The translations under genes were made by a program, and so were the position numbers. From the IMG/VR virus record IMGVR_UViG_3300044616_000326, positions 1 to 52,270 of that record: 52,270 nucleotides of DNA. The stretch is one strand, 5' to 3'. Shown one piece after another: positions 1 to 52,270 of this stretch (positions within the stretch are counted from its first letter, which is position 1; every line of letters starts with the position of its first letter). The notes beneath the pieces were generated by a model that worked only from the letters and a program-made list of their open reading frames with translations, searched no databases and was not told the DNA's origin. Source of the stretch: a virus. Lineage: Duplodnaviria > Caudoviricetes.

Positions 1-2
1 GT

Positions 3-2564
3 ATTAATAACTTAAAAAGATCTGATACAGTAGTATTAAGAACAAAGACCGGTCCTTATGCAGTACCAGGGTTTACTGATGGTGTAGATGATGGACCAAA
101 GTATATTGTTACTCCTGGAGGAACTTACTATGACCAGTCATTAGTTACCTTATCTTATTATGATAATAACTCTTCAGGACAAGGTAATCAATGGGGTAAT
201 GCAGTACAACCTAATTTTAAAAATAGCATTGATACTCCATTCTCATTACCTATTGCGAGTCATTATGGTGCAATTAAAATTAGAAAAAGAAATCAATACG
301 GCCAGTTACAATCTATAAAACAAATTGCAATTACACCATGTGAACAAAAACTATCTGATCCTTATTATTCTTCACATATTTATACTGAAAATTATGTGTG
401 TCCAACAGGAGATACATACAAGATTAAGAAGATAACATATACGCCAGTATTTTTTGGTGGTGATACTTTTGTAAATAGATATACAGAAAAGAATACAATG
501 TTCTTTTTCTATGATTGGTTGTATAGTCAACCAGATGGATTTGAGTTTAATTATTTGCTAAGACAAATGATACCAGAACCTAGATTCTGGGTTAACTCAA
601 ATGAATATGACTTTGCAGAATTTACAGATATTTTTCAAAGTATATTTAGTTCTCAAACTTTACCTCCTGGTACAGGTTGGAAACCAACCAATTTCTATAA
701 TATGGATTGTGAAAACTATGATTATAGAGATGATCAAATTGGAAACTATCCTGGATTATTTAGACCAAAAGATTGTTACTTTTATATTACAGCATCTTCT
801 GTAAGAGATTTCTTTGTTGAATCAGAAGTACTTGTAGATTTTAGAATTCAAGGTATTACAGATGCTGAGAAGCATTATGATCCATATAGATACACTGATC
901 TTGAATCAATGTTTAATACAGATCCTCAGATTATAACTAGAGGTAATGAGTATAGATATGATTACTCACTTAGTATTACTAAAGCCTTTAGTCAATATTT
1001 TTCTGCCGGTAATTTACAAAGCAGGTATTATAATCCACTTGTTGCACAACTTTGCTACACTTATTACCCAGATAGAATTATCTATTCATTACCACAACAA
1101 CAAGAATCTTTTAAAGATAGTTGGTCTATATACTTAGTAAATAACTATAAAGAGTTTACATCTCAGATTAGTGGTATTAAAACAGTTAATAAGAATGGTA
1201 TCATAATTACATTTAAGAATGATAGTCCAATAATGTATCAGGGTGTAGATACTTTGCAAACTGATTTAGGTACAAAAATTACTATCGGAGATGGTGGATT
1301 ATTTAGTCAACCAGAACAATCAGTAGTTAATGCAGATAGATCTTATGAATATGGATCATCTCAAAATAGATTATCTGTACTTTCATCACCTGCAGGTATT
1401 TATTATATCTCACAAAATCAAGCTAAGGTATTTGCATTCGGTCAAGGATTAAAAGAGATTTCTCAGATTGGACTTAAATGGTGGTTTACTAATTTCTTAC
1501 CGTATAAGTTAACAGAGGATTTTCCAGAATATCCATATCAAGATAATCCAGTTTCTGGTATTGGTTGTCAATCATTATATGATAATGAGAATACTATAAT
1601 TTATTTTAGTAAAAAAGACTACAAACTTAAACCAGAATGGATAGGGCAAGTAATATATGTTCCATTAATTACTTTTGGTAAAAGAAAAGGTTTCGGAGAT
1701 TATTTTCAGATTGTAAATTCTGATGGTACTATTCAACCAGCACAATATCAACTAGGTGATCCTATATTATTTGAAGATGCTTCTTGGACATTAAGTTTTG
1801 ACCCTAAGAATGAGTTATGGATTTCATTCCATGACTGGCATCCTGATCTTTCAATTCCAACTAAAAATACTTTCCTTACAACTAAAGGAAATACTATTTG
1901 GAAACATAATGCATTATGTAATAGTTTTTGTAATTACTATGGAATACAATATCCATTTGAAGTAGAACTGCCAATTACAACAGGCCAGACAATTACTACA
2001 ATGAAGTCTGTTGAATATATACTTGAATGTTATAGAAGAAAATCATTTAATTGTGTAGATCAGTTCCATGTACTTGATTATAACTTTGATAAGGCAGTTG
2101 TATATAACTCAGAACAAGTATCTGGATTCTTGAATCTTAATATATTTCCAAAGAATAATGTTACTTTGAGTCAAGAGTATCCTAAGTTAAATCAATCTAA
2201 CTTATCTTCATTTGATATTTTATTTAGTAAAGAAGAAAATAAGTATAGATTTAATCAGTTCTGGGATATTACAAAAGACCGTGGTGAATTCCCTAATGGA
2301 TCAGACTATCCACCAACAGGACCCGTTGTGCCTGGAACAACAGTATTACAAGGTAACTATGATGAAAACATTATTTGGAATACTGCATCTAATGGTTATA
2401 TAAGACAATTGAATTCAACTAATTTAGATTATAACAAACCACAGTTGCAAAGAAAGAAATTTAGACATTACTTAAATTACTTAACTTTGATTAGAGAGGA
2501 TAGTTCAGATACTAACATGATATTAAAACTTGTAAATACTAAAAATCAAATATCTCTTAGATAA
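3..2564 (+). CDS. 5'-truncated virion tail protein (stabilization/muzzle-like, beta-rich)
   Basis: The frame of ORF 396..2564 stays open back to the window edge (position 3: ATT AAT AAC...), so GTG at 396 is not the true start. The protein is aromatic- and beta-rich with a WISFHDWHP motif. It lies immediately upstream of the cargo/vRNAP block, where crAss-like phages place the tail stabilization/muzzle gene. Confidence 0.5.
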   Translation: MNNLKRSDTVVLRTKTGPYAVPGFTDGVDDGPKYIVTPGGTYYDQSLVTLSYYDNNSSGQGNQWGNAVQPNFKNSIDTPFSLPIASHYGAIKIRKRNQYGQLQSIKQIAITPCEQKLSDPYYSSHIYTENYVCPTGDTYKIKKITYTPVFFGGDTFVNRYTEKNTMFFFYDWLYSQPDGFEFNYLLRQMIPEPRFWVNSNEYDFAEFTDIFQSIFSSQTLPPGTGWKPTNFYNMDCENYDYRDDQIGNYPGLFRPKDCYFYITASSVRDFFVESEVLVDFRIQGITDAEKHYDPYRYTDLESMFNTDPQIITRGNEYRYDYSLSITKAFSQYFSAGNLQSRYYNPLVAQLCYTYYPDRIIYSLPQQQESFKDSWSIYLVNNYKEFTSQISGIKTVNKNGIIITFKNDSPIMYQGVDTLQTDLGTKITIGDGGLFSQPEQSVVNADRSYEYGSSQNRLSVLSSPAGIYYISQNQAKVFAFGQGLKEISQIGLKWWFTNFLPYKLTEDFPEYPYQDNPVSGIGCQSLYDNENTIIYFSKKDYKLKPEWIGQVIYVPLITFGKRKGFGDYFQIVNSDGTIQPAQYQLGDPILFEDASWTLSFDPKNELWISFHDWHPDLSIPTKNTFLTTKGNTIWKHNALCNSFCNYYGIQYPFEVELPITTGQTITTMKSVEYILECYRRKSFNCVDQFHVLDYNFDKAVVYNSEQVSGFLNLNIFPKNNVTLSQEYPKLNQSNLSSFDILFSKEENKYRFNQFWDITKDRGEFPNGSDYPPTGPVVPGTTVLQGNYDENIIWNTASNGYIRQLNSTNLDYNKPQLQRKKFRHYLNYLTLIREDSSDTNMILKLVNTKNQISLR

Positions 2565-5500
2565 TGAGAAAGTTAAAACTAGGTAAGTCTAAGATTGCTG
2601 GTAAAGGTTTATTTACTACAGCAGAATTTGCTCAGGGTGAAATGATTGGGTTGGCACATGAAAATGACCAACCCACTACTTTTATTGGTAAGTACCATAA
2701 TCACTCTGATGAACCAAATGCTGAAAGTGTAAAGCTAGGAGATAAAAGATATCTGATGGCTAAAAGACCACTTAAGAAGGGAGAAGAGATTACAACTAAT
2801 TATAGACTTCAACCAGAACTTGAGCAACCTGAAGATTTTGCAAAAGGAGGACTTGTAAAGATGCCAAAGCCTAGTAAGAAGGGTCTAGCATCTAAAAAGT
2901 TTTCTAAGAGCTTAGATGCAACAAATAAGTTATTTACGGAAAACTATTTATTTGAGAAACCTAAATCTAGAAAAAGAAAAGTATTTGATCCAAATGCAAA
3001 GTATTATCAGAATGGTGGAATAACAACACCTGAAGATTATGATCAGTTTAAAACATTTGCAGAAACTCTTCCTTCTAATTTACAAGATCCAAATTTTGAA
3101 TATGGTAACCCAGATCAATATGATTTATATGGGATGTGGGAAACTGTAGGTAAGCCAGCTTCATTTGCTAATGTTCAAGATTCTGAGTATTTCCCATTAG
3201 ATGAAGATGGAACATATCACGGATTTACAGTTGGTAGTGATGGTACACTTTTAAAACCAATGAGTCATAGCACTACTTGGAAAGAAGTAATGAACTCTCA
3301 ATTAAGTACTGACCCATTCTTTCAGCAAAATACTCTTATTAGAAATGAACAAGGCAGATTGCAATATATTCCAAAAGCTGAATATGGTATGCCTATGGGT
3401 GCTGGTATGTCTCAAAACTATCAAGGTAGAAAAAGATTTATTCATCAAGATGGTGGTATAATTTCACAAGAAGAAATGGATGCTGCTAACAATGCTATGA
3501 TGAAAGCAAGATTAGCATATGCAAATATGCATGGTAATCCTGCGGCTCAAAGAATGGTTGTTGCACCAGACCAACCATATGATTTTGGTGACGGTGTCAC
3601 AGGTACTCATTATATGGCATCTATGGATAACTATGCTGTACCTCAGATACAAGATATTAATGGTCAACTCATGTTAGGAGATTATGGTCCTGACTCTGCA
3701 GAAGCTATAAGATTTGATAATCCTGAAGATGCAATGTACTTTGCAGAACATTACAAAGAAATTACTCCTGATGCATCTTATAGACAAGAAGAGTATGCAG
3801 TAGGTGGTGTAGCATTTCCTATGGATCTTGATCCAAAGACAATGAAAAAATATAAAGAAGCTCTTAAGCTTCAAGAAAATTCAATTAAGTCTGGATATAA
3901 GAAATCAGAAGATAAATGGTATCCACATAAAAGTCCTGAAGGTGGAGCTGATACTATTGGATATGGTCATAAACTTTTAGGAGCAGATGCTAGTAAATAT
4001 TATAAAGGAATAAGTTCAGCAGATGCTGATAAATTACTTGAGTCAGATATATTAAAACATCAATCTATTGCTGAAAAAATAGTAGACCAGAAATATGGTA
4101 AAGGTACTTTTGACGGTTTACCACAAGATTCTCAAATGCTCCTTGTAGACTATGCTTATAATGGTGTATTAAACAAGTTTCCAACATTTATGGGGGCTGT
4201 TGTTCAAGGTGATAAAAATACTATGCTTAAAGAATATGAAAGATCTGGAGCTGGTGGTTTATTAAAAGAAAGAAATGCATGGACAAAAGATACTATTCTT
4301 GAAGGAGATTTTAATACTCCATCTAGTTTACCTGGAAAAGGTCCTCAACAAGTATCATTAAATAGCAATAAAGATAAATGGGGTAGAAGTCCAAATACAA
4401 TATGGTATGGATTTAATCCTGATACAAAACAATATGAACAAGAAGGCTTAGATTGGGAACAGTATGGTGATCCTGGACCAGGTATTGAAGGACCCGGAGC
4501 AGGTGCTTATGTAACTCCTGGTGAAAGATTAGAAACATATCGAAAAAATAATCTTAAAAAACAACAAGAGGGTGGAGATATTATTTCTCAACAAGGATGG
4601 GATTATATAAAAGAAGGTGACAAATACTTAACAAGAAAAACTGGTACTCAAGATTGGATAGAAGCCCAAGGCAGACCACTACAAGCTATTAAACAAAGCA
4701 TATATCAAGAGGCGCCAGTTGTAACACCAGTTGTATCTGAATCTACTACACCAACAACTCAACCTGTAATAGGAGATCCAAAAGTTTTAGAAATACAGAA
4801 AAAACTAAAAGATGCTGGATATGATCTTGGAAAATATGGTCCTAATAAAGATGGTATTGATGGTATAATGGGTAATACAACTAAGTTGGCTTATGATGCT
4901 TACAAAGCAAATATCCCACCTAATGAAGTTAAAGTACCTAAGAAAACTACTAAACCTACAATTAACTATACAGTTAATAGAGATCTTCCAGATGGATATC
5001 TTCCCGTAATACAGCCAGGTCAAGAAGCATGTGTAGAAGGTAAGGGTTGCTCATTTAATGTTAATGTTAAAATGGGTGACTTATTAGGAAATATTGCTGA
5101 TGGACCATTATGGGCAAATGATGCTTGGTTTAATAAATCTGATATACTAAATAAGGGCGGTGATTTAATTTATGATAGTAATTCTAAAATCTATAATGAA
5201 ATGGGTAAGGTTCCAAAAGAAGTTTACTCAAAACTGCAAGTCGGAGATTATGTACAATTAAATAGAACAGATACTGCATCAAGTGGTAAGTTTGCTGCTC
5301 AAACAAAAGAAGGACTTCAGAATGAACAGATTGAACACTTAGGCTTTGTTGTAGGTAAAGACAAAGATGGTACTCCATTAATTTGGCATGGTTCAGAAAC
5401 TGGTAAAGCATTTATTAAAAGAATAGATGAGCCAATTACTTTAGATGATCATGATAAAAATATCTTTACATACAAGGTATCTTCAATTGTAAGATCTCCT

Positions 5501-6730
5501 AATCTTAAAGATGTAGACTTTTCTGGTCTACAAAATTCTCCATACTATACTCCTGTTGATCCTAACAAAAAGTTAGTTCCTAAAAAAGGAGCTACTGAAA
5601 CACAAGTAGAAGCAACTAAATCATTTAACAATGCTGTAGGACAATTTAAAAACCTAGGTTATTCCCAAGATGATACTAACTATGTTGGTCAACTTCTTAT
5701 TGGTGGTATCATGCAAAATGAAACTAAAGGTAATACAGATTGGAAAACTGTTCCTAAAGAAGCAGCTGCAACGGTTTGGAAAAACTATTTAGGTCAAGGT
5801 AATTTTGAAGGTGATGAAGCCAGTATTGGTGTTTATCAAATGAAACCTAACTATAATTTTAAAAACCAAGATGGTGGTTTAAATCCTTTAGGTAAAAAGT
5901 TACAAAAACTTGGAGTTAATGTAGATGACATTACAAATGATAATATACAAGCACAAACTATAGCTGGTACACTTATATTACTTGATAATTATAAAAAGTT
6001 AAAAGAAGATCCAGACTTTGATCCTAAAACTAATTTATATAAAGAAAAAATTCCTGCATCTTATATCTTAGCTAAATCATGGCAAGCAGGAGCTGGTTGG
6101 GAATCAAGAGAAAAATACAAGAAATTTTTAAATGATCTTGATATTGACTATAGTGATAATGCATTACAGTCTGCTGTGTGGAATATTGATGTTACAGATG
6201 GTAAATCTGTTAATTCAGAATTGACACAAATAAAAACTAATCAAGATATTATAAATGAAAAAAAGCAACAAGAGGCAGCTAAAAAACAAATGGCTATTAA
6301 ACAACAAGAACTTGCTGTAAGAGCAGACACTGTAAGAAAGTTTCCTACTATTGCTGAGTCAACTGCTGTAAATACAAATTATACACAGAGAGGTCCTAAA
6401 CCTTTTGATGTTGCTTCATATACACAACAGGGCCCTACTAAAACTATTTATACATATTCTGGAAGACCTGGAGCAATGTATAAGAAAGATAGTAGAGGAA
6501 ACTGGTATATTAATCTTGGAACTAAAACAGGAAATCAATTTGTTAAAATACAAGATCCAGATGGTAGTAGAACGGCTTTATTGAATAAAGGAGCTGTACC
6601 ATCAGTACCAAAAGGAAATCTTCCCTCTGTACCAAGAACATTTAAAAATGGTGGTATATACATGGAACTTTCAGATTCTGAAATTGAAGAGTTTAGAAGA
6701 GGTGGTTATATCATTGAGGATCTGGATTAA
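2564..6730 (+). CDS. Modular virion cargo-like protein: SET domain + GH24 lysozyme + PG-binding + CHAP/NlpC-P60-like + SLT-like domains
   Basis: SET motifs GKGLF / NHSDEPN / GEEITTNY (aa 1-85). Lysozyme E..TIGYGH..LVDYAYN. PG_binding_1-like VLEIQKKL..AGY..DGIDGIMGNTT. Cys..His pair GCS..LQVGDYV..EHLGFV. SLT-like IMQNET..SIGVYQ..KSWQAG. The start overlaps the upstream stop (TAATG). Confidence 0.75.
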   Translation: MRKLKLGKSKIAGKGLFTTAEFAQGEMIGLAHENDQPTTFIGKYHNHSDEPNAESVKLGDKRYLMAKRPLKKGEEITTNYRLQPELEQPEDFAKGGLVKMPKPSKKGLASKKFSKSLDATNKLFTENYLFEKPKSRKRKVFDPNAKYYQNGGITTPEDYDQFKTFAETLPSNLQDPNFEYGNPDQYDLYGMWETVGKPASFANVQDSEYFPLDEDGTYHGFTVGSDGTLLKPMSHSTTWKEVMNSQLSTDPFFQQNTLIRNEQGRLQYIPKAEYGMPMGAGMSQNYQGRKRFIHQDGGIISQEEMDAANNAMMKARLAYANMHGNPAAQRMVVAPDQPYDFGDGVTGTHYMASMDNYAVPQIQDINGQLMLGDYGPDSAEAIRFDNPEDAMYFAEHYKEITPDASYRQEEYAVGGVAFPMDLDPKTMKKYKEALKLQENSIKSGYKKSEDKWYPHKSPEGGADTIGYGHKLLGADASKYYKGISSADADKLLESDILKHQSIAEKIVDQKYGKGTFDGLPQDSQMLLVDYAYNGVLNKFPTFMGAVVQGDKNTMLKEYERSGAGGLLKERNAWTKDTILEGDFNTPSSLPGKGPQQVSLNSNKDKWGRSPNTIWYGFNPDTKQYEQEGLDWEQYGDPGPGIEGPGAGAYVTPGERLETYRKNNLKKQQEGGDIISQQGWDYIKEGDKYLTRKTGTQDWIEAQGRPLQAIKQSIYQEAPVVTPVVSESTTPTTQPVIGDPKVLEIQKKLKDAGYDLGKYGPNKDGIDGIMGNTTKLAYDAYKANIPPNEVKVPKKTTKPTINYTVNRDLPDGYLPVIQPGQEACVEGKGCSFNVNVKMGDLLGNIADGPLWANDAWFNKSDILNKGGDLIYDSNSKIYNEMGKVPKEVYSKLQVGDYVQLNRTDTASSGKFAAQTKEGLQNEQIEHLGFVVGKDKDGTPLIWHGSETGKAFIKRIDEPITLDDHDKNIFTYKVSSIVRSPNLKDVDFSGLQNSPYYTPVDPNKKLVPKKGATETQVEATKSFNNAVGQFKNLGYSQDDTNYVGQLLIGGIMQNETKGNTDWKTVPKEAAATVWKNYLGQGNFEGDEASIGVYQMKPNYNFKNQDGGLNPLGKKLQKLGVNVDDITNDNIQAQTIAGTLILLDNYKKLKEDPDFDPKTNLYKEKIPASYILAKSWQAGAGWESREKYKKFLNDLDIDYSDNALQSAVWNIDVTDGKSVNSELTQIKTNQDIINEKKQQEAAKKQMAIKQQELAVRADTVRKFPTIAESTAVNTNYTQRGPKPFDVASYTQQGPTKTIYTYSGRPGAMYKKDSRGNWYINLGTKTGNQFVKIQDPDGSRTALLNKGAVPSVPKGNLPSVPRTFKNGGIYMELSDSEIEEFRRGGYIIEDLD

Positions 6731-6740
6731 ACCTATAAAG

Positions 6741-6772
6741 TTTAAGGCTTAAAATAAAATTTATTATATTTA
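6741..6772 (+). promoter_or_regulatory. Putative promoter TTTA-N20-TATATTTA
   Basis: TTTA at 6741-44 and TATATTTA at 6765-72 lie in the intergenic gap. The same geometry occurs at 12532-63 and 42898-929(-). It resembles the Bacteroidota -33 TTTG / -7 TAnnTTTG promoter. Confidence 0.55.
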
Positions 6773-6788
6773 GTATATACCCAACATA

Positions 6789-9700
6789 ATGAAAAAAAGA
6801 GTCAAAGTATATAAAGCAGAAGATGGTCAAGGTGCTTACAGAAGCAACCTTTCTAAGTTTTTGCAAAAAGCTCAAATGGGAGGTCAACCATCTATGGAAC
6901 AAATGAGTTATCCTGGTGATCAACAACCTAAAGAAATGGATGAAAACCAAGTAATCAATATGATTGCTATGGATATAACTGGAGGAAAACCAAAGGAAGA
7001 AACTATGGCTAAACTTACTAATATTGTAGGTTTAGACTTTCAGACAGCTGATCAATTTTTTGAAAGTGTTAGGGAACAACTTAATTCTAGAAAGACTGAA
7101 GTAGAAGAAGAGTCTGTAGAAGAAGAGTCAACTCCAGCAGATCCTTCTGGTAATCAACAAGCCGTTGAGAAAGAAGAAGATGAGGAAGAGGAAGAAGGCC
7201 CATCTAATAATGATATTGCTTATCAAGATGCTTTAAATGATGACTCTGATGAAGCCATTATGGAAGGTGATGTTGAAGGTATGTATCAAATGGGTGGTGA
7301 TGTAAGTGAAGACTTTGGTGATGAGTATTCAGTTACTCTTCCTGATGTGTCTGCTTACTTACCTATGGATATGTATAGCTTTTGGGATCCAACTAATCCA
7401 GCTGCTCAAGTGGCTTGGAATCAAGGTATGTATGTTAATCCGGTTCAACAAGAAGTAGATAGTTCATATACTGAAATGCCCGATGAACCAATGGCTAGAT
7501 ATGGTGGTGATTATAATAAAGTAAAGAAAACTTATGTCAATGCTATACTAAAAGCTAATAGAAGACAGATGGGCGGTGATGCTATATCTGAAGAATCAAA
7601 TGCAGATAGTACAGGTCAAAATTATAGAACAGCAAAACTTAAAGGTTTTGTAGGTACACTTAAAAATAATGCTACTGAATCTTTATTAAGAGAACAAGCA
7701 GCACAAGAGTTTGATCAAATGATGCAAATGGGAGGACAAGAACAAAATCTTGAAAATCCCATATTAGGACAAGAACAAGATATTGAAAATCCTATGCATC
7801 ATTTAGAAGCTTTGTCAAACGCTACTAGTAATATTTTTAATGAAGAAATGAATCAAGTTGCTACAGCACAACGTGGTGGCTTTATGCAAAGATTAAGAGA
7901 AAGAAATCAACAACAAATTCCTAATCAAGGATTTATGCAACGTAGAGGTTTTATGAATCCTATGATGCCAATTGAATCTATTGATGTAAGAAAATCTGGT
8001 TGGTTATTTGGTAAACCAAAAGAATACTCAGTTACATTTGGTCCTCCTACACTACCTGGTGGTGCTAATGGTGCATATCCAGGAGCTTTTTATGGTTATG
8101 GCGCAGGTTATCCTATGATACCTGGTACAACACAAAAGAAAATTGTAACTACAAAAGGAACAATTATTAATGAGGCTGCTAAAACAGTTAATCAAGAAGC
8201 CTCAAAAGAAGTAGCACAAGCAACACCTGGATCAGAGGCAACTCAAAAATCTGCTGAGGGTACTAAACAAACTGAAGGTACAGTAACTACTAATACTGGT
8301 GGTGGAGATAATCCTACAACAACTACTACAACAACTAATCAAATAGTTAACCCTGTAGTAAAACCTAAACCTGTAGTTAAAACTGATAGTTGGGGTAGAC
8401 CTGAAGGAGATGAATGGTTTGGATATGATCCTCAAAAAAAGAGATACACAGAAGGTCCAAAGTTTCAACCACTAGTACGTACCAGTGTTAATGTAACTCC
8501 TGGTTTAAGTAATGTACAACAGGGAGTTAGTAGTTATGTAGCACCAAAGTCAAGAGAAGAAGCTATAGCAACTAATCAACAATATTTTCAGAATCAAAGA
8601 GCTAATTGGTTACAACCACAAGGAATGCTTGTAGATGTAAATGCTAATCCTGTTGGTAGAATTACACAAGAAGATAAACAACAAGCTAAAAAACAAGTTG
8701 AGATTAAAAAAGAAGTTGATAAAGTTAAAAAAGGAGATACAAGTAATTTAACTGAAACTCAAATAAAAGCTTTAAGACTTACGTATGGACAACCAGGTAA
8801 GAAAGCTGCGCTTAAAAAATCTAATCCTAGTCTTTATAAAACATTATTTGCACAAGAAGAAGGTGGTATTGTAGATTTTAATCAGTTACAGAATATGGAT
8901 TATCTACAAAGATTTATATATGGAGGAAATGAAGATCCATCACTTTCATATATTAATCAAGCAGATATGGATTACTCTAATTCTAAGGATGTAACTGATC
9001 CTTACTTTCAGTATGGTGGTGTAAATGAAATTACAGGTATTAGAAATGCTCAAGGTCAACAACTACAAAATTATGTAAGACCAGACGGTACTTATATAAA
9101 AGACATTACTGTAAATAAAACAGGAATGTTTGGTAGACCTAAGCAGTATAGTGTTACTTATAGTTCTCCTTATGATCAAAGAACTCCTCAGTTTTCTTTA
9201 AATACTCCTGCAGATAAACCAGAACCTACACCACAAGCATCTACAACTAATAGTTCTGTAAGAACTGATACTACTGGTTTAAGTGGTCGTGCTGCTAGAG
9301 ATATTAGACGTGGAGAAAGAAGATCTGAAAGACAAGTTGCTAGAGGTGAAAAAAGATTTGGTACTGCAGAAGAACAAGCTCAAGCATATGAGAGAACAAA
9401 TCCAATGGAGACATTACCTTTAAGAAATGCACAATCAGAATTAAATAAAATTTTAAATACAGGTCCCCAACGAATTTCTACTATAGATGAAATTAGAAAT
9501 CAAGTTAATATGGACTATGTTCCAGCACGTGCAAAGTATGATTATATTTTTGGTAAAGGAGAAACTAAACCAAGATATACTAAATGGTATGATCAAAGTG
9601 GCAAAATAAATGATCAAACAGGTACTAGGTGGGATGCAATGGATATAGAACCAGGTCAAGAACAATACGATTCAAGATTTGACTGGCTTTTAAGAGATCA

Positions 9701-10376
9701 AAATCTTAAATATATAAGTCCGGAACAAGCATCATATTATGATATTTCTAATACTTATCAAAATGGAGGTCCATTTGTAGGAGCTAATCCTGTAGTATAC
9801 ACAGATAATCCTGCACTTGTTGGTCAATCAGATGTAGATATGATTACTTTAAATCCAGGCATCCAAGGTCAAGGTCAAACTAATTGGGCTGACTTAAATA
9901 ATAACAAAGGATTTAATCTACAACAACCTACTCAGTATACTGTAGATCCGGCACAAAGAGAAGACTATCAAGTAGCTAAAACTTTTAATCCTGGTGAAGT
10001 TACTGTAGATGTAAGAAATAGATTATCTAATGACCAGTTACAAGCAGGAATGAATCTTGCTAATGCAGGTATTAGAGGGATTACAGGTTTTAAAAATAGA
10101 ATGGATGATGCTAGAATTGCTAGAGACTTCTATGATAACTTTACTGCTGATAATCTTTATGCATCAGATCCAAGCCGTGATAGAGGAGACTATTCAGAAT
10201 CTGGATTATATAGACCAGATGAGCAAGGTCAAACTTGGTATGGTAGATCTAAACAATATGGCGGTGGTATAAACTTTGGAGAAGATCCTGACTATGTAGA
10301 AGGAGATGAAGTTTATATGACCGATGATGAAATCAGACAATATATGGCCAATGGTGGTCAAGTTGAATATCTTTAA
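6789..10376 (+). CDS. Low-complexity virion cargo-like protein with about 12 x-Q/A-x-GG motifs
   Basis: 1195-aa ORF, Q/E/G/M-rich, with no recognisable enzyme motif. Recurring AQMGG, YQMGG, ARYGG, RQMGG, MQMGG, AQRGG, FQYGG, YQNGG and KQYGG. Confidence 0.6.
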   Translation: MKKRVKVYKAEDGQGAYRSNLSKFLQKAQMGGQPSMEQMSYPGDQQPKEMDENQVINMIAMDITGGKPKEETMAKLTNIVGLDFQTADQFFESVREQLNSRKTEVEEESVEEESTPADPSGNQQAVEKEEDEEEEEGPSNNDIAYQDALNDDSDEAIMEGDVEGMYQMGGDVSEDFGDEYSVTLPDVSAYLPMDMYSFWDPTNPAAQVAWNQGMYVNPVQQEVDSSYTEMPDEPMARYGGDYNKVKKTYVNAILKANRRQMGGDAISEESNADSTGQNYRTAKLKGFVGTLKNNATESLLREQAAQEFDQMMQMGGQEQNLENPILGQEQDIENPMHHLEALSNATSNIFNEEMNQVATAQRGGFMQRLRERNQQQIPNQGFMQRRGFMNPMMPIESIDVRKSGWLFGKPKEYSVTFGPPTLPGGANGAYPGAFYGYGAGYPMIPGTTQKKIVTTKGTIINEAAKTVNQEASKEVAQATPGSEATQKSAEGTKQTEGTVTTNTGGGDNPTTTTTTTNQIVNPVVKPKPVVKTDSWGRPEGDEWFGYDPQKKRYTEGPKFQPLVRTSVNVTPGLSNVQQGVSSYVAPKSREEAIATNQQYFQNQRANWLQPQGMLVDVNANPVGRITQEDKQQAKKQVEIKKEVDKVKKGDTSNLTETQIKALRLTYGQPGKKAALKKSNPSLYKTLFAQEEGGIVDFNQLQNMDYLQRFIYGGNEDPSLSYINQADMDYSNSKDVTDPYFQYGGVNEITGIRNAQGQQLQNYVRPDGTYIKDITVNKTGMFGRPKQYSVTYSSPYDQRTPQFSLNTPADKPEPTPQASTTNSSVRTDTTGLSGRAARDIRRGERRSERQVARGEKRFGTAEEQAQAYERTNPMETLPLRNAQSELNKILNTGPQRISTIDEIRNQVNMDYVPARAKYDYIFGKGETKPRYTKWYDQSGKINDQTGTRWDAMDIEPGQEQYDSRFDWLLRDQNLKYISPEQASYYDISNTYQNGGPFVGANPVVYTDNPALVGQSDVDMITLNPGIQGQGQTNWADLNNNKGFNLQQPTQYTVDPAQREDYQVAKTFNPGEVTVDVRNRLSNDQLQAGMNLANAGIRGITGFKNRMDDARIARDFYDNFTADNLYASDPSRDRGDYSESGLYRPDEQGQTWYGRSKQYGGGINFGEDPDYVEGDEVYMTDDEIRQYMANGGQVEYL
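7734..7796 (+). repeat. Imperfect 33-bp in-frame tandem duplication (GQEQNLENPIL / GQEQDIENPM)
   Basis: ggacaagaacaaaatcttgaaaatccc... is followed by ggacaagaacaagatattgaaaatcct... Confidence 0.8.
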
Positions 10377-10381
10377 CTTTG
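10374..10381 (+). promoter_or_regulatory. Possible Bacteroidota -7 element TAACTTTG
   Basis: Exact TAnnTTTG match 4 nt before ATG 10386, overlapping the upstream stop codon. No clear -33 element. Confidence 0.3.
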
Positions 10382-10385
10382 TAAT

Positions 10386-12515
10386 ATGTTAAGAAAAGTT
10401 AGAATTAAAAAAATTCCTCAAGCAAGAACTGGTTATCAAGTACAGGGTTCATTAGTAAATGATGTACCTGCTATGGGAGGTGCAGATTATAATGCTTATA
10501 TTGGAGCGCCTAGAACTGAGGTATCAAAGACTTTAAAAGCTGTACCTAGAGAAGTAGCAAACTTAGAAGCAGAAGGTGGGGAAACTGTAGTAGGGGATCT
10601 TGATGGTAGCACAATGCCATCATTTAAAACTATTGTAGGTCCTCGTCACTCTGAAGGTGGTGTACCATTAGCTTTACCGGATGATAGCTTTATCTTTAGT
10701 GATACAAAGTCAATGAAGATTTCTGATCCTAAGATTTTAAAAATGTTTAATAAGTCTGCCAAAAAAGGTGGTTATACACCGGCAGAGCTTTCTAAACAAT
10801 ATGATATTAATAAATACAGAAAGATTCTTCAAGATCCTGAATCAGATAAAGTATCTAGAAATACTGCTGAGATAATGATCAAGAACTATGTAATGAAATT
10901 AGGTGCATTAGCTCTTGCTCAAGAATCTAAAAAAGGATTTCCACAAGGTATTCCACTTATTGCTAAACCTTATATGGAAGCAAATAAGATTGCTGAGGAA
11001 GATTTAATTCCGGAGTTAGCACAGGAACAACCTGAACAACAAATGATGCCACAGGAAGGAATGCAACCACAAATGGAAGCACCACAAACTATGCCTGATG
11101 GACAACCTATTGCTATGCCACAAGGACAGCCAGAACAAATGATGCAAGCTCCTATGGCTGCTTACGGAATGGAAATGGGAGGGTTCTATCCTGAATATGC
11201 ATTTGGTGGTTATTACCAAGATGGAGGGTCTAAAAATAGACCAAAAACAAAAGAAGAATTAGAGAGAGATGTGGCATCTGGTAAGATAAAACCTGAAAAA
11301 GTAAAAACATTACCTGATGGTACAACCGAAATTACACAAAAAGATGGTAGTAAAGTTTATGCAATAGGTACTGTTTATGAAGAAGAAGACTATGGTAATA
11401 TTAAACCTACTAAAGTAACAAAGCTTGCTACAAATGCTGCTCAATATGAAAAAGATATTTGTGCTAAAATTAAAGCTTCTAAAAAACCAATTTCATATGC
11501 AATTGCAAAAGGTTGGATTGCTGCTTCAAGAGCTGGTGACTTTGCGGGATGTGTAAGTGCAGAGGCTTCAGCTAAAAAAGATACTACACAAGTTTTTCAA
11601 TTGGAAGAAGAGCCTTCAACAATCCCTGGTAAAAAGAAATGTAAGTGTGTTAATCCAGAAACTAAAGAAGAAAGAATCTTTGAAATTGATAAAGAGGAGG
11701 AATGTATTTGTGAGTCTGAAGAAGAAGTTAGCACACAACAAATTCAAAGTCCGCCAAGAAGAGATGCTCAATTCTGGCAACAAGATATAATTAATGCTGC
11801 CGGAGCATTTGGTGATAGAATGGGATTAAGAAAACAAATGCCTTGGGAAGCAAGAGTTGATCTTGAAGAGCCAAGACCTACATTTATTGATGATACACAG
11901 GAACTAGGACAACAATCACAATTAGCTAATATTGCTTCTCAAGCTACTGCACAGTTTGCTGGACCACAAGCTGGAGCAAGACTTTCTGCTATACAAGGTC
12001 AAGGAGCTGCACAAGCTGCTAATACTAGATCAAGAACTAATAATCAAAATATTGGTATTGCTAATCAGTTTGAAGCAAATCAAGTTGGTGTAAGAAACCA
12101 AGAGCAGATGATGAATCAGCAAATGGCTAATAGACTATTTGATAAAAATGTTATTGCTCAACAACAGTTTGATAATGCTAAGAGACAAGCTGCGGCAAAT
12201 ATGCGCCAAGCTTATAATACTGCGCTTACAAATAAATGGAAGACAGATGCATTAAATCAAATGTATCCTAATTACCAAGTAGATCCATTATCCGGTGGTA
12301 GAGTACAATACACTCCAACGCCTAAAACACCTATGGCTAATAAACCTGTTCAAGATGATATTGAATATATCAGAGAACTAGAAAAAGCAGGTTTAAGTAA
12401 AGACGCAATTTCTGCTGCAGTTAAGGCTAGATTTACTGGTAGAAAGTTTGGTGGACAAACTATGTTTGCAGATGGTGGATATATTTATACAGTGTTTCCA
12501 GCTCTAACTCTCTAG
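10386..12515 (+). CDS. Virion cargo-like structural protein with GG motifs
   Basis: 709-aa ORF. Globular-looking N-terminal part (ANLEAEGGE..GPRHSEGGV..FIFSD), a Q/M/P-rich linker, a CxC..CxC patch and a Q/A/N-rich helical C-half. GG motifs YAFGG, YQDGG, RKFGG and FADGG. Confidence 0.6.
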   Translation: MLRKVRIKKIPQARTGYQVQGSLVNDVPAMGGADYNAYIGAPRTEVSKTLKAVPREVANLEAEGGETVVGDLDGSTMPSFKTIVGPRHSEGGVPLALPDDSFIFSDTKSMKISDPKILKMFNKSAKKGGYTPAELSKQYDINKYRKILQDPESDKVSRNTAEIMIKNYVMKLGALALAQESKKGFPQGIPLIAKPYMEANKIAEEDLIPELAQEQPEQQMMPQEGMQPQMEAPQTMPDGQPIAMPQGQPEQMMQAPMAAYGMEMGGFYPEYAFGGYYQDGGSKNRPKTKEELERDVASGKIKPEKVKTLPDGTTEITQKDGSKVYAIGTVYEEEDYGNIKPTKVTKLATNAAQYEKDICAKIKASKKPISYAIAKGWIAASRAGDFAGCVSAEASAKKDTTQVFQLEEEPSTIPGKKKCKCVNPETKEERIFEIDKEEECICESEEEVSTQQIQSPPRRDAQFWQQDIINAAGAFGDRMGLRKQMPWEARVDLEEPRPTFIDDTQELGQQSQLANIASQATAQFAGPQAGARLSAIQGQGAAQAANTRSRTNNQNIGIANQFEANQVGVRNQEQMMNQQMANRLFDKNVIAQQQFDNAKRQAAANMRQAYNTALTNKWKTDALNQMYPNYQVDPLSGGRVQYTPTPKTPMANKPVQDDIEYIRELEKAGLSKDAISAAVKARFTGRKFGGQTMFADGGYIYTVFPALTL

Positions 12516-12531
12516 TAGTAAACTTTTTAAG

Positions 12532-12563
12532 TTTAGTAAACTTAAAAAATTTTAATATATTTA
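12532..12563 (+). promoter_or_regulatory. Putative promoter TTTA-N20-TATATTTA
   Basis: TTTA at 12532-35 and TATATTTA at 12556-63. It is preceded by the imperfect palindrome AAACTTTTTAAGTTT (12520-34). Confidence 0.55.
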
Positions 12564-12582
12564 TAATATAGAAGAAGAACTT

Positions 12583-15408
12583 ATGGCAACTTACCTACAG
12601 GGTGTCACGGATTATATACCACAGTTTCAGCCTTTTCAGCCTGACTTAAACTTCTATGGTAATATAATGCAAACAAAGCAAAGCCAGTATGACTCAAACT
12701 GGAAAGCTTTAAATGACATGTATGGAAAATATTATTATGCTGATTTAACTCGGGATAGTAATATTAAAAATAGAGACCAGTATATTAAAAATGCTGAATT
12801 CAATCTGCAAAGAGTATCACAGTTAGATTTATCTCTTGAACAAAATGCAAACCAAGCACTTCAAGTGTTTAAGCCATTTTATGAGGATAAGAATCTTATT
12901 AAAGATATGGTTTGGACTAAGAACTATAACTCTGAAATGAGTAGAGCAGAAGCTCTCAGAGGTTCTTCTGATCCTGAAAGAAATAAACAATACTGGGGTA
13001 CTGGTGTAGCAGCAATGCAATTTTTAAAAGAAGAATTTAAAACTGCATCTGATGAAAAAGCATCAACATTTAACAATGTTGCATATACTCCTTTTGTTGA
13101 TGTAGATGCTAAGGCAATGGATATTGCTAAAGACTTTGGAGATATTGAATCTGTAAACTTTAGTAAAGACGGTAGATGGATAATTAAATCTAAAAATGGT
13201 CAACAACTTGAGGAACCGTTGACTAAATTATTTGAATCAAGACTAGGTAATGATCCTGCTGTACAAGATATGTACAAGACACAAGCCTATGTTGATAGAA
13301 AATCATTTGCTAAAAATAATGCTGCACAGTTCAATGGAGATGAGAATGCAGCTGAAATGAAATATTTGGAGAATCAATTCAATGTTCTTAAGGTTCAAAA
13401 CAACCTAAGATATATGCAACTCCAAGAAACTAACAAAACTTATGACAATAGGATTGCAGACCTTCAAAAGCAAGTAGACAATGGAACTGCTGGTCCTGAT
13501 GTAAAAATGCAGTTAGAAGCCCTTAAAATGAATAAGGGTATTAATGATCAAGTTCTTGAAAGAGCTAAGAAAGAAAATGATTTACTTAACGGAGGTCAGG
13601 TTAATAATGCTGCAGGTAGTAATGGTTTTAAAAATCCATACGGTGATATTGAATCATTAAGATTTAAAGTAGATAGTGGTGTAGCATCTTCATTAATGCA
13701 GAAAGCATTAGGTGAAGCCGCTCATACCTTAGCTTATAGAAACTCTAAAGTAGATCTTGATGCTAACATTTACAAAGTAAATGAAGAGAAGTTCCAACAG
13801 AATGCGGCACTTACTAAAATGCGTATTCAAGGAGCTAAAGAAGTTGCAATGCTCAAAGAAAACCTAAGAGCTAAAACTGAAGCTGACAAAGCAAGAGTTG
13901 CTGCTGGTACTCACTATTATGATGAGAATAATCAAGCTACTCCTTATGAAGATCAAAAGAACTTCTTTGTAATTAAAAATGCTAAAGGTTCTGCAACAGA
14001 CAAACAGAATGCAATCGGTCTTAGCCGTGATATGGTTAAGATGAAAACTACTGATGCTGCAATGCCTTGGGCTAAGAATACTGTAAGTACTTTGTTTGAA
14101 TTATATAATAATGGTAAAATCTCAAAACAGAAGTTAAATGAGATCTTACATTATGATAAAAATCCAAACATCAGTCTTACTGAATTTAATAAAAAACTTC
14201 AAGCTAATCCTGTTGCATTCTTAACTAGAGAAGTTGGAACAAAAGATCTTGAGAATATTAAAGATAGATATGACAACTGGATTAGATCAAATTCACAATT
14301 AACAGAACTTAAAGGTGAAAGAGCTAAAAAAATTGTTGCATCTAATGTTGAGTTCCAGGATTATATCAACTATGTAAAAGAAGATAAAGCTTGGAGAACT
14401 GAATCTAGTAGAGCTGTTGAAAGACAGTTAATGAGAGGTGGTTATGGAGATGCAGCTTTTCTTTATGATGAGTCTGGTACATTAAGATCTGAAAAAGAAT
14501 TTAAAACTGCAGTATATAGAAAAACTGGTAGAAGTGCAAATGTTGATTATAAAGAAATGTTAACTGCTGCGGATGAAGCTTGGAGATCAGAAAAAGTTGT
14601 AAGAAAACCTGTTGTTGGTTTATCAGAGTTCTATACTAAAGGGACTGGTGTTTTTTCTGAAGGGGCTACTGCTCTTCAAATTAACCCAAGAAGTTCATAT
14701 GGTAGAAAATATTACGGTGAAGTTTATAATGACCTAAGAAACTTAGACTTTGGTGATACTACTAAAGTAAGATCATCTTTTCAAGGATATTCTAAAACAA
14801 ATTGGGATCAAGCAGGTGGTGCAAAGAATGCTAAAGTAGCTGCATTATTATCTCAATTGCAAGCAGACATGAGTTCTCCTAAATCAAAAGTAGGAACATT
14901 TACCTTAGGTGTTGCTCCTGTTGCTACAGGTAGTACTAGAAGAGCTGCTGTAATTATTAAACCAACTAATGAGTGGTTAAAACAATATGTTTCTACTAAT
15001 AAAGAACAGAATAATAATCTACTTACACAAGCTGAAGCACAGGCAATCTTAAAGAATGGTATTAACATTATGACAGATTCTAAGTCTATGAATAATAGTA
15101 TGTATAAAGCATCATTCAAAGATCCGCTTTCAGCTTATGTAGATTCAAAAGGAAAGTATTCTTATTCTGATCCATTAGATGGAAGGTTTAAAATTAATAT
15201 CAGTAAGAATGAATTTGGTACCGGAGATTATACAGTAGTTACAGAATATCCTTTATGGAATCCTGAGACAGGAAAATATGAAATAGCCAGAATGACAGAG
15301 AACCAAACTTCATTTGGAAACAATCTTACTTCACATAGAAATGAGATGGCATTTAATTATTTTGATTTAATTAAACAAACCAACCAATATTACTATAATG
15401 GCCAGTGA
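12583..15408 (+). CDS. Virion/ejection protein, hypothetical
   Basis: 941-aa helical ORF directly upstream of the giant genes. Overlaps the next gene by 11 nt. Confidence 0.55.
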   Translation: MATYLQGVTDYIPQFQPFQPDLNFYGNIMQTKQSQYDSNWKALNDMYGKYYYADLTRDSNIKNRDQYIKNAEFNLQRVSQLDLSLEQNANQALQVFKPFYEDKNLIKDMVWTKNYNSEMSRAEALRGSSDPERNKQYWGTGVAAMQFLKEEFKTASDEKASTFNNVAYTPFVDVDAKAMDIAKDFGDIESVNFSKDGRWIIKSKNGQQLEEPLTKLFESRLGNDPAVQDMYKTQAYVDRKSFAKNNAAQFNGDENAAEMKYLENQFNVLKVQNNLRYMQLQETNKTYDNRIADLQKQVDNGTAGPDVKMQLEALKMNKGINDQVLERAKKENDLLNGGQVNNAAGSNGFKNPYGDIESLRFKVDSGVASSLMQKALGEAAHTLAYRNSKVDLDANIYKVNEEKFQQNAALTKMRIQGAKEVAMLKENLRAKTEADKARVAAGTHYYDENNQATPYEDQKNFFVIKNAKGSATDKQNAIGLSRDMVKMKTTDAAMPWAKNTVSTLFELYNNGKISKQKLNEILHYDKNPNISLTEFNKKLQANPVAFLTREVGTKDLENIKDRYDNWIRSNSQLTELKGERAKKIVASNVEFQDYINYVKEDKAWRTESSRAVERQLMRGGYGDAAFLYDESGTLRSEKEFKTAVYRKTGRSANVDYKEMLTAADEAWRSEKVVRKPVVGLSEFYTKGTGVFSEGATALQINPRSSYGRKYYGEVYNDLRNLDFGDTTKVRSSFQGYSKTNWDQAGGAKNAKVAALLSQLQADMSSPKSKVGTFTLGVAPVATGSTRRAAVIIKPTNEWLKQYVSTNKEQNNNLLTQAEAQAILKNGINIMTDSKSMNNSMYKASFKDPLSAYVDSKGKYSYSDPLDGRFKINISKNEFGTGDYTVVTEYPLWNPETGKYEIARMTENQTSFGNNLTSHRNEMAFNYFDLIKQTNQYYYNGQ

Positions 15409-18400
15409 AAATAATACTGATAACTTCAGTGCATTAGATTCTTTGGGACCACAGTTTGGTGGAATCAACAGACCTAATTTAGATATTCAAAGTTATAAGC
15501 CTTTTGAAGGGGATAGAATATCTATGCCTGAAATTAACTTTCCTACACCGGCAGCATATAATTCTCCTATACCTTCATTTGATTCTATTGATAGACCAAA
15601 TCTTAGTATACAAAAGAATATAGTTGGTAGACCTCCTGGTCCAACAGGCCCAAGAAAAACTCCAAGATTTGAAGATATAAAGAGTAGTCTATATGACTAT
15701 GGTAAATCAATCTCTCAAGCTAACCAAGATCAGAATCAGTATGCTAAGATGTATTCTTACAATGCTGGGTCTGGTGGTAATTCTTTTTATAAAAGATATG
15801 CCGCATATGGTCAGACTAAGTTTGATGAGATTGGCTTCTCTCCATTAAGAGACAATGAAGCTGTCTTTAATGAAAGAACTACTGGATGGAATGACTTTAC
15901 TAGAATGATGCAACACTCATTCTTTCCATTAGCATGGCAAGGTTTTAAGTCTGCACCTAAGAGTCTTTTCAAAATGTTACAAGGTGACTTTAGTGGTGAC
16001 ACTGAAGATGCTAGAATATATGAAGAAGCTGCTGCTATAGGCCAATCTACTAAAGGTGGTGTTGCAGGTTTTATGAATAATACCATGATGAACTTTGGCT
16101 ATACAGCTGGTATCATGATGGAAGCTGTGGCAGAATTTGCTGCAGAAGCTGTAATTACTGGTGCTACTGGTGGTGCAGGTGGTGGAGTTCTTGCTGCAAG
16201 ATTAGGTGCAAACTTACAAAGAATTGGAAAAGGTCTTCCTAAGTTTACAATGCTTGATAAAGGTGGTGATATGTTCCGCAATAGTTTACAAGCATTAGGT
16301 AATTCACAAGCTGCAAGAAACTTTTACAAAGCGGCCAACAGTAAAGTTGGTCAGTTCTTTAACCCACTTACAAATACATTTGAAGCTGTAGGTGATGTAT
16401 ATAAGATTGGTAAGTTTGATAACCTATCAGGTCTTGCTGCATTATCAAAAACAGCAGGGGGATTCTATAGAGATGTGAGAGGTATTAACCTTGCTTTAGC
16501 TGAAGCTAGACTTGAGGGAGGTATGGTACAAAACTCTGTGTACGATAGTCTATATGATAAGTACTATGAGAAAAATGGTAAAGCTCCATCTAATGAAATC
16601 CAAAAAGCATTTGAGCAACAAGCCAAAGCTGCATCTGCAGAAACAATTGCTTGGAACTCTGCGCTAATATATGGAAGTAATAAAATTACTTTTCCTAATA
16701 TTATGAAAGGTAGTGCATCTAAATTTTTAAAGGGTGCTACTGATGATATTGTCAATTTTAAAAATGCCGGCAAAGTAGTTTTTCAAAGAGCTAAAGATGC
16801 TGCTGGTAAATTATCAAAAGGAGAATTTAAATATATTGACGGTAGTTTTAAAAGTTACCTGGAAGGTGTCAAAGGTTTAGGATTTAAAGGAGCTACTAAA
16901 GATTTAGCTGTAAGAGCTGCTAAAGGATCAGTAGGTTATTTTAAATCTAATATAACAGAAGGTATTCAAGAAAACTTACAAGAAACTATTGCAGGAGCAA
17001 TGGAAGGATACTATACAGATGCATTTAATAATCCAGCTGTAAGATCTTATCTATATGCTCAGGGTAGTACTACTAATGCAATGAGAGACAAGTATTCTTA
17101 CTTTGCAGAAAAGTGGGCTGAAGAAAATCCATTTACAGAAAAAGGTTTTGAAACATTTTCATCTGGATTTGTAATGGGTATGTTTGCTGGACCGCTTAAT
17201 AAAAGTATTGAATGGATCAGCTTAGGTTATAATAAAATCTTTGACTCAGCAGAATTTGAAGATTATAAAAATAAAAGAGCTAACTATGGTAAACAAGTAG
17301 CTGCACAATTAAATGCTTTATACTCTGACCCTAAACAATTCTTTGACTCAAAGATATTTAATTATGCTACTCAAAATAAGATAGCTGATATTAGAAACTC
17401 TGGTAATAGAAAAGAAACTCTTGACTCTGAAGATCATGCATTAGTAAGTGCAGTAACGTCTGCATTGCAAACAAACAGTATTGAATACTTTAAAGAGAAT
17501 ATTTCTGCAGTTAAAGAAATGACTCCAGAAGAAGTTGAAGTTGAATTTGGTTTAGAAAAAGGTAAAGGTGTAGAATATCAACAAAGAGTTGATGAGATAC
17601 TTTCTAGAGTAGATAAAATATCTGAAAGGTATGATCAAATGGAATCTAGATATCCAAATCCTGTGGATTTAAGTGGATATGAAAAAGGTTCTGATGCATA
17701 TAAGAAAGCTGCAATATTTTCATCTGCATGGGATGTAGCAAAAGCAAATGCTATATTCATGAATGAAAGTTATGATAATGCACGTAAAAGAATGGATAGT
17801 ATTGAAAAGACTATCAGAAGCCAGAAGCCTTTATCTAAGATGACTGATTCTGAAGTTCAAGTTCTATTCAATCCATCTAAACTTAAGAATGAAGCTGAAC
17901 TTTTACAAAGTGAATTAGATGCTCAAAAAGATAGTCTTACACCAGATGAGATATCTAAAAGACAAAGAAAAATTGAAGCTGTCAAAGGTCTCAATAAAGC
18001 ATATGAGTATTACTTTAAATACAATGTATTAGATAAAGAAGCTCAGATTGAAAAGATGCGCAGTGCAGGTCTATTTGAAAATCAAGTAGATGATGAGGGC
18101 AATCCAATTGATCCAGCTGAACTTGAAGCAGAAGCAAGACAAGAACTTGATAGACAACTGAGAGTTAAATCTAAATCTGAAGAAAACACAACTAGAGCAG
18201 AAGCTGATCTTGAAGTAGCTTACAAAGAGTATTTAAGATCTATTGCTGGTCTTAATGACGAAGATTATTTTGATAGCAAAGCAGAAGAAGCATTTGAACT
18301 TCTAATGGATAACTATAGACTAGGAAGAGAAGCAAGTACTTTATCTTCTTATGTAAATATGCTTCATAATCCAAAAAGTTTTACAGAACATGTGGAGAGA

Positions 18401-21400
18401 AACTACACATGGATGCAAAGACTTTATGATAATAGAAAAGAATACTATGAAGGATTAGTAAATCAAGAGATTACAAATCTTGAACTAAATACTTTACTAA
18501 ATAAACTAGCTGACAAAAATGTATTTATCAGTGCAGATGATGCATATGAATTTCAAAGAAATAATAAACTTCCAAATGAATTCTTTGATGCAACTAGAAA
18601 AGCAGTAATTAAAGAAGGTCATCCAGATTATGATGAGTATGTAGAGTTATTTGAAAGAGCTCTTAGACTCAAAATGATGGACCGTACTAGTTATGCTAAG
18701 ACATTAGATCAGATGCTTAATGCTGAGTTAGCTAATCTTGATGTTGAATTGCAAAGAGAGATTAATGCATTGCCAAAAACTGAAAGAGTTACAAAGAAAG
18801 GTAAACTTCAATTAAAGAATAACCTGGCTACTCTAGAAGAACTATCTGAGCAACTTGCTGATGGTGATTACATTGATGCTAAACTTGTACAGGGTAAAGA
18901 TGTATCTGAAATTACTATCTATAAAGACGGTAATGTACTTAAACTTGGAGATAAAAATGGTGAGGAAATTACTATAGATGAATTTGATGGAGGTTTTACT
19001 TCTGGAGATATTTATAGAGTAGAGCTTAAAGCCGATCCAGTTGAAGTTAGAAAATTAGAAAACCAATATTCAGAAAGAAAGCAAGATGTAATTAGACTCA
19101 ATATTCAGAAACTTGAGGATGATGTACAAATTCAACAAGCTGATTATGTACAGTTTACAGTTAATAGCTCATGGGAATCCATGGATGCTGAACTACAACA
19201 AAGATTAAATAATGCATTTAATGACTATATTGAAACAGATGAGAAACTTATTGATGAAGTTTCTGAGATGGAAGAGATAGAGATATTAAATATGTTGGAT
19301 GAGTTTATAAAGGATAACCCAACTGCTGCAAAGATTATTGAAGATTACAATAAAGAAAAACTTGATGAAGCTACACAAAAAGCAATTGAAGCTAATGATG
19401 CTCCTGAAGTAACATTTGAAGGAGAAGTCTATGATCTTTCTGCAATGGATATTTCTGAAATTAAAGCTTTGGTTAAAAAATTAGAAAGTCAATATAATAG
19501 ATTAAATAAAAAACCTGACTCTGAAAAAACAAATGAAGAGAAGGAAGCTGCATTAATGGCTAAGTTTGATCTTGATCTTGTAAATAGATATCTTATTAAA
19601 GCAGAAAATGCTGAAGCATTATCTAAGGAAGACACTTCTTCAGAGGAAACTCCGGAGGAAGAACCTAAAGAAGCAGAACCTGCCAAGAATGTGAATGATA
19701 TCAATAGAGATATTAAAAAGAAAAGAGAACAAGCTAAGAAAGCACTTGCTAAAAGAGTTGCTTTATTAGAGCAAAAGAGAAATAAACTAGCTACTGATGC
19801 TGCTAACATTAAGGATACTCTTAAACATTTGCAAGAGTTACTTGATACTAGTTTAGAGCTTACTGGTGTACAATTAGAAACTGCAATGGCTGATGCAAAT
19901 CAGATTAGTGAAATGATCAAAGCTATTGTAGACTTTAAGTATAAAAATAGACCTAAGACTAAAATTAGAAAAAGAGATATTAAAGCTCAAGTAGAAAGAG
20001 AATTTGAATTTGCAAAAGCTACATTAGCAAGAATTGCTGAACTTAAGGCAGATTTAAAAACTGTAGAAGCAAATAAAAAAGATATTACTAATCAGATCAA
20101 CTATTATAAAAATATGATAGCTGATCCTAATCTTAGTATTTTATCAAGAGCTGATATCCGTGAAAAGATTACTAAGCTTGAAAAGAAACTTACTACAGTA
20201 GAAAAATTAATTTCTATTCTTAAAAATGCAATTGCTAAATCTGTTGCTTATTTGAAAGAGTATCTAAATGTTTGGAACTCAAGATATAAGACAATGACAG
20301 ATTTCCAAAAGAAGACTGGCTTTAAAGTTTTATCTAAAGACGAACTTGGTAAATTAATTAAGTCTACTAATGCAGCTTCTATAGCAAAAGCTGAAGGATA
20401 TGCTGAATTAAAGAATCAGTTTGATCAACTTGAGAAATTAGTACTTGATACTATAGATGACGTAGAATTCCTAGAACAAGTACAAGATGAGGAACGTACT
20501 AGATTAAGCCAGCTTGAAGCTGCTGCTGATAGATACTATGATCAAATTAGATATCTATATGATCTATTAGATGATGTAGCTGAAGATATCACAGTAAAGA
20601 ATAAACTTGAGGGTGCTACACCGGCTTCTCCTAAAGCAGAGGCTACAGCTGAAACTGCGGAAGAGTTTGCTGATATAACTAATGAAACAGACAAGACTCC
20701 TCCAGTAGCTACATATAGTTTTGTAGATGCCGAAGTTGCAGACTTAGATGATATTGTAGGTCCTCCAGTAACTGAAGATATAGAAGCTAAGAAAGCTGAT
20801 ATAGAAAGAAGAAGACAAGAAGAGTTAGATGAATATGCTAATGATATTGTAGAAAGAGTTGAAGATTATGAAGTAATTGATGATAATGGAGATACTTTAT
20901 TTGTTCAAGTAAGATATAAAAAGGATGGCAGTAAAGAAGTATTGACAGGTGTAGAAAAAAATGAATATGGTAATGTAGCTAAAGGCGGTGCTATTATTAG
21001 TGATACTTTTTATGAAGATATATATCAAAAAGTAACTAAAACAGGAGAGAGAACTGCGGAAGAAGCAAACCTTAACGGTAGAACCAATAAAATCAATGCT
21101 AAATATGATGCAGAACTAGCTGCTTTAGAACAACCTACTCAAGAGGGTATCCAAGTGGTAACAGAAATTAATCCTGAGTTAAGACAAATGCTTAACCAAA
21201 TGGGTTATAAGAATAAGACTATTGATGCTCTTCCTAAGTCAATTCTTGAACGCATTGTTAAAGAAGGAATTCCATCTGAAGAATATGGTTCAAGAGTTAT
21301 AACTAAGTCTCTTGCAGCTGAGTCTGCATGGGCAACTGAAGGTACTCCAGTTACAGTAAAATCAATTGAAAAAGATGGAGTTACGCTACAAAAAGTTAAT

Positions 21401-21652
21401 GGAAATGATACTATTTTCGTTACCTTTGATAAGCTAGAAACTAGCACTGTAGAAAAACAAAAACTACCTACTATGAAACCAACACAAGAAGTTGCCGAAG
21501 TTACTCCAGAAGTTAAAACAGTTTTATCTAAAGGAACAGATGTTGCATCTCAATATGGTGCCAAAGACATTGACAACATAGCAGACACAGTCAAAGATTC
21601 TAAACTTGATGGTTTAGAAGATGAATTATTTAACCTAGAAATTTGTGAATAA
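15398..21652 (+). CDS. Giant ejection/cargo protein 1 (coiled-coil, with G/A-rich membrane-like segments)
   Basis: 2084 aa. Hydrophobic G/A-rich stretch (AGIMMEAVAEFAAEAVITGATGGAGGGVLAARLG) and long coiled coils. It is the first of a three-gene block around the vRNAP, as in crAss-like phages. Confidence 0.65.
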   Translation: MASENNTDNFSALDSLGPQFGGINRPNLDIQSYKPFEGDRISMPEINFPTPAAYNSPIPSFDSIDRPNLSIQKNIVGRPPGPTGPRKTPRFEDIKSSLYDYGKSISQANQDQNQYAKMYSYNAGSGGNSFYKRYAAYGQTKFDEIGFSPLRDNEAVFNERTTGWNDFTRMMQHSFFPLAWQGFKSAPKSLFKMLQGDFSGDTEDARIYEEAAAIGQSTKGGVAGFMNNTMMNFGYTAGIMMEAVAEFAAEAVITGATGGAGGGVLAARLGANLQRIGKGLPKFTMLDKGGDMFRNSLQALGNSQAARNFYKAANSKVGQFFNPLTNTFEAVGDVYKIGKFDNLSGLAALSKTAGGFYRDVRGINLALAEARLEGGMVQNSVYDSLYDKYYEKNGKAPSNEIQKAFEQQAKAASAETIAWNSALIYGSNKITFPNIMKGSASKFLKGATDDIVNFKNAGKVVFQRAKDAAGKLSKGEFKYIDGSFKSYLEGVKGLGFKGATKDLAVRAAKGSVGYFKSNITEGIQENLQETIAGAMEGYYTDAFNNPAVRSYLYAQGSTTNAMRDKYSYFAEKWAEENPFTEKGFETFSSGFVMGMFAGPLNKSIEWISLGYNKIFDSAEFEDYKNKRANYGKQVAAQLNALYSDPKQFFDSKIFNYATQNKIADIRNSGNRKETLDSEDHALVSAVTSALQTNSIEYFKENISAVKEMTPEEVEVEFGLEKGKGVEYQQRVDEILSRVDKISERYDQMESRYPNPVDLSGYEKGSDAYKKAAIFSSAWDVAKANAIFMNESYDNARKRMDSIEKTIRSQKPLSKMTDSEVQVLFNPSKLKNEAELLQSELDAQKDSLTPDEISKRQRKIEAVKGLNKAYEYYFKYNVLDKEAQIEKMRSAGLFENQVDDEGNPIDPAELEAEARQELDRQLRVKSKSEENTTRAEADLEVAYKEYLRSIAGLNDEDYFDSKAEEAFELLMDNYRLGREASTLSSYVNMLHNPKSFTEHVERNYTWMQRLYDNRKEYYEGLVNQEITNLELNTLLNKLADKNVFISADDAYEFQRNNKLPNEFFDATRKAVIKEGHPDYDEYVELFERALRLKMMDRTSYAKTLDQMLNAELANLDVELQREINALPKTERVTKKGKLQLKNNLATLEELSEQLADGDYIDAKLVQGKDVSEITIYKDGNVLKLGDKNGEEITIDEFDGGFTSGDIYRVELKADPVEVRKLENQYSERKQDVIRLNIQKLEDDVQIQQADYVQFTVNSSWESMDAELQQRLNNAFNDYIETDEKLIDEVSEMEEIEILNMLDEFIKDNPTAAKIIEDYNKEKLDEATQKAIEANDAPEVTFEGEVYDLSAMDISEIKALVKKLESQYNRLNKKPDSEKTNEEKEAALMAKFDLDLVNRYLIKAENAEALSKEDTSSEETPEEEPKEAEPAKNVNDINRDIKKKREQAKKALAKRVALLEQKRNKLATDAANIKDTLKHLQELLDTSLELTGVQLETAMADANQISEMIKAIVDFKYKNRPKTKIRKRDIKAQVEREFEFAKATLARIAELKADLKTVEANKKDITNQINYYKNMIADPNLSILSRADIREKITKLEKKLTTVEKLISILKNAIAKSVAYLKEYLNVWNSRYKTMTDFQKKTGFKVLSKDELGKLIKSTNAASIAKAEGYAELKNQFDQLEKLVLDTIDDVEFLEQVQDEERTRLSQLEAAADRYYDQIRYLYDLLDDVAEDITVKNKLEGATPASPKAEATAETAEEFADITNETDKTPPVATYSFVDAEVADLDDIVGPPVTEDIEAKKADIERRRQEELDEYANDIVERVEDYEVIDDNGDTLFVQVRYKKDGSKEVLTGVEKNEYGNVAKGGAIISDTFYEDIYQKVTKTGERTAEEANLNGRTNKINAKYDAELAALEQPTQEGIQVVTEINPELRQMLNQMGYKNKTIDALPKSILERIVKEGIPSEEYGSRVITKSLAAESAWATEGTPVTVKSIEKDGVTLQKVNGNDTIFVTFDKLETSTVEKQKLPTMKPTQEVAEVTPEVKTVLSKGTDVASQYGAKDIDNIADTVKDSKLDGLEDELFNLEICE

Positions 21653-24600
21653 TGGCAATTACTTGCGCACTTGGAACTAAACATATTGAAGCACTAGCTA
21701 AAGTAATTTATAAAAAAATGTCAACGCTTCCTCAAGGGGAAGTTTTTGACATTAATGGGTATATGGATTACCTCTATACTAAACTTGCTGAGAAGCAAGG
21801 CGTAGATAGTGCATTACAATATATGCAACAGTTTCCATACTTAGCTAATATCATTGCGGCTAAGCTTATTGATGTTGTTGACATTGACCCAAGTGTGAAT
21901 TTAGCTGCTATGGCTAAAGCTTTTAGAAATCCAGATACTGGATGGCAAGAAGTAAATGCTAGATTTAATAGAGAGCTTACTCCAGAAGTACTTGATGCAG
22001 TATCAGACTATGAAGCTAATACTCCAACTCAACAAGACTATGAGGATGAAGTGCCAACTCCTATTGCAAAAGTTTCTGATGATAGATTGAAAGCTACTAC
22101 AGCTTTGTCAGGTACATTAGAACAGTTCATCACAATGAATCCTAATGATAAGTTTGAAGGTGTTGTAGAATCCACAGACCCAAATAAAACATATATCAGA
22201 TTAGCTTTAGCAAAAATTAAAAACTTAGCTAGGAATCTTGACATTAATGCTACAATTAATTATCAGGGTAAATTCTTAAGACTAAAGGTTGTCAATCTAA
22301 AAGATTTTCCAAGAGACGAAAGAACTCAACAGACTGATGATTTAATTGGAAAAATGATTGGTATTGGAGAAGAAGAAAGTATCAAAAATGATGTTACTCC
22401 AATTAGCCAGTTATTTGCTTTAATGCTTACTGATGAGAATGGTAATACTATTTATTTTAATCAACAGGGTGATGTAACTACTAAAGAAAAGGGAGGCAAG
22501 CCTGTTTATCAAATGATGAGAGATGTACGTCTCCAAAATGGTAAATATACTGTAAGAGATATCTACAATAAAGAGGATCAGATTATGACCCCTACTGATC
22601 TAGCATATGAGATGCTAAGATTTATGGGTTATGGTTCTGTATCTTCATATGAGAAAAATGAAAATGCATCTTTTGCAGATCTTGTTAAAGATTTAGGTAA
22701 GCAGCAACAAGAGGAATTTAAAAAACTATATGACCTCAAGCAACAAGCACTAAAAGGTAAAGCACCTTTATTGTTTGTAACAGGAGCTAGTACAGGTATA
22801 TTAAATGATGTAATTAAGCAAGATGTAAAACTATCTGATCTTGAAGGATTAGCTCCTAATACAATTGATACATTCTTAGTCTTAAATAAAGATGAGTATG
22901 GTTTTAGATCTGGAGCTTCTATTATTACAGTAGATGATCAAAGTTTCCAAGTAGATAGAATAGATATTCCTAAAGATATTTCTAAACAAATTGCTCAAGC
23001 ATTACAATCAAAAACATTAAAGACAAAAGAAAAAGTTGCATTTTACAATCAATTCTTTAATGATAAGATAGTTAACTTACAAAGTAAAATAAATAATCAG
23101 GACTTTTCATTTGTTACTGATACAAGAAGACATAAGTTAATCCAGAAAAATAACAAGCTTTATTTTGTTTATGCAGATTATACTGCAGCAGAACTTAAAG
23201 CTAATCCAAGTCTTGTTAATACTTTAAGATATGTACCGCTTGATGGTAGTAAACAAAGTACTGATAAGATTCAAGAAGTTTTAAATGGTGGTAAAGCTTC
23301 TGTAAAAGAAGGTAAAGTAACTAAGTATGGTGCCAAGATGAATTACATGAATGGCATTTTAAATAGTGACTTTTTTACTTATGATGAAACTAATGATAAA
23401 CTAGTTAAGTCAGGTACTTACAAAGAATTTATTGTTGGTTTAAATCCAAAGATTCTTCTTTCAAAATCTCAAGGTCTTCCATTATACAACTCTTATCTTA
23501 AGTTTGCTATTCCTGATGCTTACTCCAATAAAGCAGCTAAAGCACAACAAAAAGCAACTCAAGATACTAGATCAGCAGTCCGTAAGTTTAAAGATGACAT
23601 GGTAGAGGTAATTAAAAATGCCCCTGCACAATCAATTAAAATTACAGTTCAGAATGTTAGAGAAGTTACACGTAACAATCAACCACCTGTATATAACTAC
23701 GATGCTGTAATAGAAGGACAACCAGGAGTACATAAATTCTATGGTGCTAAAAATAAAGTTAATCAAAGTGATGAATTCTATCTTGAAGTTACTGATGTAA
23801 CTGATAATGGTTTCTTATTTAAAGATGTAGTAAAAGCTTTATCTGATACAGAGTTTGGCCGCATGGATATGGGCTCTCTTGGTGATAGAGATTTTAATAC
23901 TGAAACATCAAGAGGTATTCCAATTGAAACTATTACTGCTGCAGAAACAGAAGTGGCTGAAGCTTTAGATGAACTTAAGCCAGAACCTAATACTGTTCCT
24001 GATGAAGATATAGAAGGAGACCAAAAAGAATTACTTAATCCGGATAATACAATCCAACCTTCAGATAGTACTCCTATCTCTAGAAGATTGAAAAGAGATT
24101 ACGGTAAGTTTAAGTTAGATAGAGGTGCAAATCTTTCTAATGATGTTACTCAAGAGCAAATTGATGCGGCTACTACATGGTGGAATAATTCCCCACTTTC
24201 TAAATTTATATCATTAGAGCAAGTAGCAAACATTGTTAACTCTAATGTATATGCAAGATTTATTGCTGCAGGTTCTTCACTTCTTGCTGAGCAAAATCTA
24301 GATGGTAAACTTGGTAAGATTTTAATTAATCAAGCTACTAAAGGTTCAATGGTAGATACGTACCATGAAGCTTGGCACGTATTTTCACAGTTATTCTTGA
24401 CCAGAGAAGAGAAATTAAAATTATATAATGAGGTAAGAAACTCTGACCCTAAATTTAAAAATCTTTCTGCTTTTGCAATTGAAGAAATCTTAGCTGAAGA
24501 CTTTAGAACATATGCTCTTTCTCCAAAGACTAAAAAAGGAGCACCTGTTAGAAATACTTTATTTAGAAGGATCTTAAACTTCTTAAAGAAATTATTTAGC

Positions 24601-27600
24601 CGTAAACAATCTTTAGCTGATCAAATTCAACCAGAAGAGATCTCTACATATGGTGTAGCAGGAGAGTTGTTTAATAAACTATTCTTTGCTTCTAACAAAC
24701 CTGAACTATTAAATGATTATGTACCATTAATTGAGAATGTTCAATTTGACATGCTTAACCGTGGTATAAGACAACAAAGAGCTTATAGAGAAGATGCCCT
24801 TAATGAAAGAGACTCATTAGACCTTGTAAATGCAATGGACTCAATGATCTCTGAAGAGATTGATAATGCCTATGCATATCAAAAAGAAAGTAATGGAGTA
24901 ACAGCTAATAAGAGTGGTACTGTAAACATTATTCTTAAAAAAGAAAATGAAGCTCAGCTTTATGAATTCTTAAAAGAAAACTTAGAAGATAGAGTAGCTG
25001 AAATTAAAAACAGACTTACTGTAGCCCCAGTTAAACCGTTTAATGATATCAATACTCTTGTAGATCTTTCTACAAATGCTATTGCAGTAATTAAAAATTC
25101 TAAAGGAGATAATGAATACTTCTTCCTTAGAGATCAAATTGAAGACTTTGATAATCTTACATTAGATAATAAAGAAGGTGAAAGAATTAAAGGAGAATTA
25201 TATAAAGGTACAATTGATGTAATCGGAGACTTTTATACTCACAATAAAATCAAAGGAACCGACAAGACTCCTGCTAACATAGTAATTGTAAACAGTTTAG
25301 AAGAAGCAAAAGCTCAATTTGAAGCTTATGTAAAAGCTAAAGAAACAGATTACACTGATATTGTAGAAAATCCAAATGCTTCTGCTACTCAAGCAGTACT
25401 TGACTTTGATCAGAAACTTGATCTTGAAAGATTAAGAATCTTCCAAACAGCTCTTAAAAACTGGAATAAAACAATTAAGTTCCACAAAGAACATTCAGAT
25501 TTTAATATCATTAATAAAAAAGTAAGACTTCAAGAATCAGATCCAGCACTAGATCCTGAAGAAGCTACAAATGATATTGAAGATGCTGCAGGAGGAGAAA
25601 AGTTAAAAGACTCTGTAGGTGATGTTACATTGCAACAGTTAGCAGATAATGAAGTTATCTACATGCTTAAGAGTTTGTTTGCTCTTGATAAAGATGGTAA
25701 TCATCAGTATGATAGACTTGGATTTAAAAAGAGAGCAAGCTTCAAGAAAGTATGGAATGCACTTGTAAGATCAACAGGTAGTACTAAAGATCCTCAAGAA
25801 ATATATAATAAAATTGTAGCAGCTTCTGCAATATATCCTGAATTAAAACAACTTGTAGAATATAAATTACCTAACCCATCAGTTGAAGATCCAATTAATG
25901 GTACAAGCTTTAGTATCACAACTTCTTTCTGGAATGCATTCAGCCTTCCAAGAATTAAATATATCCAATTACTAGTAGTTCCTGAAAAAGATGGGACAAC
26001 AACTGAAGTAGTTGGTACTTCAATGGATATTGGTAGTACTAAAAGAAAGTTTACAAGTCAGTTTAGAGCTCAGAAGCCTAACAAGTTTATCAGCAAAGAT
26101 AAGTTCAACAATAATATTTTAAATCTTAATGCTATTGTTAAAGAATTTATTGGTGATGATGGTCAATTAAAAACAGGTGATGATGCAGAATACAGATTCT
26201 TAAAAGCAATCGGTTTTAATTATGATGACTTAGGTAAAATTAAACAAACCCTAAGTGATAAGATTATCCGTAAGGATTATGCCCTTGGTTATATATTCAC
26301 TGTTTTTAAAGAACTTAGAGATGCTCAATCTTCAGGCAATGTGACTGAAGAAGGATGGGAAATCATTAATAGATTTAAATCTAATCCTATTGATGCACTA
26401 TCTAAAGGTTTTGGTAAAGGTATAATTGGTGCACCTAATAGTTCTATATATCTTGAAGGTCCAAAATTATCTACTGCAGTAAATAAATTAATTGAGTTAC
26501 AAAATAAATACGGAGCAACAAGCTCTAACTTTAGCGTACTTAATGCAGCTAAGAAAAGAGTTAATGAACATACTAAAGATAATACATTAACGGTAATTGC
26601 AGATGCTTTAAATTCAGCAACAGAAAAGACTGAGTTATTTAGAAAAGGAAGTATCACTAGTTACCTAGATCCTAAAAGAAATCCTTGGACTAATAACCTT
26701 CAGACTTTTAATAGCTTGTTTGATGCAAGTAATAAAAAGAGAGCTGGTAGATCCATTGCAATTGAAATGGCATCAGGTACTCAGATACTTAATAAAGATG
26801 GTTCTACTACTACCGATCTAGATCCTAGAAGTAAATTTATTCAAGAGTTCCATACTATGTTAAAAGCAGGTATGCAAGAAGTTCTTAGACCAGGGTCTAA
26901 ATCTTCTTCATTTGCTTGGAGAATAGATGGTGGTATTGAATTTCCAGGTATTGGTTCTAAAAAAGACAAACATCTTTATATTGACTTTGATACCTTCCTT
27001 TCAATGAATAATGAATTAGATGCCATTGAAAAGATTATCTTACCATATGTATCTTCTGAAACAGCTAGGATTAATATTTTCAAAACTAATCCTGAAGCTA
27101 AAAACTATATTGGCTATAATAAACCAGGTAAAGATGGTAAACCTTCAGGAGAACAGTTTAATTATTTTGATGGTGTATTATCAAAAGAAACTAAACAGGA
27201 GATTCTATCTAAAGTAAATACCACTGAGGTAACTTTATTAAACTATCTTTCTTCAGATCCTAAACTTAAAGAAACAATCATTAAAGAAATACAAAGTTAT
27301 TTTGAGAAAAAAAGTAATAAACTTTATGATTATTTAAATGAAGCTAAGTACATAGATCCTAAGTTATTAAATAAATATAATATTCCTGGATTTACAGGTT
27401 CACAGAAAGAAAGGCTATTGACAAAAACCTATATGTATAACTCATGGATTCATAATCTTGAAACATCAGTTATATTCTATGGTGACATTGCACAGTATGA
27501 TCATACTAAACAAGGCTTTCATAAGAGAACTTCTGGTTTAATTTCTAATGGTCGTAGATTTAGAACTGATGTTTCTGCAATCAGATATATCAATGAGCAA

Positions 27601-30600
27601 TTCAACTTAGGTAAAACCTATGCATCAACACTTGCTCCAAAGTATAATAACTTTATTTATGATGGGTCATTAAACACTGCTATAATTGAGGAGATTAAAA
27701 GAGATAGTGTTTATATCCCTGACATCAGAGATGGTCTTACAAAATTCTATACAGAAAATACTAAAATGTCTGCTGATGAAATCAAGAAGACAGTAGATCG
27801 TGAGATAAAAAAATATACCAAAGAAGAAATTAAAGAAGGTGATGGTCAAGGTTACATTACGTTTGATGCATATAGAACTTTAAAGAAACTTCAGAATAAG
27901 TGGAGTGATAAACAAGAAGATTTATTTCAAAAAATAATCAAAGGAGAACCTATTGAAGGTCCACTTGATGAATTCTTCCCAGTATACAAATTACAAAACT
28001 TTGGATACCTCGAAGATACAGTATTGCCTGTAACAGCATTCCATAAGTTTGCACTATTCCCATTAATCCCAAGTGTAATTAAAGAAGGAAGTGATTTTGA
28101 TAAGTTGCATAAAAAAATGTTAGAGCAAAATATTCAGTATGTTACATTTGAGTCAGGCTCTAAAGTTGGTGCAATTACTTCAAATGGTAAACCAGATAAA
28201 GCTTTTACTGAAGATGGTAGATTTAATGACTCTGTTGTATTTACTAAAAATACATTTAACGCAGGTTTCTTAAAAGAAGTTACCAATGTACCTAATAAGT
28301 ATAAGGGTAACGTTGTATTCCCTACACAGTTAAGAAAGTTAATCCTTGATGGTTTATATGAAGAAGGTGCTTTAACTCTTCCTAAATATTCTGGACTGGT
28401 TAAAGCTTATGAGGAAAGTGTAAAATTCAATACTGAGTTACTTAAAGAAGAACTTAAACAGGAGATTGGTTATGATGAAACTAAGGGTATAACTAATCCT
28501 GAGAAGTTTTTAAAAGTAATTAAGGATAATCTACGAAGAAAAGATTATCCAGAGCATTTACTTAGAGCTCTTAAAACAAACAGTGATGGCTCATTAAAAT
28601 ATGACTTATCATATTTCTTAGATGCTCAAGCAATTGAAGATACTATAATGTCAATTGTAGAGAAGAAGTTTGTTCGTCAAAAAGTAAAAGGTGAAGCACT
28701 TGTACAAGTTGCAAGCTCATTTACAAATAACATGTGGACTGCTCCTACCGATGCTGATATCAAGAAGCATATGGGTAGTAATACACTTCCATTCTATCAT
28801 CCAGGTAAAGACGGTAAAACAAATGCAATGAAAGTTGCTATTTCTTTACAAGGAGACTTCTATCATTTACTTAAACTTAAGCATCTAGATGGTGAAGCTA
28901 TTGGTACAATCCAGAGACTTAACCAAATGATTAAGGATGATAAATGGTTAGATACAGATAATAATAGAAAGTCAATTACAATGACTGCTGTACGTATCCC
29001 AGTACAAGGTCTTAACTCTATGGAGTTCATGGAGGTCTATGAATTTTTAGATCCATCAGCAGGTTCTATTATTATTGTGCCAACAGAACTTGTTGCAAAA
29101 TCAGGTGGTGACTTTGACGTAGATAAGTTAACTACATTTATGCCTAATATTAATTCTGAAACAGGTGAGGTAATTACATCTAACTTAAGTAGAGAAGAAT
29201 TTTTTGCTGCATATAATAAAGCAACCGATGCTGAGAAGAAAGAGATGCTTAAGCAACAAAAGAAAGCTGTAGAGAATAGTTTCATTGAGAACATTAGATC
29301 TATTCTTGAGATTCCTGAGAATTATGCAACCTTGGTTAAACCAAATGATACTGCTTTATTACAAGGACTTTCAGAAGAACTTGAAGATAAAGTAAGTGAC
29401 TTTGATAAATATGAAAAAGTAAATGGTGAAGAGGTAAATATAAGTGGTAAAGGTACAAAGATGATTAGCCCAACTACTGTGCTTGAACCAAGGTATAATG
29501 TGGCTAAACACGGACATAATATTGTCGGTAAAGCAGTACTTGGTATTGCTGCTAGTGAGAATGCTATGAACCCTATCTTTAATCAAGCTGGTGTTATTTT
29601 ACCTAAAAAATATAAAGCATCAGAATTTAGTAAATCATTAAGTAAGTACGTAGAGTTTGGTGAACCTATTTATGATATGAGATTATTCTTACCTCATAAT
29701 AAAACTAAATCAGGAAACATCTCACTTTCAAAAATATATGATGAAACTGGAATAGATAGAATTGCTGATGTAGTTTCACAAGGTATGAATGGTTGGGTGG
29801 ATGTAGAAGCAAATGAATGGATATTTTATATTCAGGGTAACTATGAACTTGCACCGACCATGCTCTATTTAATTAGATCTGGTGTACCTAGAGAGTATGC
29901 AGTTAAGTTTGTATCATCTCCTTTAATTAGAGAATTTGCAGAGGAACTAAGAAAAATTAGTGGTCCATTTGCAGGTGCTATGGGTATTGCCGCTAAGGAA
30001 AAAGCATTTGAAAGATACGAAGCTACAAAGAGAGTTATTGACAGACATATGCGCGAGTATTATAATGCCAGTACTTCTGTACTTCAGCCTAATGATGATG
30101 TAACTGTATACTATAAAACATTTGTTCCAAATCAAGGATGGATTGACATTCCTACAAAGATGAAGTATTCAGAACTTAGAAATAATATTAACGGTTTGAT
30201 CTATGATCTAAATAATGTCTCATCTGTAACAATTGATTTTGATGGTAAAGAGAGAGAAGTTTATGTAAAACCTTCTGTTGATAATAAACTATTCTACAAC
30301 TCATCATCTAAAGCTAATGAAAGGTATGAAACATCTGGTTACTCATTGGAGTTAATGGATAATCTTATTGATTCATATGCTAAAACAGGCACTGTTGATC
30401 AAAATCAAATCATTCCTGCAATGGGTATGCTTTTACACTTTAGTGAAATTCAAAAGCAAATCCAGGGTATTGGAAGAATGAAAAGAAGGTCAAAACCAGA
30501 TACTACATTATTTAGAAATATTCAAGAGATTGCTCTAAGAGACTTAGACATTGATTCATTAGACACGCTTAGTAAAGTTGATAAAGCATCAAAAGATAGA

Positions 30601-33600
30601 ATCTTATATGAAAGTATTACAAGTTCATTAGGAGATAAAAAACTTATAGTTGATGTTGTTTCACAGATGCTTCCACTTAGAAATGGTGAACCAACAGATG
30701 AGTTTATAAAAACGGCTTTATCAGATGAACAGTATAAAACTGCTATCATAAATAAATTTGGTGCTAGTAATGACGGATTAGTAAACTTTGTTAGTTCATT
30801 TAAGAATGACATCAGTAACTTTATCTTACAAAACTACTTGTCTAACTTTATAGATGCTAATGGTAGTATTGTAAAAATACCTACTGAGTTTAAGGAGATG
30901 CCTGTTAAGCTATCTAATAATCTTTTAACTGATGTTGAGATTAAAGATGGTGTAGTATATGTGAACTCCCAAAACTTAAGAGAAGACTTCGCAAATAAAT
31001 CTTATTTAGATACAGCAGAAGGCCCAAGAAGCTATGCTCAAAGACCTGGATTTGAACCATTTAAAACAGAACAAGATCCATTTGCATCTGAAGAGGCATA
31101 TATCAAGTATGCTATATTCAGAAGTTACATGCAAACTAAAGGGTATACAGGACTTGAATTAAATAAGATTGCATTGTTAAACTCATTTAACTACAATGCT
31201 CTTATGAGAAATAATGATTACTCCTATACCAATGAGGTAATGGATGTAATCCAGAAGTATCCTAATCTTGCAATTGATTATCCTATCTTAGAGCAAATCA
31301 GTATTCACTCTACTTCTAAGTCTACAGAGTTTAATGTACTTACTCTTACTGACAGAGATGTAATTGATGCAGCTACTAAAGATACTTATGCTAGAAACAT
31401 TAGAGCTCTAGGCAATGAAAGTGTACAAAAAGTTGAAGACACTAAAGAAAACTTAAGAATCAGTAGATTATTCCACATGCTTCCATTGGTAGCAATTTAT
31501 CAACATGGTGTAGGTTCTACTCTATATGGATTTGATCAAGTACTTCCACAGGATATGGTGCAGTCTGCAATGCAAAACGCATCTAACTTATTTAAGTTAA
31601 ACTATTGGAATACTAAAGGATTAGCACATGTATTTAAGACAACAGTAAATACTGAGGAAAGACAGTTTAAAAACTTTGTAGTAACAGAAGCTGAGTTTAA
31701 TCAAATGCCTGAGCTTCGTGCAGTAGCAGCTGAAGAAGATCCATTTGAGGCTATTGAGAATGCACCAACTATTACTCAACCTACTACTAAACCTACTGAA
31801 GTTAAAAGTGGTGTACAAGAAATATTTGAATCTAATCCTGAATTATCAAATATAGGATCTCAAGAACAATATTCTCAATATTTAAATAGTATATTTCCTA
31901 ATAGCCAGATAAAAGACATACTTTATCATGGTACTTCAGCTTATAAGCTCGGAGATGTTATACCTGATTTTCAAAATCGTGCATTATATTTAGCTAATAA
32001 AAAAATGGCTCAAAGTTATGCTGGAAAAACTGGTGTAGTATTACCTGTAATAATAAATTCTCAAGTTCTAATAAACTCTCCAGAACTTATTGGAGAATTA
32101 CCAGAAACTCTTGCTGTAAGAAAAGAACAGTTAAAAAATGCAAAACTTGCAGAACAAAATAAAGGATTCTTTGCTGTTAATAGAGGTATATTCAGTGTAG
32201 ATGATATTATTCTTGGAGAACAAGATATTGAATATTATTTAACTGAAGATGCCTATTCTAATAGAAGGAATCAAAGATTTGAAGCACTTACTGGAGAAGA
32301 CTTAACTAAATTTATAAAATTTTTAGAAAATAGAATTACTGAGATAGAAGCTGGAAGACCTATTGATTCTTTTATAACTAGAGCAGATGGTGATCCAGAA
32401 GATTTCTATGGTGTTTTTAATCCTAAAAATGTTTTATTTCTAGGTTCTACACAAGATATAGAAGGGTTTAGAAACTTTGTAAAGAATACTCCTGTAGTTA
32501 ATCAATCACCACAAGCTAAAACAACAGATGATTATAGATACTTTGGTAGTATGTATACCATTAAGTTACAGGATGGTGTTGGTGTAGATGTTGAAGGTTA
32601 CAAAGGTAAAGCTGCAGCTAAACAAAAGCTTCTTGATGCTTACAATACTGATCCAAATGTGGACCCTCAGAATGGTAGACCATTTAGAGAAACTCCTACT
32701 CAGTTAGAAGTACAAGCTCAAAATTCAGGAAATACATTTGTATTTGCAAATGGTATAGCAATTGATGTTCCATTTACACTTAATGCAGAACAACAAGCTG
32801 CATTGTACAAACTGGAAGATTTCTATAACAACCCTGCTAAGTATAAAAATGAGATTACATTATCAGGTTATGCGGGTACAGGTAAGACTACAATCTTAGG
32901 AATATTTGACAAGTATTTAAATAAAAAAAGTTATGTAAAACCTATTTATACTTCACCTACTCACCGTGCAAATGCAGTGACTCAGATGAAGAATCCAAAA
33001 GCTAAGGTAGTTACATTACACTCCTTGTTTGGTCTTAACCCGATGCTTAATCTTGAAAGTGACCAGTTAGATATTAGGGATGTTAAAACAGAATCTGTTA
33101 GAAAACCAAATATTAAAAGAGGAGATACTATCATTGTAGATGAATCTTCTATGGTAACTAATGAGCTCTATGATTTAATTCAAGAGTTTAAAGATGACAT
33201 GAATCTTAAAATTATTTTTGCAGGAGACAGAGGTCAACTTGGTCCAGTTCAAAATGATACAAAACTACAATCTAAAGTATTTGATAATTCACAGAATCAA
33301 ATACAACTTACTAAAGTTGAAAGAACAGGAGATAATCCAATCTTATTAAACTCTACAAGAGCAAGAGAAGGACAAGACTTTACTTATATAACTGATGAGA
33401 TAGATGGCAATGGTGTAGAGTTCTTTGATACTCCTGATAGATTGAACCAGATTATGGGTCAAAATCTAAAAGAAATGAAAGAGTCTGATAACCCACTTTA
33501 TTTCAGAATTCTTTCCTCTCTAAACAAAGATGTAGCTAGAATCAATATACAAGCTAGAGAAATCATGTTTGGTGCGGAAGCCAAAAAATCTCCATACATT

Positions 33601-35157
33601 GAAGGAGAAATCTTAATGGGCTATGATAACATTGGAGAAGATGAGTTAATTAATTCAGGTGACTATGTTGTAAAAAGTGTATCAGAAGTAAAAGATATTG
33701 AAGTATCAATTACACAAGGTAACTTAACCTCATATGGTATTGAATTTTCATCAGGTAAAAAAGTAAAAGTTAAAGGTTATACAATAACTATTCAAGATGC
33801 CCTTAACTCAAATAAAGATCCTTTTCAAATTAATGTTCCAACTGAAGGAAATGATGAGGCACTTGCCGAAATTGCTAAAGGTATATTAGATCTTAAAGCT
33901 CTATTCTCTAAACTACAAGGTAAAGCTAGAGGATTACTATTTGGTGAAATTAGTCTTTTAACTCAAAAGATAGTATTCAATAAAGACATTATTGAAAATG
34001 GTAGATTCCTTGCTAAAAAAGGAATAGACTACGGCTATGCTCATACCATTCACAAATCTCAAGGAGGAACATACAACAAAGTACTCATCTTTGACGATAG
34101 CATCTCAAGCCTTGCAGCTAATCTAGCTGACAAAAGAAAGCTTGGAATGGACGGTCAAAAAGCAATCAAAGATCAATTGAAATATGTCGCAATCTCTAGA
34201 GCTAGTGAGTATGCATATGTGTACAATCCAAAAGACACTGCGGTAGGGGGATATGATTTCAGAGGTGAAACACCACAACCTATTACTGAAGAAGACTATG
34301 ACACAGCAGCTGTGGCAACATTTTCATTTGCTACGGTAGAAGAGAAACCTACTCCTGCAGTACCAACTAAGGGAGAGATTGAATTAAGATCTGATAATGT
34401 AGATAAAGTATTTAGTGGTAATAAAACTATTACAAACAGAACTAGCTTGATTAATGATGGTAAATATTCTATTAAAGGTTCTACTGATGTTGTAGAAATT
34501 AAATATATAGGTAAATCAACAATCAACGGTAATCAAGTTACGATCACTAATGAAAAAACTGGTAAGGTATCTACAAGAACTCTAGATCAATTAGCAAAAG
34601 CTGAAGGCTTCAAAGATGCTGCAGATTTTAAAGCTAACAATAAGTTTAGCACTAATTATCTTAACGGTACTCAGAGTAGATATCTTTATCAAATAACTCC
34701 AGTATTTGCGGTATCTGCAGATGCTGAGGCTGCAATGGGTAGAATTAATCCTGAGACAAGTACAGACCTACAAGACTTCAGAGATGCTGTTGCACAAAAC
34801 AATAACATCTTCCCAGCTAAATTTACTTCAGCTGCAGGTAGAGTTTATGTCCTTAACTCAGATGGATTATATAACTTAGTAGACCCATTAAGTGGTACTA
34901 CATTAATGAAGAACATTGATTTGACTACAGGTGAGATGGGTGTTCCAAGTAATGTAAATGTTCCAGCAACTAATGCTTACAAAAATGAGTTACTAAAACA
35001 GATTCAAACCTACATAAAAGATTTTAACTTAGAAGAGATATTAGGCCAATATGGTTATGATGTCAAAGACTTGATTGAGAAAGTACAAAATGCTGAGACC
35101 CAAGATCAAGTAGATGAAGTTGCTGCATTAATAAATGAAAAGATTTGTAAATCATGA
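21652..35157 (+). CDS. Giant virion RNA polymerase (two-barrel, crAss-like) fused to zincin, ART-like, SF1B helicase and ASCH-like domains
   Basis: Catalytic GGDFDVDKL (DxDxD at 29110-24), upstream RIP motif and EGDGQGY (~27835). HEAWH..EEILAEDF (24364-24504). YHGT ART-like region (~31800-32480). GYAGTGKT / IVDESSM / GDRGQL / HKSQG / YVAISRA helicase motifs (~32770-34230). GNKTITNR..AKAEGF ASCH-like region (~34375-34700). Confidence 0.85.
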   Translation: MAITCALGTKHIEALAKVIYKKMSTLPQGEVFDINGYMDYLYTKLAEKQGVDSALQYMQQFPYLANIIAAKLIDVVDIDPSVNLAAMAKAFRNPDTGWQEVNARFNRELTPEVLDAVSDYEANTPTQQDYEDEVPTPIAKVSDDRLKATTALSGTLEQFITMNPNDKFEGVVESTDPNKTYIRLALAKIKNLARNLDINATINYQGKFLRLKVVNLKDFPRDERTQQTDDLIGKMIGIGEEESIKNDVTPISQLFALMLTDENGNTIYFNQQGDVTTKEKGGKPVYQMMRDVRLQNGKYTVRDIYNKEDQIMTPTDLAYEMLRFMGYGSVSSYEKNENASFADLVKDLGKQQQEEFKKLYDLKQQALKGKAPLLFVTGASTGILNDVIKQDVKLSDLEGLAPNTIDTFLVLNKDEYGFRSGASIITVDDQSFQVDRIDIPKDISKQIAQALQSKTLKTKEKVAFYNQFFNDKIVNLQSKINNQDFSFVTDTRRHKLIQKNNKLYFVYADYTAAELKANPSLVNTLRYVPLDGSKQSTDKIQEVLNGGKASVKEGKVTKYGAKMNYMNGILNSDFFTYDETNDKLVKSGTYKEFIVGLNPKILLSKSQGLPLYNSYLKFAIPDAYSNKAAKAQQKATQDTRSAVRKFKDDMVEVIKNAPAQSIKITVQNVREVTRNNQPPVYNYDAVIEGQPGVHKFYGAKNKVNQSDEFYLEVTDVTDNGFLFKDVVKALSDTEFGRMDMGSLGDRDFNTETSRGIPIETITAAETEVAEALDELKPEPNTVPDEDIEGDQKELLNPDNTIQPSDSTPISRRLKRDYGKFKLDRGANLSNDVTQEQIDAATTWWNNSPLSKFISLEQVANIVNSNVYARFIAAGSSLLAEQNLDGKLGKILINQATKGSMVDTYHEAWHVFSQLFLTREEKLKLYNEVRNSDPKFKNLSAFAIEEILAEDFRTYALSPKTKKGAPVRNTLFRRILNFLKKLFSRKQSLADQIQPEEISTYGVAGELFNKLFFASNKPELLNDYVPLIENVQFDMLNRGIRQQRAYREDALNERDSLDLVNAMDSMISEEIDNAYAYQKESNGVTANKSGTVNIILKKENEAQLYEFLKENLEDRVAEIKNRLTVAPVKPFNDINTLVDLSTNAIAVIKNSKGDNEYFFLRDQIEDFDNLTLDNKEGERIKGELYKGTIDVIGDFYTHNKIKGTDKTPANIVIVNSLEEAKAQFEAYVKAKETDYTDIVENPNASATQAVLDFDQKLDLERLRIFQTALKNWNKTIKFHKEHSDFNIINKKVRLQESDPALDPEEATNDIEDAAGGEKLKDSVGDVTLQQLADNEVIYMLKSLFALDKDGNHQYDRLGFKKRASFKKVWNALVRSTGSTKDPQEIYNKIVAASAIYPELKQLVEYKLPNPSVEDPINGTSFSITTSFWNAFSLPRIKYIQLLVVPEKDGTTTEVVGTSMDIGSTKRKFTSQFRAQKPNKFISKDKFNNNILNLNAIVKEFIGDDGQLKTGDDAEYRFLKAIGFNYDDLGKIKQTLSDKIIRKDYALGYIFTVFKELRDAQSSGNVTEEGWEIINRFKSNPIDALSKGFGKGIIGAPNSSIYLEGPKLSTAVNKLIELQNKYGATSSNFSVLNAAKKRVNEHTKDNTLTVIADALNSATEKTELFRKGSITSYLDPKRNPWTNNLQTFNSLFDASNKKRAGRSIAIEMASGTQILNKDGSTTTDLDPRSKFIQEFHTMLKAGMQEVLRPGSKSSSFAWRIDGGIEFPGIGSKKDKHLYIDFDTFLSMNNELDAIEKIILPYVSSETARINIFKTNPEAKNYIGYNKPGKDGKPSGEQFNYFDGVLSKETKQEILSKVNTTEVTLLNYLSSDPKLKETIIKEIQSYFEKKSNKLYDYLNEAKYIDPKLLNKYNIPGFTGSQKERLLTKTYMYNSWIHNLETSVIFYGDIAQYDHTKQGFHKRTSGLISNGRRFRTDVSAIRYINEQFNLGKTYASTLAPKYNNFIYDGSLNTAIIEEIKRDSVYIPDIRDGLTKFYTENTKMSADEIKKTVDREIKKYTKEEIKEGDGQGYITFDAYRTLKKLQNKWSDKQEDLFQKIIKGEPIEGPLDEFFPVYKLQNFGYLEDTVLPVTAFHKFALFPLIPSVIKEGSDFDKLHKKMLEQNIQYVTFESGSKVGAITSNGKPDKAFTEDGRFNDSVVFTKNTFNAGFLKEVTNVPNKYKGNVVFPTQLRKLILDGLYEEGALTLPKYSGLVKAYEESVKFNTELLKEELKQEIGYDETKGITNPEKFLKVIKDNLRRKDYPEHLLRALKTNSDGSLKYDLSYFLDAQAIEDTIMSIVEKKFVRQKVKGEALVQVASSFTNNMWTAPTDADIKKHMGSNTLPFYHPGKDGKTNAMKVAISLQGDFYHLLKLKHLDGEAIGTIQRLNQMIKDDKWLDTDNNRKSITMTAVRIPVQGLNSMEFMEVYEFLDPSAGSIIIVPTELVAKSGGDFDVDKLTTFMPNINSETGEVITSNLSREEFFAAYNKATDAEKKEMLKQQKKAVENSFIENIRSILEIPENYATLVKPNDTALLQGLSEELEDKVSDFDKYEKVNGEEVNISGKGTKMISPTTVLEPRYNVAKHGHNIVGKAVLGIAASENAMNPIFNQAGVILPKKYKASEFSKSLSKYVEFGEPIYDMRLFLPHNKTKSGNISLSKIYDETGIDRIADVVSQGMNGWVDVEANEWIFYIQGNYELAPTMLYLIRSGVPREYAVKFVSSPLIREFAEELRKISGPFAGAMGIAAKEKAFERYEATKRVIDRHMREYYNASTSVLQPNDDVTVYYKTFVPNQGWIDIPTKMKYSELRNNINGLIYDLNNVSSVTIDFDGKEREVYVKPSVDNKLFYNSSSKANERYETSGYSLELMDNLIDSYAKTGTVDQNQIIPAMGMLLHFSEIQKQIQGIGRMKRRSKPDTTLFRNIQEIALRDLDIDSLDTLSKVDKASKDRILYESITSSLGDKKLIVDVVSQMLPLRNGEPTDEFIKTALSDEQYKTAIINKFGASNDGLVNFVSSFKNDISNFILQNYLSNFIDANGSIVKIPTEFKEMPVKLSNNLLTDVEIKDGVVYVNSQNLREDFANKSYLDTAEGPRSYAQRPGFEPFKTEQDPFASEEAYIKYAIFRSYMQTKGYTGLELNKIALLNSFNYNALMRNNDYSYTNEVMDVIQKYPNLAIDYPILEQISIHSTSKSTEFNVLTLTDRDVIDAATKDTYARNIRALGNESVQKVEDTKENLRISRLFHMLPLVAIYQHGVGSTLYGFDQVLPQDMVQSAMQNASNLFKLNYWNTKGLAHVFKTTVNTEERQFKNFVVTEAEFNQMPELRAVAAEEDPFEAIENAPTITQPTTKPTEVKSGVQEIFESNPELSNIGSQEQYSQYLNSIFPNSQIKDILYHGTSAYKLGDVIPDFQNRALYLANKKMAQSYAGKTGVVLPVIINSQVLINSPELIGELPETLAVRKEQLKNAKLAEQNKGFFAVNRGIFSVDDIILGEQDIEYYLTEDAYSNRRNQRFEALTGEDLTKFIKFLENRITEIEAGRPIDSFITRADGDPEDFYGVFNPKNVLFLGSTQDIEGFRNFVKNTPVVNQSPQAKTTDDYRYFGSMYTIKLQDGVGVDVEGYKGKAAAKQKLLDAYNTDPNVDPQNGRPFRETPTQLEVQAQNSGNTFVFANGIAIDVPFTLNAEQQAALYKLEDFYNNPAKYKNEITLSGYAGTGKTTILGIFDKYLNKKSYVKPIYTSPTHRANAVTQMKNPKAKVVTLHSLFGLNPMLNLESDQLDIRDVKTESVRKPNIKRGDTIIVDESSMVTNELYDLIQEFKDDMNLKIIFAGDRGQLGPVQNDTKLQSKVFDNSQNQIQLTKVERTGDNPILLNSTRAREGQDFTYITDEIDGNGVEFFDTPDRLNQIMGQNLKEMKESDNPLYFRILSSLNKDVARINIQAREIMFGAEAKKSPYIEGEILMGYDNIGEDELINSGDYVVKSVSEVKDIEVSITQGNLTSYGIEFSSGKKVKVKGYTITIQDALNSNKDPFQINVPTEGNDEALAEIAKGILDLKALFSKLQGKARGLLFGEISLLTQKIVFNKDIIENGRFLAKKGIDYGYAHTIHKSQGGTYNKVLIFDDSISSLAANLADKRKLGMDGQKAIKDQLKYVAISRASEYAYVYNPKDTAVGGYDFRGETPQPITEEDYDTAAVATFSFATVEEKPTPAVPTKGEIELRSDNVDKVFSGNKTITNRTSLINDGKYSIKGSTDVVEIKYIGKSTINGNQVTITNEKTGKVSTRTLDQLAKAEGFKDAADFKANNKFSTNYLNGTQSRYLYQITPVFAVSADAEAAMGRINPETSTDLQDFRDAVAQNNNIFPAKFTSAAGRVYVLNSDGLYNLVDPLSGTTLMKNIDLTTGEMGVPSNVNVPATNAYKNELLKQIQTYIKDFNLEEILGQYGYDVKDLIEKVQNAETQDQVDEVAALINEKICKS

Positions 35158-38100
35158 GAATAGATAGATGTCCTATAGAAACAGATTCAGAATGGCAAAG
35201 AATTCTCTCTGAAACCGGTGGTGACAGAGTAGAAGCCCGCAAAAGATGGGAGGCTGAAGAATTTGATAAAGATGACAAGAGAAATGAGTATAAAGAAATT
35301 GAGGAGTCTGGTGCTGCGGTAACTAAAGCTGAGCCTACCAGAGCTGAAATGGAAGATGACAAAGTCACAAGACTTGTTGAAAATATACGCATCTATCTAG
35401 AAAAGAAAATTAAAGTTCTTGAGAGAAGTAAAGTTTTTAAACAGAAAGAGAAAATCAAAGAGACTAAAGATTTGATTAATATCTTAGAGAACCTGGATGG
35501 TATTAACAGCATTAATGAGTTTGTCAAAGATGCATTTAATAAATCCAAGCAAGCTCATAAGCACTTTAATTTTGTGATTAACAAAATCCAGAATGATGAG
35601 TTAACTAGAAAAGAAGCTATCCAAGAACTTATAGCTATGCAAGATTTTGCAAATAGATATAGTATCATTGATGAGATTCAAAAGTCTGATGTACTTAAGT
35701 TCTTTTCTACTCCTGTTAATGTTGATCAAATGATTAACCAAGATGAAAATGAACTTACTCCACAAGAGATGTTATCATTTACTAAGACAGTAAGAGATAA
35801 TATTAAGACTAAGTTTGTTGCTGAAGGTATCCCATTAATGGCAGATTTCTTATTGGATTATAAACCAATGGGTGTTGATGAGAAAATTAAAAAGGAAGTT
35901 TATCAGCTCCAACAAAAAATTGAAACAATTAAAAATAATCCAAAAAATTCTCAAGAGTTTATTGAAAAGAAAACTAATGAACTTCAAGAAAGAATTGATA
36001 CTATTCTAAACTTTACCCTGGACAAAAAGTCCATGATTGAAGTTCTTGAAAAAGCCAATAAAGATACTGGAGTATTTGATTACTTAACAGCTCCATTAAT
36101 TAGTTCTCCTGATAGTGCTCTAGGCTTATTTGCACGTGCTGTAAAGACAGAAATGGAAACGGCAAGGTTAGAAGATATTGACTTCAGAAAACGTGCTGCA
36201 AAAGCCTTTAATGAATATAAAGCAAGTGTTGGGTCTATGCTTAGAGATAACCCTGCTAAATTTAATGAAGGTTTGTATGAAGAGATTAGTGTTCCAAGAA
36301 CAGATCCCGAGACCGGAGAATATATTAGAACTAAAGACGGTAGAATTATCTTAGATAAGAGAATGGCTTTTGTACAAAAGTATGACCAGTCTTTATTCCA
36401 TAAAGAGAAAGCAAGATTCTTTGAATCTATTGGTAAAAGACCAACCAATCCTACTGATGCACGTGAGTGGTATACAAAAATTAATCAGTGGTTTGATGCT
36501 AATACAGTAGCAAAACCTCAGGAACAGATTGATGAAGTACTTAAGCAAAAAGAACTTGAGAGAAACAGAGGTCTTTTAACTGAAGATGAGTATCAACAGT
36601 GGAGAAAAGAAAATCTAAAACTTGATGAGTCAGATAGAATTATAGGTTATAGATATGGTAAATCTGGTGAACTTGTACAACCATCTGAAAAATATATCAA
36701 TACTAAATGGTCTGCTCTCTATGATAAGAATGGTAAACCACTTAATCCTAAAGGTAAGTATCATGAGTTTCTTGTAACTGAATATTTAAAGTCCCAAGAA
36801 AATTTACCTGATATTCAAAAATTAGGATACATTCTTCCATCTATTGAAAAGACAAATGGAGAACGTTTGTTTGCTAAAGGTATTGTTGATCTTACTAAGA
36901 ATACATTAAGTGAAACATTTAATGTTAAAGCATATGATATTGAATATGGTGTTGACTTAGGACTTGGAGAAGAAGGTAATAAATTCTTACCAGTATATTT
37001 TGTGCAACCAATGAATCCGGATGATGTAAGTCTTAACTTAATGCGCTCTGTATTAATGTTTGGGTCTATGTCAAATAACTATAATGCTCTTAATAATATT
37101 TACTCTGAGATAAGTTTATTTAAAGAGATTATTGGTGAAAGAGAAATTGCTGAAACTAATGCTAAAGGTATTCCAATCATAGACTCTATTGCTAATAGAC
37201 TAGGTTATGATAGATACTTAAAAACTCATGGTACCAACTATTCTGCAAAAAGAGTTAATGACTTTATAGACATGGTAGTCTTTGGAGAATCAAAAGCAAG
37301 ATGGGAAATTGCCGGCATTGCAATTGATAAAGTAATAGATAAGATGATGAACTTCTCATCTATATCTACACTTTCTTTAGACTTACTGAAAGGTATGAAT
37401 AACAACCTACAGGGTAACATTCAATTATTAATTGAAGCTGCCTCAGGTGAATTCTTTGATATAAAAGATTGGGGAAGAGGAAAGAAAGATTACTGGGCAA
37501 ATATTCCAGGTATGCTTGCTGACTTTGGTAAGTTTACTCCAGAAAGTTTATTTGGTCAACTTGTAGAACAATATGACCCTATGCAGGGAGAATACAAAGA
37601 CCAATTTGGTAAAGTAGTTACAGCAAGTGTTGCTAATAAATTATTCTCAACAGATACTATATTCTTTAACCTTCACTTTGGTGAACATGAGATTCAAGTA
37701 TCTACTTTGTTTGCTATGCTTAACAGTAGAATGGTAACTGATAATGAATCAGGTGAAGAGATTTCTTTAATGGATGCCTATAAAAAATATGGCGTTGATC
37801 AGATAAAAAGCAAGACCAGTTTTACTGAAGAGATGAGATTGGATGTGCAGAATAAAATTCATGCACTAAATAAAAGACTCCATGGTATCTACAATAACTT
37901 TGATAAGTCTGTGGCGCAAAAGTATACTCTTGGTAGATTGGGCTTTATGTATAGAAAATTCTTAATCCCTTCTTACACTAGAAGATTTAAGAAGTTAGGT
38001 ATGGACCAAGAACTTGGTTCAATGACTGAAGGATTCTATAGAACATTCTGGAATGCATTTGCTAAAGATATCCTTACATTTAAATCAGGTATGATGTCTC

Positions 38101-38570
38101 AATGGAGTACTCTTTCAGATTTTGAAAAAGCACAAGTAAGAAGAACATTAACTGAGTTAGGATTTATTTTAGCTTTGTCAGCATTAATTTGGGGATTACT
38201 TCTCATGGTTGATGAAGATGATGAAGAGGAAATGAAAAAAAGTTATGCATATAACTTTATGTTCTATCAGGCTATCAGGTTACGAAGTGAAACACAACAG
38301 TACTTACCTGGTTTTGGTTTTAAAGATGCCTACAGGATTGTAAAATCCCCTACAGCAATGACTAATACAGTTGACCACTTTATTAAGTTTATTGATCAGT
38401 TTTTATTTACATGGGATGAAGAGAAATTATCTTATCAAAGAAGAGCTGGTGTATGGGAAAAAGGAGATAATAAATCTTGGGCTTATTTCTTAAAACTAAT
38501 TGGATACACTGGAAATAATATTACTCCTGAACAGGCAGTTAAGAATTTCCAAATGGTACTGAATAAATAA
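35154..38570 (+). CDS. Giant ejection/cargo protein 3 with a C-terminal transmembrane-like helix
   Basis: 1138 aa, with LGFILALSALIWGLLLMV followed by an acidic run. ATGA overlap with the vRNAP stop. Last plus-strand gene. Confidence 0.65.
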   Translation: MRIDRCPIETDSEWQRILSETGGDRVEARKRWEAEEFDKDDKRNEYKEIEESGAAVTKAEPTRAEMEDDKVTRLVENIRIYLEKKIKVLERSKVFKQKEKIKETKDLINILENLDGINSINEFVKDAFNKSKQAHKHFNFVINKIQNDELTRKEAIQELIAMQDFANRYSIIDEIQKSDVLKFFSTPVNVDQMINQDENELTPQEMLSFTKTVRDNIKTKFVAEGIPLMADFLLDYKPMGVDEKIKKEVYQLQQKIETIKNNPKNSQEFIEKKTNELQERIDTILNFTLDKKSMIEVLEKANKDTGVFDYLTAPLISSPDSALGLFARAVKTEMETARLEDIDFRKRAAKAFNEYKASVGSMLRDNPAKFNEGLYEEISVPRTDPETGEYIRTKDGRIILDKRMAFVQKYDQSLFHKEKARFFESIGKRPTNPTDAREWYTKINQWFDANTVAKPQEQIDEVLKQKELERNRGLLTEDEYQQWRKENLKLDESDRIIGYRYGKSGELVQPSEKYINTKWSALYDKNGKPLNPKGKYHEFLVTEYLKSQENLPDIQKLGYILPSIEKTNGERLFAKGIVDLTKNTLSETFNVKAYDIEYGVDLGLGEEGNKFLPVYFVQPMNPDDVSLNLMRSVLMFGSMSNNYNALNNIYSEISLFKEIIGEREIAETNAKGIPIIDSIANRLGYDRYLKTHGTNYSAKRVNDFIDMVVFGESKARWEIAGIAIDKVIDKMMNFSSISTLSLDLLKGMNNNLQGNIQLLIEAASGEFFDIKDWGRGKKDYWANIPGMLADFGKFTPESLFGQLVEQYDPMQGEYKDQFGKVVTASVANKLFSTDTIFFNLHFGEHEIQVSTLFAMLNSRMVTDNESGEEISLMDAYKKYGVDQIKSKTSFTEEMRLDVQNKIHALNKRLHGIYNNFDKSVAQKYTLGRLGFMYRKFLIPSYTRRFKKLGMDQELGSMTEGFYRTFWNAFAKDILTFKSGMMSQWSTLSDFEKAQVRRTLTELGFILALSALIWGLLLMVDEDDEEEMKKSYAYNFMFYQAIRLRSETQQYLPGFGFKDAYRIVKSPTAMTNTVDHFIKFIDQFLFTWDEEKLSYQRRAGVWEKGDNKSWAYFLKLIGYTGNNITPEQAVKNFQMVLNK

Positions 38571-38604
38571 AAAAAGGGGGAGCTTAATACTCCCCCTCTT
38601 CTTT
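38571..38604. terminator. Bidirectional intrinsic terminator between convergent modules
   Basis: GGGGGAG-cttaata-CTCCCCC stem, with an A-run on the left and TCTTCTTT on the right. Confidence 0.8.
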
Positions 38605-38982
38605 ATTAATAAACTTACTTAAGTCTGGCCTAAAATACCCAGGACCTTTTAAAATTTTACCATCTTCACGCAAAACTGGTTTACCATCATCTCCTAATTT
38701 GCTCATATTGCTGGCTTGTATTTCATTAAATACATCTTCTATAATATGTTGCATACCATGTTTAAGAATAGTCCCGCATAAGATATATAACTGATCACCT
38801 AATGCATCAGCAATTTCTACTAGTGAATTCTTAAAGCAAGCTTCTAGGTATTCATCATTCTCTTCTTGCATAAGAGAGTGTCTAAGATTAAACTCATGTT
38901 CTGATAAAGGTTGTGGCCATTTACCATTTTCTTGTTTGAATGCATTGTGGAATATTTCCACAGCTTTTAATTGTTCTTTCAT
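38584..38982 (-). CDS. MazG-like / all-alpha NTP pyrophosphohydrolase
   Basis: EENDEY..EIADALGDQLYI acidic motif, and SNMSK..DGKP..REDGKILKGP tail typical of the phage MazG/dUTPase-like family. Confidence 0.85.
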   Translation of the reverse strand: MKEQLKAVEIFHNAFKQENGKWPQPLSEHEFNLRHSLMQEENDEYLEACFKNSLVEIADALGDQLYILCGTILKHGMQHIIEDVFNEIQASNMSKLGDDGKPVLREDGKILKGPGYFRPDLSKFINKEEGEY

Positions 38983-38986
38983 AAAG

Positions 38987-38994
38987 CAAAGTTA
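38987..38994 (-). promoter_or_regulatory. Bacteroidota-type -7 element TAACTTTG upstream of the MazG-like gene
   Basis: The minus strand reads TAACTTTG-CTTT-ATG, directly after a terminator. Confidence 0.4.
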
Positions 38995-39030
38995 AAAAAA
39001 AAAGGAGATGACTAAAAAGCCATCCCCTTT
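38994..39030 (-). terminator. Intrinsic terminator
   Basis: Minus strand GGGGATGGCT-TTTT-AGTCATCTCC followed by a T10 run. Confidence 0.75.
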
Positions 39031-39066
39031 CTTCTTTTGATATTTATTGTTCCTAACTATAGGCTT

Positions 39067-40251
39067 TTAGAAGAATGTTGAGTCATCATCTTCCTCATCT
39101 GAGAAATCAAATGCAAAGTCATCTTCAGTTTCTATTTGCTGTGTTTCAAATACTAAATGATCTTCTGGTGTAGGTTCTAATAAAACTACTACAGGTTTAA
39201 TAGACTCATCAATGCCATCCATGAACTCACTTTCAGCATCATGTGCAGCACAAGGACTTACTACAACTGACATCTTAGTGTCTTTGTTAAGTTCAATAGT
39301 GTCAAATACTGGTGCTTCAAAAGTATTACCCATTGGATCAGTATAAGTTACTGTTTCTTCAAGAGCTTCAGTTGCTAATGCTGTCTGAACAATTTCAGCT
39401 TCAATTTCTTCAGCTTCTGCAATCTGAACTAAAAGATTAGTTTGATTCTCAGGCTGACCATAGTTATTCAACAATGGGTCAATAACTCTTTCTTCCTCAT
39501 CATTAACTGCAGGTTCTGGTTGAATTGGAAGTGGTTTAGAAAAGTTATTTACACTAGAGATAAAGTAGTGAAGAACTCTCTGATCCTCCATCCATGTTTT
39601 TGGATGAGAAGACTGTAAAGCAGTAGTCACATAGTTATAGAATGCCCATAGACTACTGGTATCTTCAAATACATGTGAAGGTTTGTCCATCTGAGATCTT
39701 ACAATACTAGCTTGCTCAGTTGTAAGTATCTGATACTCAGCAAACAAGATACCAAGAAGTTGAGCTTGTTTTCTCTTATTCATCTTGATTTCTTTCATTA
39801 CATTTTTATCATGCACTAACTGATCATAATACATGTGAGCATTAGCAATCTGTTCTTTAATTGTAGCTACAGTCTCTTCATCTGCTGTACCAGTATGTTT
39901 TCTGGCCCAGCTACCCATATCACCACACACCATGGTGGTGCCAATCTGGTTCACATATGCACCAACACCGCACTTAAATCTTACTTGTTTGTTGTAACTG
40001 TTAGTCCAAGCAAACATCATAGACAACTCAGGATCATTTTGATACTGAAGTCTGTATATACCTTGTGCAATATTGCCATCTGCAGTAGCTCTGTACTCTT
40101 CAGATACAATTCCAAAACCAGCATTAGCTAGTTCTGTATATGCATAATCAATAACTGACTCATGGCTAATTACTGTATAAGTATCTCCATGATCTGGTAG
40201 TGGCACACTAATCAAGTGCGCCTTACTACATTCTTTAATTTTCTTTGGCAT
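39067..40251 (-). CDS. DUF932/DUF945-like protein with acidic C-terminal tail
   Basis: YTVISH..NSYNK..G....V....M..RKHTG..SLWAFYNYVT pattern and a long acidic tail. Confidence 0.6.
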   Translation of the reverse strand: MPKKIKECSKAHLISVPLPDHGDTYTVISHESVIDYAYTELANAGFGIVSEEYRATADGNIAQGIYRLQYQNDPELSMMFAWTNSYNKQVRFKCGVGAYVNQIGTTMVCGDMGSWARKHTGTADEETVATIKEQIANAHMYYDQLVHDKNVMKEIKMNKRKQAQLLGILFAEYQILTTEQASIVRSQMDKPSHVFEDTSSLWAFYNYVTTALQSSHPKTWMEDQRVLHYFISSVNNFSKPLPIQPEPAVNDEEERVIDPLLNNYGQPENQTNLLVQIAEAEEIEAEIVQTALATEALEETVTYTDPMGNTFEAPVFDTIELNKDTKMSVVVSPCAAHDAESEFMDGIDESIKPVVVLLEPTPEDHLVFETQQIETEDDFAFDFSDEEDDDSTFF

Positions 40252-40252
40252 T

Positions 40253-42157
40253 TTAAAATAAAGTTAGTTGGTTTGTACTTGGTTCAAGGTTCTCAATTTC
40301 CTTTCTTACTTTCTCTAGGTAATACTTGAGATTAATATCATACTCCTCAAACTCTTTCTTTTCATAATCAATCATAAGGGTCTGCATCCATTTACCGGCT
40401 TCTACTTGTATAGCCCGCATGTCCTCATTATTTTTCTTAACAATCTTACCACCACTATTAGATATATAATATCTGATAGTATGTTGTAAAGGGACATCTT
40501 GATACTCACCCTGGTGTACCTTGTGGAAGTGAAAAGACCAGTCTCCTTTAATCTTAACACCACCACAGTAATCAAATATATCTGTGTTAGCTTTCATAAA
40601 GTCTTCCGGGTCTATCCCATCTACAAAATATGCATGTAAAGCTTTAGGAATAATCAAAAAGCTTTTGTTCTTATGCATGGCCAAATCCTTGTACTCAAAT
40701 CTACCCTTGCATTTAGACTTGCCATCTTCAGTAACAGCAATGTAATTATTTACATCACCCAGAACAATCTTACTATAAGTATCATGCTCTAACTGTAGAT
40801 TAGTCATCTCTTCCCATCTCTTACAAATTTCCATATACTTATCTATATGTTTTCTTGGGATCATTGTCTCAAGACCATCTGTATTCTGCATTAGTGGAAT
40901 TGCACCGGGAATCTCTTCACAAATCATCTCATACAGCATTGACAAACTTAGCTGACCATTAATAGTAATCCTCATTGTAAATTCAGGATCATATAGGAAG
41001 CTGTTCTCATCATTACTTAACCCATAGGTTGAGTTTAGGATAATCTTATATACATAATTCTTAGGATCAGATTTAGGAATCTTCTTCCTCTCTTCAAAAA
41101 ACCATTCATACAGACTGCAGAATTCATCTTGTGGTAAATGTGCCGGAGCCCATTTGTTTCTGATAGCCAAATTAGGATAGAAACTAGTAACGTCAGACGT
41201 CATTATTACCATGTCCTCATCAGACTTATAAACTTTACTTCTTCTAGCACCATGAATACCACCAAGACCATAATCAGTCTTTACACCTTTGTACTGTACA
41301 GAGTATTTAAAACCTCCTTTAGTCTGACCCGGGAAGATTACTACTTCCTTAAACTTTTTAAGAAGATTCTGGAATGTAGCTGTCTTAAATTCAATATATG
41401 GTAGAATGATTTCATCTACCTTAATCATACTTCTATGGGTTCTCATTTGTCTAAGATCCCATCTTTTAATACCAGTCTGTTCACTCAGGAACATCAGGAA
41501 TAACTCCTTAGAAATTCTTGGCTCGGAAGCACTGAAGAGATTGATACCATATTCTTCTGTTAGTTGTCTACGTAACTCAATCTGACTCTTGCTGAGCTGC
41601 ATGATCTGTTTAGTAGACTTAACATCATTAATACAATATCTGATAACTTCTGGAATCTGTTCTGCAGTGATTTTACTAGTATGATGAATAGGCATGTCCA
41701 TTATGTTATGCCAATCCATAGTATACTGAATCCACTTTAAAGAACTTCTCTTGGCATTATTATCCCAGTGATTTAATTTAAAGACATCTATCTGGTTAAT
41801 CTGAAGATCTCTTGGAGAGAATTCTAGAAACTCCCCGCGGTTTTGTCTTCCAATAATATCCTGAGCTTTGCCATAAAGCCATTTAGCAATTGATTCTCCT
41901 GTGTTATGAATAACAGTGTCTCTATTTCTGAGAATATACTCAGTAATCTGACTGTCAAATCCAAGACCATTAAAAGATACATGCCATTCTTCTCTTGCAA
42001 TATTACCCTGCAAGAATTCTACAAGCTCTAAGATATCATTCTGTGATTCATGTACTACAAAGATTTCTCTTTGTTCAGACTTAATGTCCTCAAAACAGGC
42101 AATGAAACAATTGGATAAGGTTTCGAAATCCATCACCCAGTGAGTTCTTTCATTCAT
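40253..42157 (-). CDS. polB: Family B DNA polymerase with 3'-5' exonuclease
   Basis: Exo I DFETL, Exo II FNGLGFD, Exo III YCINDV. Pol motif A DVTSFYPN, motif B KIILNSTYG, motif C NTDG. C-terminal QLTLF. Confidence 0.9.
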   Translation of the reverse strand: MNERTHWVMDFETLSNCFIACFEDIKSEQREIFVVHESQNDILELVEFLQGNIAREEWHVSFNGLGFDSQITEYILRNRDTVIHNTGESIAKWLYGKAQDIIGRQNRGEFLEFSPRDLQINQIDVFKLNHWDNNAKRSSLKWIQYTMDWHNIMDMPIHHTSKITAEQIPEVIRYCINDVKSTKQIMQLSKSQIELRRQLTEEYGINLFSASEPRISKELFLMFLSEQTGIKRWDLRQMRTHRSMIKVDEIILPYIEFKTATFQNLLKKFKEVVIFPGQTKGGFKYSVQYKGVKTDYGLGGIHGARRSKVYKSDEDMVIMTSDVTSFYPNLAIRNKWAPAHLPQDEFCSLYEWFFEERKKIPKSDPKNYVYKIILNSTYGLSNDENSFLYDPEFTMRITINGQLSLSMLYEMICEEIPGAIPLMQNTDGLETMIPRKHIDKYMEICKRWEEMTNLQLEHDTYSKIVLGDVNNYIAVTEDGKSKCKGRFEYKDLAMHKNKSFLIIPKALHAYFVDGIDPEDFMKANTDIFDYCGGVKIKGDWSFHFHKVHQGEYQDVPLQHTIRYYISNSGGKIVKKNNEDMRAIQVEAGKWMQTLMIDYEKKEFEEYDINLKYYLEKVRKEIENLEPSTNQLTLF

Positions 42158-42351
42158 ATTTTTTGATTAAAGGATTCATTAAACTCTTTTATAGATTTAC
42201 CTAATCTTCCCATACTGTATGCTTCTTTAAGTCTTTCATTCTCAATTTCTTTGGCTTGTTTAATAGCACTAATTAAGCCTATCTCATAGAATCCAAGATT
42301 GATTTGTTCTTCTAACCATTCTACGGCAGATTGTTGTTTTTCTGTGCTCAT
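42154..42351 (-). CDS. Small hypothetical protein (KQxAVEWL family of Bacteroidota phages)
   Basis: 65 aa, KQQSAVEWL..IKQAKEIE. ATGA overlaps with the genes on both sides. Confidence 0.6.
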   Translation of the reverse strand: MSTEKQQSAVEWLEEQINLGFYEIGLISAIKQAKEIENERLKEAYSMGRLGKSIKEFNESFNQKI

Positions 42352-42893
42352 TTTCCTTCTTTTAAATAATTAATTGCTTTTTCTAAAAGTTCAATAGAAT
42401 CTTTTAGTTTTCCAATGCCACCATTACAGGCATCACATAATAAACCTCTTGCTTCACCTGTTTCATGATTATGATCTACACACAGTTGTCTTTTAAACTT
42501 ATCTTGATGACCACCACAAATAGCACAACAACTATTTTGATACTCTAGCATTTGAAGATATCTCTCATAAGTCATATCTTTTATACCAGCACTTTTCCAA
42601 CCAGAAACTTTACTTACAATAGGATTATAATTAGACCTAGCTTTTGCTCTAACTTCTTCAGGATTATTAATTCTATCCTGTCTTTTTTTTGCATTAATAA
42701 GATCTTTATTCTTATGATACTTTTTAGAAGCAATAGTTTTAGCTTTTTCTTTATTATTCTGGTACCATCTTCTTTGTATTTCTTTATTACAAGTATTACA
42801 AGTTCTGTGAATACCATCTGGTCTAGAAGCATCTTTTCTATATTCGGATAAAGGCTGTTCTATTTTGCAAGTTGTACATTTTTTTGTTTCCAT
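42348..42893 (-). CDS. Endonuclease VII-type HNH homing endonuclease with N-terminal Zn finger
   Basis: CTTC..CNTC Zn finger and CAICG..LCVDHNHETG..RGLLCDACNGGIG Endo VII motif. The likely start is ATG at 42893 (METKK). Confidence 0.85.
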   Translation of the reverse strand: METKKCTTCKIEQPLSEYRKDASRPDGIHRTCNTCNKEIQRRWYQNNKEKAKTIASKKYHKNKDLINAKKRQDRINNPEEVRAKARSNYNPIVSKVSGWKSAGIKDMTYERYLQMLEYQNSCCAICGGHQDKFKRQLCVDHNHETGEARGLLCDACNGGIGKLKDSIELLEKAINYLKEGK

Positions 42894-42897
42894 ACTA

Positions 42898-42929
42898 TAA
42901 ATATACAAAATGGATTAGAAATATGCAAA
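42898..42929 (-). promoter_or_regulatory. Putative promoter TTTG-N20-TATATTTA for the endonuclease
   Basis: The minus strand reads TTTG-catatttctaatccattttg-TATATTTA-tagt-ATG. Confidence 0.6.
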
Positions 42930-42934
42930 TTTAT

Positions 42935-42976
42935 TTAACTTAAAGTTTCATAGTCCATTACCCAATGTGTTCTCAT
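42935..42976 (-). pseudogene. Orphaned 5' end of polB (mini-ORF MRTHWVMDYETLS*)
   Basis: ATG AGA ACA CAT TGG GTA ATG GAC TAT GAA ACT TTA AGT TAA. 11 of 12 residues are identical to PolB residues 4-15. Confidence 0.8.
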
Positions 42977-43014
42977 ATTATTTGTTCAGTTAAGCTGTCC
43001 CCCCGTTACTGCAT

Positions 43015-43047
43015 AAAAAAAGGTAAACTGTAGATTTACCCTTTTTT
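43015..43047. terminator. Intrinsic terminator hairpin
   Basis: A-run, GGTAAA-ctgtaga-TTTACC, then C and a T-run. Confidence 0.7.
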
Positions 43048-43072
43048 ACTGTTACACCTTTAAAACAATTTG

Positions 43073-43414
43073 CTATGAATTAACAAAGCTAAGATAATTA
43101 AAATCTTTATTAACTACAACTAAATTAATTAAATCTTTGATAGATTCTACATCACTAATGTAATATTCTTGAAATACTTCAAGTTTGTGACGTTCTTGTT
43201 TCATTCCTTTTGTCCCTGTGATAGGTTGTCCATACTCATCAAGCTTAGGTAACATCTGTAAAGTATTTCTTTTCTGTTTAGAAATAACTACAAAGACTTT
43301 GCTTTCTGGATCAAAGATACATTCTACATAAGGGGAAGCCTCCGACACTGGGATGGCTCTAAAACTTGGCTTACCACTCCACTCAGAGCTAATAAGCATC
43401 ATACTATTTTCCAT
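43073..43414 (-). CDS. Hypothetical protein
   Basis: 113-aa ORF in the operon, with an A-rich leader. Confidence 0.7.
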   Translation of the reverse strand: MENSMMLISSEWSGKPSFRAIPVSEASPYVECIFDPESKVFVVISKQKRNTLQMLPKLDEYGQPITGTKGMKQERHKLEVFQEYYISDVESIKDLINLVVVNKDFNYLSFVNS

Positions 43415-43435
43415 ATTGGTTTATTTTTTTACAAA

Positions 43436-44002
43436 TTAATCTAGAATTTTTATGTTTTCCAAATTTGCAACTGCAATTAGTAAACATTCTTTATCAAGAT
43501 CTGGTTTATCACATAATTCTCCTACTTCTTCTATTAGTTTTTTATCAACTCCTAGAATCTCTGCATATCTCTCAAACCAATTTTCTGGATTTAAGTAACT
43601 ATTAATATAAACATAGTTACCACTGTACTGCTCAAAGAAATTAAGTATAGTTTCTTTAGTTTGTTTAGATAGTTTACTATATCTACCATTAATTAAATGA
43701 TTCCAATCTTCTTTTAAATCAGAAAAGTCAAATATAAATACACTTTGCTCTTTATTAATAACCACATAATCATGTAATCTAGTATGTTTTAATAAAACAC
43801 TAGACTCAAACTTTTTATATTCTGAATCAGTTCTAGTTTCATACAAACATATTAGTTTCATATCCTCAGAAGTATATGTATCATTCCATCCAAGATAAGT
43901 CTCAGATGGAACAACACTTGTACCTCTTTTAATTCCCAAGAGCGGATATAAAAATATCTTGGACTTTTGAAAGTATTTCCTATAAAGCGTATTTATTACC
44001 AT
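43436..44002 (-). CDS. Hypothetical protein
   Basis: 188-aa ORF, tightly packed downstream of the nuclease gene. Confidence 0.7.
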   Translation of the reverse strand: MVINTLYRKYFQKSKIFLYPLLGIKRGTSVVPSETYLGWNDTYTSEDMKLICLYETRTDSEYKKFESSVLLKHTRLHDYVVINKEQSVFIFDFSDLKEDWNHLINGRYSKLSKQTKETILNFFEQYSGNYVYINSYLNPENWFERYAEILGVDKKLIEEVGELCDKPDLDKECLLIAVANLENIKILD

Positions 44003-44004
44003 AA

Positions 44005-45024
44005 TTAAAGTGTTACATTACCTAAAGCTAATTCATATGGTAGTTTGTATTCTCTGTTTTCATAGTGATATTTAATTTTATCTTCTATGTCTTCAAAGTC
44101 AGCTAACCACATTTCTAATGTTTCTTTGCTTACCTGGTAAGGATACACTTGGTTGTACTTATCAATTACTATGAATGTAATTACTATATTCCATTCAACA
44201 GCATCTGGAAGTGGTTTAATGAAATTCTCCCAGGCAAGCTTGTGATAAATGGCAGCTTGAATCCAATACTTATAATAGCTTACAGACTCTGGAAAAGATC
44301 CAATATCCTTACCTGTAGTCTTCAAGTCATTAATAAATAAAGTCTTGGAATCATAATCCATTACCACATTATCTAAGATACCTTTATAGCCAAATGGTAA
44401 ATGCTCCTGATTAATACTAATCATATGCTCACTAAATGTTTTTATGTGAACATCATTAGGAGTTTTATCCAATTGCAAAAGAGATCTTACTGCTTGATTA
44501 GACTTTAGTTCTATAAGAGATTCTTTGCAGTTATTCAAAGTAACCTCATCAACTATAGTCTTATCAAGACTTTCTTTTAAGAAATCAAAATAGGATTTAT
44601 TTTCTTCTGTGAGAACTTTGTCTAATCTTTGAGCATCTGTTTTAAGAGACTGGTAGAGATTTGCTGTAACTAATTCTGAGAGTATTTCTTGAGAGTAATC
44701 ATTCAAAGATAATGAATCATTTCCAACTGTACAATGGTACTTGAAAATATTATCAATAATCTTTCTTTGGCTATCCGTAGGATATTTGCCTGGCATGCTA
44801 ATAAATTGTTTATCATAACTGTCTGGCTCAAATAAAAGACAGTGTAGGACACGCCCTGCTACCAGGTGCGCGTCCGTACTATCTTCTCTTTGATTCAAAA
44901 CATAATGACTGTAAAACATTCTAGGTGAAAACAATAGCTTATTAATGCTACTGTAGCTAAACCAGAATGGTTTCTTGTAGAATAGTTCTAGTTCATCAGA
45001 ACCAGTCAATGTCAGTGGACTCAT
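44005..45024 (-). CDS. PD-(D/E)xK exonuclease (RecE/Cas4-like, DUF3799-like)
   Basis: SYSSI..G..LH..E..KGILD..INDLKTT..Y..QAAIY motifs. Confidence 0.8.
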   Translation of the reverse strand: MSPLTLTGSDELELFYKKPFWFSYSSINKLLFSPRMFYSHYVLNQREDSTDAHLVAGRVLHCLLFEPDSYDKQFISMPGKYPTDSQRKIIDNIFKYHCTVGNDSLSLNDYSQEILSELVTANLYQSLKTDAQRLDKVLTEENKSYFDFLKESLDKTIVDEVTLNNCKESLIELKSNQAVRSLLQLDKTPNDVHIKTFSEHMISINQEHLPFGYKGILDNVVMDYDSKTLFINDLKTTGKDIGSFPESVSYYKYWIQAAIYHKLAWENFIKPLPDAVEWNIVITFIVIDKYNQVYPYQVSKETLEMWLADFEDIEDKIKYHYENREYKLPYELALGNVTL

Positions 45025-46273
45025 TAGTTTCTTCTATTTGATTGTTATTTGATACAGGTACTACTTCCTCAAGAATAATTTCTTCAGGTGGTGGAGGTAA
45101 CTCATTAGATTCTTCTAGAACTGGTGCACTTAAATCATCCTGATCTGATAAATATGGGTGCTCCTCAAGAATTTCAGGTGCAACTTCATCTTCTATAAGA
45201 ATTTCAGGCGCATCTTCTAAACCAGCAGCAAATTCTAAGATCGGATTCTTATCATCAAATGCAATTTCTGCTCTATAGTCAGAGTTAATTGCTACTGAAA
45301 CTTCTGGTGTAGGGAACATACTTGCTACATTGAAAGTAGAACTTCTAGCAATATTAGTTACAAACCAATCAAGCCTAGATTCTAAAAGAATACTTAACCA
45401 CTCTGTGGTAAGAAGATTAAGTGAAACTAATTTCTTAGAAACATCATCCGGATCTAAATACTCTAGATCCCTTACTCTGAGACCAAAGTAACTTACCATA
45501 GACTTAAAGTTAACATGGTTCTTAGTATTACATTCTGCTATCCTATGACCATATTCTTCAAGCAGCATAAGCAGATATAGTGCACTCTCTACATAATTAG
45601 AGTTTGCCATAATCTCCATTGCCATGATATGATTGTCTTTGTCTGAGCTCTTAAACATCTCACGCAACTGAGTATATACCTCATTACTAATTGTTACAGC
45701 ATCATCACCATTAATCATAGCAAGCAATTCAGACTCATCATAAACTACTTTATTCTGACATTCTTCAATCAATTCTTTCCACTCATCATCTATATGATAA
45801 TAGTGAAAAGAACTTCCAGTAAATACACTAGTAACTACATGGTTATTTATACTAACTTTAGTACTGTAATTAAAATATACATTATCTGATTCTGAAGATT
45901 GCATAGCTGTACGTAGATTATCTTTATAATAATCATCTACATCTACTTTATCAAGGTACTCTTCAATCTTAGCTACTGGTGCTGTATAATACCAACTACC
46001 GTTTAATAGTTTACCTGCAGTAGCTTTACCTGTAATTATTACATTTGCTTTGTCAGAATCTCTTACTACTTTAATCCCTTGATTAAGTGCTAAGTCTTTC
46101 AGTTTGGCTCTTGGGATATTAACACCCGGCATAAGATAAATTGTATCTCCTTGCGCAGGAGTATACCCTTTACTTATTGTAAATAGTTCAAATTTTGAAG
46201 AGTCTTCAAGTACATATCTTACATCTACATTGAATACTCCATCTTCTATATCAAAAAATACTGCTCTTGTCAT
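44996..46273 (-). CDS. Hypothetical protein with possible BRCT-like N-terminal domain and acidic tail
   Basis: IYLMPG..PRAKLKDLALNQGIKVVRDSDKANVIITG resembles a BRCT fold. Ends in an acidic tail ..TDIDWF. Confidence 0.55.
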   Translation of the reverse strand: MTRAVFFDIEDGVFNVDVRYVLEDSSKFELFTISKGYTPAQGDTIYLMPGVNIPRAKLKDLALNQGIKVVRDSDKANVIITGKATAGKLLNGSWYYTAPVAKIEEYLDKVDVDDYYKDNLRTAMQSSESDNVYFNYSTKVSINNHVVTSVFTGSSFHYYHIDDEWKELIEECQNKVVYDESELLAMINGDDAVTISNEVYTQLREMFKSSDKDNHIMAMEIMANSNYVESALYLLMLLEEYGHRIAECNTKNHVNFKSMVSYFGLRVRDLEYLDPDDVSKKLVSLNLLTTEWLSILLESRLDWFVTNIARSSTFNVASMFPTPEVSVAINSDYRAEIAFDDKNPILEFAAGLEDAPEILIEDEVAPEILEEHPYLSDQDDLSAPVLEESNELPPPPEEIILEEVVPVSNNNQIEETNESTDIDWF

Positions 46274-46280
46274 AATTATA

Positions 46281-46308
46281 AAATAAAGGGGGCTGTTACA
46301 CCCCCTTA
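46281..46308 (-). terminator. Intrinsic terminator
   Basis: Minus strand AAGGGGG-tgtaacag-CCCCCTT-TATTTT. Confidence 0.7.
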
Positions 46309-46312
46309 GTTA

Positions 46313-47482
46313 TTACTGAATTGCCATCTTAACTACGTTAGTATCTTGCATAAGCTTTGCAAACTTAACCTTGTTACCATTTACAATCTCTTTGACCATA
46401 TAGTATCTTAAGTCATTTGTAAAGCCATCAAACTCTGTAGTAAGTTTAGCCAATCTGTCAATCATAGCTTGTGGAACTCCACCTTTGTCAGCTACAGTAA
46501 GTGCATAGTTAATTACACGTGTTGCAATGACACTGGATAAGTCAGCACGGAAATCATCACCTTGTCCTACTGAAGATAGAATAGCACCTTTTACATATGC
46601 TTCATCCTTAGTAAGGATATCTTCAGGAGAAATAATCTTATCTAGTTTATTATTAATAAACATAGTAAACATGCTAGAGAAATCTGCACCAACAGAACCC
46701 TCACCAATCATTTGGATAAGTGGTAACTGTTCTTCAAACTTAGGAATAGAACTAATAGCATTGAAGAATGTAGTGATAGATCTTGGATTCACACGTTGGG
46801 TTACAAGTTCTGGGTGCATCAACATGAAGTTAATACATCTACCATCAATACCTGCACTCTCAGCCCACTTAGCCCATACGTTAGCATCATACTTCATCTC
46901 AACAGAAATAAATCTGGTCTTCTGAGCTACGTCAAGACTAGTTACATTATAGTCACCATTGTCTGGATTTGAAGTCAAGATAACATGCCAGTTCTTAGGA
47001 AGCTTCCATGATACATATTCTTGACGGTCAAGAATCTCCATAGTAGCTTGCATAAATCTGTGGTCAGCACGAGTATAGTCATCCAAGATTAGGAAACCAC
47101 CCTCACCTTTGCCTTGAATCCATTCTGGAGCAGCATGAGACATTCTTTTATCAGCTACAGTATAGCCTGCTTTAAGAGCACCATTTACTTGAGCTTCAGT
47201 AATCCATCTTTGTTTACCCTCTTGGTTCTTTACAAGAAATTCTTTAACAGGAAAACCAACAAGGTCACCTAACTCCTCAATCTGAGATAGATTAAGTTTT
47301 ACAACATCCATTTCAAGCTCTTTGCCCAATTGTAAAATAGTTGAAGTCTTACCAAGACCAGCATCACCCTCAATATTAACAGCTACAGGAACTTTACCCT
47401 GAGCTTGGATGTGCTGATTATTATTTACCATGTGACGGATAAAACCTTTCAACTCTTCTGCATTCAATTGTACTGTGTTCAT
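46313..47482 (-). CDS. MoxR-like AAA+ ATPase
   Basis: Walker A GDAGLGKT, Walker B LILDDYTRA, sensor TSNP and arginine finger LDVAQKTRF. Adjacent to a VWA gene. Confidence 0.85.
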   Translation of the reverse strand: MNTVQLNAEELKGFIRHMVNNNQHIQAQGKVPVAVNIEGDAGLGKTSTILQLGKELEMDVVKLNLSQIEELGDLVGFPVKEFLVKNQEGKQRWITEAQVNGALKAGYTVADKRMSHAAPEWIQGKGEGGFLILDDYTRADHRFMQATMEILDRQEYVSWKLPKNWHVILTSNPDNGDYNVTSLDVAQKTRFISVEMKYDANVWAKWAESAGIDGRCINFMLMHPELVTQRVNPRSITTFFNAISSIPKFEEQLPLIQMIGEGSVGADFSSMFTMFINNKLDKIISPEDILTKDEAYVKGAILSSVGQGDDFRADLSSVIATRVINYALTVADKGGVPQAMIDRLAKLTTEFDGFTNDLRYYMVKEIVNGNKVKFAKLMQDTNVVKMAIQ

Positions 47483-47493
47483 AATGTTTGTTT

Positions 47494-48675
47494 TTATAAT
47501 TCTAATTTAATTATCTGCCCCGGAAGGTCTTCATTCATGCCTGATCTTTCTGACAAAACCCATAGGACTTTACCCTTTGGTTTTACAGATGTATAACATT
47601 CACCATCAGTAAAATATACCAAGCTTGTATATTTCTTTAGGTTTGCATTGTAATAATCTAGGACGGGATCAAATTCAGTCCCACCTCTTCCTAATACACT
47701 AATCTCATTCTTACCTTTGTAAGGCTCAATAGATTTAATAGAAGTATCACACTGTACTACAGTAATATCTACTCCTACTTTATAGATATGATGTATCTCA
47801 TTCATAAACTCAGCAAGTTCTGTATCACTTACTGAACCTGAAGTATCAATAGCAAGCAGCATGTGCTGACGCATCTTAATCTTCAGACCTGGATTATCTT
47901 CATATCTACGGTTCTCTTTTCTTCTAATCTTCTTAGTAAATACTTTAGTACTTACTCCAGTAAATCTTCTGAGATAACCTTTCCAATCAAATTTAGGTGC
48001 AGTAAACTCCTCAACTACAATTAGACCCTCAATCTCACCTGGTACATTACCACGTTTCTTTACAGTCTGTTCTTTTGCATCTTGTAGAATTTTCTGAACC
48101 TGCTTTTCAATTAGCTTTTTCTCAGCATCAGTCATGTCTTCAAACTCTTCCCATGTGCTATGATCTGGAATATTTCCACTAGCTACATTATCAAGAAGTT
48201 TATCCATGGCATCATTACCTGTTGTGCCATTCTTATCCTTCTCATCTTGAAGGCGGAGAAGCTGGTCATAGTAATATCTACAACCAGCCTTTTTATCTAG
48301 TTTAAGATCTTCATAATCTTCAATTCTGATACCTCCTTCTGGCAGCCAAGAGTCCTCAATATACTGATTAATTTCCATATCCATGGCAACATTTGCAAGT
48401 TTTTTATTACTAAAAGAACTAAAACTTGTAAGGTGTCCAAATGCAATATGGAGCAATTCATGTTTCAGTAAGCCCATTTTATGATCATCACTTAGACTAG
48501 TCCAGAATTCCTCATTGATGGCTAATTGATAATTAATATTCTGTTTGCTTACTCCTGCAGTTGGGAGATCTTTTCTCCAAACTTTATTCAACATAATGAG
48601 AAAGAACCCGTAATAGGGCTCTTTCAACATTAAGTCTTTACTTATTTTACTAAGGCTCTGTGCTTTGTCCATCAT
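47494..48675 (-). CDS. Zincin metallopeptidase + VWA domain protein (DUF2201-like)
   Basis: HELLH..H, NVAMDMEIN, MIDAS DTSGS, GRGGTEF and YFTDG. Confidence 0.85.
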   Translation of the reverse strand: MMDKAQSLSKISKDLMLKEPYYGFFLIMLNKVWRKDLPTAGVSKQNINYQLAINEEFWTSLSDDHKMGLLKHELLHIAFGHLTSFSSFSNKKLANVAMDMEINQYIEDSWLPEGGIRIEDYEDLKLDKKAGCRYYYDQLLRLQDEKDKNGTTGNDAMDKLLDNVASGNIPDHSTWEEFEDMTDAEKKLIEKQVQKILQDAKEQTVKKRGNVPGEIEGLIVVEEFTAPKFDWKGYLRRFTGVSTKVFTKKIRRKENRRYEDNPGLKIKMRQHMLLAIDTSGSVSDTELAEFMNEIHHIYKVGVDITVVQCDTSIKSIEPYKGKNEISVLGRGGTEFDPVLDYYNANLKKYTSLVYFTDGECYTSVKPKGKVLWVLSERSGMNEDLPGQIIKLEL

Positions 48676-49051
48676 CTTTTATTTTTACATTGATGTCTAC
48701 TTTGTCCATTGGATACCCTATGCTTCCTAACATACTGGTTAAGTCCCGGATGAAAAACTCCAGGAATGTTTCTATTACATGCTTGGCTGCTTTATTATTA
48801 GTAATAATACCAAGTACACGTGCAGATGATAATGCTATGGCTTCATCACCAATTACATCCGCAATTCTCTGTGCAGTCTTTGGGATCTCTTTCTTCCATT
48901 GTGCAAATGGTTGTCCTGAAAATTTATACAATAATACTAGCTCATTATTATCAAGTGTACTATTCTCAATTGCATGAAATGCAACTACATGGTTCTCAGA
49001 ATCACTTGATTGAAACATGTTAATCAGATTTTTTAATTCATCTTTTGTCAT
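48650..49051 (-). CDS. Hypothetical protein
   Basis: 133-aa ORF. Shares an MFxSSDxxNH motif with 44996..46273. Confidence 0.65.
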   Translation of the reverse strand: MTKDELKNLINMFQSSDSENHVVAFHAIENSTLDNNELVLLYKFSGQPFAQWKKEIPKTAQRIADVIGDEAIALSSARVLGIITNNKAAKHVIETFLEFFIRDLTSMLGSIGYPMDKVDINVKIKDDGQSTEP

Positions 49052-49398
49052 TAGTCTTCAATTTTTAAGGTCTTAATAGCCCAGTCTTTAATTTCACCGG
49101 ATGCAATCATATCTATCCATTCTTTTGCAGTAGGAATATATCCATTGCAATCTTCTTTAACATGTTGTTCTGCAACATATCTTGTATATACTCTTTTGTC
49201 ATCAGAATTTATAATATAAAAACCATGACGTTTCTCACATTCAAATATACCCTCACTATGGTGACGGAACATTCTATGTTTACTATGACCTACCCATGCT
49301 TTGGTTTCATCAAACCAATTATGAATATGCATATAGTCTTCTGGTATACCTCCAAACTTTCTAGCTGAAGATACTGCATGTTGATACGGATGTGCCAT
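49051..49398 (-). CDS. His-rich conserved phage protein (DUF6915-like)
   Basis: HPYQHAVSSARKFGG..IHNWFD..HRMFRHHSEGIF..EQHVKED. Confidence 0.65.
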   Translation of the reverse strand: MAHPYQHAVSSARKFGGIPEDYMHIHNWFDETKAWVGHSKHRMFRHHSEGIFECEKRHGFYIINSDDKRVYTRYVAEQHVKEDCNGYIPTAKEWIDMIASGEIKDWAIKTLKIED

Positions 49399-49814
49399 TA
49401 CAATGTCTTTTGGATTAAAGATCCTTCATGATAATAAGTTTCTGTCTCAACAATTCTGATATCATTAGTGATCTTGTATTTACCTGATGGTATAAGTATA
49501 CATACTGAACCATAACCACCTTCATTATTCCACCAGTCTTCAATGTCATTGAGTAATTTTTCCTCAACAAAATGTATAATATCTGAGTCAAGACCTGAAT
49601 CTAGTGTACAAAGATACCTTACATCTTGACTCCAAACATTTAGGTCGTTTATATCACTAAATGCATCTTCTTCATCTTCACTCATTTTTTCTGTAGTGTA
49701 GATTACACTGTCAATTGCACCTGAATCATCAGATCCTTCATAATTTACCTTAATACCAGTTACTCCCAAGTCAGCTAATTTGACAAGGGTAGCCATCATA
49801 TTTATTTCATTCAT
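49398..49814 (-). CDS. Conserved phage protein (DUF6878-like)
   Basis: GVTGIKVNYEGSDDSG..DWWNNEGGYG. The likely start is ATG 49814, just after the upstream stop. Confidence 0.6.
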   Translation of the reverse strand: MNEINMMATLVKLADLGVTGIKVNYEGSDDSGAIDSVIYTTEKMSEDEEDAFSDINDLNVWSQDVRYLCTLDSGLDSDIIHFVEEKLLNDIEDWWNNEGGYGSVCILIPSGKYKITNDIRIVETETYYHEGSLIQKTL

Positions 49815-49815
49815 A

Positions 49816-50241
49816 CTATTTGATTTTGTAAAACCTGCCAAGGATATTGGCATTCAGATATTCTTCTTTTTCAAGCACTTCTCTTACAAATTGAAATTTA
49901 GTCTCATGATATGTTAACTCTGTCTTTGAGAAACATATCCTGACCATAAACCTCTTTATAGGAATTCCTGCTTTGTGTGCATCTTGTAGCACTTGATTAC
50001 TACTGTAATAGTTTTCATAGTTAGTTTTAGTAACAAAAGTGTATTTAGATGCCCTTTTATCTGTCATTGCAGCAATAGCTTTCTTTCCAAGTTTCTTTTT
50101 AACTACAGAATGAAAATTCTTTTTACCAATATAACGGACTGCTTTACCATCAATGATTGCTTCCATTTCATAAATGAAACCTACAGCACCATCTGGAATT
50201 TTGCTGTCATTAAATACTTCACCTTTGTATAACCAACTCAT
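49816..50241 (-). CDS. GIY-YIG family nuclease (T4 endonuclease II/Seg-like)
   Basis: GFIY..RYIGKK..YYSS..E..YLNANI motifs. Confidence 0.7.
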   Translation of the reverse strand: MSWLYKGEVFNDSKIPDGAVGFIYEMEAIIDGKAVRYIGKKNFHSVVKKKLGKKAIAAMTDKRASKYTFVTKTNYENYYSSNQVLQDAHKAGIPIKRFMVRICFSKTELTYHETKFQFVREVLEKEEYLNANILGRFYKIK

Positions 50242-50513
50242 GAACTATAACTAAAATGTAATAACCGAGAATGTTTGCTTGTTACTTCTAAATTCTCAGC
50301 TTCTAAGATAACACATTTATGTTTCCACTCTTCAAGCTGTTCATTTAATGCATCAATTTGATCTATATAATCAGCAATTTCATGCCTTAAATCAGAAATT
50401 TCATTATTTACATCTTCTAATTCTCTTTCTATTTTTTCTCTTAGATTATCAAATTCATATCTTGCAGAAGATATATGATCTTCTAAATCATTCATTGATC
50501 TTTCTAAACTCAT
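50238..50513 (-). CDS. Small coiled-coil protein
   Basis: 91 aa with a heptad pattern and ATGA overlaps on both sides. Confidence 0.65.
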   Translation of the reverse strand: MSLERSMNDLEDHISSARYEFDNLREKIERELEDVNNEISDLRHEIADYIDQIDALNEQLEEWKHKCVILEAENLEVTSKHSRLLHFSYSS

Positions 50514-51487
50514 AATGCTTGTTTTAGTAAATTCAATAATTTATCTCTCACAGGTTCAATACCATGATCTCTGACAGAGTCTGATAAATCCTTAGACATG
50601 TCAAGTATTACATGTGGAATATTATACTTGTCCTGATATCTCTGAGCAGCCTTTATCCCGGGCTCATCATTATCAAACAGTACAATTATCTTAGCATACT
50701 TCTCTCTAAGTCTATTTATTACAGATTCTCCAATCATTGTATTCTCACTGTCCGGAGCAATACATTCTATATTACCAATACCAAGTTTCTTGAAAGACAT
50801 AAGATCTTTAAGTGAAGAAACAATCAGTAGATACTTGGAATCATATTGCAGTTGATCCATACCCTGTGTATAGTTCTGGATCTTAATGAACTTCTTCTCT
50901 GGGACTTTAGGCATGTAAATCTTATATAACTCACCATCTTGTCTAAAATAACCATAGATATAGGGTCTTGCAAACTTATAAGATGTTATACTACCATCAA
51001 CTTCAGTCTTTTCCATAGTAAAGAATTCCAATGGAACAACATTGTATCTCTCCAGTATTGCTGAAGAAATCCTAAAACTCATCCAAAACTTAGAGTCTTG
51101 GGAATTCCAATGTTTCATTTGGAAATCTGTTACCTTGAACTTATCATGAAATTGTATAGGTCCTCTTTCTGCAGGTGCATTATACTTTAGATACTCTTGA
51201 TAATCATGTAGTATTCTATTAACTGCTTTGAATCTTGTATCATAGTTAAATAAACATTTGACAAGTTCAATTTGATCACCTTGAAAGCCAGAAGAGAAAT
51301 CTTTAAACTTATAGCAATCCCCATTGCGATAGATAAACATGCTTGGAACTTTATCCTTTACATTAAATGCAGATAGCATTTTTATATCCTGACCAATGAG
51401 TTTTTCTTTTAAGTTTAGATAATATTCAAATACCCATTCTCTGGGTACATCCTGTAAATCAGATATTAAGTTCTTTGTTGAAATCAT
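50510..51487 (-). CDS. DnaG-like (TOPRIM) DNA primase, crAss-type
   Basis: PSM..YKFKDFSSG..GD N-domain, KIYMP, SSLKD, LFDNDEPG and KDLSD. The likely start is ATG 51487. Confidence 0.8.
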   Translation of the reverse strand: MISTKNLISDLQDVPREWVFEYYLNLKEKLIGQDIKMLSAFNVKDKVPSMFIYRNGDCYKFKDFSSGFQGDQIELVKCLFNYDTRFKAVNRILHDYQEYLKYNAPAERGPIQFHDKFKVTDFQMKHWNSQDSKFWMSFRISSAILERYNVVPLEFFTMEKTEVDGSITSYKFARPYIYGYFRQDGELYKIYMPKVPEKKFIKIQNYTQGMDQLQYDSKYLLIVSSLKDLMSFKKLGIGNIECIAPDSENTMIGESVINRLREKYAKIIVLFDNDEPGIKAAQRYQDKYNIPHVILDMSKDLSDSVRDHGIEPVRDKLLNLLKQAL

Positions 51488-51495
51488 AACCAATA

Positions 51496-51570
51496 AAAAT
51501 AAAGGGGGGAGGCTCCTGATTTAGTTAGAAATCTCTGTTATACATTAATTTATTACTAACTCCCCCCTAT
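51496..51570 (-). terminator. Terminator-like structured leader upstream of primase
   Basis: Minus strand GGGGGGAG ... CTCCCCCC followed by TTTATTTTT, enclosing about 48 nt with internal complementarity. Confidence 0.45.
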
Positions 51571-51584
51571 TATCTAGGTAGTAG

Positions 51585-52268
51585 TTAGTCTAAACTAAAG
51601 TCAGAAGATGATTTTGGTTTTAAAAATACATCATCATCATCCCCAAAGGACTTAACTTCTTTAACTTCTAATTTTTTGAGATGCTTGGTTTCATCATAAG
51701 GTATAACAACACCGCCTTCAACAGCTCCAAATGCATACTTTTTACCTTCTGCTTTTGGTAACCACATATCATAGTTAGTATAACCAGTTTTACCTTCATA
51801 CTCTTTACCAGCAACACAGAACTCAAGATATTTACCTCTGAAATCTGCTGTTTTATTGAATGCTTTAACAAAGTCTTCAATTGTTTCATGCTGACCATCT
51901 TGTTCAAGGAACCAAGAATCTAATTCCATAGTATGTGCAAGAGTTCTCAAGAAAATCAAAATAGATCTATCTCTTTGAATCTTAACACCAGACTTGGTCT
52001 CACCGTCAGCAAATGCATATTGGCTTGCTTTTACTCTACCAATCTGACCCGCATATCTTCCTTTGCTTTCATCATCTTTATCAATCATAAAGCCTTCAAA
52101 ACCTTCAATAGGTTGAGTCTCTACATGCATCATAAGATGATAAGCACCAGGAATAAACTTGAATTCCTCAAGTTCAATGCTATTAATTTTCAATACATGA
52201 TTACCTGGAGTAATTGTTTTTGGTAGTCCTGAGCCTGCTGTGCCCAAATCAGTTGTGCTTAATGCCAT
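51585..52268 (-). CDS. Hypothetical replication protein, possibly ssDNA-binding
   Basis: 227 aa, beta-rich, with an acidic/aromatic tail (DDDDVF..DFSLD). Located next to primase. Confidence 0.55.
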   Translation of the reverse strand: MALSTTDLGTAGSGLPKTITPGNHVLKINSIELEEFKFIPGAYHLMMHVETQPIEGFEGFMIDKDDESKGRYAGQIGRVKASQYAFADGETKSGVKIQRDRSILIFLRTLAHTMELDSWFLEQDGQHETIEDFVKAFNKTADFRGKYLEFCVAGKEYEGKTGYTNYDMWLPKAEGKKYAFGAVEGGVVIPYDETKHLKKLEVKEVKSFGDDDDVFLKPKSSSDFSLD

Positions 52269-52270
52269 TT

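Follow-up and report, generated by a model that had tools for sequence, protein, structure and literature searches.

The Gly-Gly motif that punctuates three adjacent cargo proteins of the window, as we call the whole 52,270-nucleotide stretch of viral DNA analysed here, is real. Its copies represent one selectively maintained short linear motif, in which the end of an amphipathic helix is followed by a hydrophobic residue, Q/K/A, any residue, Gly-Gly and a variable, often acidic linker, and which marks the C-terminal edge of modules in particle-internal proteins. Proteins A and B both terminate in an extended version, the long form, a predicted mini-domain some 25 residues long that runs strand, helix ELSxxEIxxY, xxGG, strand. 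We found no account of the motif in the literature, and it is apparently undescribed in print. We tentatively interpret it as an uncleaved docking or hinge tag for internal virion proteins; Gly-Gly-directed cleavage, which we consider somewhat less likely, is the main rival.

These proteins come from a crassvirus (crAss-like phage) lineage, and their genes lie directly downstream of the crassvirus muzzle gene (Table 1). All three proteins are carried inside the particle: A is a cell-wall-hydrolase/SET polyvalent protein, B is largely disordered and C is C1-like. Architectures are highly variable in the A family (261 members), which includes SET, GH24, VanY, SLT, Amidase_2, YkuD, ART-PolyVal and LysM modules. 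Protein B matched no Pfam or PHROG family, and its AlphaFold2 model has a pLDDT below 50 at 790 of the 1195 residues. Protein C is possibly the C1 (gp45-like) cargo protein; sequence and fold comparison of A, B and C with crAss001 gp45 gave no significant match.

Table 1. Cargo proteins, motif sites and protease candidate of the window; percentages and fractions give the homologues that keep the GG.
Feature	Positions	Strand	Description
Protein A	2564..6730	+	1388 aa; polyvalent cargo protein; SET, GH24 lysozyme, weak PG-binding, further modules; 8 [QAEKR]-x-G-G copies
FAKGG	2837..2851	+	A aa 92-96; closes SET module (SET match aa 38-80)
YQNGG	3005..3019	+	A; left border of window-specific insert of ~146 aa; HSP end at aa 158 (72 homologues)
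HQDGG	3443..3457	+	A; right border of ~146-aa insert; relatives have a single QDGG here
YAVGG	3794..3808	+	A aa 411-415; junction ahead of lysozyme module (match aa 460-556)
QQEGG	4562..4576	+	A; upstream of weak PG-binding match
NQDGG	5864..5878	+	A
C-terminal long form of A	6641..6727	+	FKNGG-IYMELSDSEIEEFRR-GG-YIIEDLD; GG, strand, helix, GG, strand
Protein B	6789..10376	+	1195 aa; cargo protein, predicted mostly disordered; 11 motif copies
AQMGG	6870..6884	+	B aa 27-32; 30/30; after predicted helix 20-30
YQMGG	7284..7298	+	B GG169; 30/30; within acidic, indel-rich linker
ARYGG + basic amphipathic helix + RQMGG	7494..7577	+	B aa 236-263; both GG in 30/30
MQMGG	7722..7736	+	B GG315; 37%
AQRGG	7866..7880	+	B GG363; 60%
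QEEGG	8853..8867	+	B GG692; 30/30
FIYGG	8913..8927	+	B GG712; 30/30; after predicted helix 697-711
FQYGG	9006..9020	+	B GG743; 67%
YQNGG	9756..9770	+	B GG993; 43%
KQYGG	10251..10265	+	B GG1158; 30/30
C-terminal long form of B	10302..10373	+	GDEVYMTDDEIRQYMANGG-QVEYL; predicted strand, helix, GG, strand; pLDDT 76-79
Protein C	10386..12515	+	709 aa; conserved N-terminal domain, Q/P/M-rich linker with three GG, long Q/N-rich helix; 8 copies
PAMGG	10467..10481	+	C GG31; ahead of conserved N-terminal domain; 95%
EAEGG	10566..10580	+	C GG64; within conserved, confidently modelled N-terminal domain; 95%
AKKGG	10758..10772	+	C GG128; 88%
Cluster MEMGG-FYPEYAFGG-YYQDGG	11169..11228	+	C aa 261-281; disordered Q/P/M-rich linker; GG265 95%, GG274 100%, GG280 40%
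C-terminal GRKFGG-QTMFADGG-YIYTVFPALTL	12438..12512	+	C; GG689 100%, GG697 88%
HEAWH (HExxH)	24364..24378	+	4501-aa RNA-polymerase-block protein; outside the motif set

All copies listed in the first-pass annotation were recovered at their positions, and its claim that codons differ between copies holds, since GGT, GGA, GGC and GGG are all used. Proteins A, B and C contain 12, 17 and 10 GG pairs, of which 8, 11 and 8 match [QAEKR]-x-G-G, giving 27 copies against about 8 expected. In whole-protein shuffles (n=2000), the expectation for [QAEKR]-x-G-G was 3.7 for A (p 0.029), 3.0 for B and 1.6 for C, and the observed counts of both B and C were reached in 0 of 2000; where these shuffles took in a lead residue, its classes were narrower and wider than [FYWM]. 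The enrichment persisted when residues were permuted only inside blocks of 20 or 40 residues (p 0.02 for A, p <= 0.001 for B and C); here [FYWM][QAEKR].GG was observed 5, 5 and 4 times in A, B and C against 0.25-0.48 expected. Of the 39 GG sites, 27 have [QAEKR] at -2, where the local composition (15 residues on either side) predicts 12.2. Enrichment was absent in all six other window ORFs of at least 600 aa (observed versus expected: muzzle 0 vs 0.65, 941-aa ORF 1 vs 1.0, 2084-aa ORF 4 vs 2.4, 4501-aa ORF 4 vs 4.5, 1138-aa ORF 1 vs 1.1, DNA polymerase 0 vs 0.45). Since the pattern had been defined post hoc in the first-pass annotation, the shuffle p-values are generous, and conservation in homologues served as the independent test. 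Neither global nor local shuffles account for the motif frequency, and conservation agrees.

Motif glycines are the most conserved residues in alignments of 30 to 48 distant homologues. In the 30-sequence set of B, with identities of about 30-75%, GG is kept at eight motif sites in every sequence, whereas at three GG sites outside the motif the pair persists in just 10-20%; the eight invariant pairs are embedded in variable, mostly disordered sequence, and the segment from ARYGG through the basic helix to RQMGG forms the best-conserved stretch of the N-terminal half. Motif glycines make up 17 of the 56 invariant columns of the 48-sequence alignment. Mean identity is 0.84 for motif glycines, 0.50 for single glycines and 0.37 for all residues. 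Conservation is one-sided, with 0.33-0.69 upstream of GG (0.69 for Q at -2) and 0.18-0.37 downstream, and among 1484 sites Q occupies -2 in 45% and L occupies -6 in 27%, with further preferences at -3 and -1. Copy number is likewise maintained: B homologues contain 9-13 copies among the 30 matches listed, despite lengths of 936-1598 aa, and family totals were 1332 observed versus 385 expected for B (n=120), 946 versus 355 for A and 861 versus 248 for C.

The most recurrent module swaps and insertions in the A family are located at the motif. At the FAKGG junction relatives bear an unrelated N-terminal module that ends in KKGG, and aa 95 is the HSP start in 53 homologues; the SET module, which the window has fused ahead of FAKGG, is encoded by a gene of its own in G001, a related, 99%-complete genome. 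One relative has a different module after KGG at the YAVGG junction, inserted modules bring a second motif copy, and the long-form unit that closes A is internal in longer relatives. The commonest homology breakpoints in A fall 4-6 residues past GG, at aa 158 (72 homologues), 419 (17) and 304 (14). Module exchange at the motif, as proposed in the first-pass annotation, is supported at the recurrent junctions of A, but a breakpoint test with unweighted clusters was not significant (ends near the motif 4/32, p 0.32; starts 5/28, p 0.10). The placement it described was confirmed for FAKGG after SET and YAVGG before the lysozyme, with a weak PG_binding_1 match at about aa 739-775; the CHAP/SLT block was not reproduced by Pfam, which gave only sub-threshold Amidase_6 matches.

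The homologues of A, B and C in G001 contain 24 copies in 3919 aa, versus 19 in the 29079 aa of its other ORFs (odds ratio 9.4, p 5e-12). Beyond these, enrichment is confined to ORFs for small lysine-rich proteins adjoining the capsid gene (16 copies in 740 aa). In the lysine-rich head-module proteins the motif likewise marks units that are repeated. Gut crassviruses carry a weaker version in their C1 cargo proteins. crAss001 gp45 shows AYGG, AEGG, AFGG, KDGG, AFGG and AYGG (10 vs 4.5, p 0.011), and C1-like proteins of p-crAssphage, crAss002 and cr3_1 end in ...CGGHRR, ...CGGKKKIA, ...CGGRKRMKRK and ...LGGKQSCR. According to the ranges quoted in the text of PMC10172136, the ordered gp45 segments comprise residues 214-245, beginning 4 residues past AYGG, and 425-552, beginning at the A of AFGG; the published model, described there as continuous from residue 425, therefore spans one GG (G427-G428).

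The uncleaved tag is favoured because no protease family was found, the tail past the last GG is fixed, N-G is tolerated and, as far as the quoted ranges go, the gp45 model runs through a motif. The fixed, conserved tail, N-G in the long form, the clusters of copies 7-9 residues apart and the gp45 model fit an uncleaved tag better, and docking fits more of the data than cleavage does. The motif would serve both as a hinge and as a multivalent assembly tag, with every module supplying its own tag. Such tags may recruit and hold internal proteins in the procapsid, in the portal or tail-barrel interior, or to one another, presumably by binding a partner, while Gly-Gly would halt the helix and supply flexibility for threading the chain through the tail. 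Against docking counts that five residues are short for specific recognition.

Less probably, the motifs are sites cut after Gly-Gly by a maturation protease, inside the capsid or after ejection, with cargo polyproteins and small basic head proteins being split into modules, as in adenovirus, in ASFV or in the head maturation of giant phages. The copies at module borders, the second copy added with inserted modules, the position of the recurrent breakpoints and the repeated units of the lysine-rich head-module proteins all agree with this, and an invariant glycine pair, conservation on the N-terminal side only and module-border placement are also expected from a Gly-Gly-specific protease. Similar glycine invariance and one-sided conservation are known from helix-plus-GG leader peptides and from the substrates of cysteine proteases specific for Gly-Gly. 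The packaged 4501-aa protein contains a conserved HExxH, which is the sole zincin-like motif of the cargo block and the single candidate for a protease; this HExxH is kept at the equivalent place in the 4070-aa homologue of the related genome, and the region around it has no Pfam support. In the available text of bioRxiv 10.1101/2020.03.07.982082 and PMC5512222, crassvirus polyproteins are expected to be cleaved and a zincin domain is pointed to. However, the search for a head protease suggested by the first-pass annotation yielded nothing beyond this candidate: no protease family was detected among the window's 24 ORFs or among 94/99 ORFs of G001, whose only matches of this kind were a cell-wall peptidase of family M15 and a ClpS adaptor. 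The giants of the RNA-polymerase block, the expected polyproteins, are not enriched in the motif, nor are they poorer in GG than the remaining proteome (0.89 vs 0.88). Cleavage would moreover release pointless products, since the C-terminus lies exactly 5 residues past the last GG in 118/120 members of the B family, these 5 being conserved, and 11 residues past it in 86/120 members of the C family. Copies in C and in the small basic proteins, spaced 7-9 residues apart, would yield tiny peptides, N-G substitutes for G-G in the long form (e.g. ...IRNGYVVEELD), and the gp45 model is described as continuous through G427-G428.

It is unlikely that the motif is purely structural, a helix C-cap followed by a flexible Gly-Gly hinge with no specific partner, the cargo being short helices on a string suited to dense packing and threading through portal and tail. 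AlphaFold2 places most B copies (6-7 of 11) directly at predicted helix ends, in helix-GG-helix arrangements, and for the long form the prediction is a compact strand-helix-turn-strand whose turn holds GG or N-G; in the published model, as given in the available text of PMC10172136, exit through the tail requires partial unfolding of the cargo. Helix caps, however, are seldom invariant at 30% identity within otherwise free-drifting linkers, the preferences at -2, -3, -1 and -6 exceed what a hinge needs, the motif recurs in unrelated small basic proteins, and the other large ejected proteins (D to G) do without it. That the pattern is an artefact of Gly/Gln/Met/Tyr-rich low-complexity composition and post hoc definition is highly improbable: it is loose and was picked after the fact, plain GG in A is at expectation (12 vs 12.2) and B and C have Q/M/P/G-rich stretches, but this is contradicted by the block shuffles, the excess at -2 and glycines that stay invariant in variable surroundings.

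Among known systems, adenovirus adenain and ASFV pS273R recognise a Gly-Gly consensus with a preceding hydrophobic position. Shared with the window is a hydrophobic-preceded Gly-Gly on particle-internal proteins (core proteins, basic proteins and polyproteins), but adenovirus and ASFV infect eukaryotes and have their own dedicated cysteine protease of clan CE, of which none was detected here; in the window's motif the hydrophobic position is P5/P3 instead of P4, and for several copies cleavage seems impossible or without purpose. Double-glycine leader peptides with the consensus LSxxELxxIxGG are cut by C39 peptidase domains. They too have an amphipathic helix and then GG, and the long form ELSxxEIxxYxxGG resembles them, but a leader occurs once, at the N-terminus, and spans 15-30 residues, whereas the window's copies are internal or C-terminal with one extra residue before GG, and no C39 domain was detected. 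Encapsulin cargo-loading peptides are short, usually C-terminal and transplantable, and direct cargo into an HK97-fold shell. Their sequence is different, they are single-copy and their binding is shown by structures, while shell binding is here only a possibility.

T4 and phiKZ/SPN3US-like phages also place a short shared signal, possibly in multiple copies, on internal or ejected head proteins including small basic ones, and in T4 it is portable to foreign proteins (available text of PMC5694885). Those signals are N-terminal propeptides removed by a known prohead protease at L/I-x-E or A/S-x-E, whereas the window's motif is internal and C-terminal, ends in Gly-Gly and has no protease detected by our search. 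Protein A resembles the polyvalent proteins of Iyer et al. 2017 (PMC5512222) in being virion-delivered and multi-domain with a rapidly changing repertoire of domains (SET, lysozymes, amidases, ART-PolyVal). It was proposed there that a zincin-like peptidase processes the polyvalent proteins of phages and conjugative elements; in the available text the concept does not include a defined motif between modules, and the words 'glycine' and 'linker' are both absent. Compared with crAss001 C1/C2, the window's lineage has three motif-rich proteins with many more copies and no significant match to gp45, and the motif goes unmentioned in the available text of Bayfield et al. 2023 (PMC10172136). The genes nevertheless lie at the corresponding place, with the muzzle gene on one side and the RNA-polymerase block on the other, and, by the segment ranges in that text, a similar motif stands at the borders of the ordered portal-bound and tail-barrel-bound segments of gp45.

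The muzzle ORF at the start of the window matches Pfam crAss_MUZ, the crassvirus muzzle family, and the window is a 52 kb fragment of a crAss-like phage. This ORF is followed by seven large plus-strand ORFs, the first three encoding the cargo proteins A, B and C, and the minus strand holds replication genes, among which nuclease- and homing-endonuclease-like genes are scattered (endonuclease VII, HNH and an NAD-synthetase/homing-endonuclease-like PHROG match, phrog_447/phrog_7363). A, B and C are flanked by the muzzle gene on one side and the virion RNA-polymerase block on the other, an order matched in the related complete genome G001 and in crAss001, where the cargo proteins gp45 and gp46 (C1 and C2) occupy this slot according to the available part of PMC10172136. 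Judged by gene position, A would be delivered with the DNA. The 4501-aa protein fuses RNA-polymerase-block sequence with a Dda-like/PIF1-type helicase and carries a conserved HExxH (HEAWH at aa 905), equivalent to an HExxH at aa 904 of its 4070-aa homologue in G001.

Features of the window and of related records; brackets give locus coordinates within G001
Feature	Record	Position	Strand	Length
Muzzle ORF	window	3-2564		
A	window	2564-6730	+	1388 aa
SET module fused to N-terminus of A	window	2564-2851	+	
B	window	6789-10376	+	1195 aa
C	window	10386-12515	+	709 aa
Cysteine cluster of C, aa 419-445	window	11640-11720		
Four more large ORFs after C	window		+	941, 2084, 4501, 1138 aa
4501-aa ORF (helicase at aa 3705-4197)	window	21652-35157	+	4501 aa
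Nuclease-like genes	window	42348-42908, 47494-48675, 49816-50241	-	
A homologue	L006	3199-9528		
Small lysine-rich proteins near capsid gene	G001	64843-65727, 63352-63672, 62987-63349, 62625-62984, 77607-77912	all -	
Protein between portal and major capsid genes	G001	68486-69748 (L013:8486-9748)	-	420 aa
Collagen-triple-helix repeat protein	G001	83187-90869 (L014:3187-10869)	-	2560 aa
Stand-alone SET gene	G001	94641-95021 (L014:14641-15021)	-	126 aa
ClpS-like adaptor (Pfam ClpS, E 4e-12)	G001	105187-105441 (L015:5187-5441)	+	

All copies of the motif [QAEKR]-x-G-G that the first-pass annotation had listed were recovered in place, and its claim that codons differ between copies was borne out. 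A, B and C contain 8, 11 and 8 copies against 3.7, 3.0 and 1.6 expected from whole-protein shuffles (p 0.029 for A; for B and C the actual number was never attained in 2000 shuffles), statistics that are supportive but not decisive since the pattern was picked after the fact. In the comparison with the rest of the proteome that the annotation had called for, none of the six other window ORFs of at least 600 aa was enriched. Across the three proteins, 27 of 39 GG pairs have Q, A, E, K or R at -2, where the composition of the surrounding 30 residues predicts 12.2.

The motif is retained among homologues. In six related IMG/VR loci (29-54% identity) the syntenic equivalents of A, B and C are enriched and the next two proteins are not. 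B has 152 homologues, the 120 listed holding 1332 copies vs 385 expected; the corresponding figures are 946 vs 355 for the A family and 861 vs 248 for the C family. Among 30 B homologues, copy number stays at 9-13 per protein despite lengths of 936-1598 aa. In a 30-sequence alignment the GG at B residues 31, 169, 239, 262, 692, 712, 1158 and 1189 is present in every sequence, whereas three GG pairs without motif context are retained in just 10-20%. Conserved copies form islands amid acidic, indel-rich sequence, and motif glycines make up 17 of the 56 invariant columns of a 48-sequence alignment; mean identity is 0.84 for motif glycines, 0.50 for single glycines and 0.37 overall. Conservation is one-sided, with identity of 0.33-0.69 upstream and 0.18-0.37 downstream of GG. 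Around 1484 GG pairs from 93 more distant B members, sites that are not independent, Q occupies -2 in 45%, 6.3 times its background frequency, and L occupies -6 in 27%; -1 favours Y or M, and -3 favours A, K, F, Y or M. In the C family (2092 matches, 40 aligned) nine of ten GG pairs are retained in at least 88%.

AlphaFold2 with the family alignment predicted B to be mostly disordered (pLDDT below 50 at 790 of 1195 residues), with a helix directly before 6 or 7 of its 11 copies and a conserved unit of GG, basic helix and GG at residues 239-263. A and B close with a long form of the motif, composed of a strand, a helix (ELSxxEIxxY/F), xxGG and a second strand (pLDDT 76-79 in the B model). The C-terminus lies exactly five residues past the long-form GG in 118 of 120 B-family members and 11 residues past the last GG in 86 of 120 C-family members. 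Within the A family, 18 of 37 matches have the long form at an internal position, with more modules after it, and some members carry N-G in place of its second GG (...IRNGYVVEELD). C has a confidently modelled N-terminal domain with two GG pairs inside (pLDDT 70-84), a Q/P/M-rich linker that is disordered and packs three GG pairs into 16 residues, and a long helix. It also bears a cysteine cluster (KCKC...ECICE; C419 and C421 invariant in 41 homologues) that may be a metal site or disulfide knot.

A contains SET, GH24 and other modules, and its homologues mix VanY, SLT, Amidase_2, YkuD, ART-PolyVal, LysM and PG_binding_1; with several unrelated effector domains in a fast-varying architecture, A is a polyvalent protein in the sense of Iyer et al. 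2017. The CHAP and SLT domains earlier assigned to A were not reproduced, and NCBIfam yielded no matches for A, B or C, for two basic proteins, or for the protein encoded in the slot that separates the portal and capsid genes. Alignment of A with three homologues showed that its SET module stops at FAKGG; an unrelated module that closes with KKGG takes its place elsewhere, and homology returns directly afterwards. An insert of about 146 residues specific to the window is bounded exactly by YQNGG and HQDGG, at a site with a single copy in relatives, the modules downstream of the YAVGG/KGG junction differ among relatives, and relatives carry extra modules beyond the long form that terminates A. 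The idea that domains are gained or lost at the motifs is supported in part. By BLASTP with 120 homologues, HSPs end most often at aa 158 (72 homologues), 419 (17) and 304 (14), positions 4-6 residues past a motif GG, and start most often at 95 (53), 407 (22) and 292 (21); these counts are not independent events. Only recurrent breakpoints coincide with motifs; when clusters were counted without weighting, 4 of 32 ends (p 0.32) and 5 of 28 starts (p 0.10) lay near a motif, no significant association. SET also exists as a stand-alone gene in G001, which suggests recruitment of this effector into a packaged protein. The A homologue in locus L006 has two HExxH (HELSH and HEFGH) and a C-terminal amidase-like module past the long form.

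Beyond the window, the motif was surveyed in G001, a 117,768-base record rated 99% complete with 99 ORFs of at least 80 aa. Leaving out a collagen-like ORF (Pfam Collagen, 15 stretches; probably a fibre), its A, B and C homologues hold 24 copies in 3919 aa and the other ORFs 19 in 29,079 aa (odds ratio 9.4, p 5e-12). Enrichment was otherwise confined to small lysine-rich proteins encoded next to the capsid gene, outside the window and known from one related genome, with 16 copies in 740 aa (MKKGGMVKK, KYQDGGR, KMQDGGR, MAQGGQ, SYQTGGA). They are probably disordered and may be DNA-associated internal proteins; the 294-aa member has an internal repeat, and an Atlas look-up of it gave nothing usable. 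The signal is weaker in gut crassviruses. crAss001 gp45 has 10 copies vs 4.5 expected (p 0.011), including AYGG207-210 and AFGG425-428, no signal was found in gp44, gp46, gp47, gp49 or gp50, and copies also occur in the C1-like proteins of p-crAssphage, crAss002 and cr3_1, whose C-termini lie a few residues past a GG.

Similarity between C and gp45 was not significant either by BLASTP (E 0.67-1.5) or by hhalign of the C family against gp45 and four gut C1 proteins (E 0.15 and 0.019; probability 0.4% and 2.4%, respectively), and what they have in common amounts to short stretches (GxRHxxGG and D-x-F/V-FSD). When the fold of the portal-bound domain was sought by Foldseek, the C model had no PDB match with E below 1, and the C profile met only low-complexity matches among PDB sequences. 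B and C have no cultured relative among 50,697 phage records, since tblastn of both against these found nothing.

Tentatively, we favour the reading of the motif as a putative multivalent assembly tag of internal virion proteins that stays uncleaved and doubles as a hinge. The ordered segments of gp45, taken from the ranges in the available part of PMC10172136, start at or just past a motif, which fits a tag flanking docking elements. Cleavage at the motif, which the first-pass annotation had proposed beside docking, is rather unlikely. It would account for copies at module borders, one-sided conservation and a strict GG, and has an analogy in internal proteins of other viruses (PMC5694885, in the part available), but no protease was detected in the family searches of window and G001, the giants of the RNA-polymerase block show no enrichment of the motif, tails past the last GG are fixed and conserved, N-G occurs in the long form, and copies can be spaced 7-9 residues apart. 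Furthermore, density described in the accessible text of PMC10172136 for gp45 residues 425-552 implies a chain continuous through G427-G428.

The search for a head protease came back empty. No peptidase family was matched in the 24 ORFs of the window (Pfam for the eight large, PHROGs for all), and Pfam on 94 of the 99 G001 ORFs, the other five being the homologues of B and C, that of the giant protein, and ORFs of 544 and 89 aa, gave as peptidase-related matches only an M15 (M15_3) cell-wall peptidase and the ClpS adaptor. PHROGs on 24 G001 head-module ORFs gave no protease, and neither prohead protease nor C39 was matched in the family searches of window or G001. The slot between portal and major capsid genes is the usual place of a scaffold or protease; in G001 it holds an acidic, helical 420-aa protein with a basic C-terminal tail, which has no family match and, by weak Atlas leads (scaffolding and Prp protease clusters, 0.81-0.83), looks like a scaffold. 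The HExxH region of the 4501-aa protein found no family support; GenBank annotation has its p-crAssphage equivalent fused to a zincin protease. In the parts available, Drobysheva et al. (bioRxiv 2020) consider such crassvirus polyproteins likely cleaved and Iyer et al. 2017 (PMC5512222) propose zincin-mediated processing of polyvalent proteins, neither defining a site, and the accessible text of PMC10172136 has no words starting with cleav-, proteoly- or protease. GG avoidance in co-packaged proteins without the motif was considered as a protease footprint and rejected, the whole G001 RNA-polymerase block (0.89) equalling the remaining proteome (0.88); taken by itself, the 4501-aa protein contains 7 GG where 15 are expected.

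It is likewise unlikely that a tailed phage here matures its internal proteins by Gly-Gly-directed proteolysis after phi-(Q/K/A)-x-G-G, convergent with adenovirus and ASFV and using an unrecognised protease, possibly the giant's packaged HExxH domain or a fold missed by family libraries. If true, both the cargo polyproteins and the lysine-rich proteins of the head would be cut, setting free single effectors and small peptides that condense DNA; speculatively, the frequent aromatic residue after GG would then give N-degron-like termini. A purely structural hinge is improbable; the N-G of some long forms suggests a structural turn. That the motif arose by chance is very hard to believe, and composition alone, named beforehand as grounds for refutation, does not explain an enrichment that survives shuffles within 20- or 40-residue blocks.

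Few gut viruses are as abundant as crassviruses, and about 5 MDa of protein cargo is loaded into their particles and then ejected. Their ejection proteins remain unresolved according to the available part of a paper on N4 ejection proteins (PMC13434306). We found no description of the motif in the literature searched, subscription journals being outside its coverage. A short, portable, order-wide tag on internal proteins, with effectors swapped at the tag, would make cargo loading and ejection experimentally tractable. If it serves for docking, the tag would offer a way to put foreign proteins into crassvirus particles, and if it is cut, Crassvirales would have its first cleavage code.

Among known systems, processing by adenain and pS273R resembles the motif in having Gly-Gly at P2-P1 and a conserved non-prime side, the GG being invariant here. 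It differs in its hydrophobic residue, which is at P4 there and at -3/-1 here, and in its dedicated viral cysteine protease, of which family-level searches of window and G001 found no counterpart. The double-glycine leader, which goes with a C39 peptidase or ABC exporter, is single and N-terminal (LSxxELxxIxGG), whereas the copies here are multiple, internal or C-terminal, and shifted in register by one residue, without a C39 match. The T4-type capsid-targeting sequence, in turn, is an N-terminal propeptide of 10-20 residues that the prohead protease cuts at L/I-x-E, from which the motif differs in both position and sequence.

Follow-up and report, generated by a model that had tools for sequence, protein, structure and literature searches.

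Paired terminal cysteines at the breaks between giant virion proteins of crAss-like phages: a proposed disulfide-stitched ejection chain

Introduction

The closest described counterparts of the locus analysed here belong to the Crassvirales and the Schitoviridae. The Crassvirales module comprises gp67-gp66-gp65 in phi14:2 and gp47, gp50 and gp49 in crAss001, and the phi14:2 record annotates gp65, gp66 and gp67 as virion proteins from MS/MS; for crAss001 the virion location is described in the structural account (PMC10172136), and for the proteins analysed here it is presumed by homology. The Schitoviridae (N4 gp50-gp52, DEV gp71-gp73) similarly possess a giant packaged RNA polymerase and ejected companion proteins, all nearly free of cysteine. 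In the available sections of the published account, the scarcity of cysteine in the ejected proteins of N4-like phages is explained by their passage through the periplasm, and their content is given as essentially zero, the few cysteines present being ascribed to annotation errors (PMC11445570). The polymerase folds of the two groups are unrelated, two-barrel in the crAss-type enzymes and T7-like in N4, according to the available parts of the sources that describe them (phi14:2 preprint; PMC13434306).

Joints between separate polypeptides are familiar from other systems. Split inteins and trans-splicing restore the continuity of a separately encoded protein, with a cysteine at the joint. In two-chain translocated toxins, a single disulfide connects the chains, and its reduction in the cytosol of the target cell releases the active part.

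Here, we describe a computational analysis of three consecutive giant genes in a viral record (Duplodnaviria; Caudoviricetes; IMG/VR IMGVR_UViG_3300044616_000326), the analysed stretch of which, 52,270 nucleotides in length, we call the window. A sequence-only reading had noticed that the three products carry cysteines solely at their facing termini and had proposed a head-to-tail chain joined by disulfides or metal bridges. We present evidence that, judged by the sequences compared, the terminal-cysteine pattern holds deeply across crAss-like phages and is not peculiar to this window, and that the cysteine pairs track breaks in the chain, being absent from fused proteins and added in split ones.

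Results

The only cysteines of the three giant proteins are at their facing ends

Protein A (2084 aa, 234.6 kDa; 15398..21652), protein B (4501 aa, 507.4 kDa; 21652..35157) and protein C (1138 aa, 132.2 kDa; 35154..38570) are encoded on the plus strand and together comprise 7723 residues. A recount of their translations confirmed the earlier figure of four cysteines and found no others: across junction 1, C2083, the penultimate residue of A (codon TGT, 21644..21646), faces C5 of B (TGC, 21664..21666), which is an invariant column in aligned B N-termini; across junction 2, C4499 of B (TGT, 35146..35148) faces C6 of C (TGT, 35169..35171). All four codons are on the plus strand. The N-terminus of A and the C-terminus of C lack cysteine, as had been stated, and A, B and C would be the first, middle and last links of the proposed chain.

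The gene overlaps described in the earlier reading were found at 21650-21654 (TAATG) and 35154-35157 (ATGA), and a third, of 11 nt (15398-15408), connects A to the gene directly 5' of it. This context gene (12583..15408, plus strand) encodes a 941-aa protein, likewise cysteine-free on recount as had been claimed, which has no family match in Pfam or PHROG and whose homologues in five complete related genomes contain 0, 0, 0, 0 and 2 cysteines; it is part of the same late, cargo-like block, outside the cysteine-linked chain proposed here. A 1195-aa protein that is also encoded upstream (6789-10376) has no cysteine on recount. The N-terminal cysteines are not artefacts of over-long gene calls, because in the relatives only one in-frame sense codon precedes each ATG; formally, these proteins may still begin at a downstream start.

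As background we took 317 distinct, mechanically called opposite-strand open reading frames, each 200 aa or longer, drawn from the window together with 80 related loci. Cysteine makes up 0.995% of this set, compared with 0.05% of A, B and C and 0.048% of 97 B homologues; about 77 cysteines would be expected in 7723 residues, and the probability of four or fewer is 6e-28. The probability that four cysteines fall one in each inner six-residue end window is 9e-12. A cysteine occurs at residues 2-11 in 43 of the 317 background frames, in the last three residues in 3, and at both ends in none.

Relationship of the locus to the Crassvirales module

Protein B is assigned by its sequence as a virion RNA polymerase fused to accessory domains. 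Its DFDVD motif (residues 2487-2491; 29110..29124) corresponds to the catalytic DFDxD of crAss-type virion RNA polymerases, and in pairwise BLAST confined to the three window proteins, B residues 1927-2764 matched phi14:2 gp66 863-1659 (E 2e-24) and B 2049-2540 matched crAss001 gp50 1056-1533 (E 4e-15), whereas a whole-PDB phmmer search did not list gp66 for B. An HExxH motif (residues 905-909; 24364..24378) falls within a homologue of the crAss001 gp47 C-terminal domain, which matches residues 903-1086 of B and not A. Residues ~3710-4190 (32779..34221) form an SF1B (Dda/PIF1-like) helicase domain with matches to Pfam AAA_30 (2.4e-18) and UvrD_C_2 and to the Dda helicase structure 3upu (E 1.9e-13). 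This domain is free of cysteine, as the earlier reading held; the ART-like and ASCH-like domains that it had also named were not recovered, the SF1B/Dda-like helicase families being the only Pfam matches to B at E up to 10. No T7-like single-subunit polymerase family was found in B in the same search, and B is of the DFDxD two-barrel kind. A conserved C-terminal domain (residues 4367-4499; 34750..35148), homologous to the C-terminal ~130 aa of small extra pieces in other lineages, closes with the terminal cysteine.

Protein C is, by sequence similarity, a homologue of phi14:2 gp65 and crAss001 gp49: a tblastn search with C returned 82 phage records, including crAss001 gp49 (E 9e-42) and phi14:2 g065 (E 5e-19). 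Its N-terminus bears a conserved mini-domain, C-P-x-x-x-S-x-E-W, that opens with C6. Protein A has no BLAST match to gp67 or gp47 and matches a fully fused giant, P0080. Neither A nor C matches any Pfam family, even at E up to 10.

Thus the locus resembles the Crassvirales module in its DFDxD motif, its gp66-type B and gp65/gp49-type C, its terminal cysteines, and its position, closing the late operon beside divergent replication genes. It differs in its break points, in the placement of the gp47-type HExxH domain inside B, and in the length of B, which is about twice as long and includes the Dda-like helicase. The nearly cysteine-free ejected proteins of the Schitoviridae, as described in the available sections of their account, differ in lacking what is seen here, one cysteine at each inner terminus (PMC11445570).

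Terminal cysteines are conserved across crAss-like phages

Conservation in crAss-like relatives, to which the sequence-only reading had tied its proposal, was borne out. All 16 annotated phage genomes sampled have the pattern, phi14:2, crAss001 and p-crAssphage among them, and the cysteines are kept at protein identities as low as 14-30% across Steigviridae, Suoliviridae, Intestiviridae, an unclassified cyanophage and many metagenomic lineages. In phi14:2, the cysteines are C1797, the final residue, in gp67, C3 and C2179 in gp66, and C3 in gp65, with no others. Exactly one cysteine, 0-3 residues from the C-terminal end, is present in 29 of 33 A homologues, and in 0 of these 29 is it near the N-terminus. 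Among B homologues, cysteine marks both ends in 90 of 97, and 93 of 97 are free of it internally. The survey of C homologues covered 2754 representatives at E up to 1e-3; in cluster representatives of 1000-3899 aa, a cysteine is found at position 2-8 in 116 of 123, is the sole cysteine in 91, and is never found in the last 10 residues (0/123).

The junctions themselves give the same picture. An upstream open reading frame is present at 76 of 80 related loci, with cysteine on both sides of the junction in all 76. Both sides carry a cysteine at every distinct junction that precedes the third protein (70 of 70; 102 in all), at 36 of 37 distinct first junctions (from 60 loci) and at the junctions of 5 of 5 complete related genomes; these counts draw on related genomes, and the junctions do not represent independent events. 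At most three residues follow the C-terminal cysteine in 116 of 124 cases and at most four precede the N-terminal cysteine in 197 of 208; the latter occupies position 2-8, mostly 3-5, and never residue 1.

Exceptions include the seven C representatives without an N-terminal cysteine, six of which are cysteine-free altogether, four A homologues off-pattern and seven B homologues missing one end cysteine, and some of these are probably truncated gene calls. The purge of internal cysteines is not absolute in gut lineages (8 in p-crAssphage gp44, 10 in the first polymerase frame of cr116_1), and the C-terminal cysteine of the crAss001 and bajarodcaudo virus polymerases lies 8 residues from the end.

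Cysteine pairs covary with breaks in the chain

The earlier reading had pointed to natural fusions and fissions, and here the junction pair behaved exactly as its chain would have it, fusions lacking and fissions possessing precisely that pair. In natural A+B or B+C fusions, only the cysteines of the fused junction are missing. Five Suoliviridae A+B fusions lack the N-terminal cysteine and retain the pair of the next junction; one of 4551 aa in cr1_1 contains C4026 and C4548 only. The B+C fusions of Intestiviridae and of Leptolyngbya phage Lbo-JY46 retain the first pair alone, the latter encoding a 1552-aa protein with C1552 only and then a 2748-aa protein with C4 only. Fully fused giants of 4000-5400 aa have no terminal cysteine (0/14), 9 of the 14 are cysteine-free, and together they contain 12 cysteines in 67,387 aa. 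Conversely, extra fission pieces of 242-782 aa contain exactly C3 and a cysteine as last residue, and at locus L079 four consecutive pieces have a cysteine at each inner end. Break points vary between lineages and the pair shifts with the break: crAss001 gp47 ends, at C2339, where B remains continuous and cysteine-free (residues 903-1086). As a negative control, polymerase genes split between DFD and VD by an inserted endonuclease gene, which is probably removed at the RNA level, yield downstream pieces without an N-terminal cysteine.

At both window junctions, the DNA around the C-terminal cysteine codon and the following start codon is similar, and the cysteines might be taken to arise secondarily from DNA or translation signals where genes overlap, or from errors in gene calling. 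This is contradicted by crAss001, cr85_1, bajarodcaudo virus, DAC15 and cr116_1, the Steigviridae-type genomes other than phi14:2, in which the gp47-type gene, encoded on the strand opposite to the gp50-type gene and separated from it, nevertheless retains its C-terminal cysteine. Because the first gene of crAss001 is unlinked, junction DNA cannot explain the pattern. Furthermore, both codons are used at distinct junctions (upstream TGT 61, TGC 9; downstream TGT 49, TGC 21), spacing ranges from -20 to about +145 nt, that is, from overlap to more than 100 nt, and conservation at the low protein identities given above points the same way. These comparisons argue that selection acts on the protein, and we give the explanation by DNA signals or gene calls virtually no credence.

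Terminal cysteines could instead have mutually unrelated roles, such as virion attachment, thiol modification or protection from host proteases; a 674-aa protein of Lbo-JY46 has a lone C5 with no evident partner. Roles of this kind would be expected of the outer ends too, yet those ends lack cysteine, and such roles would not make both cysteines of a junction appear and vanish together. We judge unrelated roles to be quite improbable.

A further alternative, true re-ligation by a thioester or native-chemical-ligation-like reaction or by an unknown ligase, and not by an intein, would suit a C-terminal and a near-N-terminal cysteine at each break, and also the fact that split and fused forms are equivalent. 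Such chemistry requires a free amino-terminal cysteine, a residue that the N-terminal cysteines, at position 2-8, do not provide, and proteomics underlies the annotation of phi14:2 gp65, gp66 and gp67 as separate virion proteins. The joints differ from those of split inteins in the same respect, with one cysteine 0-3 residues from the C-terminal end and the other never residue 1 of the next protein, and Pfam revealed no intein or Hint domains. Re-ligation is thus very unlikely.

Nature of the contact between facing termini

When the last 141 residues of B were co-folded with the first 50 of C, the score was 0.44 (runs 0.02, 0.46 and 0.44), compared with 0.02 for the best of three controls; the runs share at least 72% of contacts, with a partner pLDDT of at least 57. 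In calibration, 58 of 80 solved complexes attained this mark, as did 2 of 110 mismatched pairs; only 7 of those 80 complexes, but both mismatches, did so at 0.60 or under. The co-folding of facing termini envisaged in the earlier reading thus gives weak support to docking of the C-terminus of B with the N-terminus of C.

Docking of this kind would also suit facing cysteines that share a metal ion or aid a non-covalent contact and form no disulfide. Covariation with breaks suits any bridge between two ends, and packaging occurs in the reducing cytoplasm, where a bridge through a metal would form. In 39 aligned C-terminal and 39 aligned N-terminal regions, however, the cysteine is the sole invariant column, with no conserved His, Asp or second Cys near it. 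Each end would contribute one cysteine and no second conserved ligand, a pair of thiolates is by itself a poor site for a metal, and so labile a link would be unlikely to last through unfolding and threading. We consider a metal or non-covalent bridge unlikely.

Discussion

We propose, as the reading we hold to be probable on balance, that each break is bridged by a disulfide between terminal cysteines, producing a single-file, N-to-C chain of ~874 kDa for ejection. The analysis supports the chain interpretation of the sequence-only reading, all the potentially refuting tests it named that can be run in silico having come out in its favour. From the pattern, we infer disulfide chemistry over other bridges, and pairing in chain order.

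Disulfides might also form in the capsid without an ordered chain, through random pairing, links between copies of the same protein or rings of middle pieces. Each fission adds two thiols, and parity therefore fits any scheme of pairing; cysteine counts cannot fix the partners (a middle piece could close on itself while A links to C), and no structure shows which ends meet. Several observations argue against unordered links. The ends made by a fission are neighbours in the parent chain, and fused forms need no cysteine, an argument for the pair standing in for that one peptide bond. A location so close to the chain end, otherwise unexplained, would follow from single-file threading; with rings or head-to-head links, two strands would occupy the channel. 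The outer ends never have cysteine. We accordingly attach little likelihood to unordered pairing.

An ordered, disulfide-joined chain has a precedent by analogy in crAss001 virions, for which inter-subunit disulfides are described in tail and portal-vertex proteins in the available part of the structural account (PMC10172136). No report of the chain, or of a disulfide between A/B/C-type proteins, was found in the available papers on these proteins: the phi14:2 preprint does not mention cysteine, disulfide or Cys, and in the available portion of the crAss001 atlas the word 'cysteine' is absent and the disulfide passages concern other virion proteins. The proposed logic is that of two-chain toxins, a disulfide maintained outside the cell and across the membrane and release by the reducing cytosol. 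The toxin chains, however, are nicked from one precursor and lie side by side, whereas here there is no toxin and separate translation products, up to four of them or more, would be linked in series to imitate one continuous chain. Virion assembly takes place in a reducing cytoplasm and gut crAss phages inhabit an anoxic lumen; an oxidation step is therefore an assumption of the proposal.

In the mechanism that we envisage, A, B and C would be consecutive pieces of a giant, cysteine-free, virion-packaged polyprotein that is found whole in other crAss-like phages and comprises an HExxH domain, the virion RNA polymerase, variable enzyme 'payload' domains and a gp49/gp65-like region. Wherever a gene break evolved, one cysteine is present at each of the two ends so created, and the facing cysteines would form an inter-chain disulfide in the virion, re-joining the separately translated proteins into an unbranched thread of uniform N-to-C polarity, A-S-S-B-S-S-C. 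Because the cysteines lie 0-3 residues from the C-terminal end and 2-5 from the N-terminal end, the joints would have only tiny side stubs, and the thread could therefore pass in single file like one polypeptide. Partly unfolded, it would travel through portal, tail and envelope channel, each piece pulling in the next. The purge of other cysteines would keep the joints unambiguous and avoid oxidation during transit of the periplasm, as argued for N4-like phages. The earlier reading had attributed this purge to avoidance of mispairing; the scarcity holds, and because passage through the periplasm already explains it in N4-like phages, mispairing is not its sole possible reason. Finally, the reducing cytoplasm would open the joints, freeing the modules inside the host cell.

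Results

Four cysteines at the facing termini of three giant proteins

Large late genes follow one another on the plus strand of the window; the minus strand, from ~39 kb, carries replication genes encoding a family B DNA polymerase, endonuclease VII, a PD-(D/E)XK nuclease and a Toprim primase. Three consecutive plus-strand genes encode protein A (15398-21652; 2084 aa), protein B (21652-35157; 4501 aa) and protein C (35154-38570; 1138 aa), which together amount to 874 kDa. The sequence-only reading had found only four cysteines in these proteins, all at termini that face a neighbor, and a script recount matched it exactly in number and position: C2083 is the sole cysteine of A, C5 and C4499 are the only cysteines of B, and C6 is the sole cysteine of C. 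The gene overlaps that it described, TAATG and ATGA, are both present. In the same recount, the upstream 941-aa and 1195-aa proteins contained no cysteine. The cysteine background was taken from 317 distinct, mechanically called opposite-strand ORFs of the window and 80 related loci; its frequency of 0.995% leads to an expectation of ~77 cysteines in 7723 residues. The probability of four or fewer is 6e-28, and the chance of the observed placement of the four is ~9e-12. Eleven minus-strand ORFs of the window contain 0.26-5.4% cysteine.

C is homologous to crAss001 gp49 and to phi14:2 gp65, with tblastn matches in 82 phage records and 2754 homologous cluster representatives at E values up to 1e-3. 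B, which has a DFDxD motif at residue 2487, matches gp66, the virion RNA polymerase of phi14:2, as well as crAss001 gp50. It also holds an SF1B helicase and a single HExxH motif (B residues 905-909; plus strand, 24364-24378), the latter within a domain (~B 903-1086) homologous to the C-terminal domain of crAss001 gp47. These homologies, motifs and domains identify the genes as the virion RNA polymerase and cargo module of a crAss-like phage. The zincin-like domain, found in B here and at the C-terminus of gp47 in crAss001, therefore resides in different gene products according to lineage; in p-crAssphage it is annotated in gp45. ART-like and ASCH-like domains, which had been proposed from the translations, were not confirmed: the Dda/PIF1-like helicase of B is all that Pfam detects in the three proteins.

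Among B homologues (P0184-P0280), the precomputed Pfam families vary by clade and include helicase (PF13604/PF05970), PF18760, PF13532, PF08719, PF13671/PF06414, PF00075 and PF12694. The enzyme domains of the giant ejected protein seem to be a swappable "payload", and nearly all are cysteine-free (no internal cysteine in 93 of 97 homologues). PHROGs contained no family for five of six late proteins, and a PDB sequence search returned no match for C and only helicases for B. A DNA similarity search with both junctions (the breaks between consecutive proteins) had no match in the phage collection, and relatives were therefore found by protein-level searches; those of the window phage are metagenomic genomes of 113-122 kb. 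Another late protein of the window (10386-12515; 709 aa) has six cysteines, all at residues 359-442 and including two C-x-C pairs, and 8-10 are similarly clustered in its homologues from related genomes; the cluster is a possible metal site of a structural protein with cysteine-free neighbors.

Conservation of the terminal cysteines

The terminal pattern is retained in the two most closely studied relatives. Phi14:2 gp67 (1797 aa) has its sole cysteine at the last residue, C1797, gp66 (2180 aa) has C3 and C2179, and gp65 (1421 aa) has C3 only; the crAss001 counterparts are gp47 (2341 aa; C2339 only), gp50 (C5, C1334 and C2404) and gp49 (C5 only). In the conservation check suggested for orthologous gene triplets, all 16 annotated genomes sampled fitted the terminal-cysteine pattern (6 of Steigviridae type, 5 Suoliviridae and 4 Intestiviridae, these being the Crassvirales families covered, and the unclassified Leptolyngbya phage Lbo-JY46), the cysteine standing 8 residues from the end in two of their polymerases. 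Exactly one cysteine, 0-3 residues from the C-terminus, occurs in 29 of 33 A homologues, and 90 of 97 B homologues have cysteines at both ends, with an overall cysteine content of 0.048%. For C we surveyed the best 150 of the 2754 representatives, 123 of which are 1000-3899 aa long; 116 of these 123 have a cysteine at position 2-8, which is the sole cysteine in 91, and none has one in the last ten residues. Misfits thus number 4 of 33 for A, 7 of 97 for B and 7 of 123 for C, and the loci of the cysteine-less exceptions P0109 and P0124 were not found in the viral collection. Some internal cysteines are tolerated in the gut lineages.

Two junction censuses were made on fetched DNA without any cysteine filter. 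Cysteines flank the junction upstream of C in 70 of 70 distinct cases (102 in all, from 80 loci) and the A-B junction in 36 of 37 (60 loci), the single miss, L151, having an odd start call; because the loci are related to one another, these counts are not independent events. Five complete genomes read over the whole block all conform; a search of them for the A C-terminus gave no match, and those regions were read directly. Among C-terminal cysteines, 116 of 124 lie at most three residues from the end, and 197 of 208 N-terminal cysteines have at most four residues before them. In alignments of 39 C-terminal (A2) and 39 N-terminal (A3) regions, at 14-40% identity, cysteine is the only invariant column. 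The script that chose their rows accepted only C homologues with a cysteine among residues 1-11, so that only the invariance of the upstream C-terminal cysteine in A2 is free of selection. Likewise, the invariant C6 in a third alignment (A1) is not evidence, because its 59 rows were picked from the 150 C representatives among those with an N-terminal cysteine. A fourth (A4) was too divergent for scanning and was replaced by a smaller alignment.

Lbo-JY46 (L016; PP438436.1) is a cyanobacterial phage not classified in Crassvirales. It possesses the same module and obeys the same cysteine rule, which extends the feature beyond phages of Bacteroidota. In this genome, a 674-aa protein earlier in the block (2674-4698) has its sole cysteine at position 5 and is preceded by a protein without cysteine. 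Three Suoliviridae genomes, cr4_1, cr113_1 and cr114_1 (L013, L108 and L110), have many in-frame stops in their late genes under table 11, with 38-73 in the giant gene, and their cysteine positions were taken with stops read through. Stop-codon reassignment has been described for some crAss-like phages, and these in-frame stops fit it.

In two genomes the annotated start appears to lie too far upstream, in cr110_1 (L111, 7665-7709) and in bajarodcaudo virus 1 (L011, 18273-18329). The internal M-S-C of the former and M-A-K-S-C of the latter match the N-termini of close relatives (cr11_1, crAss001), and the rule can therefore correct start codons, serving as an annotation tool that points to the likely true starts of giant genes.

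Cysteine pairs covary with breaks in the chain

The covariation of cysteine pairs with chain breaks is the core result of this work: where natural fusions and fissions were compared, the junction pair is missing from fusions and present at extra fissions. In Suoliviridae, A and B form one protein of 4272-4946 aa that lacks the N-terminal cysteine and keeps the C-terminal one, and the protein that follows keeps its N-terminal cysteine; the cr1_1 fusion (4551 aa) has only C4026 and C4548. In Intestiviridae and Lbo-JY46 it is B and C that are fused, the first-junction pair being kept and the C-terminus having no cysteine, so that in Lbo-JY46 a 1552-aa protein with C1552 only is followed by a 2748-aa protein with C4 only. 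Fourteen giant representatives (3953-5388 aa) combine an HExxH, a polymerase and a C region, in that order; none has a terminal cysteine, and nine have no cysteine whatever. Fission has the converse outcome. Many metagenomic lineages encode the C-terminal part of B separately, as a 242-782-aa protein with exactly two cysteines, C3 and the last residue, and the giant ORF before it ends in cysteine; at locus L079, four consecutive pieces have cysteines at each inner end. The end of crAss001 gp47 falls where B of the window runs on without cysteine, so that the pair follows the break wherever it falls instead of occupying one homologous site.

A control is provided by bajarodcaudo virus 1 (L011, 14636-15529) and cr116_1 (L114, 14874-15713), where an endonuclease-type gene splits the polymerase gene inside the DFDxD motif (DFD | VD). 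The piece after this interruption has no N-terminal cysteine. The annotated 5' ORF of the interrupted gene reads on into the insert, which looks like a mobile-intron-type insertion that would be removed at the RNA level. The cysteine rule separates true protein breaks from such interruptions.

A cause of the junction motif at the DNA level is ruled out by unlinked genes, the use of both cysteine codons and gene spacing that varies from overlap to more than 100 nt. The gp47-type gene of crAss001, cr85_1, bajarodcaudo virus, DAC15 and cr116_1 keeps its lone C-terminal cysteine despite lying on the strand opposite to the gp50-type gene. Inteins were rejected as well, no Hint family being found with Pfam.

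Candidate docking elements at the B-C junction

At its N-terminus (residues 1-35; 35154-35260) C has a conserved mini-domain, C-P-x-K-x-S-x-E-W ... A-N-G-N-E ... W, with an acidic low-complexity linker behind it, and B ends in a conserved domain of ~130 aa with a helix-like L-x-K-[IL]-C tail. The two look like matched docking elements. HMMs of both had no match in 18 fused or long forms at E values up to 10. Co-folding of the facing termini, which had been suggested as a check, gave weak support for docking of the last 141 residues of B with the first 50 of C, with at least 72% of contacts agreeing between runs, a partner pLDDT of at least 57 and a score of 0.44 against 0.02 for the best of three controls. 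Of 80 solved complexes, 58 attained that co-fold mark, as did 2 of 110 mismatches; those that did so at 0.60 or under were only 7 of the 80 and both mismatches.

Discussion

The original observation is confirmed and greatly extended, and every comparative test available, all of them made on sequences, supports its interpretation. We consider it rather probable that these proteins form a disulfide-stitched head-to-tail chain. In the simplest reading, the cysteine pair would replace a lost peptide bond, two ends made by fission being re-joined by a disulfide. Several points speak against a chain: virions assemble in a reducing cytoplasm, gut phages live without oxygen, cysteine counts leave the pairing partners unfixed, and the misfits among the homologues, the internal cysteines of gut lineages and the two polymerases whose cysteine lies 8 residues from the end depart from the rule. 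The N-terminal C5 of the 674-aa protein of Lbo-JY46 is unpaired and is unexplained by the chain model.

We infer the disulfide itself, the pairing order, threading and reductive release. Three features favor a single-file thread over a bond that merely stabilizes, namely cysteines at the extreme ends, free outer ends and uniform polarity, the joints always linking a C-terminus to an N-terminus. We tentatively entertain a bolder version, which may well prove wrong, in which the terminal disulfides are redox-cleavable stand-ins for peptide bonds in a near-megadalton "protein train" of separately translated cars. Only as one continuous thread could such a train be spooled into the capsid and then be pulled in single file across tail and envelope, every car drawing the one behind it, until the reducing cytoplasm uncoupled the cars on arrival. 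Uncoupling would in turn time the activation of the virion RNA polymerase and payload enzymes, and gene fission or fusion would be nearly neutral, which would explain the many different break points. That the joints are turned into true peptide bonds is a variant to which we give very little credence.

The crAss001 structural study (PMC10172136) places the counterparts of these proteins in the capsid, from which they must partly unfold to pass tail constrictions, shows inter-subunit disulfides elsewhere in the virion, and holds that the way in which the proteins pack and touch one another probably determines the order of cargo ejection (section 11). The raw mass spectra of that study, reduced and non-reduced, and its Extended Data Table 3 may bear on the chain. 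The ejected proteins of N4-like phages are also cysteine-scarce, which PMC11445570 ascribes to passage through the periplasm. Scarcity of cysteine is thus already known, from another phage family; what appears to be new is the terminal-cysteine rule and the way in which it covaries with the fission and fusion of genes. The literature covered, which included the phi14:2 polymerase paper in its preprint form, contained no statement on terminal cysteines or disulfide links in these proteins, and the word "cysteine" is absent from the phi14:2 polymerase preprint, the main text of the crAss001 atlas, the 2021 crAss genome survey and the 2026 N4 ejection paper.

If true, the chain would be a natural case of end-to-end joining of separately made proteins by terminal disulfides and may interest protein engineers. 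It would also bear on how hundreds of kilodaltons of protein pass through the narrow tail of podovirus-like phages ahead of the DNA, and on the order and mechanics of cargo ejection in crassviruses, which outnumber all other phages in the human gut. A strict sequence rule, with one cysteine at every inner end and none at outer ends or in fused forms, yields a concrete proposal for order, polarity and coupling that is testable in two cultured phages, phi14:2 and crAss001. The rule predicts chain order even for scattered genes, in crAss001 gp47, then gp50, then gp49, and, if the train reading is true, the order of ejection would be readable from sequence alone.

Follow-up and report, generated by a model that had tools for sequence, protein, structure and literature searches.

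A putative homing cassette with a free-standing Endo VII-motif endonuclease gene in a phage DNA polymerase gene, at the codons of exonuclease motif I

The polymerase start region of a lake phage

The window analysed here, that is, the whole stretch of 52,270 nucleotides, comes from a lake phage. All elements of the putative cassette lie on its minus strand, in the start region of a DNA polymerase gene. On that strand, the order is native leader, relic mini-ORF, Endo VII gene, 65-aa gene and complete polymerase gene, with the following features:

43073..43414, minus strand: 113-aa gene, conserved left neighbour of the polymerase operon
42985..42997, minus strand: core of the native polymerase leader, CAGCTTAACTGAA, inside ACGGGGGGACAGCTTAACTGAAC; it now leads into the relic
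42935..42976, minus strand: presumed relic of the recipient's polymerase start, MRTHWVMDYETLS plus a cassette-supplied TAA; 13 codons
42894..42937, minus strand: left end of the cassette, 44 nt, consisting of the TAA for the relic and a 41-nt non-coding spacer, a possible promoter
42348..42893, minus strand: free-standing Endo VII-motif (DHHRN-type) endonuclease gene, 181 aa, with its ATG at 42893 and its stop at 42348
42154..42351, minus strand: 65-aa cargo gene, of the small phage protein family TAVEWL...AKEME...
42089..42157, minus strand: imported, re-spelled polymerase start, covering codons 1-23 when compared with L002 and codons 1-18 when compared with the same-lake uninterrupted allele
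40253..42157, minus strand: DNA polymerase gene, 634 aa, complete and intact, family-B-like, with an N-terminal DEDD exonuclease pattern

The 113-aa gene stands directly upstream of the polymerase region in 76 of 80 related loci, the contig ending first in the remaining 4, and has no Pfam or PHROG match. The leader motif CAGCTTAACTGAA has one exact copy within the window and is also found in related loci, either before the polymerase ATG or before the first small gene of the operon. The left end of the cassette is conserved with the related records L081, L082 and L138. Downstream of it, ATGA overlaps occur at both gene junctions, at 42351-42348 (nuclease/65-aa gene) and 42157-42154 (65-aa gene/polymerase). 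These overlaps link the genes, in line with the original prediction that the new polymerase start is translationally coupled to the cassette. The promoter motif that the same prediction had placed before the nuclease gene fared less well: one sigma-70-like match does lie at 42929-42900, but the region holds 6 such matches against 5.9 by chance, and a promoter and terminator scan of the region gave nothing better than chance.

The polymerase ORF (42157-40253) begins MNERTHWVMDFETLSNCF. It matches PHROG 1252 'DNA polymerase' (E 9e-147) and aligns to the solved family B polymerase 1s5j over the NSTYG and TDG motifs (E 1.3e-4); Pfam family B models match it only below their cut-offs. The peptide encoded twice at this locus contains D10 and E12, both invariant in 15 aligned polymerases, which also conserve N63/F67/D68 and Y174/D178. 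From this pattern, we take these three groups to be putative exonuclease motifs I-III in their expected order. The assignment of motif I follows the conserved pattern only, since the predicted polymerase structure is poor (mean pLDDT 50, N-terminus <40) and a profile of the 15 polymerases, searched against solved structures, recovered the palm motifs only and did not reach the N-terminus.

The nuclease matches Pfam PF02945 Endonuclease_7 (E 2e-22; 79.3 bits for a cut-off of 23.6) over residues 111-183 of the 186-aa ORF that starts at a TTG, and PHROG 2633 endonuclease VII with an E value of 1.3e-31. No NCBIfam model matched the polymerase, the nuclease or the 65-aa protein. The signature of the DHHRN family, as set out in sections of PMC6083498, comprises CX2-4C, a central DH(D)H, a conserved R, CX2C and a distal N. 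All these residues are present here, as C123-A-I-C126, D140 H141 N142 H143, R149, C153-D-A-C156 and N157; the position equivalent to N142 is described in the same sections as non-essential. The motif occupies residues 123-157 of 181, behind a separate N-terminal region. In the predicted model (pLDDT 81.8), N-terminal strands with two CxxC pairs are followed by helices (33-118) and by a beta-beta-alpha unit (138-178), so that the C-terminal domain is of the beta-beta-alpha-metal type. Among solved structures, the restriction enzyme Hpy99I is the nearest relative (E 9e-10) and T4 Endo VII comes after it (E 0.006); a fold search ranks the two in the same order. Eight of the eight full-length nuclease genes are intact, with dN/dS values of 0.13-0.37, and purifying selection acts on the gene. 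Judging from gene content, the nuclease is dispensable: of five relatives rated 99-100% complete, three lack an Endo VII-family gene and the other two carry one elsewhere. Five related contigs rated 35-61% complete also gave no Endo VII match, which counts for little because they are fragments.

Relatives of the 65-aa protein, 36-62% identical over most of their length, were found on 12 other viral contigs, and 5 further loci match it at residues 39-64 only (65-83% identity). None of these relatives adjoins a polymerase, and some stand in tandem. The corresponding slot of L138 holds a distant member of the family, linked via L111, and that of L081 an unrelated gene; direct comparison of the 65-aa protein with the L138 and L081 cargo proteins gave no match. 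Overall, the slot carries unrelated genes in L081, L083, L139 and L028 and is empty in L034 and L140. The 65-aa gene, which had been counted as a member of the cassette, is indeed present here, but as the content of the slot varies it is better described as exchangeable cargo than as part of the core. Among the window, L081 and L138, the cargo and the new polymerase start are less conserved than the nuclease gene.

The repeated start and the uninterrupted alleles

The mini-ORF (42976-42935) reads ATG AGA ACA CAT TGG GTA ATG GAC TAT GAA ACT TTA AGT TAA, and is truncated after the codon equivalent to S15 of the polymerase. Seven of the 12 codons that it shares with the polymerase start (42973-42938 versus 42148-42113) are re-spelled, exactly those listed in the original prediction. 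In total, 10 of 36 bases differ and a single residue is changed (Y to F); identical stretches are no longer than 5 bases. The repeat is not due to chance, because the polymerase start of L002, the closest uninterrupted relative, agrees at 141 of 149 positions with the relic and the 110 bases upstream of it; for the relic by itself, the figure is 37 of 39. Both relic-L002 differences fall within the Leu codon, which is the penultimate codon ahead of the junction. The breakpoint of the relic is shared by the window, L081 and L138, and the L082 version is slightly diverged.

A comparison with related phages had been proposed as a check for uninterrupted alleles. Such alleles exist, read like the mini-ORF and are free of the nuclease: among 80 related viral loci, 77 are uninterrupted, 2 carry the cassette and 1 is cut by the contig end. 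An uninterrupted contig was also recovered in two of the four lake-water runs compared with the window (X2 and X16). It joins 42944 to 42103, and 15 intervening letters restore the reading frame. In run X18, other joints were seen, for example from 41782 to 42982, with short sides and unknown inserts. Six RNA runs contain 5-8% of the sampled words. At greater distance, a search of phage GenBank DNA with 41500-43500 found no related locus. Its one hit was an Endo VII gene from a Pelagibacter phage, which covers 6% of the query at 70.8% identity. When phage GenBank was searched with the polymerase protein, 959 records were returned, all below 60% identity and hence too distant for allele comparison.

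Two occupied/empty pairs, window/L002 and L028/L036, delimit the exchanged tract. Between the window and L002, there are 18 differences in the 60 bases that start at codon 4 of the polymerase, and none in the following 166 (Fisher, first 60 versus rest, 1e-9). Similarly, L028 and L036 show 17 differences over 45 bases but only 4 over the next 1851 (4.5e-26); on either side of the insertion, which measures about 1.1 kb, the flanks of this pair are 95.5% and 99.0% identical, and the L028 relic and leader are identical to L036. A clean insertion point is not observed at the right. The imported sequence reaches codon 18-23, 3-8 codons past the repeat, which points to a homologous crossover as the right-hand junction. 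This right-hand tract and the Leu-codon differences at the left are in keeping with co-conversion; other forms of recombination are compatible with them, too.

The imported start of the window is closer to the cassette-linked starts of L028, L034 and L138. Of 8 cassette-linked starts and 54 distinct nuclease-free alleles, 7 and 4, respectively, have TTY at codon 11, 5 and 0 have ACT at codon 5, and 6 and 2 combine TTY at codon 11 with TCN at codon 15. By these codon counts, which are not independent, so that shared descent (as a homing model would predict) may inflate the contrast, cassette-linked starts form a spelling class of their own. L081 departs from it: codon 11 of its linked start is still TAT, and M9 is replaced by H. 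Moreover, TCC at codon 15 and F at codon 11 already occur in nuclease-free alleles (17/54 and 4/54), so those changes alone cannot define resistance to the nuclease.

Recurrence and mobility of the nuclease gene

The Endo VII gene was found upstream of the polymerase in 11 records including the window, and a relic accompanies it in all 11. Two types can be distinguished. In type A (n=4, one of them cut by a contig end), the break follows relic codon 13 and the cassette stop for the relic is TAA. In type B (n=6), the break follows codon 9, between the D and the E of motif I, and the stop is TGA. One further record combines a B-like cassette with an A-like break. Of 13 contigs returned when the type B junction was scanned for, 5 are real cassettes; the other 8 were rejected as chance matches in AT-rich DNA. 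The scan for the type A left end found nothing beyond two contigs already known.

The polymerases of cassette-bearing lineages are 60-79% identical to that of the window, and the relics vary with the lineage. In L081, L034 and L139, the relic sits behind a small Cys-rich gene that precedes the polymerase in those lineages. In L083, I and N replace M and the catalytic D of the relic, and in L082 the relic stop is lost, the frame continuing to just before the nuclease ATG.

The original proposal of a mobile element is strengthened by synonymous differences. Those of the nuclease range from 0.07 to 0.48 and those of the flanks, taken as the 188-aa gene, the 113-aa gene and the polymerase, from 0.44 to 0.79; the nuclease value is the lower in 9 of 9 same-type pairs. 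For L083 and L139, the values are 0.069 for the nuclease and 0.77 for the polymerase. Conversely, L138 and L140 share a common backbone (0.04-0.10) but carry different cassette types (nuclease 0.58). The nuclease gene is thus mobile relative to its flanks. Between the window and L081, the relic-plus-nuclease segment is 87.9% identical, versus 70-73% for the flanks. The relics of L138 and L140 differ although the upstream gene is nearly identical, which indicates that a relic can travel with the cassette. Types A and B resemble each other in the new start and in the bases immediately preceding the ATG of the nuclease gene, so both may descend from one founding insertion and not from two target sites. 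A direct donor of the whole cassette of the window was not found.

A candidate homing cassette, its alternatives and its known relatives

Taken together, these comparisons suggest that 42937-42089 is probably a homing cassette around a free-standing Endo VII-motif endonuclease gene, inserted at the motif I codons. As originally claimed, the cassette is intron-less: Rfam gives 0 matches (E up to 1, 41900-43200), and the non-coding sequence from the relic to the polymerase start amounts to just 44 bases. The polymerase behind the cassette has its own complete start. There is no in-frame intein, because the relic ends in TAA; in addition, Pfam detects no intein domain, and the nuclease and the 65-aa gene are separate ORFs with ATGA overlaps.

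In the mechanism that we propose, the nuclease would cut cassette-free polymerase alleles near the motif I codons (about codons 9-18) during mixed infection, and the break would be repaired from a cassette-bearing genome. The leader and first 13 codons of the recipient would stay at the left as a dead relic, closed by the cassette stop. The nuclease gene, any cargo gene behind it and the donor polymerase start would be copied in, with the right crossover a few codons past the repeat. The polymerase would then be translated from the new ATG overlapping the stop of the preceding gene. As the new start is spelled differently, it would escape the nuclease and could not recombine with the relic to delete the cassette. 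The position of the cut, the protection of the new start and the transfer by repair are the inferred steps of this scheme. Evenly balanced, in our judgement, is the wider reading of a phage cassette family that would invade polymerase motif I without intron or intein. Such a family would turn the recipient start into a relic and bring a re-spelled, coupled start. It would also spread unrelated small genes through a phage population by way of a cargo bay (members of the 65-aa family and an RNase H-like exonuclease are among the contents observed to date) and comprise two types competing for the site.

Recombination with a diverged relative, offered earlier as an alternative, describes the movement of the DNA and fits homing, but leaves the recurrence of one nuclease family at the same site unexplained. 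The corresponding rival is untargeted recombination, in which the cassette and the foreign start came in by homologous or illegitimate exchange, the nuclease being passive and the relic an old inherited scar. In a highly mosaic phage group such as this one, it would account for the mosaic flanks, which are between 93% and 98.5% identical to L002 depending on the part of the locus, and for the small non-nuclease genes that occupy the slot before the polymerase in 15 of 80 loci; the features shared by types A and B are compatible with it through one founding event. We consider it improbable, however, given one nuclease family at one site in 11 records with such divergent polymerases, and a nuclease gene far more recent than the flanking sequence in each of the 9 same-type pairs. 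In addition, three independent near-isogenic pairs all have an exchanged tract that stops no more than a few codons from the repeat, and the relics are lineage-specific with constant breakpoints.

Somewhat less probable again is that the mini-ORF is kept as a functional upstream reading frame setting the translation or timing of the nuclease and the polymerase, a role that could coexist with homing. The retained native leader and ATG, the immediate cassette stop in both types and the persistence of the relic in 11 of 11 records would suit such a role. Its presence needs no function, however, since homing at this site leaves a relic every time. Furthermore, its length varies by type (13 versus 9 codons), the L083 relic has lost its M and catalytic D and the L082 relic its stop, and in the window the stop lies 41 bases before the nuclease ATG.

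It is very unlikely that the Endo VII gene encodes a housekeeping enzyme, such as a Holliday-junction resolvase or a T4-like packaging debranching enzyme, with the repeat being incidental. Pfam does group the nuclease with T4 recombination endonuclease VII, and the gene is under purifying selection. Against this, the gene is absent at the site in 77 of 80 loci, and three of the five most complete genomes have no family member at all; the nearest solved relative is the sequence-specific Hpy99I. The catalytic motif is C-terminal, which sections of PMC6083498 associate with the endonuclease clade, the resolvase clade having it at the N-terminus. Finally, a chimeric assembly of two strains that created the repeat is a negligible prospect even for a metagenome-derived viral contig rated 44% complete, as a 948-base contig from another sample (X2) spans 42026-42973 with no differences, an overlapping contig covers 42944-43070, and ten further records from other data sets show the same architecture.

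Homing endonuclease genes usually spare the host gene by residing in introns or inteins, by using intergenic sites, or by leaving the gene in pieces. We found no description in the literature of the present arrangement in phages; it is known from fungal mitochondria. According to the sections consulted of PMC3630166, mORFs with a replacement gene end occur in Allomyces macrogynus atp6 and in Glomus atp6, atp9, cox2 and nad3, and horizontal transfer is inferred for them. As in the phage cassette, an endonuclease gene lies inside a protein-coding gene but outside any intron or intein, a diverged copy of the displaced gene end restores the reading frame, and the native end persists as a relic more similar to close relatives than the inserted copy is (PMC3630166). 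In the fungal case, the 3' end is replaced and the nuclease is of the LAGLIDADG or GIY-YIG type, often fused in frame (PMC3630166). In contrast, the phage cassette replaces the 5' end of the polymerase, has an Endo VII type nuclease in a separate ORF, provides a coupled new start and has an exchangeable cargo slot. Judged by its architecture, the cassette works in the same way as a fungal mORF but belongs to a different lineage, nuclease family, gene end and host all being different.

Among phage nucleases, F-CphI resembles the present enzyme in having the same catalytic motif at the C-terminus and in being free-standing in a phage, as far as a comparison of motifs can tell (PMC6083498, in part). 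F-CphI adjoins the psbA intron site, and the DHHRN family members found in other phages' DNA polymerase genes are encoded in group I introns (same sections). Unlike in these cases, there is no intron here, and the gene is restored by a carried duplicate. The seg and mob genes of T4-like phages are likewise free-standing nuclease genes in or near essential replication genes, patchy among close relatives, and include coding-region insertions (mobE in Aeh1 nrdA, mobA in T4 gene 60, seg43 in phage 25 gene 43); upstream promoters are used and flanking markers are co-converted (sections of PMC2988022). Such insertions leave the gene in two pieces whose products reassemble, or are passed by ribosomal bypass (PMC2988022). 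In contrast, the polymerase here remains undivided, because a substitute for the short part displaced comes with the cassette. No word with the stem 'duplicat' is used in that review (PMC2988022). Finally, Endo VII-like endonucleases are nested in actinophage inteins and also occur free-standing; they represent the same nuclease family as mobility gene and target DNA polymerase and other essential genes (bioRxiv 10.1101/2025.01.02.630785, in part). The nested elements depend on protein splicing, whereas no intein is present here.

The cassette would thus represent another way to spare the host gene, in a phage, by bringing a replacement for the short part that is cut off. The highly conserved start of an essential gene would thereby be open to invasion, and a catalytic-site sequence that cannot drift would offer the element a stable target. 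The natural occupied/empty pairs (window/L002, L028/L036 and the lake-water contigs) are ready cleavage substrates and, if cleavage is confirmed, the enzyme would be a new Endo VII-type nuclease with sequence specificity. A polymerase allele and passenger genes would be inherited in dependence on a selfish nuclease, a link of relevance to the formation of mosaic boundaries in phage genomes.

The polymerase locus and its repeated start

The source record is an IMG/VR viral contig of 52,270 bases, with a completeness rating of 44%. The locus has the following features, the last three genes being joined by ATGA overlaps.

43414-43073, minus: 113-aa gene
42997-42985, minus: leader motif CAGCTTAACTGAA
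42976-42935, minus: 13-codon open reading frame (mini-ORF) MRTHWVMDYETLS and its stop
Between this stop and the 181-aa gene, minus: 41 non-coding bases
42893-42348, minus: 181-aa gene, start METKKC, Pfam Endonuclease_7
42351-42154, minus: 65-aa gene
42157-40253, minus: 634-aa gene, start MNERTHWVMDFETLSNCF, assigned as phage DNA polymerase

The 634-aa gene encodes a phage DNA polymerase, with a match to PHROG 1252 (E 9e-147) and an alignment to a solved family B enzyme across the NSTYG and TDG motifs; matches to the Pfam family B models score under the cut-offs. D10 and E12 (inside the repeated peptide), N63/F67/D68 and Y174/D178 are invariant across 15 aligned polymerases. From the DEDD pattern, we take these residues to be exonuclease motifs I-III; the polymerase structure model was too poor for use, and this reading rests on the pattern.

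According to the original prediction, the mini-ORF and the polymerase start share 12 codons, 7 of them different, with one residue changed. Our comparison agrees exactly (10 of 36 bases differ), and the longest identical run is 5 bases. All the elements are present and the observation is real, well above chance.

A conserved leader, ACGGGG(R)ACAGCTTAACTGAA, is found at 42985-43005 (minus) in the window and at the same place in the related loci L001-L080. It lies about 10-15 bases 5' of the operon's first ATG in lineages with polymerases only 75% identical, and its 13-base core has one exact copy in the whole window. The leader may act as a promoter, an RNA element or a protein-binding site.

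Empty alleles and the imported tract

Scanning viral contigs with the polymerase gave 80 loci (75-98% protein identity). In 57, the polymerase starts at most 130 bases after the 113-aa gene, and two more keep this direct order with a slightly longer gap. One or two small genes separate leader and polymerase in 15 (Cys-rich in 14, an unrelated 64-aa gene in L058), the upstream part is missing at a contig end in four, and an Endo VII gene is present in two (L028, L034). The uninterrupted allele expected in relatives was found in 77 of the 80 loci, that is, in all except L028, L034 and one locus cut inside the gene. In the nearest relatives it reads ATG AGA ACA CAT TGG GTA ATG GAC TAT GAA ACT CTT AGT AAT TGT..., which is the window mini-ORF continued. 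Since the mini-ORF and the 110 bases upstream match L002, the closest relative without the cassette, at 141 of 149 positions, the mini-ORF is the old polymerase start, cut after codon 13.

Compared with L002 from codon 4, the window polymerase differs at 18 of 60 bases and then at 0 of 166, the residue being altered in two of the first 20 codons compared. The same pattern is seen more cleanly in a second, independent pair, L028 (cassette) and L036 (empty), where 17 of the first 45 bases differ, then 4 of 1851. The L028 relic is identical to the L036 polymerase start, and the insertion of about 1.1 kb lies between flanks 95.5% and 99.0% identical. Because the imported tract passes the repeat by a few codons, the right-hand junction is a homologous crossover. 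The original interpretation holds in its main lines (empty alleles, mobility, no intron or intein), with one correction at the right-hand junction, which is no clean insertion.

Eighteen lake-water sequencing runs contain at least half of the sampled words from 41600-43400, and contigs from four of them were compared with the window. In run X2, a 948-base contig spans 42026-42973 with 0 differences, which confirms the cassette architecture in an independent assembly. In X2 and X16, a contig joins 42944 to 42103 with AAATGCGTTGCTAAG between (plus strand); read on the minus strand, the polymerase start is unbroken (...E T / L S N A F / I A C...). Both occupied and empty alleles occur in these waters, in the sense of presence only, as judged from assembled contigs whose shorter side at the joint is 30 bases. 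In X10 and X18, the window's version of the nuclease gene co-occurs with a second variant that diverges from it by about 10% (33 and 27 differences in ~290-340 bases; window 42549-42885).

In 14 of the 80 loci, the leader and start position of the polymerase are taken by genes for small Cys-rich proteins (75-90 aa) of two families. The first starts with MG and has the pattern ...C..C...TYF.FPI.C.CC.P.H; the second starts with MV(K/T)YK. The polymerase start behind these genes overlaps their stop codon, and one member per family had no match in PHROG.

L004, L005, L011, L026, L031-L033, L037, L038, L040, L041, L053-L055, ~4640-5000 each: small Cys-rich genes
L034 4246-4476; L081 2688-2915: small Cys-rich genes

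N-terminal extensions (MSNVN-, MKTIN-, MSST-) are seen in some of the nuclease-free polymerases, and the L080 start is spelled like the cassette-linked one of L028 (AGA ACC CAT TGG GTC ATG GAT TT.). These lineages may have lost a cassette, or may be the source of the carried start.

L080 ~4270-4330; L066 4986-5030; L040, L041, L053 4989-5030: extended nuclease-free starts

Cassette types, cargo and mobility

Searches with the nuclease against viral and metagenome contigs, plus pattern scans, gave 11 records with an Endo VII gene ahead of this polymerase, and a relic is present in all 11.

Type A: window, L081, L082, L138; nucleases 77-89% identical to the window's
Type B: L028, L085, L034, L132, L083, L139; nucleases 37-42% identical to the window's
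L140: nuclease B-like, breakpoint A-like

Type A relics end in ...TTA AGT, then TAAATA.ATTTGCAT.TTTCTAATC (slightly diverged in L082), and type B relics in ...GAC TAT, the break falling between the motif I codons for D and E, then TTGTGATTATAAAAAT. Relics track the local lineage: where relatives have no gene between leader and polymerase, the relic follows the leader; in L081, L034 and L139 it follows a small Cys-rich gene, as relatives there have that gene first. The L083 relic is decayed, with I and N in place of M and the catalytic D.

The cargo between nuclease and new start varies.

Window: 65-aa gene
L138: distant relative of the window's 65-aa gene
L081: unrelated 78-aa gene
L083, L139: Cys-rich gene, ~69 aa
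L028, 4421-4993: 190-aa RNase H/DEDD exonuclease-like gene (PHROG 2259, E 8.6e-55)
L034, L140: none

In L028, a second exonuclease is carried by a type B cassette that itself interrupts the exonuclease motif of the polymerase. In other phages, relatives of the 65-aa protein lie away from any polymerase, at times in tandem; two or three paralogues occur in unrelated phage contigs (L107 2995-3666, L109 2760-3174), all with TAVEWL near the start and AKEME mid-protein.

In 9 of 9 same-type pairs, the proportion of synonymous differences is lower in the nuclease gene (0.07-0.48) than in the polymerase and both upstream genes (0.44-0.79); L083-L139 is the extreme (0.069 versus 0.77). Conversely, L138 and L140 share an almost identical backbone (0.04-0.10; flanks aligning at 94% and 95.7%) but different cassettes (0.58; type A versus B-like), the middle being unalignable. 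The eight nuclease genes of full length are all intact and show dN/dS values of 0.13-0.37. Since three of five relatives rated 99-100% complete are without any Endo VII-family gene and two have one elsewhere, the nuclease gene is accessory rather than a housekeeping resolvase. Different Endo VII-family genes (139 and 143 aa) are found in the near-complete relatives L200 (1441-1860, minus) and L201, that of L200 among genes for small, very basic proteins.

A free-standing nuclease and a carried gene start

The 181-aa protein matches Pfam Endonuclease_7 far over the cut-off (E 2e-22) and has all the DHHRN-family residues (C123xxC, D140, H141, H143, R149, C153xxC, N157). According to PMC6083498, this family was proposed for F-CphI and its motif is C-terminal in the endonuclease clade, as in the 181-aa nuclease. 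Among solved proteins, its nearest relative by both sequence and fold is Hpy99I, an enzyme that is sequence-specific; T4 Endo VII ranks behind. The predicted model (pLDDT 81.8), in which N-terminal strands bear two CxxC pairs and are accompanied by long helices and a beta-beta-alpha unit, fits a DNA-binding part joined to a nuclease part. The proposal that neither intron nor intein is involved was borne out: an RNA-family search of the region gave 0 matches, only 44 bases are non-coding, and the relic closes with a stop codon.

Cassette-linked starts form a separate spelling class, a contrast that is only descriptive because the compared starts share descent.

Codons in cassette-linked starts (n=8) and distinct nuclease-free alleles (n=54)
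Codon 5, ACT: 5/8; 0/54
Codon 11, TTY: 7/8; 4/54
Codon 13, ACC: 6/8; 8/54
Codon 15, TCN: 7/8; 17/54

Such a class is expected if the new start travels with the nuclease. Re-spelling would spoil a recognition site and would stop the 36-base repeat from recombining. A cut site for the nuclease, a new start that resists it and inheritance driven by the nuclease are proposed parts of the homing reading.

The closest known logic is that of a fungal-mitochondrial mobile endonuclease ORF: on entering atp6, atp9, cox2 or nad3 it brings a foreign version of that gene's 3' end, and the displaced native end persists as a relic (PMC3630166). Insertion of free-standing nuclease genes into coding regions of T4-like phages gives split genes (PMC2988022), and Endo VII-type homing nucleases are described beside or inside introns and inteins, polymerase genes included (PMC6083498; bioRxiv 10.1101/2025.01.02.630785). 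A limited search of open-access full text returned no phage example in which a replacement for the gene start is carried along. The locus is best classed as a homing cassette of the free-standing, Endo VII-motif kind, in a new architectural variant.
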